DNA of 64,000 nt from Hypanus sabinus (Eukaryota): NCBI RefSeq assembly GCF_030144855.1, contig NC_082725.1:37510001-37574000 (forward strand), given 5' to 3'. Below are positions 1 through 64,000 of the stretch, piece after piece. The translations under genes and the position numbers were made by a program. The notes under the pieces are model-generated. The model searched no databases, was not told the DNA's origin, and was given only the letters and a program-made list of their open reading frames with translations. Position 1 is the first letter of the stretch. Each line of letters opens with the position of its first letter.

Positions 1-414
1 ATGGATGTTTGTGGCTAGCCTTTCCCCAGAAAAGATGATACAGGGATCGATAAAGGACAGTGAGAGCTTGAGGTGGCCAGTGTGAAGGTAATAGTGAAAA
101 TTGACAGCGAATGTGTCCAGGAACACCACCAATATAGGCATGAATGTACTGGAAAAGCAGCAGAGGGAGGTGGTAGTTGAAGTGAATGGAAAGAATATCA
201 TAGCATCATATTGAAGAACAGAGAATTTACTCCAGTCCCATTCCAGGCTAACAATTATAATTCAGATTACATTTAAAACTGTTGTGTAGACTTGTTGCAT
301 CTCCTGCATCATTAAACAGCTTGGTCTCCAGAAGCAGGTCATTGACTACAATGCAACATGGGAGCCAAGCCTGATTTACCTCACTTCTTGTTCCAGTCAT
401 TTAAATAACATCAC

Positions 415-580
415 AAAGGAGATAAAAATCTGCAGATGCTAGAAGCCCAAGTAACACAGACAAAATGCTGCAGGAACTCACTAGGCCAGGCCAGGCAGTC
501 CACATTTCGGACTAGTCTCAGCCAGAAATAGGCTTGTTGATCTACTGAATCCACCTCCAGCATTTTGATTGTGTTACTTA
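415..580. repeat. Penelope-derived mini fold-back repeat (degenerate)
   Basis: ctgcagatgctagaag...caaaatgctgcaggaactc followed by inverted ...ctccagcattttg. Confidence 0.6.
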
Positions 581-1076
581 AATAACATAATTGATATGTT
601 CCGGTCTTACTCAGATTGGGTAGGAGGAATGTGAGAAAGGGGTGAAAGAAATTGTGTCTGGGTCTGTCCAAGAAGAGGGCACAGCAGAGTCTTTGAACTG
701 ACATTCCACACCCCCACCCCAACTCAGATAATAATCTAAATTATCTGTGGGGAAGATGCAACCCTTTAAAGACAGTCCTTTTCTCTAAAAGGATGAGGGA
801 TGTTAGTGTCTCGATAATGCTGTCAAATTATTTGTAATGTTTGTTTAATAATGTAATCGATTAAAACACAGCTAACTTTAACATAGCTGCAGAGAGTGAA
901 AGAAACAGACGCTTACAATATGTAACTAAAAATATCAACTTCGGTCAAAGCTGTCCCATTATACATTTTCGAAGCACAGCTTTTCTAGGGCATGCAATCT
1001 AAAAGTAGGTTGCAGGAACAAGGACAACCCCAGAACGGCGTGGAAAGAGTCCGAATAAAACCAGCAATTCGCTTAC

Positions 1077-1353
1077 CAATTTTGGCGAGACTGGCCACCA
1101 GTATCCAGATTGAGATGAAGTATGGACTCTGAACATGATTCCATTTGAAATCGACAACTGCGAAGCTGCTGTTACCGGAATTGACTTCTGCTGATCCGGA
1201 GCGGAGCTTTCCAGGGACCGAGTCGGATCCGCTCAGCTGGCGCCAGCTGAAGGCTCCTTCCACCGGGCGCCAGAGCAACAGAGACTGGCCGAGCAGAAAC
1301 ACGACCCAAGAGATGCACCAGGTCCCGCACACGCCCCTACAACTGCTCCCCAT
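1077..1353 (-). CDS. SLC9A3: SLC9A3 (NHE3) first coding exon, proximal alternative copy; partial CDS, rest of gene lies left of the window
   Basis: ATG at 1353-1351 in strong Kozak context (GACATGG). Encodes a hydrophobic signal-like N-terminus and [29 protein letters not shown], matching the NHE3 exon-1 motif ([19 protein letters not shown]). Ends after 92 codons+1 nt at donor G|GTAAGC (1076-1071), phase 1. Confidence 0.88.
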
Positions 1354-1409
1354 GTCGCCTCGCTCCTGGCGACCAGATCTCCGGGGAGAGACTGGTTCGA
1401 TCACTCAAA

Positions 1410-1456
1410 CTCCCGGCGGCTCGGTTTATAAAACAGGTCAATTAAAGGAGGTGGGG
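1410..1456 (-). promoter_or_regulatory. Core promoter of proximal exon 1 (TATA box 1425-1430, TTTAATTG element, G-rich box)
   Basis: Minus-strand TATAAA ~72 nt upstream of the ATG; 29/37 identical to the distal promoter. Confidence 0.7.
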
Positions 1457-2894
1457 CCACTCTCTCAACTCGGACTGAATTACAGTCCCTTCGCTCCCTT
1501 ACTGGATAACTAAATGAAATGCTTTCACTAAAAGTGACTGATGTCACCCTCAATCCGCCAGCGGGGAATCCCCGTCACTGTCCTTCGGTTCAAGCTGTCC
1601 CAATCATTCCAGGGAACCGAGTGTCCATTCAAAAGCGTGATAGATGTTTGTGCTTTAGACAGAGAGCCGATCAGATCGGTGACCATCCTTTGCACAGAAC
1701 GAGCGACGGTGTCGTGGGCGTCCAGGATCCCGGGACTGACCCGGGGTGATCGCCAGCCCTCTTCGTCCCGAGCGGCACTCCGCAAATCGCACCGACTTCG
1801 TGGCTGAACTCATGTCAAGTACTACTTGTGACAACCCCCGAGGCAAAAAGACCCAAATGTTAAGGTTCAGAACAAGAACAACTGGGACCGCTAATTTACA
1901 AAACCTAAGCGGCAGGATAGATTCAACCGATTGAAACGCAAATTGCGCGCTCCTCTGTTGGAATGACTGAGGGATCTTTGTACTCCCCCACCCCCATTCT
2001 AATTCTAAATCTGAGTAATACAGCATGGAAACGAGTCATTTAGCCCAACTAGTCCATGCACATCAAGATGTCCATCTAAATTAATCCCATTTGCCAGGGT
2101 TTGATCTCCTAGCCAAGTACTTCTCCAATATCTTTTAAATGTAGTTACTGTAGTTATCTACCACTTACTCTGAGAATCCTGGTATGTTTAAAATAAATCT
2201 GCATCAATGTTTAGACCTTACTTATTCTTACCTTAAACCCCAGAATCTGGAAGAGTGGAAGAGGTAGGCACAGCACAGCATGTCTTGGAGAAATCGGGCT
2301 GATCGTTCAAACCACTCAAGAAAGGGCAATCCATTGGGACTATATACCCCAGAGTCAACATTATTTATCTCCTCTCTCAGTTCATTAGTTTGTATTGTGA
2401 AAGTCAGGTTTAAAAACAATTATTGGAAAAGACAATTAATTCTAATTGTAAGCACCCCGCAGTGAAAATAGACCATGCAGTGCTGTAAGCACAGTGTGAG
2501 ATTGTCTCTATTAGTCTGTGATAAAACTTACTGGCTACTTGTTCCACATGGACGTTCCCCCAAGATGTGTTGAGTATCCATCTGTCACAATTGAGGAAAA
2601 TGTGTTCCTTAGTATAATTTAAGGAATTCACCAAACATCAGAATATATAAATATTTGGTTAATGTATACAATTAAAAACATACCCTCCAGTAAGATGTAT
2701 GAGATTTTCTCAATAAGCCATATCCTTGTGGGTTGTGGTGACCCCGCCTATACTGCAAGATCAGATCTGTTGGAAGCTTCCCCCAGTATTATCACTTGAT
2801 CAGGGTGGAGAGTTCCTGAGATCCCAGGAAGGATCTTGCCTGGAGTTCAGCTATTTAGCACTTAGCTCCTGGTATGGTCACCCTTAGCAGTAAA

Positions 2895-5880
2895 GTCAGG
2901 GGGAAGTTTAGGGTTAAAATCACTGGTATGCACCATGAAATTTGTTGCTTTGCAGCAGTAGTACATTCCATAAAAATAGTGCAAAAATGCACAAAAGAAA
3001 TAGGCTTATTGTTCACCTTCAGGCTTCTGTACCTCATTCCTGGATGATGGGGTCCTTAATAATGGATGCTGCTTTTATGAGGCATCACCTTTTGAATATC
3101 TCCTGGATGCTGGTGAGACTAGTGCCCATAATGAAGCTGGCTCAGTTCACAACTCTCTCAGCTTGGTGCAGAGGCCCCGCTATGCGACCAGTTAGAATGC
3201 TCTCCACAGTGCAACTACACAATTCTGCAAGTGTCTTGGGTGACAAACCATGTTTCCTCAAACTCCTAATGAAGTATATCTGCTGTCATCCCTTTTTTAA
3301 ATTGCATCAATATGTTGAGCCCAGGATAGATCTTCAGAACTATTAACACACAGGAACTTGAAACTGCTCACCTTTTCCATTGCTGATCTCGCAATGATAA
3401 CTGGTGAGTGTTCCCTCGATTTCCCCTTCCTGAAGTTCACAATCAATTCCTCAGTCTTACTGATGCTGAGCACAAGGCTGTTGTTTTGACACCACTTAAT
3501 CAGCTGATCTATCTCACTCCAGTATATCTTCTCATCACCATCTGAAACTCTGCCAATAGTTGTGTTGTCAGCAAATTTATGGATGGTGTTTCAGCTATGC
3601 CTAGCCACACAATCAATGATGTAGAGAGAGTAGAGCAGTGGGTTAAACACGCATCCTTGAAGTGCGGCAGTGTTGATTGTCAGCGAGGAGATGTTATTTC
3701 CAATCTGCACTGGCTGTAGTCTCCCAATGAAGATGTCAAGGAATCAGTTGCAGAGGGAGCTTCAGAGAACCTGGTTTTGGAGCTTGTTAATTGGCACTGA
3801 GGGTATGGCAGTGTTGAAATCGAAAAATAGCAACCTGATGTAAGCATTGCTATTGTCCAAACAATCCAAGGCTCAGTGGAGAGCCAGTGAGATTCCATCC
3901 ACTGTAGACCTATCCTGGTGATAGACAAATTGCTGCATGTCTAGGTTCTTGCTTAGGCAAGCTTGTTTCTGGTCATGTCCAACCTTTCGGAGCACTTCAT
4001 CACAGTAGGTGTGAGTGCAACTGGGCTATTGTCAAAGGTAGCTCACACTGCTCTTGTTGGACACTGGTATGACTGTCATTCTTTTGAAGCACATGGGAAT
4101 CTGTGACTGGAGCAGTGAGAGTTTGAAGATGTCCTTGAACACTCCTGACTAGTTTGTTGGCAAGTTTTACAGGTCCCTGCCATGTTTACCATTGGGGCCT
4201 GATGCCTTGCCCTCTTGAAAGATGTTCTGACTTCAGCCTCCGAGATAGATCACCAGGTGAAGCAGGGGTTTGCACAAGTATAGTTTTATTCTCTCTTTCA
4301 AAGCGTACATAAAAGTCATGAAGCACATCTGAGAGTGAAGCATCACAGCCATCCATAATGTTAGGTTTTACCTTGTAGGAGATAATGGCCTGCAAACTCT
4401 GCCAGAGTAGATGTGCATCCAACTTCCATCAGAATTGATCTTTTACTCTTAATCTAGCTTTCTTTAGGTCATACATGGACTTCTTGTATAGTTCTGGATC
4501 ACCAGTCTTGAATACCAAGATCTAGCCCTCAGCAGAATCTTCTGGTTCATCCATGGATGTTGGTTTGGGCATGTCCAGTATGTTCTCATATCAACGCAGG
4601 TCTTGATGAAGTGGGTAACAACTGTGACATAGTCAATCAAATTCGAAGATGAATGCCTGAATATTGTTCAGTCCACTAACTCAAAGCAGGGAGTAGAAGT
4701 ACAGCCAGGTGATCCGCCTTTCCAAAGTGTGGGCACGGGGTGGCATGGAAGCGTCCTTGATGGTGATATGACAATGGTCAGGTGTGTTCGCTCCTCTGGT
4801 TCCACAGGTAATATTGTTGGTAGTTGTTGAGAAACTTTTTCCTGCTAGCCTGACTGAAATCCCCTGCAATGATAAAGAAGTCATCCGGGTGTGCCATTTC
4901 ATGATGGCTGATCACTGTGCTGAGATCCAGTGCCTGCCTGACATTAGCCAAAGGTACAAAATTCATTACCAAACTATATTCCTTACAGGCAGCCACTAAC
5001 CAAAGAAACCTAATAGAGCCCATTAAAAAGATCTTCAAACACCCAATGTACAGGAAATAAAACAAAATATGGAAAGCAATTAAATAACATTCAGAACTGA
5101 AGCTCACAAAATTGAGTCCACAGCCATGAAGCCAGTCACGGCCGATCCAAGAGCCCATTAGCTGCAGGTCACAGCCTCAGTCCAGAAATGAGTAAAGTTT
5201 GTCAAAAGTGAGTAGAACACCAGCCCCTCCCATCCTGACCTTTTCAATCTGGCACAGTGCTTAGATCAGCCAAATAGTGGGTTCCTTCCTTGCTCTAGGA
5301 CCCGCGTTGTGCTGCTTTGATACATTCTCGGGACTAGGACCTACCTTCTCAATTCAGCCTCACCTCAGCTCTGCCATTTCGATTCACCTCCAAGTTCCCT
5401 CCAGCAATTGTTGAACATTGGCTTGTTTGTCGATCTCAGGCCCGGGCCCTGCCACTCCAATTCAGCCTGGATATACCACACCAGATGTTCCCGGGTGGGT
5501 GAGCAGGATTAAAACAGAATTACCATACTCCACCTCCTCTATTTTGAAAATACTCAGATGTTCTGTCTTTGCGGATGAAGACCACTGGCGGAGTGGCCCA
5601 TGTTTCCATGAAGCAAAACCACACAGCAGTCTCTGACATCTCTCTGGAACTGCAATCCTGCTCCAAGCTCTTCAACACTAGGAGATCTGCAGATGCTGGA
5701 AATTCAAGCAACACACAAAGGGTCTCAGCCCAAAACGTCGGCTGTGCCTCTACCTATAGATGCTGCCTGGCCTGCTGCGTTCCACCAGCATTTTGTGTGT
5801 GTTACTCCAAGCTCCTCGGTTTTATTTACCAGAGACTCCACATTCTGCAGCAGGTTAGTCAGGAGTAGGGGATCTAAGAG
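2895..5880 (-). mobile_element. Rex1/Babar-type non-LTR retrotransposon, decayed, spanning EN to 3' tail, with nested inserts
   Basis: Minus-strand remnants: NVESLVNKTEEL (~5815-5850), FCFMETW...RKDRT...RGGGV (5520-5640) and TRGANTPDHCHITIKDA (AP endonuclease), then RT-like sequence 3300-3900; many stops and frameshifts. Confidence 0.75.
5674..5804. mobile_element. Penelope-derived mini fold-back element with TSD
   Basis: Flanked by ctccaagctc(t/c)tc at 5661-5673 and 5805-5817; contains partial hammerhead motif gggtctcagcccaaaacgtc. Confidence 0.75.
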
Positions 5881-7929
5881 CTCTGTTTTTCAATTGTACC
5901 GGCAGAGCAGCCCACTTTCCTTGCTCTTAAAGGGGAACTGCACTCACAACCAAAGTCTCCCATCTGGGTTCCATCAATTTTGAGGATCAATTGATTTTTT
6001 AAACATCTTATAACAATTTTCAAATGGAATTACCCATGAACGTGACTGGATTTCAGCTCAGCAGTCCTAAGTGGGAATATTTGATGATTCCCATTGGAGC
6101 TGCACACAGAGTAGCCACTTATTGGCACCATCCAGACAAAGAGTGATCCAACTAAGACCTCAATGGTGGAGCTACTGGAAGATGATGACAGATCACAATG
6201 GCAGTGAAGGCCAAGGAAAGCAGCAACAATGAAGGGACTCCAGTCATCTTGCTTTCCATGTCAGTGGACGCAGACCCGGATCTGTCAGAAACCTGTGGTA
6301 GCTGCTCATGTTTCAGCCTCTGTGCATTAAACAAAGTCATACAAAGGTATTCTGCATTAAGGAAATCCACCCTAACATCCTGGATATGTGGATCCTGCAT
6401 CAGCCTCTACAGCCTTAGGAGAACATCATACTTGACTCAAGTGATCACAGTACTATGGCTGGAAACTTCAATATTTGACTACCTATTTAGATACCTCCAC
6501 AACCTCAGGGCCAACTAAACTCTTTCAAATGGCACCACTATAATATTGGATAGTATGTGCATTGTAGGCTTCCTCAAACGACAATATAATAATGGCCTAG
6601 ATAACCAATTTCCAAAAAGGGGAAGAGATAGATCTTGTCTGGGATACCCGTAAGAACGTTTCCATTCTATAGTAGTCTGTTGCCATCTTCCTCATCAACT
6701 GGAGGGAGCAGACAACACATTAGTTGAATATCTTAAAGACAGCACCATAAATATGCATAGCTTTGGCAACCTGATGTGATGAATTCATTGTTCAAAGAGC
6801 TTGGTATAAAAGACACAAAATTGCAACTGTTTGCAGAAGGCTAGAGGTGCCAGCTGGGGTTCAATTACTGTACAGTGCTCTCAACTCTGAGGCAAAAAGT
6901 TATGAATTTAAGTCTCTTCACTCCTCAGACATTCATAATACATTCTGACAATTCAGAACTGTCTAGAGATAATGTAACATTACCAAACGTTGCCTTCTAA
7001 GTTACATCCCTTAAACTTCAGCTGATGAAAAATACTGCTGTTCCTATTCTATTCCTCTTTACCCCCATTCCTAGAGATTACTAAACTAATTGACAGCTTT
7101 CCAGCAAAACCTCAAATGTAAAGTTCTCATTCACTTAGTGAAATGCACATTTCCAAGAAATCTGCATTTAGCCACATCTGTTTCCTCAACATCTAGTACC
7201 CATCCACAGGGAAATTGTCTCCATTTCACACCCATTTTTTCAGCTAACAATTTATTTCTAACTCTCTGTACCTTGATACCAAACATAGAAATAAAGCATG
7301 GTATGAAAATGCACTTGAACAACAGGAGATTCATGAAGAGATATCATGAGTTGTTCACATTTACCCTCATGTATTGGTTTCCTTTTGTTCCTACCTCTCA
7401 AATGCTTACCATTGAAACAGTAAAAAGGGTGGACCTTCATCCTGACAAATGTGCATAGCACACAGGAAACTACAAATATTAACACTGATTATTATAGAAG
7501 TCCTTTGTCAAAATAATCTGGTTCTGTGCACTCTAAGAGTGCCTTTAAATCACATTTTATGGCGTAGCTGACTGCAATTGTAGGCATGTTCCACATACGT
7601 TTGTGAATTAAGCATATACTTGGAGAAAATGCATACAATTGTAAGCACAACGGTCATCTTTGCTTCGGTAAGGAAGGTACGTGCTGAAGAATAAAGGCAT
7701 GCTGATAGACTCTCAAGATAAATGGAAGCTCTTCCTATGGTCATAGATCACCTGGGCTGTGAGGGAGTGAAAACACCTATAGAGATAAGACTTCTCATGG
7801 TTTACCAACTATCATGCCATGTAGTCAACATCACCTTTGCCATGCAGCAGCACAAGATCCCCATGGACGCTTACTCAATCTTCCTGCTGCTGACTGGAAA
7901 AAGAATTCAATATAATAAGATTCTATTAA

Positions 7930-9350
7930 ACATTGTTCCCTTGATCCAGAAAGGGAGTAGAGATAACCTACAAAATTATAGACCAGTGAGTCTTAGTTCA
8001 GTTGTGGGCAAGTTGTTAAAGAAGATCCTGAGAGGCAGGATTTCTGAGCATTTGGAGAGACAATCTGATTAGAGATAGTCAGTACGGTTTTGTCAAGGGC
8101 AGGTCATGCCTTACGAACCTGGTTGAATTCTTTAAGGGTGTAACAAAACACATTGATGAAGGCAGAGCAGTGGATGTAGTGTATATGGATTCCAGTAAGG
8201 CAATTGATAAGGTTCCCCATGCGAGGTTCATTCAGAAAGTAAGGAGGCATGGGATCCAAGGAGAACTTGCTTTGTGGGTCTAGAATTGGCTTGACCACAG
8301 ATGGCAAAGGGTGGTTGTGAAAGGTTCATATTCTGCATGGAAGAACGGTAACCAGTGGTGTTCCACAGGGATCTGTTCTGGGAGCCTTACTCTTCATGAT
8401 TTTTATAAATGATCTGAATGAAGAAGTTGAAGAGTGGGTTAGAAAGTTTTGCTGATGATACAAAAGTTGGGGGTGTTGTGAATAGTGTGGAGGGCCATCA
8501 GAGGTTATAGTGGGACATCGACAGATTGCAGAACTGGGTTGAGAAGTGGCAGATGGACTTCAACACAGAAAAGTATGAAGTGGTTCATTTCGGTAGGTCA
8601 AATTTGAAGACAGAATATAATATTAATGGTAAGATACTTGGCAGTATGGAGGATCAGCAAGATATTGGGTTCCATGTCCATAAGACGCTCAAAGCTGCTG
8701 CTTTGAGTTGACTGTGTTGTTAAGAAGGCGTAGGGAGTGTTGGCCTTCATCAACCATGGGATTGAGTTCAAGAGCGATAAGGTAATGTTACAGCTATATA
8801 CGACCTTAGTTAGACCCCACTTGGAGTACTGTGTTCAGTTGTGGGCACCTCATTACAGGAAGGATGTGGATACTATAGAGAGTGCAAAGGAGATTTACAA
8901 TGATGTTGCCTGGATTGGAGTGTGTACCTAATGAGAATTGGTTGAGTGAACTTGGCCTTTTCTCCTTGGTGCGACAGAAAATGAGAGATGACCTGATAGA
9001 GGTGCATAAGATGATGAGAGGCATTGATCGTGTGGATAGTCAGGGGCTTTTCCCAGGACTGAAATGGCCAACCTGAGGGGTATAGTTTTAAGCTGCTTGG
9101 TACAAGGGGGATGTTGGAGATAGTATTTTTTTTTTATACACAGAGTGGAATGCACTGCCAGCAGATGTGATAGAGGTGGATACAGTAGGGTATTTTAAGA
9201 GACTCTTAGATAGGTACATGGAGCTCAGAAAAATAGAGGGCTATGCAGTAGGAAAATTCTAGGCAACTTCTAGAGTTGGTTACATGGTCGACACAACATT
9301 GTGGGCCAAAGGGTCTGTATCGTGCTGTAGATTTTCTATGTTTCTATAAC
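7930..9350 (+). mobile_element. CR1 LINE, 5'-truncated RT region and 3' UTR
   Basis: NYRPVSLSSVVGKLL, FADDTK, QNWVEKWQMDFNTEK and LVRPHLEYCVQLWAPHYRKD motifs; ttctatgtttctat tail. Confidence 0.9.
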
Positions 9351-9394
9351 CACCCCGCAAAGCTGCATTAATGAACAGTCTTATGCAATACTTC

Positions 9395-9715
9395 ACTGCA
9401 AAGCTGCCCCGACTTCTATGCTTCATTCCCGCTAACACAATGAACTGATAAGCAAGGCTTTGGGCCTCCTCCAGGCTGCTCCAGGGTTCAGATCCGAGGA
9501 TCTTTTGGTTCAGAATGCTGTCGTTTGCTTCAATTGTTTGAATAATTTGTATTTTTTTTTTCTTTCTCTTGCGCAGCGAGTGTTGGTCTTTTATTTTTGT
9601 TCTTTTCTTTTTAATTGGGTTCCTTCGGGTTTCTTGCTTTGTGACTACCTGTGAGCAAGCAAATCTCAAGGTTGTATAAATTATACATTCTTTGATAATT
9701 AGTGAGTCTTGAAGG
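9395..9715 (+). repeat. Non-autonomous retroposon family (related copy at 32180-32535)
   Basis: Shares actgataagcaaggctttgggcct...gcaaatctcaaggttgtata with 32289-32500; tail resembles Rex1-type 3' ends in this window. Confidence 0.6.
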
Positions 9716-10249
9716 GGCTAGATGTAAACAGAAAACAACTCAAAGCTTGGGAGAGCCCAAACCATGGAAGGTCACTGGCACAGCCACATCAGCATCCAAT
9801 GACAAACTGCAGCTCTGACCCACTCTAAAGCTGCAGTTGTATCTAGAGCAAATGGTAGTTTGAGTGAATTGATGTACGTGACATTGTTTCTACATTGATC
9901 AGTTGGACTAACTGCTCCCTGAAGCTCCTGACAGTGCTTTAAGGAGAGGTTCTCTTCTCTGTGCTCCGATACAGCATGGTCTTTCCCTCATCATGCCAGA
10001 TTTCAACTCTACTACCTGCTACTACACCAATACCTGGAGCAATTGTTCTGCGCAGCTGACAACGTCTGAACAATGTCCTTTCACAACTGTCACCCCTTTG
10101 CTAGAGCCTTTTGCAGCTTGAAACATTTGAAAGCGTCATGTATATAATTAAAGCAAGAGTGGGTGCAAAGAAAATGGAAATCTTAAATCATTCATGATGC
10201 CTTGTAATAAATCTACTGACAAAAAGTAGCTTCGGTGTTGTTGAATGAA

Positions 10250-10580
10250 GCCATGCCTGTTTAAAGCAGCATCCATCAACCTGGATGCTCACCATCCAGG
10301 CTATACTCTCTTCCCTCTGCTATCATGGAGGAGGAGGTACAAAAGCCACAGGTCCCACAGGTTCAGGAACACTTACTACACTTCAACCATCATAGATATC
10401 TTCACTCACCACAACACTGAACTGATCACTGAATACAACTGACAGACTCACCTTTGAAGACTACCACGTATTCTCATTGATTCTATTGTACTTTTGTTCT
10501 AATGTGAATGCCCACAAGAAAATTAATATGAGGGTAGAATGTGGTGACATACACTTCGATAATAAATTTACTTCGAACTT
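10250..10580 (+). mobile_element. Rex1/Babar 3' fragment
   Basis: HHPGYTLFPLLSWRRRYKS...RFRNTYY C-terminal motif plus aataaatttacttcgaac tail. Confidence 0.7.
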
Positions 10581-11372
10581 TTTCTTTCCACTGAGGCATC
10601 AAGCTGCATGATTTCAGTGCCCTGTTGAACTCTGGCATGATGATCTGTCTGAGCTTTTATAGTGGTGGGGATTTGCTGAATATGGACCAACAGTGTCCAC
10701 CTTTCACTGTGCACGCAAGTTTCGGACACTAACTGAGCCAAATCGATATCAATGTTTTACAAAGCATGAATGGCTAAGAATTTCTTGACAAAGGCCCATC
10801 AGATAACAAAACATTTCACTCACTTGGAGGTTTCACAGTGTGTCAGGACACCATGAGTACACGGGACTTCACGGTGTACTAAGATCCTGCTAGATCTATT
10901 TTTCAGAAGATAAAATTAATGGCTCTGCCCAAATTCTTCCATGGAAATACCAAAATATGTTGTTTTAAGCATCATACACCTCCATAATATATCCAGCAGC
11001 AAAGGGAATCCAAAATAAATATTATTGCGGATGCTGGAAATTTGAAGGACAACAAAATGCGAAAATACTATCAGGAAGGTAATCAATCAAAAATTTAACA
11101 CTAACTTTGGTCTCCAGAAACGCTGTCAAGCCTGCTGAGTATTTTCAAGAAACAAAGGGCACACTTACAACCTGTTAATATGCAATTCGTTGTTAATCAT
11201 TTAAGGCAAGATTTTAGCAGAACTAGAATTATTGACCCAAAATAGATTACACTTCTCATTAAACATTATCAATGCAACCGCAAATCAGATTAATTACAAA
11301 AAATATCAAGAAATATCATGGATTTAAAGTCTAACAAGTCGGTTAGATACTAAGAAACGTTCAGGTGGAAAG

Positions 11373-11612
11373 GGGCACCACAGTAGTGTAGTAGTTAGTG
11401 TAATGCTATTACAGCTCAGAGCATTGGATTCGCAATTCAATTCCAGTGTCACCTTTAAGGAGTTTGTACATCCTCCCCATGAGTGAGTGGGTTTCTCCCA
11501 CAAACCAAATTCAGGTCAGTAAACTAATTTGAACAGTCCTTTCCTATCCTGTGATTAGGCAAAGTTCACTGGGCCAGAAGAGCCCTTTCTGCACAGAATC
11601 TTAAAATAAATA
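11373..11612 (+). mobile_element. tRNA-derived SINE
   Basis: Head cagtagtgtagtagttagtgtaatgctattacag, body taaggagtttgtacatcctcccc, A-rich tail; related copies at ~20165, 32665 and 60810. Confidence 0.6.
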
Positions 11613-14600
11613 AAGGTGGGTAGTGAGGAGGATTGTCAAAAGAAAAGGATTTGGTGGCACTTAGGAATGAGTTGACCAAAAATCACTGAGTGGAAGCAGT
11701 GGAGAATGTTCTAAGTACTAGTAGGAAAATTATGCAAAAATATTGATCTAACAAAATACTGAGGTAAAGTAAGAGCAAACAAAGGGGCTAAACAAGGTTG
11801 CAAGGATTCCACCAGTTTAATAAAAGAAACTATTGATTTGAAAACAAAGTATAATTACACGGGGGTGCTCAACAGGAGGAAATGATGTACAAGGCCAACA
11901 AACATGTAGAAGAATTTGGGCAAGCAGTAATTTAAAGAGTGGCAAATGGAAAGAGGCAGAATATTTGCATTGGCTTGGTATGAAGATAGCAATAGCAATC
12001 AAGCCAATAGGCAGAAGCATGATAAATATACTTAATACAGAGGTATGAACTAGTACATTTTCACAGGAGCAGTTAAGAGAAAAAGCAGCAAATGGTTGGT
12101 ATCTTAAAGTGAATGGCGGAATAGAGACTCTTTGATACTAACCAATAAATGTGGCGGGATCAGCTGAGGTTGAAGCATTGTTGAAGATCCCTTCCACCAA
12201 TCCCACAATCTTTGACCCACTACCATCAGGAAGGAGGTGCAAGAGCATCAGGACAAGGACTTCCAGACTGGATAACAGCTTCTTCCCTTAGGCTGTGAGA
12301 CTAATGAACACCCTGCCACCAACATGTTCTCGTCACGAGGACAGCAAGCTGCTCACCTGCACTGTGCACTACATGCATTTTGGATTAGAGTTTATTAGCT
12401 TATTTATGGTAATATTTTGTTTTATGTGCTCTGTGTAATATATGTTTTGTGAGTGCAGCATAGTCCGGAGGTACGTTGTTTTGTTTGGTTGAATATATGT
12501 ATAGTTAGATGGCAATAAACTCAAACTTGAGGTGGTCGTACTTCTAAAAGGTACATAGTCAATGTCTAGCATAACAGCAGAAATATTTGTGATATTTCAC
12601 AAAATGATGGCTTGGCCTCAGCTGGAGCATGGCATGTAATACACATTGAAAAGAATGAATCAAGGTGCAATACATCTTCAGCAGTATAGTGTCAGGAATG
12701 AGAGGGTGTCTGAAGCAAAGACACAAAATTTAAAAAGAATCTGAATCACAGATCATGGCGGCCTTTGGATCAAGTGCTGGCAACTAGGATTATTATTAGT
12801 ATTGAAAGGCATCTGATTGTCAACATAGACATGGTGGGTCAGAGAACGTGCTTCTATAGTGCATTACTCTTTGACTCTGAAGATATCCTGTTATTAGAAA
12901 AACCAGGGTAGTGCTCCTTAAAGCAAAATAATGTTTTCAAAAATATGAATTATTTTTACAGAGCAGAAAGTTTGGCAATGGTAGCTAACTCAGTAACTAG
13001 ACAACACCAGACTAAGTAATTGCCACAAGAAGAGTGTGCTATGTGACCCAGGTCGGATTTATTTCAGTGCACTGGATTCATGCAGCAAATCAGTCCAGTG
13101 AATTGGATAAAGAAAACGGATGTGGTGAAAAAGCATTGTAACTACATTAGATATTCTGAGGAGCGCTTGTGTTTACTATTTGTGGAAGCAGACAGAGCAG
13201 AACATGGAGAGGATATGAAGAATGGGATATGCAACTCAGCTGAAAATCACACTAAGTTTGACTTGTGGATCACTCAGAGGTAGTTGTCAGCTACAACGGT
13301 GAAACCCGTACCAAAGGAGTTTTGTTTGTTGGAGGGACCAAGCTGATGATTTTCATTTGTTAAGATTGAAGTCAGTTTTAAAACTAATAAAAAGATTTAA
13401 AAAGATTGAAGTCAAGTGAAATTTAACTGACAGTACAGGCAGATACTAGCCTGCATGACTGTGCGTCAGGACTATTGGGGAACATAGCATGGTGCAATAT
13501 GTCAAAAGATCAAAAGATATGAAAAATATACCATGCTCTGCATCACACAATTCACTCCTCACTTTGGATCTAGCTGCTCCACCTGAAGCTGAAACAGAGG
13601 GAATTCTTGAGGCCTGATTGGAGAAACAAAGTTGTGACATTCACAATCCTCAATGAGAAAATAGATGGATAAAAGGAAAACTAACAAGGTTGAGATGTTA
13701 TAAAACTAGCAAGGTGTACTTTGCAAGGAGACGGATGATAAAATTACCATTAATAGCAAGATGAAACAATAACCCCAAATAAAACATTGCAATTGGCAAC
13801 TTTTTTTTAGTAGAGGGATCTAGGAATAAGCAAACTATCCTGAACACAATGTAATCAAGAATTATGAAAGATGGGGCAGAGGAAGAAAGAAAAGCTAGAG
13901 ATGCTTTAGTGAAGGAATGGTGACCTAAGATAACAGACTCTCACTAATGGAATCTACTCTGTTTAGTTCCCTTATCTCTTAACTAAATTGCATCAGAGTT
14001 TGATATAGTTTGTTCTGTGTCCAATTTAGGAAAAAATATGATCCTCTCCTTTTTATAACACATCCAGCACCACAAAATAGCACTGATAATTTTGCAGTGG
14101 AAAGGAAATGTATGCACCAATACACAAACCGCATAAAAAGAAAATTATTAAAATGCCACACAAAAATTCCTACAGGAGCTCACAGATAAGCTCCTTTCTT
14201 TTTGTATAACATGCTGTCCAAAATAGCCACAAATTACAGGCTAGCAGAAGAAATTGCTTGGATTTTTTTTTAAGAAGTTACAATTTTGAAGGAGGAAGAT
14301 ATGGCCACAGAGAAATAAGTAGCATTTGTCAATTTGTCAGGAGGTAAGGGTTGCAATTTCAACAGAAGTAATTATTGAAGGGGAAACTGAACAGCCAGTC
14401 GTCAAGCTACTTCCTCAATCCGTCCCTTAACTCACACTACATGGATGTGATGTGAGACAAGAATAAAAATATTCAAACATTCTTTTCAACCTTGTTGTGA
14501 TTTGGAGGCTTGCATGCCTCAATGACCTAGAGAGCTACTGTATGTTGGCTGGACCCTTAATCTGGACTGGATGAAAAGGGGAAATAGCCAGTATAAAAAA

Positions 14601-14839
14601 GGACACAGGGGATTCATCAGGAACTTGCAGGTGAAAAGTGGATCCATGTGGGAGGTTTGGTAGGTAGATGAGTGCAGCAAGAAGATTGGAGCTATTGTGA
14701 CTGGAGAAAGGAAGGTGGAAAGAACATCTCCAACACTCACCTGTTTTGAGATTGCTTTGAAAACTGAGTTTTATATGTATATACATAATCACGTGTGCAT
14801 GGCTTTCAGAGTCCAAAGATTATAAAAGTAATCAGGATG

Positions 14840-15800
14840 AGGAAGGCTGAGGCAACTATGGCTAACAAATCAAAGACAGCATAAAAGCAAAAGAGAGGCT
14901 ATACAATATATTGCAAAAAAAAACCATTAGGAAGCTTTTTAAGAACTTACAGAAAATTACTAAACAGCAACAAGGAGTGAAAAGATGAAATATGAAGATA
15001 AGCTAGGTAATATGAGTTTTTAGATACATAAAGAGTATTAGAGGCATAGGTGAACATCCAACCTCTGGAAATCAAAGCTGAAGTAGTAATGGCAAAGAAA
15101 TCATAGACATACAGAATAAGTTCTCTGCATCAGTCTTCCCTGTTGAAAACATTATCAACATGCCAAAATTTTCCTGAAAGTCAGTTGGCAGAAGTGAGTT
15201 CAGTCACAATTAGTAAGGAGAAAATGCTTTTCAACCTGGACTGGATGGCCAGCAGCGTAGGACTCTGAGAGGAAAATCTCAAGAGATTGTGGAGGAATTA
15301 GTGGAGCCAGAAATGCCTCCAGAGGAATGGTAAATCACTAATGTCACTCCACACCACAGATTTTAGTGTCCATTATTAAAAGTGTTGGTTTTGGGGTATT
15401 TGGAAGAACATGACAAAATAGACTAAAGTTTGTATGGTTTCCGTAAGGTGAAATCTCATCTGGCAAATCTGTTGGAATTCTTTTAAGATTAGAAGGATTT
15501 CATTATAACCTACTGAATATTGATAGACCTGGACATAATAAAACTGGTGAGGATGTTTCCAGTATTGGATGAGTCTAAGACCAGAAGGCACAGCCTCAGA
15601 ATAAAAGGACATCCCATTAGAACAGAGGTGAAGAGGAATTTCTTTAGCCAGCAGGAAGTTGATAGGTTCTTGATTCGTCAGGGTGTCTAAAATTCTGTGG
15701 AAAAAGCAGAAGAATGGGTTTGAGAGGAAACATTAAATCAGTCATGATCAGACTGATGTACTAAATGGCCTAATTCTGCTCCAGTGGCTTACGGTCACTT
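14840..15800 (+). mobile_element. Old, internally deleted CR1 LINE
   Basis: Degenerate CR1 RT segments and 3' UTR (gagtctaagaccagaaggcacagcctcagaataaaagg...aatggcctaattctgctcc). Confidence 0.7.
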
Positions 15801-18109
15801 GAGATGAGAAAGGGGTGAATGTTGTGAGCCTTCCTTTCAACAATCAAAAGCTCACTATCAAGCAGCATTTATGCCTAGTGAGAGTTTTTTTTTGGCGAGT
15901 CAGCATAGCAAGGAAGATGAGACACACAGATAAATAAAGTATCAGGCAAAGAGCGAGAGAGAAACATGCAAACGAGAACTTGTGCAGAGTATCTTGTGCA
16001 ACTTGTGCAAAGTGGAAGAAATCTAACAGGAACACCCACTTATTCATAATTGATTGGAGCTTTCTTATCTTTTATAGATGTCAATTCATCTTAGAATTTG
16101 CAGCATTGTCTGGGGTTTATGGTAGACTTCAAATCGTTTCAAATAAAATTCTACACAGTGTAAAAGTCAAGTGATTGAACATACTGTAGAACGTTGCAAA
16201 GTCAGTGCCATTTTAAATGTCATAAAATTTGATAGCATTGCACTTGCTTGTAAATAAGGAATTGCAATCTGGTAATCAAATAAATTATAATGTGTTATGC
16301 AACAGCAAAGGAAAACAAAGTGATTCTTTAAAACTATGAGCTGCTCACGATCTGACAAACGTACTCCTTACATGCATCAGCTCATCCGAATGTTTCAATC
16401 TATATTGAACTTGCAAAGAATTCAACTATCACTCGATTTCTGACTTTCATTGACATCTAGTTCAACAATGTTAAAATACTTGTAATCCAGTCAAATCCAT
16501 CCTGGCCTCTACCCTTTCATATCCTTAAGATCCTTCAGTACATTAACCATATTACAATGCCTGCAGGTTTGGCTTTTTGAACATGCAATTTCTTTCACCT
16601 AACCCTAGCAAACTGCATTTACACCTCCCAACACAAATCAAACCTGAAGGTAAAATACCTCGTTTTCATGTCAGCTTTCCCCTCAGTAACCTTTCTCGAG
16701 ATATGGTGAAATTGAGAAAAGTTACTGATCAAAATATTAAAAAGCCAAATCCAAATTTATTTAAAAAATAACATATCTCGGGCAATAAAAGACAACCAAG
16801 TTTATGTAAGTTTTCATGACCTTAAAAAGCTTACACCAAAGCATTTTAGAGCCAATGAATCATAATCATTACTAAAACATAAGGAATATCAGCCAACATA
16901 AACACAGACTTCACAAATAACCAATTTACTTGAATTTGTTCTTTTTGTGGAATCGTCTGGTTGGTCTGAGAAAATAATGATGATTCCTGCATGTGTCTGC
17001 ACCTTAGAAAATCAAGTACTCCAAATATTCCCTTGCATTATTTGCTTAAATTTCTGCAAGGGGACTTGAAACCCCACCACCCCTCTTCAGATTCATTGGT
17101 GACATTGCCCCATTGAGGTAAGTTTGATAGTTAAAAAGGAAATTAGGAAACAAAACCCTCATAGCAAGTAAGGAAATGTCATTAATTAGCATTAAAAGCA
17201 AGGGAATAAGGAAAACTTTCCATGCCATCTCCATCTATTAGGGAACAAAGCTGTGCCTTCTTGCACAAGAACAGATCAAGCTACATCTCTGGATGAAGAT
17301 TCTGGTTATTATCTTAACCGACTATGCAAAGTCAACAAGCACTCCATACAGTTAATGACGACTAAACAAAACTGAAGTAACCCTGTACATCCTTGCAATA
17401 CTATTTATGGTAATGTTATTAAAGCAAACAGCTCAATCTAAAAGGCAACTAAAAATGGTTGCAGCAGCACAATACATTTTAAAGACCGACCAGAAATTAT
17501 TCCAACCAACACACGACACAAATACTGTTTGTTTTCCTTTATGTAGTATTTCATAGCTCAATGAATAGAAGTAATCTTAGGAAGAATGACAGGAAGCTTG
17601 TACTGTATGCACCCCAAGGGTTACCTGTGAACTCGGCTATTGTCCTGTCAGAATTAGCTAAAGAAGCAGGATTTGTTTTACGTACAGAAGAATGAGGGGC
17701 AATCTTAATGAAACTTGTAGATATCTCAGGGCTGCATAGTAGGATAGATACTAAAGTAGTTCAGTTGGTAGGAGAGTTGTAAACCAACAGATTTTGTCAC
17801 AAGTTAATCAGAGAGAATGTTGACAACCTAAATTCTCTATCCTGGGAGATTATGGATGATACATAGAGCATTACAGATGTAACAGATAATTTTGGGGAAC
17901 TGCAGGTTATTCAGAACTGGCACAGAAAAGGAACTGAGGCTCAGAATGCATCAGAAATTGAACAGCCAGGCAGGCTTGAGAGATCCGGTGGCCTACTCCT
18001 GCTCCTAGTTTTTGTTAGTGTTCATGCACATAGACGAGTTTCTCAATCGTTTTGAAGTCAGGGTCAAGTCAGTTATCTTTCTAAAGTGGTCAATAGAAAG
18101 AAAGGAATT

Positions 18110-18400
18110 GTCAATGCTTTATTTATCACATGTACATCAAAACATACTGTACAGTGATATACGTTGTTTGTGTCAACCACCAACAGAGTTTGAGGATGTG
18201 CTGGAAGTAGTCCACAAGTGTCACCACACTCCTGGTGATAAAATAGCATGCTCTGAACTTACCAACCCTAACCCATACGTCTTTGGATGTGAGGGGAAAC
18301 CACAGCACCCAGAGGAAACACAAGCAATCGTGGGGAGAACGTACAAACTCCTTATAGACAATGGCAGGAATTCAACCTCGACCGCTTGTTGTTAATACTA
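18110..18400 (-). mobile_element. tRNA-derived SINE interrupted at its head by a hAT MITE
   Basis: Reverse complement of the SINE body (ggggagaacgtacaaactcctta, gaaaccacagcacccagagg). Confidence 0.65.
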
Positions 18401-18405
18401 TAAAG

Positions 18406-18768
18406 CAGGGGTGTCAAACTCATTTTAGGTCACGGGCCGGATTGGGCAAAATGCAGCTTCATGCGGGCCGGATCAGTCGGGCGCGTGCGAACGCAACTTT
18501 CATTGCCTCCATTTTTTCAGCCTGTTCTCATGTGTCTCAGTCTCTGCTATAACTACAAAGTGTTTCACTTCACAAATTCCGTTTCTTATGAAGAAGACTG
18601 CTGAGAAAGCATTATTTTTATGATTGGTATTAACTTTCAATCATAGGCTTCATATTGCCGGGCAATTAATAATTAAAATAATAGATCTATCTAAAATGAT
18701 CTCGCGGGCCGGATATAATTGTACGCCGGGCCGGATATGACCCGCGGGCCTTGAGCTTGACACCTATG
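18406..18768. mobile_element. hAT (Charlie/Buster-type) non-autonomous DNA transposon
   Basis: TIRs caggggtgtcaaactca / tgagcttgacacctatg (14/17 match); 8-bp TSD ctataaag (18398-18405) / ctgtaaag (18769-18776) with central TA; repeated gggccggat subterminal motifs. Confidence 0.88.
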
Positions 18769-20164
18769 CTGTAAAGTATTAACATTCAACAGCGTTCCTG
18801 TACTTGAACTTCTTTTACATTTCCAGTACTTTATTCAGTTTTCACTACAAGATTTATGAATACAAACTTGAAATTAAATGAGTTTGCACAAACTGCGATG
18901 TAAATAAGTTAAATGTAAACTTGCCCCAAAATAAAAACCAGCTTCCACCCATTCCCAACCCATCCATGTTGAACTTCACTGTTTTGAAGAAACATTTGAC
19001 AAGTGAGCATATTAACTTATTTTAAAATTTAAGTTCTCCCTCTTGCTCCAGTAGAGCTGGTTGAAAGTTAATTTATACATAAATCCCCTGCTTTTCATGA
19101 ACTGCCAAACCCTCATCATTGTTTGTGCTCCAGTCTCCAGTTCCCAGTCTCAACTGGTTCACAGTCCAAGCCTGCAGTTCTAGCCACACACCTACCCTGT
19201 ATGCTTCAGTTCTTGCCATGCACCTAGCCCACCATTCACATGATTCGCAGATGCTGGACTCTGATGCAACAACCTGCTGTAAATACCCAGTGCATAGAGC
19301 AGCATCAATAAGAAGAAAGAAATTGTCAATGCTGGGGGTCAAAACACAGCATCAGGGTTCCTGTTAATTGAAACGCCAAAGTAGAGTTGCAGTGGACTAG
19401 AATGTAAAGTTACTGTCAGCTCTTTGAGGTTTTGTAAAATTCTGTTCCACTCAGATGCTTAAAGAAGTTTGTGTCATTTTATTCTATTTCTAAAAATATT
19501 CTTTTCAGTCCAAGCTGACACAAATTCATGCAGATACTGTTGCTGGCACTGATCTAATGATTGGTTGATACAAAAAATGATTTGAAGTATACCAGAAAAG
19601 AGGAATAAATAAATGTTTCAGAACATTCTAAGAGTCATTAACTTAAGTAAATGATTTATTACTACACCCCCCCTCCCCATTCATTTACGGCTGTCATTTA
19701 CAATATGAATACATGCGCATCAATAAATCACTTCCAAAATTTGGGCAACATTATAAAATAATGTTCTTTCTCTCACTATATTACAGATTGTGTAAACTTC
19801 ATAATCTAATCTTGAGTATTGTTACTTCACTTAACTGATATCACGATCTCTTTCTTCTTATCTAGGGTTTCAAATGTAAATGCAAAGCCACAAAAGGCAA
19901 CTTAATACAACTGATTAGACAGCAAGTTTTGGATCATCAGCATCATAATGATGTCATTGCAATATATCTGTTAAGCTTTGAGACCAATTTTTAATTTTAT
20001 GATGGAGATACAATTTATTAAACTTTGTGTACTTTCTACTATTACAGCACAATGCCTGTTTGAAAGCAAGAAAAATAATTCAGTACTCTACAGCTTTCAG
20101 ATTTTGTTTGCAAGTGTGAAAAACATTAAATGCTTATATAAGAAAATATTGTACTTGGAGACAT

Positions 20165-20385
20165 TGGGGTGGTGCAGTAGTGTAGTGGTTAGTGCAACAC
20201 TGTTACAGCACCATAAGGAGTCTCTACGTTCTCCCCATGGGCTTACTGCGGCTGCTCGGTTTGTTCCCATATTCCAAAACCATATGAGTTTGCAAGTTAA
20301 TTGGTGACATGGGAATAACTCGGTGGTGTGAGCTTGTTGGGCTTGTTATTGTGTTCCATCTCCAAATGAAATAAAATAAAAAAAG
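20165..20385 (+). mobile_element. tRNA-derived SINE
   Basis: ggtgcagtagtgtagtggttagtgcaacactgttacagc head, SINE body and aaata tail. Confidence 0.6.
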
Positions 20386-22744
20386 TTTACAAAACATTGA
20401 AGCAAAGTCAATATTAGGGGCACTATTGTTTATCTTAATAACCTTCATCATTACAGACACTCATTTGGTAGTCCTCCAATGCAAAGGAACTGGACAGGCC
20501 AGAGATAGAATGCAACATACATCCTTGGTTACCATACTTTAAGACTGCTACGAAGCCCGAGATCCCTACATTTTAACTCATTAACATCTGATCACATCCA
20601 GCCACTTTTAAAATCAAAACTAATAGCATATTGAATTAAACAAGTACAAGTCAAAGCATTATGCTGTAGTGCTGCAGTTCCCTAAATGGTATATGCTGTT
20701 GTGTCTCAAAACACAGGGGAAGCAAAGCACAACCACATTGAGTACCAGCTGACTGCATTAAGCAGATTCTGGTCAAACAGGGATGTTTAGTCATGATTGA
20801 TAATGAAATGGAGATGGCAGATAACAGAAACAAAAAATATCCAGAAAATTTAAAACTTGATTGCAGAGCAGGACAATGGGTAGAAATTTGTTTATAATTC
20901 TTCAGTAATTAATATAATGCAGAACTATGTAAAAAAGGAGATTATTACAAAATAATCAAATTATTTAAGTAACAATGGTCATACCACAGAGGCGGAAGGT
21001 GACATGCTATCATTCTTCGATGAAAGATAGACCATAAGCCTTCATAACCTCAATTATTTTGTGACAATTGGATATTGTTCATTGAAAGTATGTTTTTATC
21101 GATTGGGGATTACAGTTCGTTATAAAGTCGAAAGACTAACAAATGAGAACAATGGGAAATTTAGTTATGCAATAACTGACAAGGGAAGATGATAAAACAA
21201 TTTACAGGTTTATGGCATAAGCCTTAGACAAATATACAGCCAAATATATAACAATCATGTTTAAATTCCAAACCATGCTTTTGTTATTTTAATATCAAAC
21301 TTCCTGATTACTCTTGCTATACAGTTAAACATTTGTCAGGAAAATGAGCTTCAAGTTATTTTAGAGACAAGACTTTGTTAAAGTCCAGCAGCCTTGTATT
21401 TAATGAAGTAATGTGTGGACATTAAATATCACAAATGATTTTTATGGCTTACTAAAAGACTGAATGCTACTATCCCTACTTAGTGATATGACCATCTCAT
21501 TTTGAACAATTCCAGAGTCAGTCTCCAAACAATGTTACCCAAATTCTTCTTGAGCAGCTCTTTTATTTTAGAAAAATGGTACACAATTTGGGTAGATTTT
21601 GGACCAAACAGGAAGGAACAGAAACTAGGCAAATTCTTTTCAACTGCATCTCTAACTTAACGACCTACATGCTATTGACCACTTGAGTTATCAGTACCTC
21701 TATTTCCAACAAGTGTCTCTTATTTATAAAATCACAAAAATAAACACTTTTATTATTCAAGAGAACTAAGGAATTAATGATGCATGGGCCACAAGGCATG
21801 ACCTCCACCAGTGAAGTGTCACCACACTAATAGGCAACAAAATTTTCATTATTGCTAGCAGCAGCAACAATGATACCCAAACAGTATCTTACAGGTTAAC
21901 CTTCTTCATCAAACCTGTCTTATAAATATCAACTAGGTTTTTAATTTCCACACAAATTTTCATAAATTACATTTTTGTAAACTACTCCAACTATTATGAG
22001 AATATGGAAATTGAAAGAGATCTCAGAGAATTCAAGGATTATTCAAAAGGGCAGGAAGGAAGGTTGTGCAACAAGTGTAGAACATAGGAAATGTGGACAT
22101 CTGAAAACATGGAAAAAATTGAAAATTACTGCTACTGCAATGCATATTTACTGGAGAAAGTAAAGGGTCATTCCCAAGATCTGCAAAGAACCCAACTGAA
22201 ACTTTAAAATTGAAAATGCAAGTTGCACTGGAACACCAGTTTGCCAAATGAATGGACTGGTTTGGAGAATGAGACATCTATGTAGGATGCACCCCCTAAT
22301 ACAAAATGGAATAAAATGTTGGCTACAAGACTGTCCAAAAACTGCTGTCACACAGTAGGACGCTTTAAACAAAACCTCCTCTTTGTTAAAAGCATTACAA
22401 CCATAGATCTTCTATGTTTCTATAAACCATTTTGCATACATACCAAAATAATTATGCACAGTCCTCGCACATTAATGCATGAATAACTAGCATTTATATG
22501 AGCATCTTTAATACAGCAAAGTTTTCTGAAGTACGACAAAGGAAGATGTATCAAAGAGGTTGCTTTACTAACAAATCACATTCAGCTGAAACAAAATAAA
22601 TTATTGCACACCAAAGGCAAGAAATGACCCTGCAACTACTTCCCCCCACCCCCCATATAGATCAAAAGATTTATCTTAAATTCTTCACTAGTAATCAACC
22701 AGTTCTGTAGTAGCCAAAGAAATAAGACACAAAGCAGGAGATCA

Positions 22745-23592
22745 GGGCCAGTGCAGATTGGTCATCATACCTCTTCCTTGTTGGCAATCATAGGTGAATC
22801 TCAAATCTCCACACTCATGACTATTGCCAATGACACTACAGTTGTTGGGAGAACCTCAGATGGTGATCAGGAGGTATATAGGAGTGAGACAAATCAGTTG
22901 GTTGAGTGGTGTTGCAACAACAACCTTGCACTCAACATCAGCAAACTCAAGGAATTAATTGCGGACTTCAGGAGAACACACAGCAGTCCACGTGGCGGGC
23001 TTGGTGGTAGAAAAGCTGAGCAGCGTCAAGTTCCTGGTGGTCATTATCTCAGAGGACTGATCCTGAACCCAACACACTGAAGCAATCACAAAGAAGATAC
23101 TCCAACTGCTCTACTACTTTAGGAGCTTGAGGAGATTTAGTATATCACCAAAGACTTCTGTACATTTCTATAGATGTACAATAGCCTTCTGACTCATTGC
23201 ATCACCTACTGATACTGAGGCTCAAATGCCGGTAGATGCAGGAGGCTGTTGACTGAGGCAGCACCATCACAGGCACAAGCCTCCCCATCAATGACATTTT
23301 CTTCAGCAGTACCTCAAGGTGGTTAGCATTCATCACTGAGGACACTCCCTTCAGGGATATGCCTTCTTCATTACTACCATTGGGGAGCAGGTATAGGAGC
23401 CTGAAGACTCACACTCAGTGATGCAGGAACAGCTTTTTCCTCTCCATCGTGATTCCTGAATAGCCCATGAACACTACCTCAATATTCCTCTTTCTGTAAT
23501 TTATAGTAATTTTGTGTCTTTGCACCAATGCTACTGTAAAACAAGAAGAAATCTCAAGTCCTACAAGTCAATGATAGTAAATCTGATTCAAA
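22745..23592 (+). mobile_element. Rex1/Babar RT fragment with 3' end
   Basis: ANDTTVVGRTSDGDQEVYRSETNQLVEWCCNNNLALNISKLKELIADFRR (degenerate FADD region). Confidence 0.8.
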
Positions 23593-26500
23593 ACACTACA
23601 ACAAATGTGGGGGGGGGGGGGCAGCTCACTCTTGTCGCCACATATTTCAGCACCAACGCAGCATGTCCTCAATCTTCGGCAGAACAACATGGAACAAACC
23701 AAAATAGAGCTCAACAAGCAATAATACAACAAAACAAGCCCTTTCCTCCCACCCACTCACAGATAGCCCTTCAAACCCCAGGACGGGCCACTTCCCATCT
23801 CCAACCTCCAGCGGACTTAGTTTCACAAACATCGGGCCTTCAACTGCCCCAGTAGACTCATTGACCCAGGCTTCAGCCATCGAGTCTCGACTCCTGCTAT
23901 TTTAAGCCTCTCATTGTTTTCAGGAAGTCACCAGTTGTTTCACAACCAAGCAGCACTTATGAAATAAAAGAAAATGCTGGAAATATTGAACAGGTCAGAC
24001 AGCATGTGAAGGGAATGCTCTCTATCTTTAGGGTTTTCTGCCATATTTCAGATTCTCAGCATCAGACATTTGAAATCTGTTTACAGTGGTAATGCAATAA
24101 ATTAAAGGAGATGAGTTTTATTTGTCACATGTACAACAAAACAGTGAAATGTGTCATTTGCGTCAAATTAAATCAGGATTGTGCTCAGCTGCCCACAAAT
24201 GTTAATACACTGCGGGAACAACAGAGGTATACAGATAGGTTTTGTGTCATGCTTTGAAATGAGCTAGGGGGTGGGGTAAATTGAGGTGAGTGGTCAGGGA
24301 ATAGAAACATCTGGATCTTCTTGTAGCCACTGGCATTCATATTTTAACACACTGATGCCATTTCCCCTGTAAATATTACATGTCTGAAAGCCTTTATACC
24401 ACATGGGCATTTTAATATCAGAATAATGGTGGAGTTGTTCTTGGAAACTGGAAACTTGCCTAGTTTAAGAATGATATGACGCAGAAACAAACAAGATCAA
24501 CAATATCAGTAATTGCAAGTTCTAGAATGAGTTGCCTTAGATACGAGATTAAAGGAAATAAACTGAGTATTCACTTCCAGAATGAACAGTTCAGCCAAAA
24601 ACCATAGTAACATTCAAGATTTCATGGGACTATAGAAGATGATAAGGAAAATAAATTAGAAATGAGCTTGGCAAGAGGATTAACACTGGCATGGACTGGT
24701 AAATCAGTTGACCTGTTCACACTTCGTAATTCCATCATAAAAATGGAGGCAAGTTATTCTGGTAAAGTGCTGTCCTATTTTGCAATTTTGTCTGTGTTAC
24801 ACCTGAATGGGAGTGCTCACTGAACAAATATTTGAGGTCTGAAATCAGAGTAAGTATTCCATTGGCCAGATTCTTTTAGTTCATGATGTTTAGCATAAAG
24901 TATCAGAACTTGTAAATATTGCAAAACATACAATATTTTCCCATCCTCTACCATAGAAACTGCAAAGTGCAAACTTGAATGTAGTTCATGGAATATTTTG
25001 CATAGCTAGCTCAAATCAATCTCTTGTAGCTTAAAATAGAAGCAAAGGAATTTTAATGGCACACAAGCACAAAGTAATCAATCAACAAATTCAGTTGAGA
25101 ACATAGACAACATTTTAAACATTCAAACATTGAGAATATGTATTTGTAATACCTGTTGTCAACTGCTAACTTAGCTAACATTTTAGTTTCTATAGCATTC
25201 CACATTTCTAATAACTGCACAGCAGCGCTAGTAGCTTCTACATTTGACAAAATTACTTTCCTTCTAGTAGAAAGGCCAGAGTGATAAAAATAAGGGCAGC
25301 CTCTCAAATGTTAAATACTTAACTCTTTCATTAAAAGTTGCTGTTCAACCCAAAAAGTTGGAAACAAACCAGACTTGCAGAGAATAATACAAAGCCAAAA
25401 TGATGTTGGAGAGCAAGGAAAAAATTCAACATAGCAACTACAAACAGCAGGAATACACATTACAACACATATGCACGGTTTAACGTATTTCTGTTTCCCA
25501 TTAAGAAAAGTAATTTGACAAAGACAGAAATAAATTAAAAATTGTTCTTCCACATTGTAACAGCTCTAATCAGAACACCCAAGGGAAAGTCACAGAGGTC
25601 TGTTTCACCAATGATAGATCCCACAGTAGCTTGCAATGTAAGTTGATGACAGTTATCAGCTGTTGCTCATTATCCTGTATGAAACTCAAGCAAGGTCCAA
25701 GACAAAGCTCTTGACAGAGACAAATCATTTTGAAAAATGCCCAACGTATGCCTGATGACACTCAGCATCATCCATCTGTACTTCTGTCCCAGTGGGCTGC
25801 TTGCATGCAAGCTGTGCCACTGTAGGCTTGCAACCACTCTCTGGGAGATCACGTTTGAAACTCCTTAAAATGAGTGCCATAGAAATGTCATTAGAAGAGC
25901 TGAGATTGGATTGGACTCACTTGCAGTCTGCTTTGATACCAGTGACACCCCAACACAGGACATGGGATCAGGAATACACTAGTCAAGACATGGAGACCAC
26001 ATCACACCTCTCACAACAACCTCTCACTCAATGTCAGCAAAAACAAAGAGCTTATTATTAACTTCAGATGGAAGAAACCAGAGGTCCATAATCCAGTCCA
26101 CATAGGGGGATCAGCAGCTTTAAATTCCTCTGTGTTATCATTTCAGAAGATCTGTCCTGGGCCCGGCGCTTAAATAGAATTACAAAGAAATTACACCATG
26201 CTTTTTCTTCCTTAGAAGTTTGTGAAGATTTGGCATGACATCTAAAACTGTGATACATTTCTAAAGAGTGTATATTGACTGGTTACATCGTGACCCAATC
26301 TGGAAACACCAATGCCCTGAATGGAAAATCATACAAAACAAACAATGGATATGACTTGGTCCATTAGGGACAAAAGCCTTCCCACCACTGAACAAATCTA
26401 CATGGAGTGCTGTCGCAGGAAAGCAGCATTCATCAAGGACCACTAGCATCCAAGCATACTCTCTTTACACTGGGGGCGGAGGGTGAGGACTTTGTGGGTT

Positions 26501-27618
26501 GGCCTTTTATTTCTGGCTTTTCACTTCTTTTGCTATTTGCGTGAATCGTTTTTTTTAAATCATGTATTGGGGGGTTTAATGTTTCTCTTTGAATGGATTC
26601 TATGCTTTTCTTTGCTTTGCGAATCTCTGTGGGAAGATAAATCTCAGATGTATACTGCATTCATACTTGGATAATAAATGTATTTTGAATCTCTGAATAA
26701 TACGACTACTATCTAGATACCTACAGAATAGTAAATTTTAAATTGTCACATACAAGCCTAAAGATCTGACGTCTGTGGAAGTTTTCTTACTCGTGGTTTA
26801 AGATGTTTCCAGATTGGTGGGGCAGTGCGTGAGAGATCACTCTACATGGCAGGAGAGGCTTGTGGCTATGAGACAATCTCAGGTTCTGGGGTATCCTCCA
26901 TGGTGACTGTGGTGTTGACTCTAGGGCTGCAGGAAGTGTTGAATGTCTCAGGCTGCAGCCTTGAAAACCGCTCTTCTCACACAATTGACTCCGCTCTCAA
27001 CTGACTGAAGTGTCCAGACGACATCAGATACAAACTCCACTGCGTAGGAGCATGGTCCACTTCAGTCCTTAATCTTCCCAAATCACACTTTTGATAAGCT
27101 CTGCAGTCCTTCATCGGGACTGCTTGTCCAGGAGTGAAACGTCAAACCTCAAACCTCTGATTGATGAGCAATCAGTACGTCTGAGCTGTATGCCCTGCAT
27201 ACTCCTTCTGAGATTGAAGGTTTGAGGAGATCCAAGCATGAACACAAAAGAGGGCCCAGGAAGAGCATAGCTGGTGAGTTTTTGGTCATGGAGTGTGCTC
27301 CATTACATAATGCAAGGACGAAATTGGGGAGCTTCTGATTCAGTGTTGTATGTTCTGCTGACATTGCCTACAGTGTGTTCTTGACTCCAGACAAATCTTT
27401 CTAGCTGGGAGTTACAGTGCAGGTGTATTACGTCTTATTCCATTCATTTTCAAGAAAGACTAACACTGTTCTGCAACAAACTGGTCCATTGTTATTGACT
27501 GAATGTTCTGGAACACCAGTCCTTGAGAAAAGACATCTGAACACATCAGTGCACAGAAGTCTCTGTAGCAGAGGTTGCTGATAACACTTCTATTTGTACT
27601 CTCACCGATAGTAACAAT

Positions 27619-27815
27619 GTCCCACTTGGTGGCACAATAATATCAGCGCCAGACTCCAGAGCAAAAGTTCCCGAGTTCGAATTCAAATCGGGTTGAGTGT
27701 CAAGCTAGCAACTCGGCCTCGTAAAAACAAGAATAGTTTGCTATGGAGACACCATCATGGCAGAGCCCCGATAACTCCACTGCTGAGTTAAGGGCTATTC
27801 TTCTTCTTCATCATC
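27619..27815 (+). mobile_element. tRNA-headed SINE with RTE-like body, inserted in the Gypsy integrase
   Basis: A-box-like ggtggcacaat; B-box gagttcgaat (27673-27682); gggttgagtgtcaagctagcaactcggcctcgtaaaa segment; (ttc)n(atc)n tail. Confidence 0.5.
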
Positions 27816-29984
27816 AATGGTACCAAGAAATTTGTGCCCATGAATGGTCTGGCAAAATCCATCTGAATCATCTGCCAGGGAAATGCACACCATTCCTAGG
27901 GTTGGAGAGGTAATGTTCTTGGCATCTTCTGGACATATTGGTATCCTGAACAGTGCACAACAAGCTGCTTAATTTGCTAATCTATCCCAGGCCACTTGAC
28001 AAAGCTTTGAGCCAAAGCTTTGAGCCAAAGCTTTCATTTTTGACTATGCCTAGATAACCAGCATATAGCTTCTCCAAAGTTTTAGCTCTCAGCTTGAATG
28101 ATTCTACAACTATGAATTACCACACAAGACACCCTCCATCAGGGGCAAGTTCATCCCTGTGCTCGTAAAAATGGGGCAATTGGGATTTCCGCTGTATATT
28201 CCAGCCATTTTGAATTGCCATGTAGACTGGAGACAGTGAGGAGTATTTTTTATGATTTCTCTTTGAATCATCTCTGTCATTACAAGGAAGCTCTCAATTT
28301 GCATTCGGAAGAATGCATCAGGAGGAGTGTACTCTTCTGTCAATTTTCAGGTATTCCTTTGTCAATAGTAAATGGGACAATCCATCAGCATTTCCATGAT
28401 TCGTCATCCTCTTGAATTTGATCTTTTAACTGAGTCCCCCAGAAAAACAGAGCCCATCTCTACATTCGTGCTGCTGCTGTTAGTGGAACACCCTTCTGTG
28501 GATTGAAAATCGACACCAGTGGTTGACAATCAGTAATAAAGGGAAGCTCTCCCCCATCCAGGTACTCATTAGGGCACTTTACAGCCCAAACCAGACTCAG
28601 GGCACCTTTGTCAATCTGTGCTCAACTTCTCCCTGCAGCAGTAAGATAACATGATGCAAAGGCTACAGGCTAGGCACTTCCATCACACATAACATGTGAC
28701 ATAACTGGACCATTAACAGAAGGTGAGGCATCACTGACAAGCTTCACTGGACAATGTGGATCATAATCTGTGAGTACAGTGTTTGACGTCACTAATTTCT
28801 TTCCCTTTTGGAAAACCACCTCACACTGCTTTGTCCATTGCCATTTCTTTCCAGTCTGTAATAATGAGTTCAAGGGATGGAGCACAATAGCCAGGTTTGT
28901 CAGGAACCTGTTATATTAATGGATAAATCCTAAAAAGGACCACAGCTGTGACACATTTTAGCCTTGGGGCATCAACCGCTGCTTGAATTTTCTCAGTGTA
29001 TTTGTGTAATTCTTGTGTGTCAATAGTGTGACTACAGTAAGTGATGCTTGGTTTAAAGAATACCCAGTTGGGTCATGCTCTAAGTCCATAATCTGTTTTG
29101 AGATTTGAGATGTTTCTTGTCATCCTCACCAGTAACAGTGATATCATCCATGTAACACTGAATGCCCGGGCAGCCCTTCAGCACCTAGCCCATAGCCTAT
29201 TGCCAGAGTTCAGGAGGAAATTACAGCCTATTATAGCACCCAAACCCTTTGTGAGAGTTTATGGTGAGAAACACTTTTAACTCTTCTTCCATCTCCATCT
29301 GCAAGAAGCCCTCAGCTAAGTCCACTTTGCTGAAGTGTTTTCCTTCAGGAACGTCTGCAAAGATATCCTCCATCCTGGGCAGAGAGTACTTTCAGTACTG
29401 GGTTGATGTTGACCTTAAGATCACCACAGATCTTGACAGACTCATTCTTCTTGACCACTGGTAGCACTTCACTGTTACAAATGTTATTTCCATAGGAGTT
29501 CTCTTCTCTCCAGTGAAAGCTCTTAGTTGGACGTCAGCATCTTTTGAAATACCATTCAAACTCATTTTGTGGAATGACTGACACAGCTGAACCAGTGTCC
29601 AATTCCATTTTAATTAATTTGCCATTCACATCTGATGTAAACTTGTCTCCTGTTAGTTTTCACAACGCAAATGCAAAGGCTACCGAGTCCTGTGATACTC
29701 TCCTCATTATCAGATTTTTCATCAACAGCATTAGTGCTCTTTTGGAAACTGCAACTTGAACTTTTAATTTTTTTCTCTTTCCTGTGTAGTCCATTTATTT
29801 TTGTCTACCCAACATGCTCTTTATATCTGTCCTACTTTGTGGCATTTTCTGCAAATTTCGCCTTTAAATGGTGTATACAAGGCAGAACAGTAACAATTTG
29901 TTCAGCCAGGCAGGTTTCTGTCCAGACATTGCAATATCGTTCGCACTCACTTTCATTCCTCACCGCAGCTCTCTTGCATCTCTG

Positions 29985-31162
29985 TTCCACTTCTCCTTCA
30001 AGATCCTCCATCTCTGCCACATCTGCTCTCAGGATGAGGCTTTTCATTCTAGAATGAAGGAGATGTCCTCCTTTTTCAAAGAAAGAGGCCTCACTTCCTC
30101 CACCATCAATGCTGCCCTCAACCACATCTCTTCCATTTCATGTAAGTCTGTTCCTTCCCCATCCTCCTGCCATGCTACCAGGGATAAGGGGTTCTTCTTG
30201 TCCTCACCTAGCACCCCAACAGCCATCGCGTTCGGCACATAATTCTCTGAAACTTCTGCCACCTCCAACTGGATCCCACCACCAAACACATCTTTCCCTT
30301 CTCCCCCCCCCCCCCCCCACTTTCTGCTTTCCACAGGGATCGCTCCCTACACAACTCTCTTGTCTATTCGTCCCTCCCCACTGATCTCCCTCCTGGCACT
30401 TATCCTTGCAAGCGGAACAAGTGCTACACCTGTCCCTACACCACCTCCCTCACTGCCATTCAGAGCCCCAAACACTCTTTCCAGGTGAGGTGACACTTCA
30501 CCTGTAGTTCGGTTGTGGTCATACACTGTGTTCGGTGCTCCTGGTGTGGCTTCATATCTGTGAGACTGTCACTGAGCATCTACACTCCATCCACCAGAAC
30601 AAGTGGGATCTCCCAATGGCCACCCATTTTAATTCCATGTCCCATCCCAATTCTGACATGTCCATCCATGGCCTCCTGCACTGTCAGGATAAGGCCACAC
30701 CTAGGTTGGAGGAACAACACCTTATATTCCATTTAGATAGCCTCCAACCTGATGGCATGAACAGCAATTTCTCAAACTTCCAGTAATGCATCCCCCACCT
30801 CCCTTCACCATTTCCAATCCCCTTGTCCCCTTCTCATGTTATCTCCTTGCCCCCACCCCATCACCTTTTTCTTTCTTCCATGACCTTCTGTCTCTTTCAC
30901 CAATCAACTTTCCAGCTTTGTTTCACCCTTCTCCTTCCAAGTTTCACCTATCGCCTGGAGTTTCTCTCTTCCCCTCCCCCCCCCCCACCTTTCAAATCTA
31001 CTAGCTTTTTTTCCTCCCCCTCCAGTCCTGCCTAAGGGTTTCAGCCCCAAACATTGACAATTGTACTTTTTCTCTATAGATGTTGCCCAGTCTGCAGAGT
31101 TTCTCCAGCATTTTGTGTGTGTTGCTTGGATTTCTCTTGCATCTGCAGATTTTCTCTTGTTT
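29985..31162 (+). mobile_element. Penelope-like element, 5'-truncated (RT thumb, Cys-rich linker, GIY-YIG endonuclease, terminal repeat)
   Basis: LHLCHICSQDEAFH...FFKERG, PGTYPCKRNKCYTC, VIHCVRCSWCG...ICET and MATHFN...LEEQHLIF..LQPDGMN*; ends in the repeat carrying a degenerate hammerhead at 31023-31058. Confidence 0.88.
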
Positions 31163-33032
31163 GCTCATTTCAGCTGGTCTGGTAGGAGTTAAAATTTCTA
31201 AGCAAATTGTATGCTTTCCCATCTATTACAGTCGGCAAAACTGGCACTTGTTTCTCATTAGCTATTTCATTTGCTTCAAAATACTGCTCAATTCATTGAG
31301 TATGCATCAGCCAGTTATCAGTTGTGCAATCAAGTACTGTCTGTTTTTCCAATGTAACCAGCCATTCTGCTGTTTTATTTTGTTTATGAATATGATCACC
31401 TGGTACTTATTGTTTGTGCACCCATGAATTGTGTCCATTTTCTGACTTTTTATTTCAACTTGACCCTTCCAAAGAAAAATATGCTGCATTTCAACAGGAT
31501 GACAGTCATCTCAGGTTCATTTTGAAAGGTACTCATGAACACTTATATTTTGTAACTCCAGAAATTAATCAAAAGAAAAACACAGGAGCCCAGAAAAATA
31601 CCTATACTTCATTTTACTTTAGCGACTCATACACATTTGACGTAATGGCATAATGACGTATGCCATTCACGTACTTCTTACGCATAACCCATAAAGAATT
31701 ATGTTCACAAAAATTGCTCAAGTATATTTACAATATTACTGAAATATTAAATACAAAACATGTGACTAAAATGGCTGAGCAGCCCATATGCTTAGACTGT
31801 ATATTTAGGCTTTCCTTCAAAAAAGAGAGGCAGCCAACTATTAAACAAATAAGCGAAAATAAAAGTCAAACTTATCACTCACAGCTTTGTGGATGAATGA
31901 AACATTGCAGAGTTGGTACAATACCATAGACAGCTTTGTGATACAGACAATTTCCATGGTCTGAAGGTGAACAGTGGAATCCAAATGCATGTATCATGAA
32001 ATAAACCAGAAGTCAATGAATTATCGGCATGTTCCCCTTTTGTAATGCAACAGATTTGAATCTCCAACTTCCAAAATGGCCTTTTGTGTGTTAATAATGC
32101 AATATCTCCTTCCTTTACCAGCTATGTTGGAGCCTTTAAACAACTTAAACACCCATCTAGAAAGACTGACAAGACAGGGTGTTGGGATCCAGGGTAAGAG
32201 CTGATTTCACTCATTCTCCTCTCTCTGTGGCACAGAGGCTATGAAGACTGCGCTGGCTGCAGAACTCTGTGCCCTCTAATATGAATAACTGATAAGCAAG
32301 GCTTTGGGCCTACTGTGGCCTGCTTTTGGTTTCAGACCTGGGGACTAAATTTTGGTTTGGCATGTTGTTGTTTGCTTCAATTGTTTCCATGTTTTGTATT
32401 ATATTTTTCTCTTTCTCTTCAGCTGTTTTTTTTAAACTCAGGTTCTTTCAGATTTCTTGATTTATGGCTACCTGTGAGTAAGCAAATCTCAAGGTTGTAT
32501 AATCTATACATACTTTGATGATACTTGAATCTTGATTCATACAAGTTAAATGTGATTTTTTATGATTTAGCTACAATTCTCCTGATGTCTTGCATACCTA
32601 TACTGCATATAGGTTAAGTTCTGGGCTTTGCACTCCCTAGTGGACAACAGGGCAACATTCCAACCTAGCACTTAGTATAACACTTTACAGCACCAGTGAC
32701 TGGATTTCAATTCCTGTCATGTTGGTTTCCTCTGGGTGCTCTGGTTTCCTCCTACATTCAAAGACATAGGTTAATTGGTCTCATGTGTATAATTGGGTAG
32801 CAAGGGGTCAATGAGCTTAAAACCCTGCTTCCAATCGGTATCTCTAAATGAATAGTACAGATAGAAAAGTTTAATTTCTTTAATAAAATGATACATTTTG
32901 TTCTTATTTCTGAAATGGTTATACAACTAAAAAAATTAATTTTGGAAGTTCCAGAACAATCCAACCAAACCCAATTAACAAGACAAAACTGCTAACATTC
33001 ACATTTTTATTTCTACTCTCCCTCCCCTCAAA

Positions 33033-33057
33033 ACACACACACACACACACACACACA
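33033..33057. repeat. (AC)n microsatellite
   Basis: About 12 AC units. Confidence 0.95.
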
Positions 33058-34309
33058 GAATCTGATACAATTAGGTTTCACTAATCACACAAAAGGGCCC
33101 AGAAGACTATTTTTATAGAGAAATCTTAGAATCAATATTATGCTGTATCATCATAGAAGATATTTGATTCAGTTTTGAAAAATGAGAGGAAATACTTTTT
33201 AAAAGTAAAAACACACTGCTTCAGTGATTTGGTAGCTCTTCCCAGTTTATCTCGAACCTACATTTCCCAAAACAAGAAATTGACTCATTGCTGGCATATG
33301 ATGCAATGTACACTGATTTGTGAAGGCGGGGCAGATAACCCATAAATCTATTGAAAAAATTCATACAAATTAATTAAGATTGAGCTCCTCATCAGAAGGA
33401 AGAAATGAAGCTTTCTCATAGACTATGAAACTGTTGCAACTATTCAGTGTATTGTTTCTGCTTTAAAAAATATAAATTGGTGGCACTTTTACCCAGGAAT
33501 CAGAAAAAACACAATTTTAGTGGACACTCTACAGGTTGCTGCATTATCAAAAGTACTGGTCTGCCAAAGGAGTAGTAATTCACATGAAGTAACTAGTACA
33601 TCATTGCCTATAAAGCATTTGAAAATGGTGTGAAGTTATGAAATGGATTGAAAATCCTTTCTTAACTGGAACATGATAAGAACTCTGACATTAAGTTTCC
33701 TAGCTGACAAGTGTTCAAGAAAGATAACAAATATTTGACAGAAAACAAAATCATTTCCAAGTGAAGAATAAAGATTGCTCGACTAATTACCTCCATCAAT
33801 CGTCTCAGAATCTGGAAATAAAGGGAAACACTCACACACTGTATTTCAAGTGTTTCTCAGATGATTCTAGTGAATTTTGCCTTTTTTGGAGTAAGAAAAT
33901 ACTCCAGAACCAATCTAAAATGAATATTTGCCTAGACTTACAGCCCTTCTCTCTACAATTCCACCACACAATATCTGTGCCTCATTCATCCCTCCCACAG
34001 AAAAGATTCTTTTTCAGACTTCAAAAACATAATTTCCACCTTACCCTGCCATATCTCAGCATTTCGTGTCCCTCACCATAAATAAAACAAAAAATTATGG
34101 ATGTCCTCACAAACTAGGTATCGAAAGGCCAATGTGTGCAAGGTATTCAAGTATACTGACGCCATGGAAATACATGAGCAAGCTTACTGAAATGAAGATA
34201 CTTGGATTCTACAACTAAGTATAGAAAGATTGTGCAAACAGCAAAAACTTGGCATGTAGAAGTTGCAAGGAGAAATTGAAAGGTAGATTTGTAACCTAAA
34301 TTGGAAAAA

Positions 34310-35210
34310 AATCTGTCAATGAGCAGAGGGATTTTGGAGTTTTGTGTATGAATCATAAGTTAGCGTGTACATGCAACGTATAGTTGGGAAGGTAAAAGAC
34401 ATATTGACCTTATTGCAATTGGGTTCAGTTTTAAAAATAGAGTATATTACAATAGACAGGTGTTGCTCAGACCACACCTGCAATATTGTATAAGCTTTAG
34501 TCCCCTTATCTAAAAGGATATACTGACATTGGAGTCAGTCCAGATGAAATTCACCAGGCTAATTCCTGGGATGCCTCAGCTCCAGAAAAATCCTGATCTC
34601 TGGTCCAGGTGCATATTTGCCTTGTAATTCTGGGCTTCCCCGGGTGCTCAGATCTCTTCCCACCTCTCAATGATGTGTGGGTCAGGAGGTTAATTGGTCA
34701 CAACAAAACGCGCCTTGGGCATTTAACAGAACATGCAAAGGATTGAGAAAAATATGACGAGAATAAAATGGGATTAGTATGGGGACAATGGTCAGTACAA
34801 AATTGATCAGCCGAAGGATCTGTTTTAGTATTTATGACTTTGGGACAAGAATGGCTAGAAATGTTGGATTTGCATTCTTTGAAATTTAGAAGTATGAAGA
34901 GTGACCTTAATGAAACGATAAAGATCCTAAGAAAACAAGGTAGATGTTGAGATGATTGCAGAAGTGGGGAAGTCTTGAACAAGAGAAGGAAGCTATGAAG
35001 GAACCAGTCATTTAAAACTAAGGTGCATAGGAGTTTCTTCTCATAGGCACATGGAACTGTGAAGTGTCAGAATTATCTGACTGAGTCTTATGGAGCTAGA
35101 ATACTGGAAGTATTTAAAGAGGAGGTAGATTTTCTGAATGAGGATAAGGGGTGATCATATTTGATCAATATGGTCAGTGGTGATCATATTAAATTGAGAG
35201 GCAGGCACCA
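34310..35210 (+). mobile_element. Degenerate CR1 3' region interrupted by a SINE (~34570-34840)
   Basis: LRPHLQYC-like segment and attcaccaggctaattcctgggatg; CR1 resumes after 34840. Confidence 0.6.
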
Positions 35211-35223
35211 TACTTGATACATG

Positions 35224-35759
35224 CACTCAATGGCCAATTTATTACATACACCTGCTTGTTAATAACAAACATCTATTCAGCCAGTCATGTCTCAGCGACT
35301 CAAAGCAGGCATGGTCAAGAGATTCAGTTCTTGTTCAAACCAAACATCCAATTTGGGAAGGAACGTGATCCAAATTACTTTGGACCATGGAATGACTGTT
35401 GGCACCAGATGAGACAATTTAAGCATCTCAGAAACTGCTGATCTCCTCAGATTTTCATGCACAGCAGTCTCTACAGTTTACAGAACAAAAATAGCACCCT
35501 TTGAGTGATGATTCTGTGCATGAAAATATCTTGTTAATGCGAGAGGTCAGAGGAAAATGGCCAGACTTCTTGAAGCCGACAGGAAGGTGACAGTAACTCA
35601 AACACACTTTACAACAGTGGTGTGCAGAAGAAGCGTATCTGAATGCACAACACATTGAACCTTGAAGTGAATGGGCTACAGCAGCAGAAGGCCATGATCA
35701 TACATACAGTGGCCTCTTTATTAAGTACAGGACGTAACTAATAAAGTGGCCACTGAGTG
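35224..35759 (+). mobile_element. Tc1/mariner internally deleted element
   Basis: TIRs cactcaatggccaatttatta / taataaagtggccactgagtg followed by TA at 35760-61; internal SISETADLL.FS.T.VS.VYR HTH remnant of a Tc1 transposase. Confidence 0.82.
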
Positions 35760-36709
35760 TATATTCACTACTTCCTTCATTGCTTGCATACTCCTCTGCA
35801 TTGTCATTCTTCTTAAACAATGCCTTATGTAAGTTTTTGTTTCCTTTTCGCTATGACGTACAAGTCATGAACACCATTATATTTCAAAAAGTTCTGCAAG
35901 TGTCTGCTGCCACACCTCAAATAAACCAAGTGGCAATTCATCCTTTTGAAGTCTGTAGAATGTTATATTGCCCAATGTTCTTCCCTCTTTTTTAGGATTA
36001 TCTTGATAGTAAGTCAAGGAACAATAATCACCAAAAAGTCCTCAATTAAGTTTCAGCTGTTTATTTTTAAAATTTTGGAACAAGGGCTATATTATTTCCT
36101 CATAAAGATAAGAATGTTCACACAAATGAACGGAAGCTATACAAAACATTCATACTCATCCTTACTTTTTCAGATCTACAGGACATTTGAAACATTTTTA
36201 TATTACAATCATTTACTTCTGGTGTCCACAACAGACATGCAATCAACGTTTGTCCAAAAGTCCACCTAGAAGCTATTGGATTTACCTTTAGCCAACTTCG
36301 TTGTAATGTTAACTTAAGAATAACTATTGGCCAAAGCAGAGCTGCTGTGTAATTCTTCAGATAGTCTGCGGGATTACTTTCTTTCACCTAAAACAGAGTT
36401 TAACATCACAGCCAAAAGGAGTGCCAAGGTACTATATTAAATATTACCAACTCGTGCATATACAGAACTTGGGGAAATGCATCAGTGACTTCTCAAACAA
36501 TTGGCCATTTACATAAAATAAAAGACCCAAATCTGAAAAAAGAGCTTGGTGCATTCCCAGAAAAGTAAACTTACATATCATTGGGATAAACACGATCTGC
36601 AGATTTTGGAAATGAAAGCAGTACACACAAAATGCAAAAGTAACTCAGCACACCAGGCTGCATTGATGCAAAAGACTAAACAGTTGATGTTTCTGCCAGA
36701 GACCTCCAG

Positions 36710-37360
36710 TGAATCAAATTGAATTGAAATTATTACCTACATCCTTCATATATACGAGGAGTAAAAATCTTTACATCACATCGCCAATGTGCAATTTATT
36801 GTAATTTGTAATAAACAGTATGTACAACAGAATAATCAATATAACATAGAAATACAGTTGTGCCAACATGAGTTAAGCAGTCTGATGGTCTGGTAGAAGA
36901 AGCTGTCCTGGAGCCCGTTGGTCCTGGCTTTAATGCTGCGATACCGTTTCCCAGATGGTAGCAGCTGGAACAGTTGTGGTTGAGGTGACTCACGTCCCCA
37001 ATGATCCTTCGGGCCCTTTTTACACACCCATCTTTGTAAATGTCCTGAATAGTGGGAAGTTCACATCTACAGATGCGCTGGACTGTTCACACCACTCTCT
37101 GCAGAGTCCTGCAATTGAGGGAAGTACAGTTCCCATACCAGGCAGCGATGCAGCCAATCAGGATGCCCTCAATTGTGCTCCTGTAGAAAGTTCTTGGGAT
37201 TTGGGGGCCCACACCAAACTTCTTCAGTAGACTGAGGTGAAAGAGGCACTATTGTGCTTTCTCCCCCACCACACAGCCAGTATGTACAGATCACAGGAGA
37301 TCCTTGGTGATGTTTATGCCGCGGACTTTAAAGCTGTTCACCCTCTCATCCCCACATCCA
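36710..37360 (-). mobile_element. Rex1/Babar 3' fragment, relatively young
   Basis: QLFQLLPSGKRYRSIKARTNGLQDSFFYQTIRLLN; (tgaat)n tail at 36710-36730. Confidence 0.85.
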
Positions 37361-38839
37361 GTCTATTATTATTTTAGTCTATTATTGGGATAAGGTGCTG
37401 GACTGGGTTTCTGAGTCATAATACAGATGACATTTTAAGTATGACTGATGGTCTCCACCTCTCCTTCCCTTCTCTTCCAGTTTCCCCCTTCTCCAAAACA
37501 GTGTCCTTGTTTACACATGGAGATGCAAGACCTGAGATGACATTCTTGTTTCTACTCTTAACTTCAGACTCCTGTTACTAGCTCCATCATATGAGAGTGG
37601 GGAGTAGGGGGGTTTGGATGGTAATTGAGTGAAGAAACATTAACCTAATCCCAAACACTTTGTAAGGTCTCCAAATGATTTTTTTTCCACCTTAAATTCA
37701 GCCATCAGTTGTGAACAAGAACTTTGGCTAAACTGATCTACCCTCTCTGCAGTGATACAAATTATGTCCTTGTACCTCACCAATTGATATCAGATGATTC
37801 ATTCTTGTCGAGGAGCATCACTGGAACTGTTCTTAACTAAGTGGTTCATATCCAAATTAGGTTATCAATTTCATCATCAGAAGTGATTGGCTGGGCAAGA
37901 GGTTAGAAGATTTTTAAAAAATTAATACCTTGAATTGAATCCTTTCCAAATATAAGCACATAAGTCATTGAAAATCCAAAATAGTTATTTTACTTGGAGG
38001 ATTATTTTATTTACACTAAGTTATTTTTACTTATTTTTCTAAAGCACAGCTATTTTTGCTCGCTGCTCTCTTAACTAAACCTTTTTTGAAACTTTTCCTA
38101 TATTAGTTTATCCACTGACCTCTTTGCAATTGAGGTCAATTATCTAGGTTGTTCCCATGGAAAAGCCAGAGATGAAGTTGAACCAAATACAGAACAGCAA
38201 AGCAGCAATACCTTCAGGCTCTCTGTCAGCCACTTCATCTCCACTGTTACTGGATTGTAGTCCCAAGGAAAATCAGATTCCACACTGTATTATCATGAAA
38301 ATTCATCCCAAAGTGATCTGCTATGTTGACAAGAGTCCATAACATTTTGAGATGGGTCTTTGAAATAGTACAACAGCAAGTGTGCAGCATATATAAAAAC
38401 ACTGACAAATAGAGAACGCAGTTGCTTCCTGTTTGAATCACAACAGTTAACTGTTCACAGACCCCAAGCATCCTACTTCACAGCTCTGCAGTGACCCAAA
38501 CCACAAGCTAGTTATACACTTTACAGCAGCAACCACAGTAAAGCACTCCAGTCAACCCCAATGCATAATATGGACTTCTGACCATACACAATTCTCCACT
38601 ACCTTGTACTGTCTGACCCCTTTCAATATTAACTTCAATGAAACTTAATACTGCATATGCTGGAAAGCAAAAAAAAAGGAAAACACTGGAAAAATACACA
38701 GCATCTGTGGAAGGAGAACAGAACTAATATCTCAGATCTTTGACCTGACAAAAAACCTTCAATCCGAAGCTCCATTTCTCTTTCCAGAAACGCTGCCTGA
38801 CCTAGTGAGTATTTCCAACATTCTTTGCTTTCATTCTAT

Positions 38840-40510
38840 GAGAGGGACAAAATTGATCCACTGGAAGACCAGAATGGTAATCCATGTGTGGAGCTGAAAC
38901 AGATGAGGGAGACCTTTATTGCATTCTTTGCATGGGAGACAGATAGTCTATAGAAGTGAGGCAAAACAGCATCAACTTCATGGACCCTGTACAGATTACA
39001 GAGGAGGTGTTTGATACCCTGAGGCAACCAAGGATACCCAGGCATTCCTTGATGCCCTACTTGCTTGAGACCCAGCAAGTGCAGAAATTGCTGGGGCCCT
39101 AGCAGAGATATTCAAAACATCCTTAGCGACAGAAGAGGTACCCGAGGACTGGAGGATAACCAATGTTGTTCCACTGTTTAAAAAAGGCTCTAAACAGAAA
39201 CCAGAGAATTATAGGCTGGGTTAGCCTGACATCAGTTGTGGGAAAGTTATTGCAAGGTAATAGGAATATATTTGGATAAACATGGGACTGATTAAGGATA
39301 GTCAGTATGGCTTTGCGCGTAGTAGGGCGTTACCGGGATAGTGGATGAAGGCAAGGCAGTGGATGCAGTCTACATTGACTTTATTAAGGCATTTGGCAAT
39401 GTCCTGCATGGGAAGCTGGTCAAAAAGGTTCAGTTGCTCAGCTTTCAGGATGAGGTCGTAAATTGGATAAGACATTGGCTTTGTGGGAGAAGCCAGAGAG
39501 TGGTAGTAGAGTATTGTCTCTCTGACTGGAGGACAGTGAGTAATGGTGTGCCGCAAGGATTGGTGTTGGGTCCTTTGTCATCTATATCAATGATCTGGAT
39601 GATAATATGGTTAACTGGATCAGCAAATTTGTGGATGACACCATGATTGGGGGTGTAGTGGATAATAAGGAAGAGGAATCTGCATCAGCTGGAAAAATGG
39701 GCTGAAAATGACAGATGGAATTTAATGCAGACAAGTGCAAAGTTTTGCACTTGGTAGGTCCAACCAGGGTAAGTCTTACACAGGAACTGCAGGACACTGA
39801 TGAGTGTGGTAAAACAAAGGGATCTGGGAATAATTTGTTGAAAGTGGCTTCACGGGTAGATGGGTTTGTAAAGAAAGCATTTGGCACACTGGCCTTCATA
39901 AATCAATGTACTGAGTACAAAAGATGATATATTAATTTGAAATTGTACAAGACAATGATGGGGCCCAACTTGAAGTATTGTGTGCAGTTTTGGTCACCCA
40001 CCTATAGGAAAGATGTAAAATAAAAGGTTGAAAGAATGCAGAGCAAATTTGCAAAGATGTTGCCGGGTCTGGAGTATTTGAGTTATAAGGAAAGATTGAA
40101 TAGGTTAGGACTGTATCCTTTAAAACATAGATGATTGAGGGGCGATTTGATAGAGGTATACAAAATTATGGGGGAGATAGGGTAAATGCAAGCAAATGTT
40201 TTCCACTGAATTTGGGTGAGACTACAACCTGAGGTCATAGGTTAAGGGTGAAAAGTTAAAGGGGTACATGAGGGGGGATCTTTCTCACTCAGCAGGCCAG
40301 AAGAGGCTGGAATGAGCTGTCAGCACAAGTTATCCATGTGAACTCAATTCCATCATTTCAAGCCAAATTTGGACAGGTACATGATTAGTAGGGATATGGA
40401 GTGCTATGGTCCAGGTGCAGGCCATTGGAAGTAGGGAGTTTAAATGGACTAGAAAAGCCAAAGGGTTCCATTTCTGTGCTGTACTTCTCCATAACTGTAT
40501 GACTTTATTT
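38840..40510 (+). mobile_element. CR1 LINE, decayed RT and 3' UTR
   Basis: DEGKAVDAVYIDFIKAFGNV, VPQGLVLGP, FVDDT and MEFNADKCKVLH motifs. Confidence 0.88.
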
Positions 40511-40571
40511 TTAGCCTTTATCCCAGCCATAAGACTCACTTTCTTCATGTGACTCATCTTTCCCCCCCATC

Positions 40572-40687
40572 CCCAGGTCCCGATGAAGGAGTGCCAATAA
40601 TCTTCTCTATAGATGTTGCCTGGCCTGCTGAGTTCCTCCAGCATTTTCCTCCAGGATTTCCAGCATCTGCAGATATTCTCCTGTTTG
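40572..40687 (+). repeat. Penelope terminal-repeat fragment
   Basis: gtcccgatgaagg...tagatgttgcctggcctgctgagttcctccagca...ccagcatctgcaga. Confidence 0.7.
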
Positions 40688-42204
40688 TCGTAAGACCTCT
40701 TCCAGGGCCTTTTCTCTGTAAGGCCAAGTTGCAGCCTCTCATATTCTGCAAAGCTTTGCAATTGGCAATCTTCCCCTCACCTCCCACCTGACTCTATTTA
40801 TTAAACTGTATCAGATAGGCTCCAACCTTTACAACTTCCTTCAGTCTCAGTTCCTCAGCAAACATAACTTACCACGTCAATACCCGAGGACCAAAATGCT
40901 AAAATCACATTCAATTCCAGGTACTTCACACGTGTTTAATTCCTAACTTACTTAACCTTCCAACTGTCCAACTCTAGCTTCTTTACTCAGACTTCTAGCA
41001 ATTTCTCCTCCTTTTCTTGTTTCCTTGAGAGCTTATAGGCAATTTCCTTGACAATGGCCTTCAACCAATATGAGAAATAATCAGACAACACATTTCCGAC
41101 TTTCTATTTTTGGGTGAAGAATCTTAGCCAAGTAAACAAGCCTTTGCACTTCTTACAAACGTTTCAGATAAAAGAGCAACAAACAGTGTGCAGGAGGAAA
41201 TCAGCAGGTTAGCAGTACCTATTGGGGTGAGGGTGGGATGTTGGGTGAAGGAATTGTTGATGCTTTGCATCAAAACCCTGGATCAACTCAACCAGCTGAA
41301 CTAATCCAGCAGAGGAAACTTTTTTTGCGCACGATTCCAGCATTCAAGATAATAAGATAAAGTCATCATCCATACTACCTGCCACAGGAGAGCAATTCAG
41401 CTTTCTTGATGGCAATCTACAATCAAACCTAGTGGACACAAAGCCCACACTCAATAAACGATATCTGTGGTCAATAGCCTTGAAATGGGATAGCCTCTTC
41501 GTCACTGCCAGTGACTTCAGTCTGGCTAACTTTAAAAGTGTGTTACCAAAATACTACCAGTACATCTCCTGTCCCACCAGGGGACCAAAAACCCTTGAAC
41601 ACTGCTAGACAACCAAAAATACCTATTGAGCCACACCCCATCCACACTTTGACAAATCAAACCATCAGGCTGTGCTCCTTCTCCCTGCATACAAACAGAA
41701 GCTGAAATATGAAGATCTAGAATAGGTTAGTGCTGGTCTGGGGAAATAGATGAGCTTCTAAATGACTGCTGAGTCAGGTCATTCAAAGTCTCAGCAGCCA
41801 GCCTAGATGAGTATGTTGCCACCATCATGGACTTTATCAGCATGTGCGCTGAGGACTATCCAAACGTTCCCAAATCGAAAACCATTAGAGGAGCCCGGAA
41901 GTCCACTACTTACTAAAATCTAGGACTGTAATTTCAAACAGGTGACCATAATTTCAAAAAGAAATCAAAATTATGACCTCTGTAAAGCTATGAGGGATGC
42001 CAAGAGACTGTACTTGTCCAAATTCCAGTTGCAGACCAGCTGTCATTTATGTGCAGGGTTTACATGCTACAACAGGATACAAAATTACGTCAGGCAGCAT
42101 TGTTGACAACAGCACATTCCTTAACAATCTACTTCATTATGACCTTGCATTTTGTTGTCTACCCATACTTTATTCTGCAATATCATTTTACCTTGTACTA
42201 CTTC

Positions 42205-43590
42205 ATAGAAAATCCTCAGCACATTACATACAGGCCCTGCAGCCCACAATGTTGTGCCGACCGTGTAACCTACTCTAGAAGCTGCCTAGAATTTCCCTAC
42301 TGCATGGCCCTCTATTTTTTTCTAAGTTCCATGTATCTATCTAAGAGTCTCCTAAAAGACCCTATTGTATCTGCCTCTACCAGCTTCGCTGGCAGTGCAT
42401 TCCACACACCCACCACTCTGTGTGAAAAGCATACTTACAAGCACCTTTAAACTATGCCCCCTCATGTTAGCCATTTCAGACGTGGGAAAAAGCCTCTGGC
42501 TATCCACATGATTAATGCATTTCATCATCTTAAACACCTCTATCAGGTCACCTCTCATCCTCCATCGCTCCAAGGAGAAAAGGCCAAGTTCACTCAACTT
42601 ATTCTCTTAAGGCATGCTCTCCAATCCAGGCAACATTCTTGTAAATCTCCTCTGCACTCTCTCTGTAGCATCCACACCCTTCCTGTAATGATGTGACCAG
42701 AACTGAACACAGTACTTCCAGTGGGGTCTAACTAAGGTCATATATAGCTGTAACATTACCTCACAGCTCTTCAACACAATCCAATGGTTGGTGGAGGCCA
42801 ACACACCATACAGCTTCTTAACAACACAGTCAACATGTGCAGAAGCTTTGAGTGTCCTAAGGACACGGACCTCAAGATCTCACTGATCCTCTACACTGCC
42901 AAGAGTCTTATTATTAGTATTATATTGCTATTGAGGCAGTGCAGCGTAAGTTCATGAGGTTAATTCCCGGGATGGCAGGACTGTCGTATGTTGAAAGACT
43001 GGAGTGACTGGGTTTGTATACACTGGAATTTAGAAGGATGGGAGGGGATCTGATTGAAACATAAGATTATTAAGGGAGTCGACACACTAGAGGCAGAAAA
43101 CATGTTCCTGATGTTGGGGGAATCCAGAACCAGAGGCCACAATTTAAGAATAAGGGGTAGGCCATTTAGAACGGAGTTAAGGAAAAACTTTTTCACCCAG
43201 AGAGTTGTGGATCTATGGAATGCTTTGCCTCAGAAGGTAGTGGAGGCCAATTCTCTGGATGCTTTCAAGAAAGAGTTAGATCTTAAAGATAGCGTGGTCA
43301 AGGGATATGGGGAGAAGGCAGGAACGGGGTACTGATTGTGGATGATCAGCCATGATCACAGTGAATGGTGGTGCTGGCTCAAAGGGCCAAATGGCCTACT
43401 CCTGCACCTATTGTCCAGTATATTCTGTCTTGAAATGAACCACTTCACACTAACCTGGGTTGAACTCCATCTGCCATTTCTCAGCCCTATTCTGGATCCT
43501 GTCGATGTCCCGCTGTAACCTTCAACAACCCTCCAGACCATCCACAACGCCCCCAACTTTTGCGTCATCAGCAAACTTACTAACCCACCT
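42205..43590 (-). mobile_element. CR1 LINE (minus strand) containing a nested plus-strand CR1 3' fragment at ~42928-43415
   Basis: Minus: LVRPHWKYCVQFWSHHYRK and RMRGDLIEVFKMMK. Plus insert: GESRTRGHNLRIRGRPFRTELRKNFFTQRVVDLWNALP. Minus CR1 resumes after 43416. Confidence 0.85.
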
Positions 43591-45834
43591 GTCTTTCGAT
43601 GCAGAGTTGTAATGAATTGATCTGTATGAACACTGTACCTTGATACATTTAACAATAATAAACCAACCTACCTAAAACTTGGTTCTTGCTCTCAATGTTT
43701 AACATACAGTACCAATATGTAACCCAACTTAAAAAATACCAGGCCCCTAATCCAACAACTGACCAAAACAACGTGCACCCTAAACCAGGTCACTTATTTA
43801 TGAGTTTGTATATTAATTATCTCACTCTTGGTTACAAAGCAAACAAAACAAGATAAGGACTGGAACTGTAGTTCATCAGCAGTTAGCTCTTTCAAACTTT
43901 AAGAGACAATATACTGCAAACATACTCTTTGGCACTGAGAATGCATCAGCACAGGGTTCCTTTAATTTGGGCTGCCTGGCCATAGAGCACACCTACACTT
44001 AGCAATGGACTAAGAATCTGACTAGTGTATTCAGACTAAATCCAGCCTTTGTAGAGAATGCAGGTTAGGTGAGGGCCATCTTCCTCCAGTTGTAAAGGGA
44101 GGTGTTGAGCCCCCGGACTAGAAATGTGATGAAGAGCTGTATTCAATAAGCAATAGTCCAAGGTAGATGTCTTTACTGTCCAGGTGCTCCGGAGCTAGGG
44201 CCAGGGAGTCAATGTCAGCCATAGACCTGCTTTAGCACAAAACCAGAACAAACATGAGGCCAGTTTGTTATTTCATGTGGAATATTACTGACACCAGATA
44301 TCCTAATGGATAATTTGCTCCAATTGATAAAGGGGACGTACATTTCAGTTCAAGTTCACAGAGCGACATCACCCCCCCCCCCCAAACAAAATGTCCGCCT
44401 AATCTATGGTTCCCCCATATACACAGGGTTGTACCACTCAGTACGCAATTAACCAACAGGGCCGTTCATCGGAATGTTGGGGGAAACAGCAGCGCCCGAA
44501 GGAAGCTCATGAGGTTAAAAGGAAAAGCCAACTCTGGACCAGAACCAGAAAATGCTGAAAGAGTTGGGCCACATCAATGGGAGGGTAAGCGGGGTCAACG
44601 AACTGAAAATGTGTTGTGCAAAGGCCTCCGATCTGATTTTTCCCCCACAGATTGCGACCTGACCTGCTGAGTAGGTCCAGCATTTTTATTTATTGTTTTG
44701 GATTTCAAGCAAATTTCTCCCCCCCCCCACCCCCCGTGTGTGTGCCATGTCGACACAAGCAGCACCATAGGTCAGAATTGAAGCCGCGATCCGCACCGTT
44801 GTGCCACAACTGTTAGATGTAACGTAGCCGAAAGGTAGGAACAATCTAGACCCGACAACACAAAATTTATCTGAAAGCAAATTCATGTTTCCAGAAAGAT
44901 GCACGGACTGAATGGAGAGCCAGATTTCCCGCCCTACCAACAAGGAGACAAGATGCTGCGAGTGTGTGGTAAAAGCCCTTCCTAGACATTTTGTAAGGTA
45001 AACTGTTAGTAACAAAAAAAAACTGGAAAAAAAAGTGCTCTAAGTGTAGTTCTCATACTTCCAAATATTCCTGCACGTACCCCCAAGGTTAGTTGCTATG
45101 TCCCAGGGTGATGATGACTTGGTACAAGTGACTAGTCACTGGCGTTTCTGAACGCCCGGTTCAGGAACGACACTGAATCCGGGTGGACTCGCTTCCTGCC
45201 AGCTGTTTTGGTCAACAGCTTATTGCCTGAAGCAGACAACCAGACGAAATGCAAATGGCTTTTAATTAGCTCTATTTGTATGGTAACGAGCATGCAAAGC
45301 GCCCCAGAATGCTTTGGTCTGTTAAGAAACAAAATTATTTATAAATATTTTATAACACGTCAAGTAAATTGTTTCTTTAATGGTTAACGTTGGCCCCTTG
45401 TTTAAAGTTATCACCTCGACATACACGCCCTTCAACTCGCAATAAGGTTCTAAGTTTCTAATGATAGCAAGAACCATTGGAGAGTAGGTCAACTTTTTAA
45501 AGTGACAGGCAGCCTGGATTTAACAAATCCTCTCCGTTCCGCTTACAGATAATTAACGCCACTTAAGTCCTGTTGTACGAAATGTCATTGTACAATAGCA
45601 ACCCCAATGCATCTTCACACCATTTTATCCACAATTTACTCTGTCAGAAACAACTTCTGTGATCTAGCATTACAATGACTTCCCACAGTGGGCATCCTCA
45701 CTCAACAAGGTTGGAAGGCGAGACTTATCGAGGGATTAACGTTAAGAAAGAATGCGCATGTTACATTACAACGTAGCACAGTTAGTAACTGAAAGCTCCG
45801 TTAACACATCTATGGACAAGATTCCATCACTCAC

Positions 45835-46096
45835 CTATCTTCCCCAAACTGGCCACCAGAATCCACACTGCTATGATGTAAGGAGCTTGGACATGTTCCC
45901 ATCGGAAGGAGACGATACGAAAGCCAGGCTGGTGTCCGCTCGTCTCGTTACCTCCGTGAGACTCGCCTTGAAGCTCGGTGTCGCTCGGGGGATGCGCTTC
46001 CTCTTGCAAGCTGCAAGCCACCGGGTGGGAAAGCAACAGCCCAAGAGCCGTCAGCAAGGCACACCTGGCCGCAGACTCGCTCCTGCCTCTCCCCAT
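45835..46096 (-). CDS. SLC9A3: SLC9A3 (NHE3) first coding exon, distal alternative copy; partial CDS
   Basis: ATG at 46096-46094 (GAGATGG). Encodes signal-peptide-like [28 protein letters not shown] and [30 protein letters not shown]. Ends after 87 codons+1 nt at donor G|GTGAGT (45834-45829), phase 1 like the other copy. Confidence 0.9.
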
Positions 46097-46181
46097 CTCC
46101 TTCCCTCAGTGTGCTCTATGTGCGCGCGTCTGCCGTTGAACAGATCCCGAGTGAAACCGGTTCCGAGTATTCGAATCAGAC

Positions 46182-46238
46182 CTCCCAGCCGCTCTATTTA
46201 TAAACTCGGCCAATTAAACGTGGGGGGGGGGGGGGGGG
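46182..46238 (-). promoter_or_regulatory. Core promoter of distal exon 1 (TATA box 46197-46202, TTTAATTG element, G17 run)
   Basis: Minus-strand TATAAATAG ~100 nt upstream of the ATG; same 8-nt spacing between the TATA and CAATTAAA motifs as in the proximal promoter. Confidence 0.7.
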
Positions 46239-47764
46239 AGAGTCAATTTGCAAATCAACTGAAACACCAAGGGACTAGGCGGAGGCAAAGAAAAGGGGGT
46301 GGCTTGCATTTTCACACTTCATTCTGTATGTCAAATAATGTATAATTAAACTCATCGTTCCACATGCTGTCAGCAGTGTGGGTATCCTAAAATGCGTTTG
46401 TAAATCGCTCCTGCGCTTATCTCTCGTCACATTTTTTTTTGTTCTTGGATACTTTTAACTTAAAAAGGGCATTGCCTTTAGGAGAAGAACTCTTCAAATA
46501 TTTCGTCTGCCGCACGTCTAATTCCAACCATGCCATAAATTTCCGTAACTCATCCGTAACATCGAGCACAAAAGCGTTAGGCTATTAAAGAAACATACAC
46601 ATTCGCGAGAAAGGAATAACCTTGAAAATCATGGGCAGCGCGAACACCGGAACGGAACAGAAGTATTTAGGAAATGAAGCAAAGAAGTCAGAATGGGGGA
46701 AAAAAGAGGAATCTGGTAAGAGATGAACTTGCTCTACCACTATCCATCGATTCATGTAGATCCCTCACATGTTGACTGGTCTGATCACCTGTGTGTGTTG
46801 TTACATTACATTCCAAACTCTGGAATTTTGTCCCTCTCTAGACTTTTGATGTTCTTCTTCCCCCCCCCCCCCACCACCACCCCTGAAAAGCCTCTCTGAT
46901 CAAACCTATGATTACTGAACCAGATTTTTAAAAAGTGTCATTCTAAGGCTGACTATATTTTCATGACAGCATAGATGAAGGAATGCATGGATGTTTCAAG
47001 TGGCTTCAGATCCTTAGTGCTGGGAAACTGGGAGAAACCTGTGCAAACTTTATGTTTAGAATTGACCTCAAGTGATTTCTGATGAATGGGAGGAGTGTGG
47101 GAACTAAGCATGGGCAGGGCTCAGCTCAACTGTGATAGGCTTCTATTTATTTAACCAAGGATGTGAACATCCCACAAGACTAACATTTGTTGTCCATGTC
47201 TAATTATTCTTTAATTGATTGACTTGCTTGATAACTCCACAGGGTTGTCAGGGATTATATACAAGTCAGACAAGGGAAGAATGGTAACTTGCCTTTCCTG
47301 ATGGATTTTAGTGAACCAGAAAGTCTGTTACAAAACTGGACTAACATAAATGCTGACTTTTATTCTATAGTTTTATGAATCAAATTTCCCAGCTGCTTTA
47401 GTAGGATTCAATTTCACATTTTCCAAATCATTAGCCCAGAGTTTTGGATGGTAGTCAAGTCAGTTAACCTAGGTGCTATCATACCTCAAGGTCATTAGTG
47501 TTCCTCTTTTTAAAGACCCACCTACTAATCAGCCAGGGAATAATAGTGAGTTTCCAAAAAAACACATCCCTGATCTCTCAGCAAGAGTTGACTTGAATCA
47601 TTTTCACACCAGATACTAAAACCAGAAGTATAAGTTATACTGTCCTGACAGCAGATTCATGGTCTTCTTTTGAATGAAACATAAAAAAGCTAAGAAAACC
47701 ACAGAAGAAAATCAAAAAAAGAAATTGCTTTAAATTACTTCCATATGCCAGGTCTCAGTCGATC

Positions 47765-47875
47765 AGAGTCCTGGTGAAGGGTCTCGGCCCGAAGCATCGA
47801 CTGTTTACTCCTCCACCATTTTGTTTGTGTTCCTTCGATTTCCAGAAGGTGCAGATTTTCTTATCTCAGTCTGTC
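47765..47875 (+). repeat. Penelope terminal-repeat fragment beginning with a hammerhead motif
   Basis: agtc-ctggtga-a-gggt-ctcg-gccc-gaag-catc-gact (47767-47802); stem II intact, core mutated. Confidence 0.7.
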
Positions 47876-49287
47876 CATGTAAGGTACAGTTACTTAAGTG
47901 TTCCAGGTGTTTTAAAAATACAGTATGATAAAGGTTTCGCCTTTCCAGGAATTGAGTTATCGAACTCAACTATTGTTTAAGTAAAATAAAATCTTCGCAT
48001 TTTTTTTTCCAATTAATATACCTATTTCCACAAGCGACAAATCTTTATGACAGTTGGTCAATAAATAGAAGTAATAAATTCCTCACTGGTAGAATCATGT
48101 AGTTACAGTATTTATCAATACAATCATTATCAAGAATATAGTGTTAGCCAGTTTCATACCCATGTATCATTGACATCCTGTTTTGGCTGATTTTCATCTG
48201 TTATAAATTTAATTAGGTCCCTCCTATCCGTATCTAAACTTATAATTTTATATCCCTCAATTGATTATCCCCTAAATTATTGATCCAATCAAAACACCCC
48301 AGCCTATCATTATTTCTTCATAATTGAACTCCTTCAACCTTGGGACTACCTGTATAAGTTTCCACTGAACCTTATTTTTTTGCAGAGCTCCTACATTGTG
48401 TTAACCAAAGTTGTAATCTGGTTTGTGTTTTATATCGCTTCAGTATGATCTCTGAGCTCTTGCATTCTGACTCAACAAAGACAAGTGTCCTAAACGCCTC
48501 TTAATAAAGAATATCTTGAGGGTGGCAATGAGTTTTGTGAATAGGAACACAGTGACTGAAAGGCTGACTTGTTTTTGAAGTGTTTCCAACACACAAGTGT
48601 ACACAGATCACTCACCTGTATGCTTTTTTGAGAGGAAAATAAATAATATCGAAATCATACAGAATGTGACAAATAGTGATCAATTAACTGTCCATTTGAT
48701 GCCAACCACTCACAGAAGGCTTCAAGTAAAATGATTGGTATTTTGTACGAATCAAGGACATCTGAAGAAAGACAAAGTTTTGTACAACCAGTTGGATGGC
48801 CTCCTAGGCCATTGTTTTCTGAAGTGAAGTGAAGGGATCAGCATAAGGGAAGGAGAGCATAAAGAAAGAGAGCGTGATTTATTGTTACAGAGGATGAAAT
48901 CTACCAGAGGTGATAATTGATATTCGTAAGTAGACTTTATTTAATTAAGTTCTAATTTTGTTGGAAGGTAAAAATTTAGAAGAAAATTAGCTTGTGTATA
49001 CAAAAGTGAATCTTAGACCCCAATTTTAAAACACATTACAAATCTAACAACAATGCTTTAAATGATTAAAGATTGGATGGTAGACAAGTATTTGTATTTC
49101 CATGGCACTTTTCACACCCTCAGGTGATCCAAACTATTTCTTAGTTAATTAAACAAATATTTAAAAAGTTTTAATAAAGCCAAAGGTAGAATATTTGCAG
49201 AACATGGACAATGTCATGTAATCACCTGCAACATTAATATTCCACTCAATAGAGCAGGGCCCTGACTTTATTGGAGGAGAAACTTTC

Positions 49288-50135
49288 AAGGTGAGATTCT
49301 GAAGATGCTGGAAATCCAGAGCAATACATACAAAATGCTGAAGGAAATCAGCAGGTCAGGCTGCACCTATGCAAATAAATAAACAGTCAATGTTTCAGGT
49401 CGAAACCCTTCATCAGGACTGGAAAGGAAGGGGGGAAGATGCCAAAATGAGAAGGTGGGAAGGAGAAGGAGGATAAGCAAGAAGGTGATAGGTGAAGCCA
49501 GCTGGGTGGGTGAGGAGACAAAGTAAGAAGCTGGGCAATGATAGGTGGAAAAGGCAAAGGGCTAGAGAAGAAGAAATTTGATAGGAGATGAGAATGGATC
49601 ATAGGAGAAAGGGAAGGAATAGGGGCACCAGGATGAGCTGATAGACAGGTGAGGAGAGGTAAAGGGCCAGAGTGGGGAAAAGAAGAAGAGGGAAGGGGAG
49701 GAGAATTTCTGGAATTTGGAGAAAGTGATATTCATGCCATCAGATTGAAGGCCTCCTAAACAAAATATGATGTTACTCCTCCAACTTGAGAGTGGCCTCT
49801 ATATGGCAGAAAGAGGAGGCAAGGGCTGACATGCCAGAACACAAATGGGGATGGGAATCAAAATGGTTGGCCACAAGGAAATTCCACTTTTTTTGAAGAT
49901 TGAACATTCAACAAAGCGGTTCCCCCATTCTAAGTTGAGCCTGACCAACGAAGAGGAGACCACATCAGAGCACCAGATACTGTAGGCAACCCCAGCAGAT
50001 TCGAAGGTAAGGTATAGTCTCACATGGAAAGACTATTTAGGGCTCTGAATGGAGGTAAGGGAGGAGATGAGAAGGATCCCTGCAGAAAGTGGAGTGTAAG
50101 TGTGGGAGGTATTTGTTGTTAAGATCCCATTGAAG
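49288..50135 (-). mobile_element. Penelope-like element 3' portion (GIY-YIG remnant and terminal repeat)
   Basis: Minus frame TFESAGVAYSIWCS...GNRFVE; terminal repeat at 49288-49421. Confidence 0.75.
49384..49421 (-). ncRNA. Minimal type-I hammerhead ribozyme motif (best-preserved copy; stem III carries a CpG-decay mutation)
   Basis: Minus strand reads CAGUC CUGAUGA A GGGU UUCG ACCU GAAA CAUU GACUG: 5-bp stem I, intact CUGAUGA and GAAA core, stem II with tetraloop. Confidence 0.65.
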
Positions 50136-50630
50136 ATGGCAGACTTCCGATCTTCTGATCAAGATGGCGCCTGTGCACAACGCTTCCATAGAACACAGAA
50201 CAACTTATTTCAATTATTTTATGTCTTTTACATCTTGAATGTGTTTCTGGAACTGTTGGAATCTGCGATTGGTAGTTTGGAGATCATTTGGGTGATCCAG
50301 TGCTCTGCAGTCTCCAATAGGATGCCGAGAGGCATAGGCTAGTCTCGTGGTGAGTAGACTGCTGGGGTGTGAGCTGATGTTCGACTCCATTTCTTCAATT
50401 AAAGCTTCCATTGTTCACCAATTAAAGCAATAAGGAAGAATGAAACATCAAGGATAATGCCGAAGTTGAACGCTGGCCAGCTGCCTTTTAATTGCTAGTG
50501 AAATCACTCTGCTGCTGGAGAGGGGAGATTGTCCAGAGGATCTTACTGAGGTTTTCAGCACTTTGGAGGATATGGATATAGATATGGTTGTGGGCCATGG
50601 ACTATGGACTTTCAGTCTTAACATTTTTAT

Positions 50631-51377
50631 CTTTCAATCTTTTTATTGATTTTCATATATACACAAAAAAATAACATAGTAATAAGTAAATTATGAATAC
50701 AATAGACTTGAAATCACATTGATAATAAGATAATAATATCCTACTAAACATCAACAGAAGAAAATACCTTAATCAATCAAGTCCACATGATTATATGAAA
50801 AAAAAACAAAAATAACCATTAAAAAAGAAAAAAAAATATTAAAAATATGTGAAAAAAATATATATATTAAAAAAAAATAAAACACTAAACTAAACTAACA
50901 TGGGCAATAATAACAGTTTACAAGTATATGATAGTGTCAAAGAACTCCGGAACTCCATACCTGAACATGAATAAGCAGAAAGAAGGTCTGGAAAAGGCCA
51001 AATTAATTCATATGAAAATGTCGAATAAACGGTCTCCAAGTTTCTTCAAATTTAATTGATGAGTCAAAAATAGTGCTTCTAATTTTTTCCAAACTCATAT
51101 AAGAAATAGTTTGAGAAAGCCATTGAAATGTGGTAGGAGGATTTACTTCTTTCCAATTTTGTAATATAGACCTTCTGGCCATTAATGTTACAAAAGCAAT
51201 CATTCGTCTGCTTGAAGGGGAAAACTGATTACCATCTTCATTTGGTATGCCAAAGATTGCAGTAATAAAATGAGGTTGTAAATCTATATTCCAAATTGAG
51301 GAAATAGTAGTAAATATGTCCTTCCAATAATTATGTAAAGTGGGACATGACCAAAACATATGGGTCAATGAGGCCAC
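50631..51377 (-). mobile_element. L1-clade LINE, 5'-truncated 3' end, young
   Basis: Uninterrupted ORF2 C-terminus SLTHMFWSCPTLHNYW...ARRSILQNWK...LEKI...FEETWRPF; AATAAA near the 3' end; TSD aacatttttat (50620-50630) / aacgtttttat (51378-51388). Confidence 0.88.
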
Positions 51378-51639
51378 AACGTTTTTATATTCTGTGATTT
51401 TCATTTTTTTGTGTGGGGACGGGATTTTGGGATCGACTTTCCTGTTTGCTTGTTTTTTGTGTGGGGGAGGGGGGATTTGAAAGTTGATGATCATGCTGCT
51501 GTTCTTTTCTCTCTTGTTTCCGTGGCTACCTGGAGAAGAAGAATTTCAGATTTGTATACTGAGATAATAAATGAACCTTTGAACCATTTTTGTTACATTT
51601 GTTGAATGTGGAGTTGGATTTTGGATGACATTTTAAATG

Positions 51640-52341
51640 CCATTCACTTTTCTCGATTCCTTCATCTCTACTGCATCTGGTTCCAGGTTGAGGTTTTCCT
51701 TTCCAGAACATCAGAGATATCCTCCTTCTTCAAAAAGGGGTTTTCTGTCCTCCACCATTGATGCTGTCCTCTCTCACATCTCCTCCATTTTCTGGATATC
51801 TGTATTCACCCCATCTTCCTGCTGTTTTAACAGGGATAGTGTTCCTCTTGCCCTTTGACGTGTCGGTCCATGGCTTCTTCTTGTGCCAAGATGAGGCCAC
51901 CCTCAGGGTGGAGGAGCAACACCTTATTGGGTAGCATTTGGGTACTCTTCAACCCGATAGCATGAATATCAATTTCTCCTTCCGGTAAATGAATTTCCCT
52001 ACTCCTTCCTTTAATTGCACTCCGACCTTTTACCTCTTCTCACTTGCCTATAACTTCCCCCTCGATCCCCTCCTCCTTCCCTTTCTCCTATCAGATCCCT
52101 TCTTCTCCAGCCTTTGAACTTTCCCACCCATCTGGCATCACCTTTAATCTTCCAGCCAGCCTCCACCCCTTCCCCCACCTTTTTATTCTGGCATCTTCCC
52201 CCTTTCTTGTCCTGAAGAATGGTTTTGACCCAAAACGTTGACTGTTTGTCCATTTCCATAGATGCTGCCTGACCTGCTAAATTCCTCCAGCATTTTGTGT
52301 ATGTTGCTTTTGATTTCCATCATTTGCAGAATTTCTTGTGT
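51640..52341 (+). mobile_element. Penelope-like element, internally deleted, with terminal repeat
   Basis: KRGFLSSTIDAVLSHISSI thumb remnant, gaggagcaacacctta EN remnant, and degenerate hammerhead gtcctgaagaatggttttgacccaaaacgttgac (52209-52242). Confidence 0.75.
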
Positions 52342-53179
52342 ACTTGTTGTACAAGTATTATTTATACAGAGTTTGCAGTTATATATACTCTTATATACAG
52401 AGTCCTACAAGTTTGCAGGACATACAGTATATAAAGATATAGTACATATATTTGCAACATTCCAGTTCTGAATCTGGTGAACTGAGATATCTCAATGCAC
52501 AACGGTTATTGCTGCCAACCAATGCAGACCGCAGGGGCCATTTTTTGCCGCAGTGCCCCAGTCCGCATCAAACCACTCAAAAACAGCAAATAAAAGAGAA
52601 ACCAGAATCCAGGAACACATCAAACATGAACCACAAAGTCCCCAAAGTGAGTCCACAGCCTCGCAGATCAATCCTGGCAATGTGGATCTCAAGACTCCTG
52701 TACTTTCCTCCGACAGCAAGTAGTGAGATGGAGTGGAAGACCGGTCCACCGCAGGTAGACAGAGTGACCACCAGCCCATCCTCTGCTTTTGTCTCAAATG
52801 GAGAGAAGCAATGGCATCAAACATGGTCTTGCGTCCTCAACATCTCAGTAGGGAGAGAAGCAATGGAGTTGATCATGGGCTCTCAGTCTCGTCGCCTCAG
52901 TTGGAGAGAAGCAATGGAGCTGATCATGGGCTCGTGCCCCATCTCCAAGCTTCCAGGTGTCCAGCTGAACATTACATACCAAACTTCACCAGACATCCTC
53001 AGATTGCCAGATTGCTCAATTGCAGATTGCAAAGTGCCAGATTGCTCAATTGTCTCGAAAACACACCATCAAAATGTAATTCACAAGTTCTATCACATGC
53101 AGCTTAGTAGTGGAATATTATTTGAAAGAAGTAGTTTCATGACCTGTCAGCAGGATGTCGCCATTGGTCATGTGGTTCA

Positions 53180-54790
53180 CTAGCACCATCTTGCCCCTCA
53201 TTAAGAGGTTTATGCTGTATGTTGCTTTACCCTCTATGTCAACAAGCAACACACAATGATAGTTTTAACTCAAGAACATGGAGACTGACAACATCCTGTT
53301 GGTTATTACTCTGCCAAAGATCTGATTCTATACACAGATGGCTCCTCGAGGATTGAATGAGGAACTCAAATGGCTCATGGTACCTACGCACAACAGGCAG
53401 AACTGAAAGTTCTGATTGAAGCCTGCAAGATGGCAAAAGGAAGATCAGCTAACACCTACACTGACTGTCAATATGCTTTTGGAGTTGTTCATGATTTGGA
53501 AACAAAGTGGAATTCTTAAGGCAGTAGGAACTCCAATCAACAATGGCCAACTAGTACAAGTCGTACAACTGTCATCAGAAGTTGCTGAATTAAGATGTAA
53601 AAGCCACTCCAAAATGACTGCAATGGAAATCTGTGAAAGTACATCCACGGATAAAATTGCAAAAAGGGCAGAATGAAAGGCTAAAAGAAATTTTGAAAAT
53701 AGAAGTACCAAGACCATAAGTAGTGAACCTAACAACTGGAATTATGGAAACAAGGTTGAACTTTGTATCATAGACAAATATACAAGATATTTGAGAGATT
53801 CAAGCTCAATGCTCTAACCAGGAAAAGTAGTTCTGGATGGAGAATGGTGGGAAGTTAATCATAATTAAGTATAGAGATATGACAAAAGTCATAGACTTGT
53901 TGCTTCCTTATCTGGCACAGCAGATACTCTCCCTAAGACACATTAGAGAAGAGAAGATAATCAACAGATACTCACAATGGTAGTGAAATCCAAAGTTCAG
54001 GGCATAGGCTCAACAAACGCTTGAAAGATACATTACATGCCAGGAAATGAATCGTGGAGCAGCAGAAAAACTATCATGGTCAAGTGCTCCTGCGCCACTG
54101 GTCTACACGTGTTTGCCAAAGTGTCAAAGATACCCAGGTCTTCTAGTAATAGTAGCCAAGTTTCAAAGTGAGTAGAAGCTATTCCAGCAAAGAAAGCCAT
54201 AGCAAATACTCTGGTCAAGGACTACATTCCGAGATGATGAATTGGTACTGACCAAGGAACACATTTCACTAGGAGGGCTTGTCAGGAATTATGTCAATTG
54301 ATAAACATTAAATGGTCTTTCCAATTTCCACATCACCCAGACAAGTTGAATGAATGAATGGAACCATCAAACAACGGCTTACTAAGTATCATGAAGAAGG
54401 CATACCCTGGACTTGTGTAGCATCAGAGCAACCCCAAACAAGAAAATAAACTAAGTCCATCTGAGGTGTTAACAGGGCATACCTTGTCACTGCCGGGAGT
54501 TCTCGATCTCAGAGATACCAACATACACATTATGGCTGACAGTTTAGTTAACTATTGTATGAAATTAACTCAGACTGTCCTGTCTGCTTGTCAACAGGTT
54601 TCTGCTGTTTGGAGTGATCCAACAGAAAGAGTGATCACTCACAATCCAGATGAGTAAGTCCCAATTAAGAAACCACATATGGAACCACTGGGGGCAAGGT
54701 GGGAAGGTCCTTATCAAGTTCCGTTAATTACTGACTTGCAGGTGAAGATAGAAGGCAAAATTGAGTGAATACATGCTAGCCAGTGCAAGT
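53180..54790 (+). mobile_element. Endogenous retrovirus pol remnant (class I, gamma/epsilon-like): RNase H and integrase
   Basis: HPVGYYS, LILYTDGSS, AQQAELKVLIEAC...ANTYTDCQYAFGVVHD and GTPINNG (RNase H); VEAIPAKK, IGTDQGTHF, MNGTIKQRL, LSPSEVLTG and LGARWEGPYQV...IHASQCK (integrase); RH-IN order; many stops. Confidence 0.8.
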
Positions 54791-55430
54791 GAGCAAAAGT
54801 GGCACCCAATGAGGACAACAAGTGCAGTGGTTAGTATTCCCATAACATCTGACACAGTGCCTGACACAGAAAATCACTAACCAATCAGAAGACTTTGAAC
54901 AAGTCAAGAACTACTGGACTTTATGAAGTTTATTTCCATAACTTAGGTAGTCTTTGATAATTTTATACTTAACGTAGACACCACAAGTTTTTCTGCCTTT
55001 CAATTTTGAAATTTAATTATTCTAAATGTGTGATTTAGAATCAAAGAGTGACTGCTGGATGAGATTAAACAGTTTAATTATTACTTTCTTTGCAGTTAAA
55101 CAATTTATGCTTGCTAGTTTGTTTTATAACTACTGATATACATTTTGTTGTTTATCATTTCTTCTAGTGATTTTGGTATGTATATGCAACAGTTCAGTGT
55201 GTCCCCTAGTGGTTACAGATCTTTGTATCATTCTGGAAAGCTCTGGAAGTTTCTCTGGTGCTGCATTATTTGAATAAGGGGCTACCTAATTGGTTGAATC
55301 TTCTCCGAGATAAGATTATCAACTATTAACTACATTGCTGTAGTTAGAAGTTCCCACCTGCTTCAAAAGGACCTCAATCATACCAGTTTGAAAGGAAATA
55401 AAAGATAGGTAGCTTGGGTTGCCTGCTTGG

Positions 55431-55942
55431 TTGTAGGGTTTTTCGCTGAGCTTGGAGGTTAGGTTGCAAACATTTCATCACCAGCAAGTCCTACTGAAGG
55501 GTTTTCGCCTGAAATGTTGACTGTGCTTTTTTTTCCATAGATGCTGCCTGGCCTGCTGAGTTCCTCCAGCATTTTGTGCATGTTGCTTGGATTTCCAGCA
55601 TCTGCAGGTTTTCTCTTGTTTGTGATTTTGTCACCAGTCAAGGTGCATCATCAGTGCGCAAATGAGTGTTGTTTCTGCAAAATGTTCGTGTTTGTATAGG
55701 TCTCACTCATTGTTCTGATTGGTTGGCTGTCTCACTGGCTGCTAGACTCAGCTGGGGCCCAGCCAGGTATCTTCTAGGACCCAGCAGAGCTTAGCGGCCA
55801 GTGCAACACTCAACCAATCAGAACAACAAGTCAGGCCAATATCAATGCATAAACAGCACTCAATTGTGTGCTGATGATGCCACCTCAACTAGTTATGCAT
55901 TGTTTCCAACCTAACCTCCAGATATGGCAAACAACTCTACAA
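55431..55942. mobile_element. Fold-back element of a second hammerhead-bearing (Penelope-type) family
   Basis: 55431-55760 (minus the insert) and 55778-55942 are inverted copies (ttgtag..ggaggttaggttg; gcatcatcag; ttgttctgattggttg; cactggc); each arm carries CTGATGAT. Confidence 0.7.
55485..55624 (+). mobile_element. Family-1 Penelope terminal repeat inserted into the family-2 hammerhead
   Basis: Flanked by atttcatcaccag (55472-55484) and attttgtcaccag (55625-55637); begins agtcctactgaagggttttcgcctgaaatgttgact. Confidence 0.75.
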
Positions 55943-55944
55943 AT

Positions 55945-56447
55945 AGTCCTACCAGTGCCATGAGGAACAGAGTGAGCTGCCTCAACAACTGTCACCCAGT
56001 GGCACTCACATGGGTCATGGCCAGAATCTACTCATGCCTACACAAGGATCTGGAACTGCTGCAATTTGCCCATCACCACAGTAGTCCTCTGTGGATGCAG
56101 TCTCCCTGGTTCTCCACTCGGCCTAAGGTCACCTAGAAAATAGTAATATCTATGTAAGGCCGCTGTTTATTGACTACACCTCAGCATTCAGCACAATCAT
56201 ACTCTCTGTTCTAATCAACAAGCTCCAAAACCTGGGCCTCTGTACCTTCCTCTGCAAGTGACTTCCTCACTGGGAGACCACGATCTGTGCAGAGTAGCAT
56301 CTCCTCCTTGCTGAACCGTGGTGCACCTCAAGAATAGGTGCTTAGCCCACTACTCTACTCTCTCTACACCCATGCTGTAATTGTGTGGCTCGGCACTGCT
56401 CTAACCCAATCCATACATTTGCTGATGACACATCTATTGTTGGCAGA
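55945..56447 (+). mobile_element. Rex1/Babar RT fragment
   Basis: [34 protein letters not shown] and FADDTSIVG motifs. Confidence 0.8.
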
Positions 56448-57030
56448 ACAACACACAGAAAATGCTGGAGGAACTCAGCAGGTCAGGCAGCATCTATGGA
56501 AATGAATAAACAGTTGTCGTTTTGGGACAGGACCTTCCTTCAGGGCTAGAAAGGAAGAGGGAAGATGCCAGAATGAAAAGGGAAGAAGGACTAGCTATAA
56601 AATGATAGGTGAAGCCAGGTAGGTGGGAAAAGTGAAGGGCTAGAGAAGAAGGAGTCTGCTAGGAGATGAAAGTGGACCATGGGAGAAAGTGAAGAAGGAG
56701 AGTCAACAAGGGGAGGTGTTAGGCTGGTGAGAAGGGATAGAAAGTCAAAGCCAAAATAGAAGAGGGCAGGGGAAGGGAAATATTTACTAGAAGGAGAACT
56801 GAAGTCCATGCCATCAAGTTGGAGGTAAACAGATTGAATATAACATGCTGCTCCTCCACCATGAGGGTGGCCTCATTTTGCACAAGATGAGGTCATGGAC
56901 TGATGTGTTAGAACGGGAATGGGAATCAGAATTAAAATGTTTGGGCACCAGGAAGTTCTGCTTTTGGTAAATGGAGCAGAGGTGCTCAACAAAGCAGTTT
57001 CTTAATTTACGACGTGTCTCACCCACATCA
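56448..57030 (-). mobile_element. Penelope-like 3' fragment (GIY-YIG end and terminal repeat)
   Basis: GETRRKLRNCFVEHLCSI...HFNS motif; terminal repeat at 56448-56550. Confidence 0.8.
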
Positions 57031-58030
57031 AGAACAAACTTACATCTATTTCTCTTGTATTTCCTAATCCTCTGGAGATAAGATTTTTAAAAAAATCAGA
57101 AAGTCTGCACTGACGTTCCTTTGTTCCATATCTGCTTTAATTAAAACCTTGTCTTTGGTGTGTGGGTTCCTCTTTGGCATTCAGATATGTATTCATAAAA
57201 CTGAGAGTGAAGTTGCACACCCACTATGAAAGACAAATACTTCAATACATCAGCTTCCAAGCCAACTATTCCTAGAAGTTAAAATTACAGTATGGTGAAT
57301 TTCTGAAAGTGCACTTCTTGCTCAGTACTGCTCTTGGCAGCCCAGACATTATGGCTAGATTCTCTAATAAGGCACAATCTGATCCTCAGACAACAGCCAA
57401 AGTGATTCATTGTATTAAATTGCTTAATAGTAATTACAGTTATGGTGAAAAGAATATTACATCCTCAATTTTAAGGGAATCTCTGGCCGTCAACAGCACA
57501 AAGCGGAGAAGGAACATGAACGATGGCATTATCAGGAGCCTGCAGAAGCCCAGCATAAATGGTAGAAGAGTGCAGCATCTTTCAATTCATCCTTCCCCAC
57601 CTTTGGCAGAGTCTGCTCTTCTACTGTGGCTTATCAAGCACCTTGGAACAAAGACAACTGCAGAGCAAGTCCCCCTCAATCCCAAGGAATTGCCTAGGTA
57701 GGAAGATAAGGATTTGTTTTAAGGATAACAGAGTCAGTTTTGTTCATTGTCATGATACAGTATTCATTAATGTAAATGATACATTTTCTTAAGTATGTGC
57801 TAGAAAATACTGGAAAAGCACATGAAGAACAGATAGGATTTACATAGTGGAAAATGATCGGCCTTTCTGGCCATGATTTCTCATCAGAACTGGAAAGAGA
57901 TGGTGTTGCATTTGTTGCTGAGCAAATACAAAGTCAAGGAAAGAGGGAGGGCAGGAAAGAACAAAAGGGAAGGATGATGATAGAATGAACCCAGGAATGA
58001 ATAAACATCAGTGGGATGTTACAAAGAGAA

Positions 58031-58246
58031 GGTCCAAACAAGCGAGAATCTGCAGATGCTGGAAATCCAAGCAACACACACAAAACGCTGGTGGAACTCA
58101 GCAGGCCAGGCAGCAACTATGGAAAAAAATATGGTCAATGCTTTGGGCCAAGACCCTTCAGCAGGTGTCGGCCCAAAACATCAACTGTACTTTTTTCCAT
58201 TGATGCTGCCTGGCCTGCTGAGTTCCTCCAGCATTTTGTGTGTGTG
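58031..58246. mobile_element. Penelope-derived mini fold-back element with TSD
   Basis: Arms ~58073-58150 and 58167-58246 are inverted; TSD tgttacaa(a/g)gagaa at 58017-58030 and 58247-58260; the arms join inside the hammerhead motif. Confidence 0.82.
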
Positions 58247-58639
58247 TGTTACAAGGAGAAATTAATGGGCAAGAGATAAAAAGAATAAATAGCATTGTAA
58301 GCTCATTATCAACAGCTGTTAAGTGATATCATTGTTAACATGATTTGAGAGTTGAAAAGCACCTTATTGGAAAATGAGATGTTATTCCTCAAGTTTCCAT
58401 TGATGCTTGTTTAAAATACTTGAAATCTTGGTTGGAGTGGGAATGGGGTGAAAAATTAGATGATGTCGACAGAAGAGTTCATTGAAGTGATTATTGTAGC
58501 TGTTAGGTTTTACTTCAGTAAGCTTACTTTAAAATAGTATTCTCATAATCTGGTTTCTGAGAATCCCAAAAGCAGTTACTAAAACAGGACATTCGGCGTC
58601 ATACTGCCTTTACCAATCTCATTTACCAGTAGTGGATCC

Positions 58640-59010
58640 ATAGTTTTCTGTGATTTGCTGATTCAAATGCTCATCTAAATACTCCCTTAGCATTGTGAGA
58701 ATTTCTACCTCTACCACCAACTCAGGCAATGCATTCCAGATTCTAACCACCCTCCAAATGAAAGTAAGTTCTTACTTCAATCCTCCAAATCTTACTATAA
58801 GCCTATGTCCTCAAGCTTTAGATAGTTCTACAAGGGGATATTGCCTTTAGATATTGTAAATCTTTTTCAGTTTTCCCCTTAGCTGCCTCCACTCCAAGAA
58901 CAAAAAACCTCACCCTATCTAATCTCCTCTTGTAATCAATATACTTCATTCCAAGCAAGATCCTAATGATGCTCTTCTACATCCTCTCCAGAGCAATCAA
59001 GTCCTTTCAT
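58640..59010 (-). mobile_element. Old CR1 3' fragment
   Basis: ggcaatgcattccagattctaaccaccctc and ctccactccaagaacaaaaaacc resemble a reversed CR1 3' region. Confidence 0.55.
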
Positions 59011-59871
59011 GTATAGGATCCATTCACAGGACTTCAGCATAAAAACTTAGGCTGATGCTGTACTGCAGTATTGAAAGAGACCAGCTCTGTAAGGTGATTA
59101 TTAACCTACAGCCCTGATCTATTCTGGTCCATCTACTGGCACATTAAATTAGAGACCTCTGGTGAGCTGATGTCAGTGGCCTATGCCCCAGCAGGGGTAA
59201 CCTTAATGTAAAGCCAGAAAATTTGATCATGGGAAGAGGCAGAGTTTTTTTTTAAACAAATCATTTCTGGCTTCTTTATTTGTTTTGTCACAAAGCAAAT
59301 GAGAAGTAGGAATGAGTGTGAAAAGATGCAAGATGGGAAATCAGTACCTACAGTCTTTCTGTAAATGGACAAATTGCAGGGTTAAATCTCTGACAAGAGT
59401 CCATGAAAGGAAGCAAAGGAAGCACCGCTATTTTTTCTGCTCTAACTTTATTTCAGCTTCCAGTCTCCCTTTCTTAATAAGCAGATTCAGATTGATAGGT
59501 CTTTACTCCCCTCCAGCTGGATAATTATTCATGTCCCCAGCAAGATTCATCACATGACTCCAACAACCACATTCCTATAGTCCCACCGTTGATCACACCG
59601 TTCATCCAACTTCTTGTCCTATGCCCTTACACCACCAACCGGAAGGCATGTACGGTTATCCATTGGGATGATTCGTGATTAAGTCAAATAGTTCCAGCGC
59701 TACCCACCCCACCATAAATATTCTTTGAAACACAGAGATTAAAATACTTCTTTCAGTGTTCTTCATGTTCCTTCTCATTGATCTTCCAGATCTGCCAAAT
59801 CAGCATCTGGCAGATGTATTAATTCCTGGACACAATAGATCAAGCAAGGTATTTTCACTCAAACAGATATT

Positions 59872-60140
59872 AGTTGTGGCTCAGAGATCTACTCTGAACC
59901 TGTCAGTCATCAGTTTTCAGTTACATTTACAGAATCTTGGGTAAAGTACTCAGGAGGTTTTGACTTACAGATGATATATTGAACATTCTAAACAAAGAGA
60001 TTGCAGTGCCCACTTTAAGGAGTATTCTCCCAAGTGTATGGGCCAATATTTATCTCTTAAGAACCATAACAAAAATGAGATTCTCAAGTTATTTACGTTA
60101 TTTCCCCAAGTGGAGTTTTGAATTTGCACCAACAAGGGAA
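59872..60140 (+). mobile_element. Ancient Deu-domain SINE (SacSINE1/AmnSINE1-like); fragments also at ~6870-6990, 16800-16920 (-), 49085-49270 (-) and 59030-59130
   Basis: ggagtattctcccaagtgtatgggccaatatttatctctt resembles the Deu core as I recall it (GGGGAGTTCTCCCCGGTGTCCTGGCCAATATTTATCCCTC); heavily diverged. Confidence 0.45.
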
Positions 60141-60349
60141 TGCATGTTTTCTTTGACAGGTAGAGAATGCCATGAACATTTAAAAGGTCGGGCAGCATCT
60201 GTGGAGAGAGGTGCAGAGACACTATTTCAGGTAATGATCTTTCATGACTAATTAAGTTTATCTTGAGACTGTATAGTGCATGAATAAAAATGATGGAAAT
60301 CCTTGATAACTGTGTATAGTTTGATTGTCCTACATATAAATAAATAATA

Positions 60350-60745
60350 TATTTTCCATAGAGGAAGTATAGTGAATATTCATTAGACTGGTTACCGAAG
60401 TTATGTGTTTGCCATATGAAGATGGATTGAGTAGACCATGTCTGAGTTCTCTAGAGTTTAGAAGACTAAAGGGAGATCCCATTAAAACCTACACATTCTT
60501 AACAGACTGAATGCTGGGAGGATGTTTCTCCTTGTGGAGGATCTGATTCTCAGAATATAGAATATTTAGGACTGAGATGAGATGTAATTTCTTCATGATA
60601 TGGGAGTTAACCCCTTGGAATTCTCTTCCCTGGAAAAGTATGGAGAATCGGTCATTGAGTTCATTCAATACAGAAATCATTACATTTCTAGGTAGGGAAT
60701 CAAGGACTCTGGGAATAGTGCAGGAAAGCGTTGTCAAGGGAGAAG
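60350..60745 (+). mobile_element. Old CR1 3' fragment
   Basis: ttctctagagtttagaaga...gggagatcccattaaaacctac...tggaattctcttccc. Confidence 0.6.
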
Positions 60746-62489
60746 CAAAGACACAGGAGAGAGAGTAAAGGCAATATGAAAACATAGCACTTAATGTGGC
60801 TATCTTGACTGGGGTTTAATCCTAACGTCTGGCACTATCTGTGTGGAGTTTGCACATTTCACCTGTGCAGTTGCTTTCCATGGATGTCCTGGCTTCCTCC
60901 TGCATCCCAAAAACATGCTGATGAATGTAACGACACCTGTAAGTAACCCCCATGTAAGGAGTCGGAAAAGGGTGAGGAGCATGTGAAAGAGAACAGTCTG
61001 CAAGGTTACGGGAGCGGGGGGGATTGGGACTGAAAGGGTTGCTTTGCTAGGAGACAGCATGGACCAGAGTATTTTTATGGTGTCACAATCAATCTCTCCC
61101 TTCCACTGAGTTCACTAATTTTAAAGTGACCATACAATTCCAAGACTTTTATTCTCAATTTGCAACAAGACAACTTTTATATTGATTTCAGGAGCTGAAG
61201 GGTTCAGATAATATCTCACAATAGGTTAGGCTGAGCTTATTAGTTTAAAACTACAAACAAAGATGTTTGTCTCCAGTGACGCAGGATTTTGCCATCATAG
61301 GTGAGCCAAGATAATCAATGTCAGAAGTCAATTCAACTATGAAAATGCCACAAGTCAGCCAGATCTTGCAAGCTCCTGTACACTGTCACAAGACACCCAT
61401 TGCATAGTGAGCCCCAATGGAATTTACGGAATAATACCAACAAAAGTAATGCTGGTATTTTGTAATTTCCTCACGCATCACATTTCAATGTTCCAGAGAC
61501 AGTTCAAGGTGATGTTTATGACACATTAAACCTAGGGGTCCAGACCTGAGGCTTGAGGTTCAGCACACAGACAAAAAGAAATCAATGTAAAAGCTGATAT
61601 AGATAATATCAGCAATGTATTTCAAATTACAGATAAACATTTCATCAATTATGAATGAAGATTAATCAATGGTGTGCAGAGAAATTTAAATTTGATGCTT
61701 TTTGGACGGTCATGCACATGCAGTGTTTATTTTTTTAGTAAATAACTTCATGTACAACAGATTTTAAATTGTCGTGCTCACAATCCAACCTAGGGTCGGA
61801 ACGTGGCCATCCTTTTGCTACCCTTGGGTACGTCCCAGATTCACTCAGTGAAGTAAGTGCGCCATGCAAACCCTCAGTGGATTTGTCACCATGTGCTGAA
61901 TTAGCTGGGCACAATATTTGGTTTTTAATGCCTCTTGATTAAAGGGCAGACAGTTAACTCAGATTCCCAAGCCCGATGGCTATTCAGTGATGGTAGTAGA
62001 GAGAGTGGTAGGTGAAAAAACGATCGATTTAGAACTCTCCACCAATTTCAGAATAAAATCCACTGACACTTATTGACAGTCCCTCTAGATTTCTCTGCGA
62101 TTTGTGAGAACCATCCAGAGGAAAACAGTTAAGCCATTGAAAAAGCAGAAAAGATAACAGAATATGCTGGTCTTTGGTTTAAAATGTTAACTGCTTCTCT
62201 TTCCACAGACGCTGCCTGACCTGCAGAATAGTTCCATGTTTTATTTTTATCTCAAATTTCCAGTCTGCAGTGTCTGACTTCCACTAACTCTTGGAAAGCA
62301 CTGTAATAGGCTGGTGACCAGTTGTTGGTTCTACTTACAGGAAAACTGTCAGCATGGTTATTTTGGGCTGAAGTGCCTACTCCTACTTTATGACTTGACC
62401 GTTTTAAATCTTTTGAATACTTCACAATATTAACTGATAAAACTTTGCTGAAGTAGCTGGACGTCCAAGCTGGCCATGGCTTACTCATT

Positions 62490-63060
62490 TTCTAGCTGAG
62501 CGTGGGATGGTAAATGCTGGGTGACCGGATGTACAAGGTGGCTGCTACAGGAATGTAACAGTGGCAAGCTAAGGCTGCCAGTCCATTGTTGGTGGTGTTT
62601 TGGGCAAAGGCATCAACGCAGGTGATGCCAACAGGCTCAATAAACTGATTAGAAAGGCTGGCTCTGTTATAGGAGTCAAACTGAACACACTGGGGCTGTG
62701 GTAGAACAAAGGAACCCATGGAAAATCCAGGCAGTTCTGGACGATGTTTCTCACTCTCTGCATGCTACCTTGGCTGGACAGAGGAGCACTTTTAGTAATA
62801 GACTAAGACAACTGTGCTGCTCCAAAGAGTGCTATACGAGGTCATTCTTACCCTTAACCATTAGACTCTATAATGAATCAACCTATAGCCAGCGAAGTGA
62901 TAACACCCTCCTGTTAGACTGTATGTGGTAAATTATTTTTTATCCTTCTCCGTAGTAACTTTTTAAAAATCTTTTTCTGCCTTCCCTTCTAATATTTGTA
63001 TATCTGTGCACTTGTAATGCTTGTGTGACACTGTAAGTTCCTTTATCTATCCATCTAAAC
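62490..63060 (+). mobile_element. Rex1/Babar-like 3' fragment
   Basis: RLNKLIRKAGSVIG...LDDVSHSLHATLAGQRSTFSNRLRQLCCSKECYTRSFLPLTIRLYN; (tcta)n tail. Confidence 0.8.
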
Positions 63061-63469
63061 CACCAAAGCCAAGTCACTATATGTTCATGGTTCCTGAGGA
63101 CAAGAAATAGTTTTACTGAGACCAAGACGATCAAAAAATAGACATACTGTAAAAATATACCACTGAACCTATACTTAAAAAAAATTCCTTTAGAGCTCCT
63201 CCTGTTAATTCTAGTTTCCTAATTAAATACTGACCAGACATGCTATACTGCCTATTTGTAACTAGGGTTACAGTAAAGGAAGGACATATCCTCAGGCTAT
63301 GAAAACAATAGCAATGCTACCCAACCCTATTGCTCTCTGGCTTACTGTAAACAACTGGAAAAACAGCAGCACATCAAACCCAAATAAACTATGCCAATAC
63401 ATGAGCACCACAGCAGAATCCGCCTATTCGAGGTTCAACGATACCGAGTATGAACAGGAGTAGTACTGA

Positions 63470-63730
63470 AGGTCAAACAAAAAAGCTGCAGATGCAATCT
63501 GAAATAAAATGGAAACCGTCATCAGGTCAAGCAGCATCTGCAGAAAGAAAATATACTAGTGTTTCAAGCTTGACCATTTATCAGGAACTGGGAAAGAAGG
63601 GAAACAAGCGAGATTGCAGATGCTGGAAATCTGGGTAACACACAAAAGGCTGGAGGAACTCAGTGGCTCAGACAGCATCAATGGAGGAAAATGAACAGTC
63701 AACTTTTCAGCCTGCAACCCATCATCAGAG
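63470..63730 (-). repeat. Two tandem Penelope terminal-repeat fragments
   Basis: tgcagatgc...gaaat...cagcatc blocks occur twice, each ending in a degenerate hammerhead (ctgataaatgg; ctgatgatggg...gaaaagtt). Confidence 0.65.
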
Positions 63731-64000
63731 TTTAGTTTCAGGTAGGAGAAAAGTTGAGTGAGGGTGTTAGGGATAATTATGGATAGCAGATATTAGTTAA
63801 GACAAGGACACCAGAGAACCAGTCTTCAGGAAACAAAACCTGTTCACAATTTAACGGCAATTGTTTCTTTAAGGCAATTGAAACCAATCACTGAGTGTGG
63901 GATATTCTAATTCTGTTCCATTGACACCCTGAGAGGAAGGCAATAGTTGAATGTTCATGTTAATTGTTGGTGATTAGAAACTTCACAATGGGATCAGAGA

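What the first reader, a model, noticed from the sequence alone, without database searches (positions are those of the whole stretch)
1077..46238. One SLC9A3/NHE3 gene with two duplicated promoter+exon-1 modules 45 kb apart
Seen: two minus-strand exons each start with a strong-Kozak ATG, encode an unrelated signal peptide and linker, share 20/30 residues over the conserved TM block, and end at a phase-1 GT donor at the same codon. Each has its own TATA box and CpG island. By eye I found no exon 2-17 sequence between them. Known: in the houndshark Triakis scyllium, NHE3 has gill (NHE3g) and kidney/intestine (NHE3k/i) isoforms with different N-termini, attributed to alternative promoters. Inference: this window shows the genomic basis of that switch, a partial duplication of promoter+exon 1 rather than the whole-gene nhe3a/nhe3b duplication of teleosts. 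I cannot assign which exon serves which tissue. The shared motif favours NHE3 over NHE5, although the split codon (G|) is not diagnostic.
Basis: partly seen in the sequence, partly recalled or inferred. Interest (0 to 1): 0.75.

Follow-up and report, generated by a model that had tools for sequence, protein, structure and literature searches.

The report
Stingray NHE3 gene: two alternative first exons
This stretch of the Atlantic stingray genome carries two alternative start modules (promoter plus first exon) of the single sodium/proton exchanger gene NHE3; both join the same gene body, an arrangement already known for sharks and rays, so the finding is correct but not new.

Summary
The observation and the interpretation both hold. 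The window is Hypanus sabinus (Atlantic stingray). Two minus-strand first exons encode NHE3 N-termini: a proximal one (ATG 1353, last base 1077) and a distal one (ATG 46096, last base 45835).

The proximal exon is identical to the first 92 residues of RefSeq NHE3 isoform X1 (XP_059801307.1). The distal exon is identical to the first 87 residues of the cloned stingray NHE3 cDNA (AAT45738.2, Choe et al. 2005). The remaining 750 residues of the two proteins are 100% identical, so both exons join the same exon 2.

The species' own protein finds no other NHE exon anywhere in the 64 kb, which rules out tandem paralogues. Each exon sits in one of the window's only two CpG islands. Each lies behind the same core-promoter module, TTTAATTG followed by TATAAA at identical spacing.

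Both exon types occur as isoforms X1 and X2 of one gene in Hemitrygon, Mobula, Chiloscyllium and Heterodontus. The duplication therefore predates the shark-ray split.

Two things are new and minor. RefSeq models the distal exon here as a separate 98-residue "NHE3-like" gene, which is an annotation artefact; white shark and sevengill shark carry short models of the same kind. The distal promoter is also deeply conserved. Tissue-specific use was not tested here.

The parts
45835..46096 (-). Distal first coding exon of NHE3: signal peptide, N-glycosylated linker (NET) and first membrane helix; 87 codons plus a split G. Donor GT at 45834-45833.
   Evidence: Translation. It is 100% identical to residues 1-87 of the cDNA AAT45738.2 (P0199).
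46097..46535 (-). Distal 5' UTR and promoter: TATAAATA at 46202-46195, TTTAATTG at 46218-46211, a run of 17 C at 46238-46222, with the CpG island at 45751-46250.
   Evidence: Conserved with Heptranchias perlo across 46535-45824 (72% over 734 nt; promoter-only local score z = 83).
1077..1353 (-). Proximal first coding exon of NHE3: 92 codons plus a split G. Donor GT at 1076-1075.
   Evidence: Translation. It is 100% identical to residues 1-92 of RefSeq XP_059801307.1 (P0190).
1354..1486 (-). Proximal 5' UTR and core promoter: TATAAA at 1430-1425 and TTTAATTG at 1446-1439, inside the CpG island at 1001-2000.
   Evidence: Homologous to the distal core promoter (z = 10.5). Conserved with the proximal-type contig L002 from another species (z = 28.8) (66% over 777 nt).
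1487..45834 (-). Interval spliced out of transcripts that start at the distal exon. It holds no NHE coding exon. It holds repeats and three blocks collinear with Heptranchias: 38025-38178, 24788-24874 and 20946-21236.
   Evidence: tblastn; blastn against L001; alignment.
44195..44229 (-). Second exon of the RefSeq model XP_059801309.1 (98 residues, "NHE3-like"). It adds AGLWLTLTPWP and a stop after the distal exon. Probably an artefact or a minor dead-end transcript.
   Evidence: No counterpart in Heptranchias. The cloned cDNA joins the distal exon to exon 2 instead.

Best explanation
The window holds the 5' end of the single SLC9A3 (NHE3) gene of Hypanus sabinus, on the minus strand. The gene has two alternative first exons, each behind its own TATA and CpG-island promoter.

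Transcription from the distal promoter (about 46170) gives an mRNA in which the distal exon (donor after 45835) is spliced over 44.5 kb and past the proximal exon to exon 2, which lies off the window to the left. This mRNA encodes the 837-residue protein that was cloned as cDNA. Transcription from the proximal promoter (about 1400) uses the proximal exon (donor after 1077) and the same exon 2. It encodes the 842-residue isoform.

The module (core promoter, 5' UTR and exon 1) was duplicated before sharks and rays diverged, and both copies were kept.

The two proteins differ only in the signal peptide, a short glycosylated extracellular linker and a few residues of the first helix. The main consequence is probably separate transcriptional control: a gill form (distal) and a kidney/intestine form (proximal).

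Shown here: both exons, their joining to one identical gene body, the absence of other exons, promoter homology, and conservation across species. Inferred: the transcription start sites and the tissue assignment.
For: - Exon identity to P0190 and P0199, with an identical 750-residue remainder.
- No other NHE exon in the window with the species' own protein.
- The only two CpG islands in the window sit at the two exons.
- TTTAATTG plus TATAAA at the same spacing, found exactly twice in the window against 0 expected. Promoter local alignment z = 10.5.
- Both N-terminus types are annotated as isoforms X1 and X2 of one gene in Hemitrygon akajei, Mobula birostris, M. hypostoma, Chiloscyllium punctatum, C. 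plagiosum and Heterodontus francisci.
- Distal-type exons from 14 species (13 plus this stingray's own) form one clade with support 97/93.
- In Carcharodon the distal exon lies 39 kb upstream of the 840-residue PF00999 gene on the same strand.
- In Heptranchias there is no NHE exon for 30 kb downstream of the distal exon.
- Paper titles: Choe 2005 on stingray NHE3 in gills; Li 2013 on a novel NHE3 isoform in houndshark kidney and intestine.
Against: - No read-level evidence was obtained. The one read-laying run showed no splice joint at 45835: two runs were plainly DNA, and one possible RNA run had only a 162-nt contig over 45989-46147.
- RefSeq for this genome does not join the distal exon to NHE3. 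It models it as a 98-residue gene.
- Use of the proximal exon in this species rests on a predicted RefSeq model and on orthologous isoforms, not on a cloned cDNA.
- Exon 2 is outside the window, so the shared acceptor was not seen in DNA.
- The proximal-type exons of sharks and of rays did not resolve as one clade.
Confidence: 0.93

Rival explanations
1. Two tandem NHE3 paralogues: the distal exon belongs to an upstream gene copy whose other exons lie between the two first exons.
For: Teleosts have whole-gene nhe3a/nhe3b duplicates (my own knowledge). RefSeq calls the Hemitrygon gene "3.1", which hints at a naming scheme with paralogues.
Against: tblastn with the stingray's own 842-residue protein finds no exon other than the two first exons in 64 kb. 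The two proteins are 100% identical over 750 residues, which diverged paralogues would not be.
Confidence: 0.01
2. The distal exon is a separate short gene, or a dead-end transcript, as RefSeq models it (XP_059801309.1, 98 residues, second exon 44229-44195). On this reading it does not normally contribute to NHE3.
For: RefSeq has short "NHE3-like" models on this exon in three species.
Against: The cloned cDNA AAT45738.2 joins this exon to the full NHE3 body. The three short models end in three unrelated tails. The 44.2-kb exon is not conserved in Heptranchias. Six other species' RefSeq sets join the distal-type exon to NHE3 as an isoform, and in Pristis, Scyliorhinus, Amblyraja, Rhincodon and Hemiscyllium it heads the only NHE3 product seen in the clusters read. 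An 87-residue exon kept at 67-69% identity between ray and sharks is unlikely for a dead end.
Confidence: 0.03
3. Only the distal exon is functional in this species. The proximal exon is a decaying relic that gene prediction picked up by homology.
For: Proximal-type exons evolve much faster (about 40-47% identity between distant species, against 67-69% for the distal type). No cDNA with it was seen for this species.
Against: The exon has an intact open frame, a strong start context, a consensus donor in the right phase, and its own CpG island and TATA box. Its promoter is conserved with another species (z = 28.8). The Hemitrygon exon is almost identical. The same type is annotated as isoform X1 in six species. 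By its title, the houndshark paper reports a second isoform in kidney and intestine.
Confidence: 0.03

Closest known systems
Atlantic stingray NHE3 cDNA (AAT45738.2; Choe et al. 2005, Am J Physiol Regul 289:R1520)
   Same: Its first 87 residues are exactly the distal exon of this window. Its other 750 residues equal the RefSeq gene body.
   Different: The cDNA says nothing about gene structure. The window shows that its first exon lies 44.5 kb upstream of the first exon that RefSeq uses.
Houndshark (Triakis scyllium) NHE3 gill and kidney/intestine isoforms (Li et al. 2013, Am J Physiol Regul 304:R865)
   Same: One NHE3 with two N-termini used in different organs. The title is seen; the detail that the difference is N-terminal is from my memory of the abstract.
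   Different: The Triakis sequences could not be fetched and the paper is not held. Which Triakis isoform matches which exon here is therefore inferred, not tested.
RefSeq NHE3 isoforms X1/X2 of Hemitrygon akajei, Mobula spp., Chiloscyllium spp. and Heterodontus francisci
   Same: The same two N-terminus types are joined to one gene body within one gene model.
   Different: In Hypanus sabinus the same distal exon is split off as a short "NHE3-like" gene. Carcharodon and Heptranchias carry short models of the same kind; their main NHE3 models were not read.
Teleost nhe3a/nhe3b
   Same: Separate control of gill and kidney/gut NHE3 expression (my own knowledge).
   Different: Teleosts achieve it by whole-gene duplication. 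Here only the promoter and exon 1 are duplicated.

Membership tests
SLC9A3 (NHE3) gene | The encoded peptide is part of a protein with the Na+/H+ exchanger domain (PF00999) that is named NHE3, not NHE5 or NHE2. | tested here: met
   Both exons equal the N-termini of P0190 and P0199, whose cluster representative P0134 carries PF00999 and which are named NHE3. The exon peptides alone give no Pfam hit, as expected, because the domain starts later in the protein.
SLC9A3 (NHE3) gene | Conserved neighbourhood (in human, CEP72 lies next to SLC9A3; from memory). | tested here: inconclusive
   An 888-residue LRR_9/LRR_4 gene lies upstream on the other strand. Its identity as CEP72 was not checked.
Gene with alternative first exons and promoters | Two first exons, each with its own start codon and a donor in the same phase. 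| tested here: met
   Both are phase 1 with a split G completed to Val.
Gene with alternative first exons and promoters | Both first exons are joined to the same downstream exons in the products. | tested here: met
   The 750 downstream residues of P0190 and P0199 are identical. One is a cloned cDNA, the other a RefSeq model.
Gene with alternative first exons and promoters | No copy of the downstream exons lies between the two first exons. | tested here: met
Gene with alternative first exons and promoters | Each exon has its own mapped transcription start. | not testable with these tools
   A TATA box and a CpG island are present at both. No start-site data were available. The only possible RNA contig reaches 46147.
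Gene with alternative first exons and promoters | Different use in different tissues. | not tested
   Only paper titles were seen. The read tools gave no RNA with tissue labels.

The most novel reading that the evidence does not exclude
The duplicated module is a promoter switch kept for roughly 300 million years (my estimate of the shark-ray divergence). On this reading, a shared core (TTTAATTG, then TATAAA 16 nt downstream of its start) is steered to gill ionocytes or to kidney/gut by different upstream sequence and by the conserved blocks inside the 44.5-kb interval (38025-38178, 24788-24874). The fast-evolving proximal N-terminus would also have its own role in targeting or processing of the protein.
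Probability: 0.35. Interest if true: 0.45.

Novelty: already known. Interest (0 to 1): 0.25.

Why it matters
NHE3 is the main apical sodium-uptake and acid-secretion exchanger of elasmobranch gill, kidney and gut, and this stingray is a classic euryhaline model. Knowing that the published gill cDNA starts 44.5 kb upstream of the first exon used by RefSeq has practical uses. It lets isoform-specific primers, probes and reporter constructs be designed. It also corrects a misleading "NHE3-like" short gene model in this genome, and probably those of white shark and sevengill shark. The principle (two N-termini from alternative first exons) is already in the literature and in the RefSeq sets of related species, so this is confirmation and clean-up rather than discovery.

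Tried and rejected
- Pfam on the two exon peptides gave no hit, because they lie before the domain.
- A protein search with the proximal exon alone gave nothing, because the length filter hides full-length proteins.
- The representative search returned mostly first-exon fragments that read into introns.
- Sequencing runs: none is on record as RNA. Laying four runs on 41800-47600 gave no joint at the distal donor. X5 and X6 behave as low-coverage DNA, X3 covers only the repeat, and X1 has one 162-nt contig on 45989-46147. This gives no evidence either way on splicing or tissue.
- Li 2013 and Choe 2005 are not held. Other papers gave only their titles. Searches for descriptions of the isoforms found nothing useful.
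- Earlier scan notes had nothing on NHE3.
- Rfam on the whole window gave no hit.
- The N-terminus of RefSeq isoform X2 (22 residues) is not encoded in the window.
- The tandem-paralogue reading was rejected.

Full report
**What is in the sequence**

On the minus strand there are two open first exons. The proximal one starts with the ATG at 1353 and runs 92 codons plus a split G at 1077, followed by GTAAGC. The distal one starts with the ATG at 46096 and runs 87 codons plus a split G at 45835, followed by GTGAGT. Both start codons have G at -3 and +4.

The two peptides are 39% identical overall and share 20 of their last 30 residues, the block [20 protein letters not shown].

The only CpG-island-like stretches in the 64 kb are 1001-2000 and 45751-46250, against a whole-window CpG observed/expected of 0.26. 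The one exception is that the N-terminal parts are diverged homologues, not unrelated.

**Which genome and which gene**

The distal peptide is 100% identical to a RefSeq protein of Hypanus sabinus, the Atlantic stingray, named "sodium/hydrogen exchanger 3-like" (98 residues, XP_059801309.1).

A search with a lamprey NHE3 brought in full-length elasmobranch NHE3 proteins. Their 90% cluster contains three stingray entries:
- RefSeq isoform X1 (XP_059801307.1, 842 residues)
- RefSeq isoform X2 (772 residues)
- the cloned cDNA product AAT45738.2 (837 residues)

Residues 1-92 of X1 are exactly the proximal exon. Residues 1-87 of the cDNA product are exactly the distal exon. The remaining 750 residues of the two proteins show no difference at all. 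Both begin that shared part with VFHLSEK, the Val being the split codon G|TN.

This is the decisive result. Two first exons feed one gene body, and one of the two junctions is documented by a cloned cDNA.

**Not tandem genes**

tblastn with a cat and a lamprey NHE3, and then with the stingray's own proteins at word size 2, finds only the two first exons. The next best hit has E = 0.3. Exons 2-17 must lie to the left of the window.

The arrangement recurs in other species:
- In the white shark, the distal-type exon lies about 39 kb upstream of an 840-residue PF00999 gene on the same strand.
- In the sevengill shark, 30 kb downstream of the distal-type exon holds no NHE exon.

**The promoter was duplicated too**

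Upstream of both exons the same module occurs: TTTAATTG, then TATAAA starting 16 nt after its first base. The proximal copy is at 1446-1439 and 1430-1425, the distal copy at 46218-46211 and 46202-46195. The 22-nt pattern occurs exactly twice in the window and never in 100 shuffles. The pattern was derived from these two sites, so this only shows there is no third copy.

A local alignment of the 400 nt upstream of each ATG scores z = 10.5 against dinucleotide shuffles. It runs from the C-rich stretch through the TATA box into the 5' UTR.

The distal promoter is strikingly conserved with Heptranchias perlo (z = 83; 72% over 734 nt including the exon). The proximal promoter is conserved with a proximal-type contig from another species (z = 28.8).

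**Age of the duplication**

Both N-terminus types are annotated as isoforms of one gene in rays (Hemitrygon, two Mobula species) and in sharks (two Chiloscyllium species, Heterodontus). In a tree of the exon-1 peptides the distal type from 14 species (13 plus this stingray's own) forms one clade (97/93). The proximal type splits into a shark group and a ray group that the short alignment cannot join or separate. Given the shared position, one duplication before the shark-ray split is the simplest reading.

The distal type changes slowly (67-69% identity between ray and shark). The proximal type changes fast (about 40-47%).

**How it most likely works**

Each promoter starts its own transcript. 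A transcript from the distal promoter splices from 45835 over the whole interval, past the proximal exon, to exon 2. As a first exon, the proximal exon has no acceptor site.

The proteins differ only in the signal peptide, a short glycosylated linker and a few residues of the first helix. The likely point of the arrangement is therefore separate regulation.

The cDNA with the distal exon comes from a paper on NHE3 "in gills" (title). A houndshark paper reports "a novel isoform ... in the kidney and intestine" (title). From memory, that isoform differs at the N-terminus. I therefore assign distal to gill and proximal to kidney/intestine, as an inference.

**What failed**

No run on record as RNA holds either exon. 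The single read-laying run showed DNA-like coverage in two runs and only one short contig on the distal exon in a possible RNA run, with no joints at the donor. Splicing in tissues, start sites and tissue bias therefore remain untested here.

**RefSeq short models**

RefSeq splices the distal exon to a small exon at 44229-44195, which adds 11 residues and a stop. The white shark and sevengill shark have similar short models with unrelated tails. The small exon has no counterpart in Heptranchias, and the cDNA contradicts the model. I read this short model as an annotation artefact or, at most, a minor dead-end transcript, and the white shark and sevengill shark models probably likewise; their genes have no cDNA to test them against.

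**Verdict**

The phenomenon is already known from the 2005 cDNA, from the 2013 isoform paper and from RefSeq isoforms in related species. What this window adds is the physical map for the classic stingray model, the promoter homology, deep promoter conservation and an annotation correction. Interest is modest.

Noticed in passing
window 38025-38178: Non-coding block 79% identical over 160 nt to Heptranchias L001:14975-15132, collinear within the interval between the two first exons. Its core, TTCCATGGGAACAACCTAGATA..ATTGACCTCAATTGCAAAGA, is nearly invariant. It is a candidate enhancer.
   Followed up: partly
window 24788-24874 and 20946-21236: Two more blocks collinear with Heptranchias L001: 81% over 88 nt and 67% over 316 nt. 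The second could be a repeat.
   Followed up: no
window 44195-44229: RefSeq XP_059801309.1 uses this as the second and last coding exon after the distal NHE3 exon. It is not conserved and conflicts with the cloned cDNA.
   Followed up: yes
window 42188-43739: High-copy repeat. Summed contig depth reaches about 10^5 or more in the DNA runs, with many internal joints. It is probably a transposon family.
   Followed up: no
window 46222-46238: A run of 17 C immediately upstream of the distal TTTAATTG/TATA module. Heptranchias has only 5 C there.
   Followed up: no
outside the window (left of position 1): RefSeq isoform X2 of stingray NHE3 (772 residues) has a third N-terminus of 22 residues, with no signal peptide or first helix. 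It is joined to the same exon 2 and is not encoded in this window.
   Followed up: partly
window about 52626 to at least 56096, + strand: An 888-residue gene with LRR_9/LRR_4 domains is annotated upstream of the distal exon on the other strand. It is possibly CEP72, the human neighbour of SLC9A3 (from memory). Not checked.
   Followed up: no
Carcharodon carcharias XP_041040533.1; Heptranchias perlo XP_067856643.1 (L001:10001-10261): In both species the distal-type NHE3 first exon is modelled as a separate short "NHE3-like" gene (129 and 89 residues), probably the same artefact as in the stingray. Their main NHE3 models were not read.
   Followed up: partly
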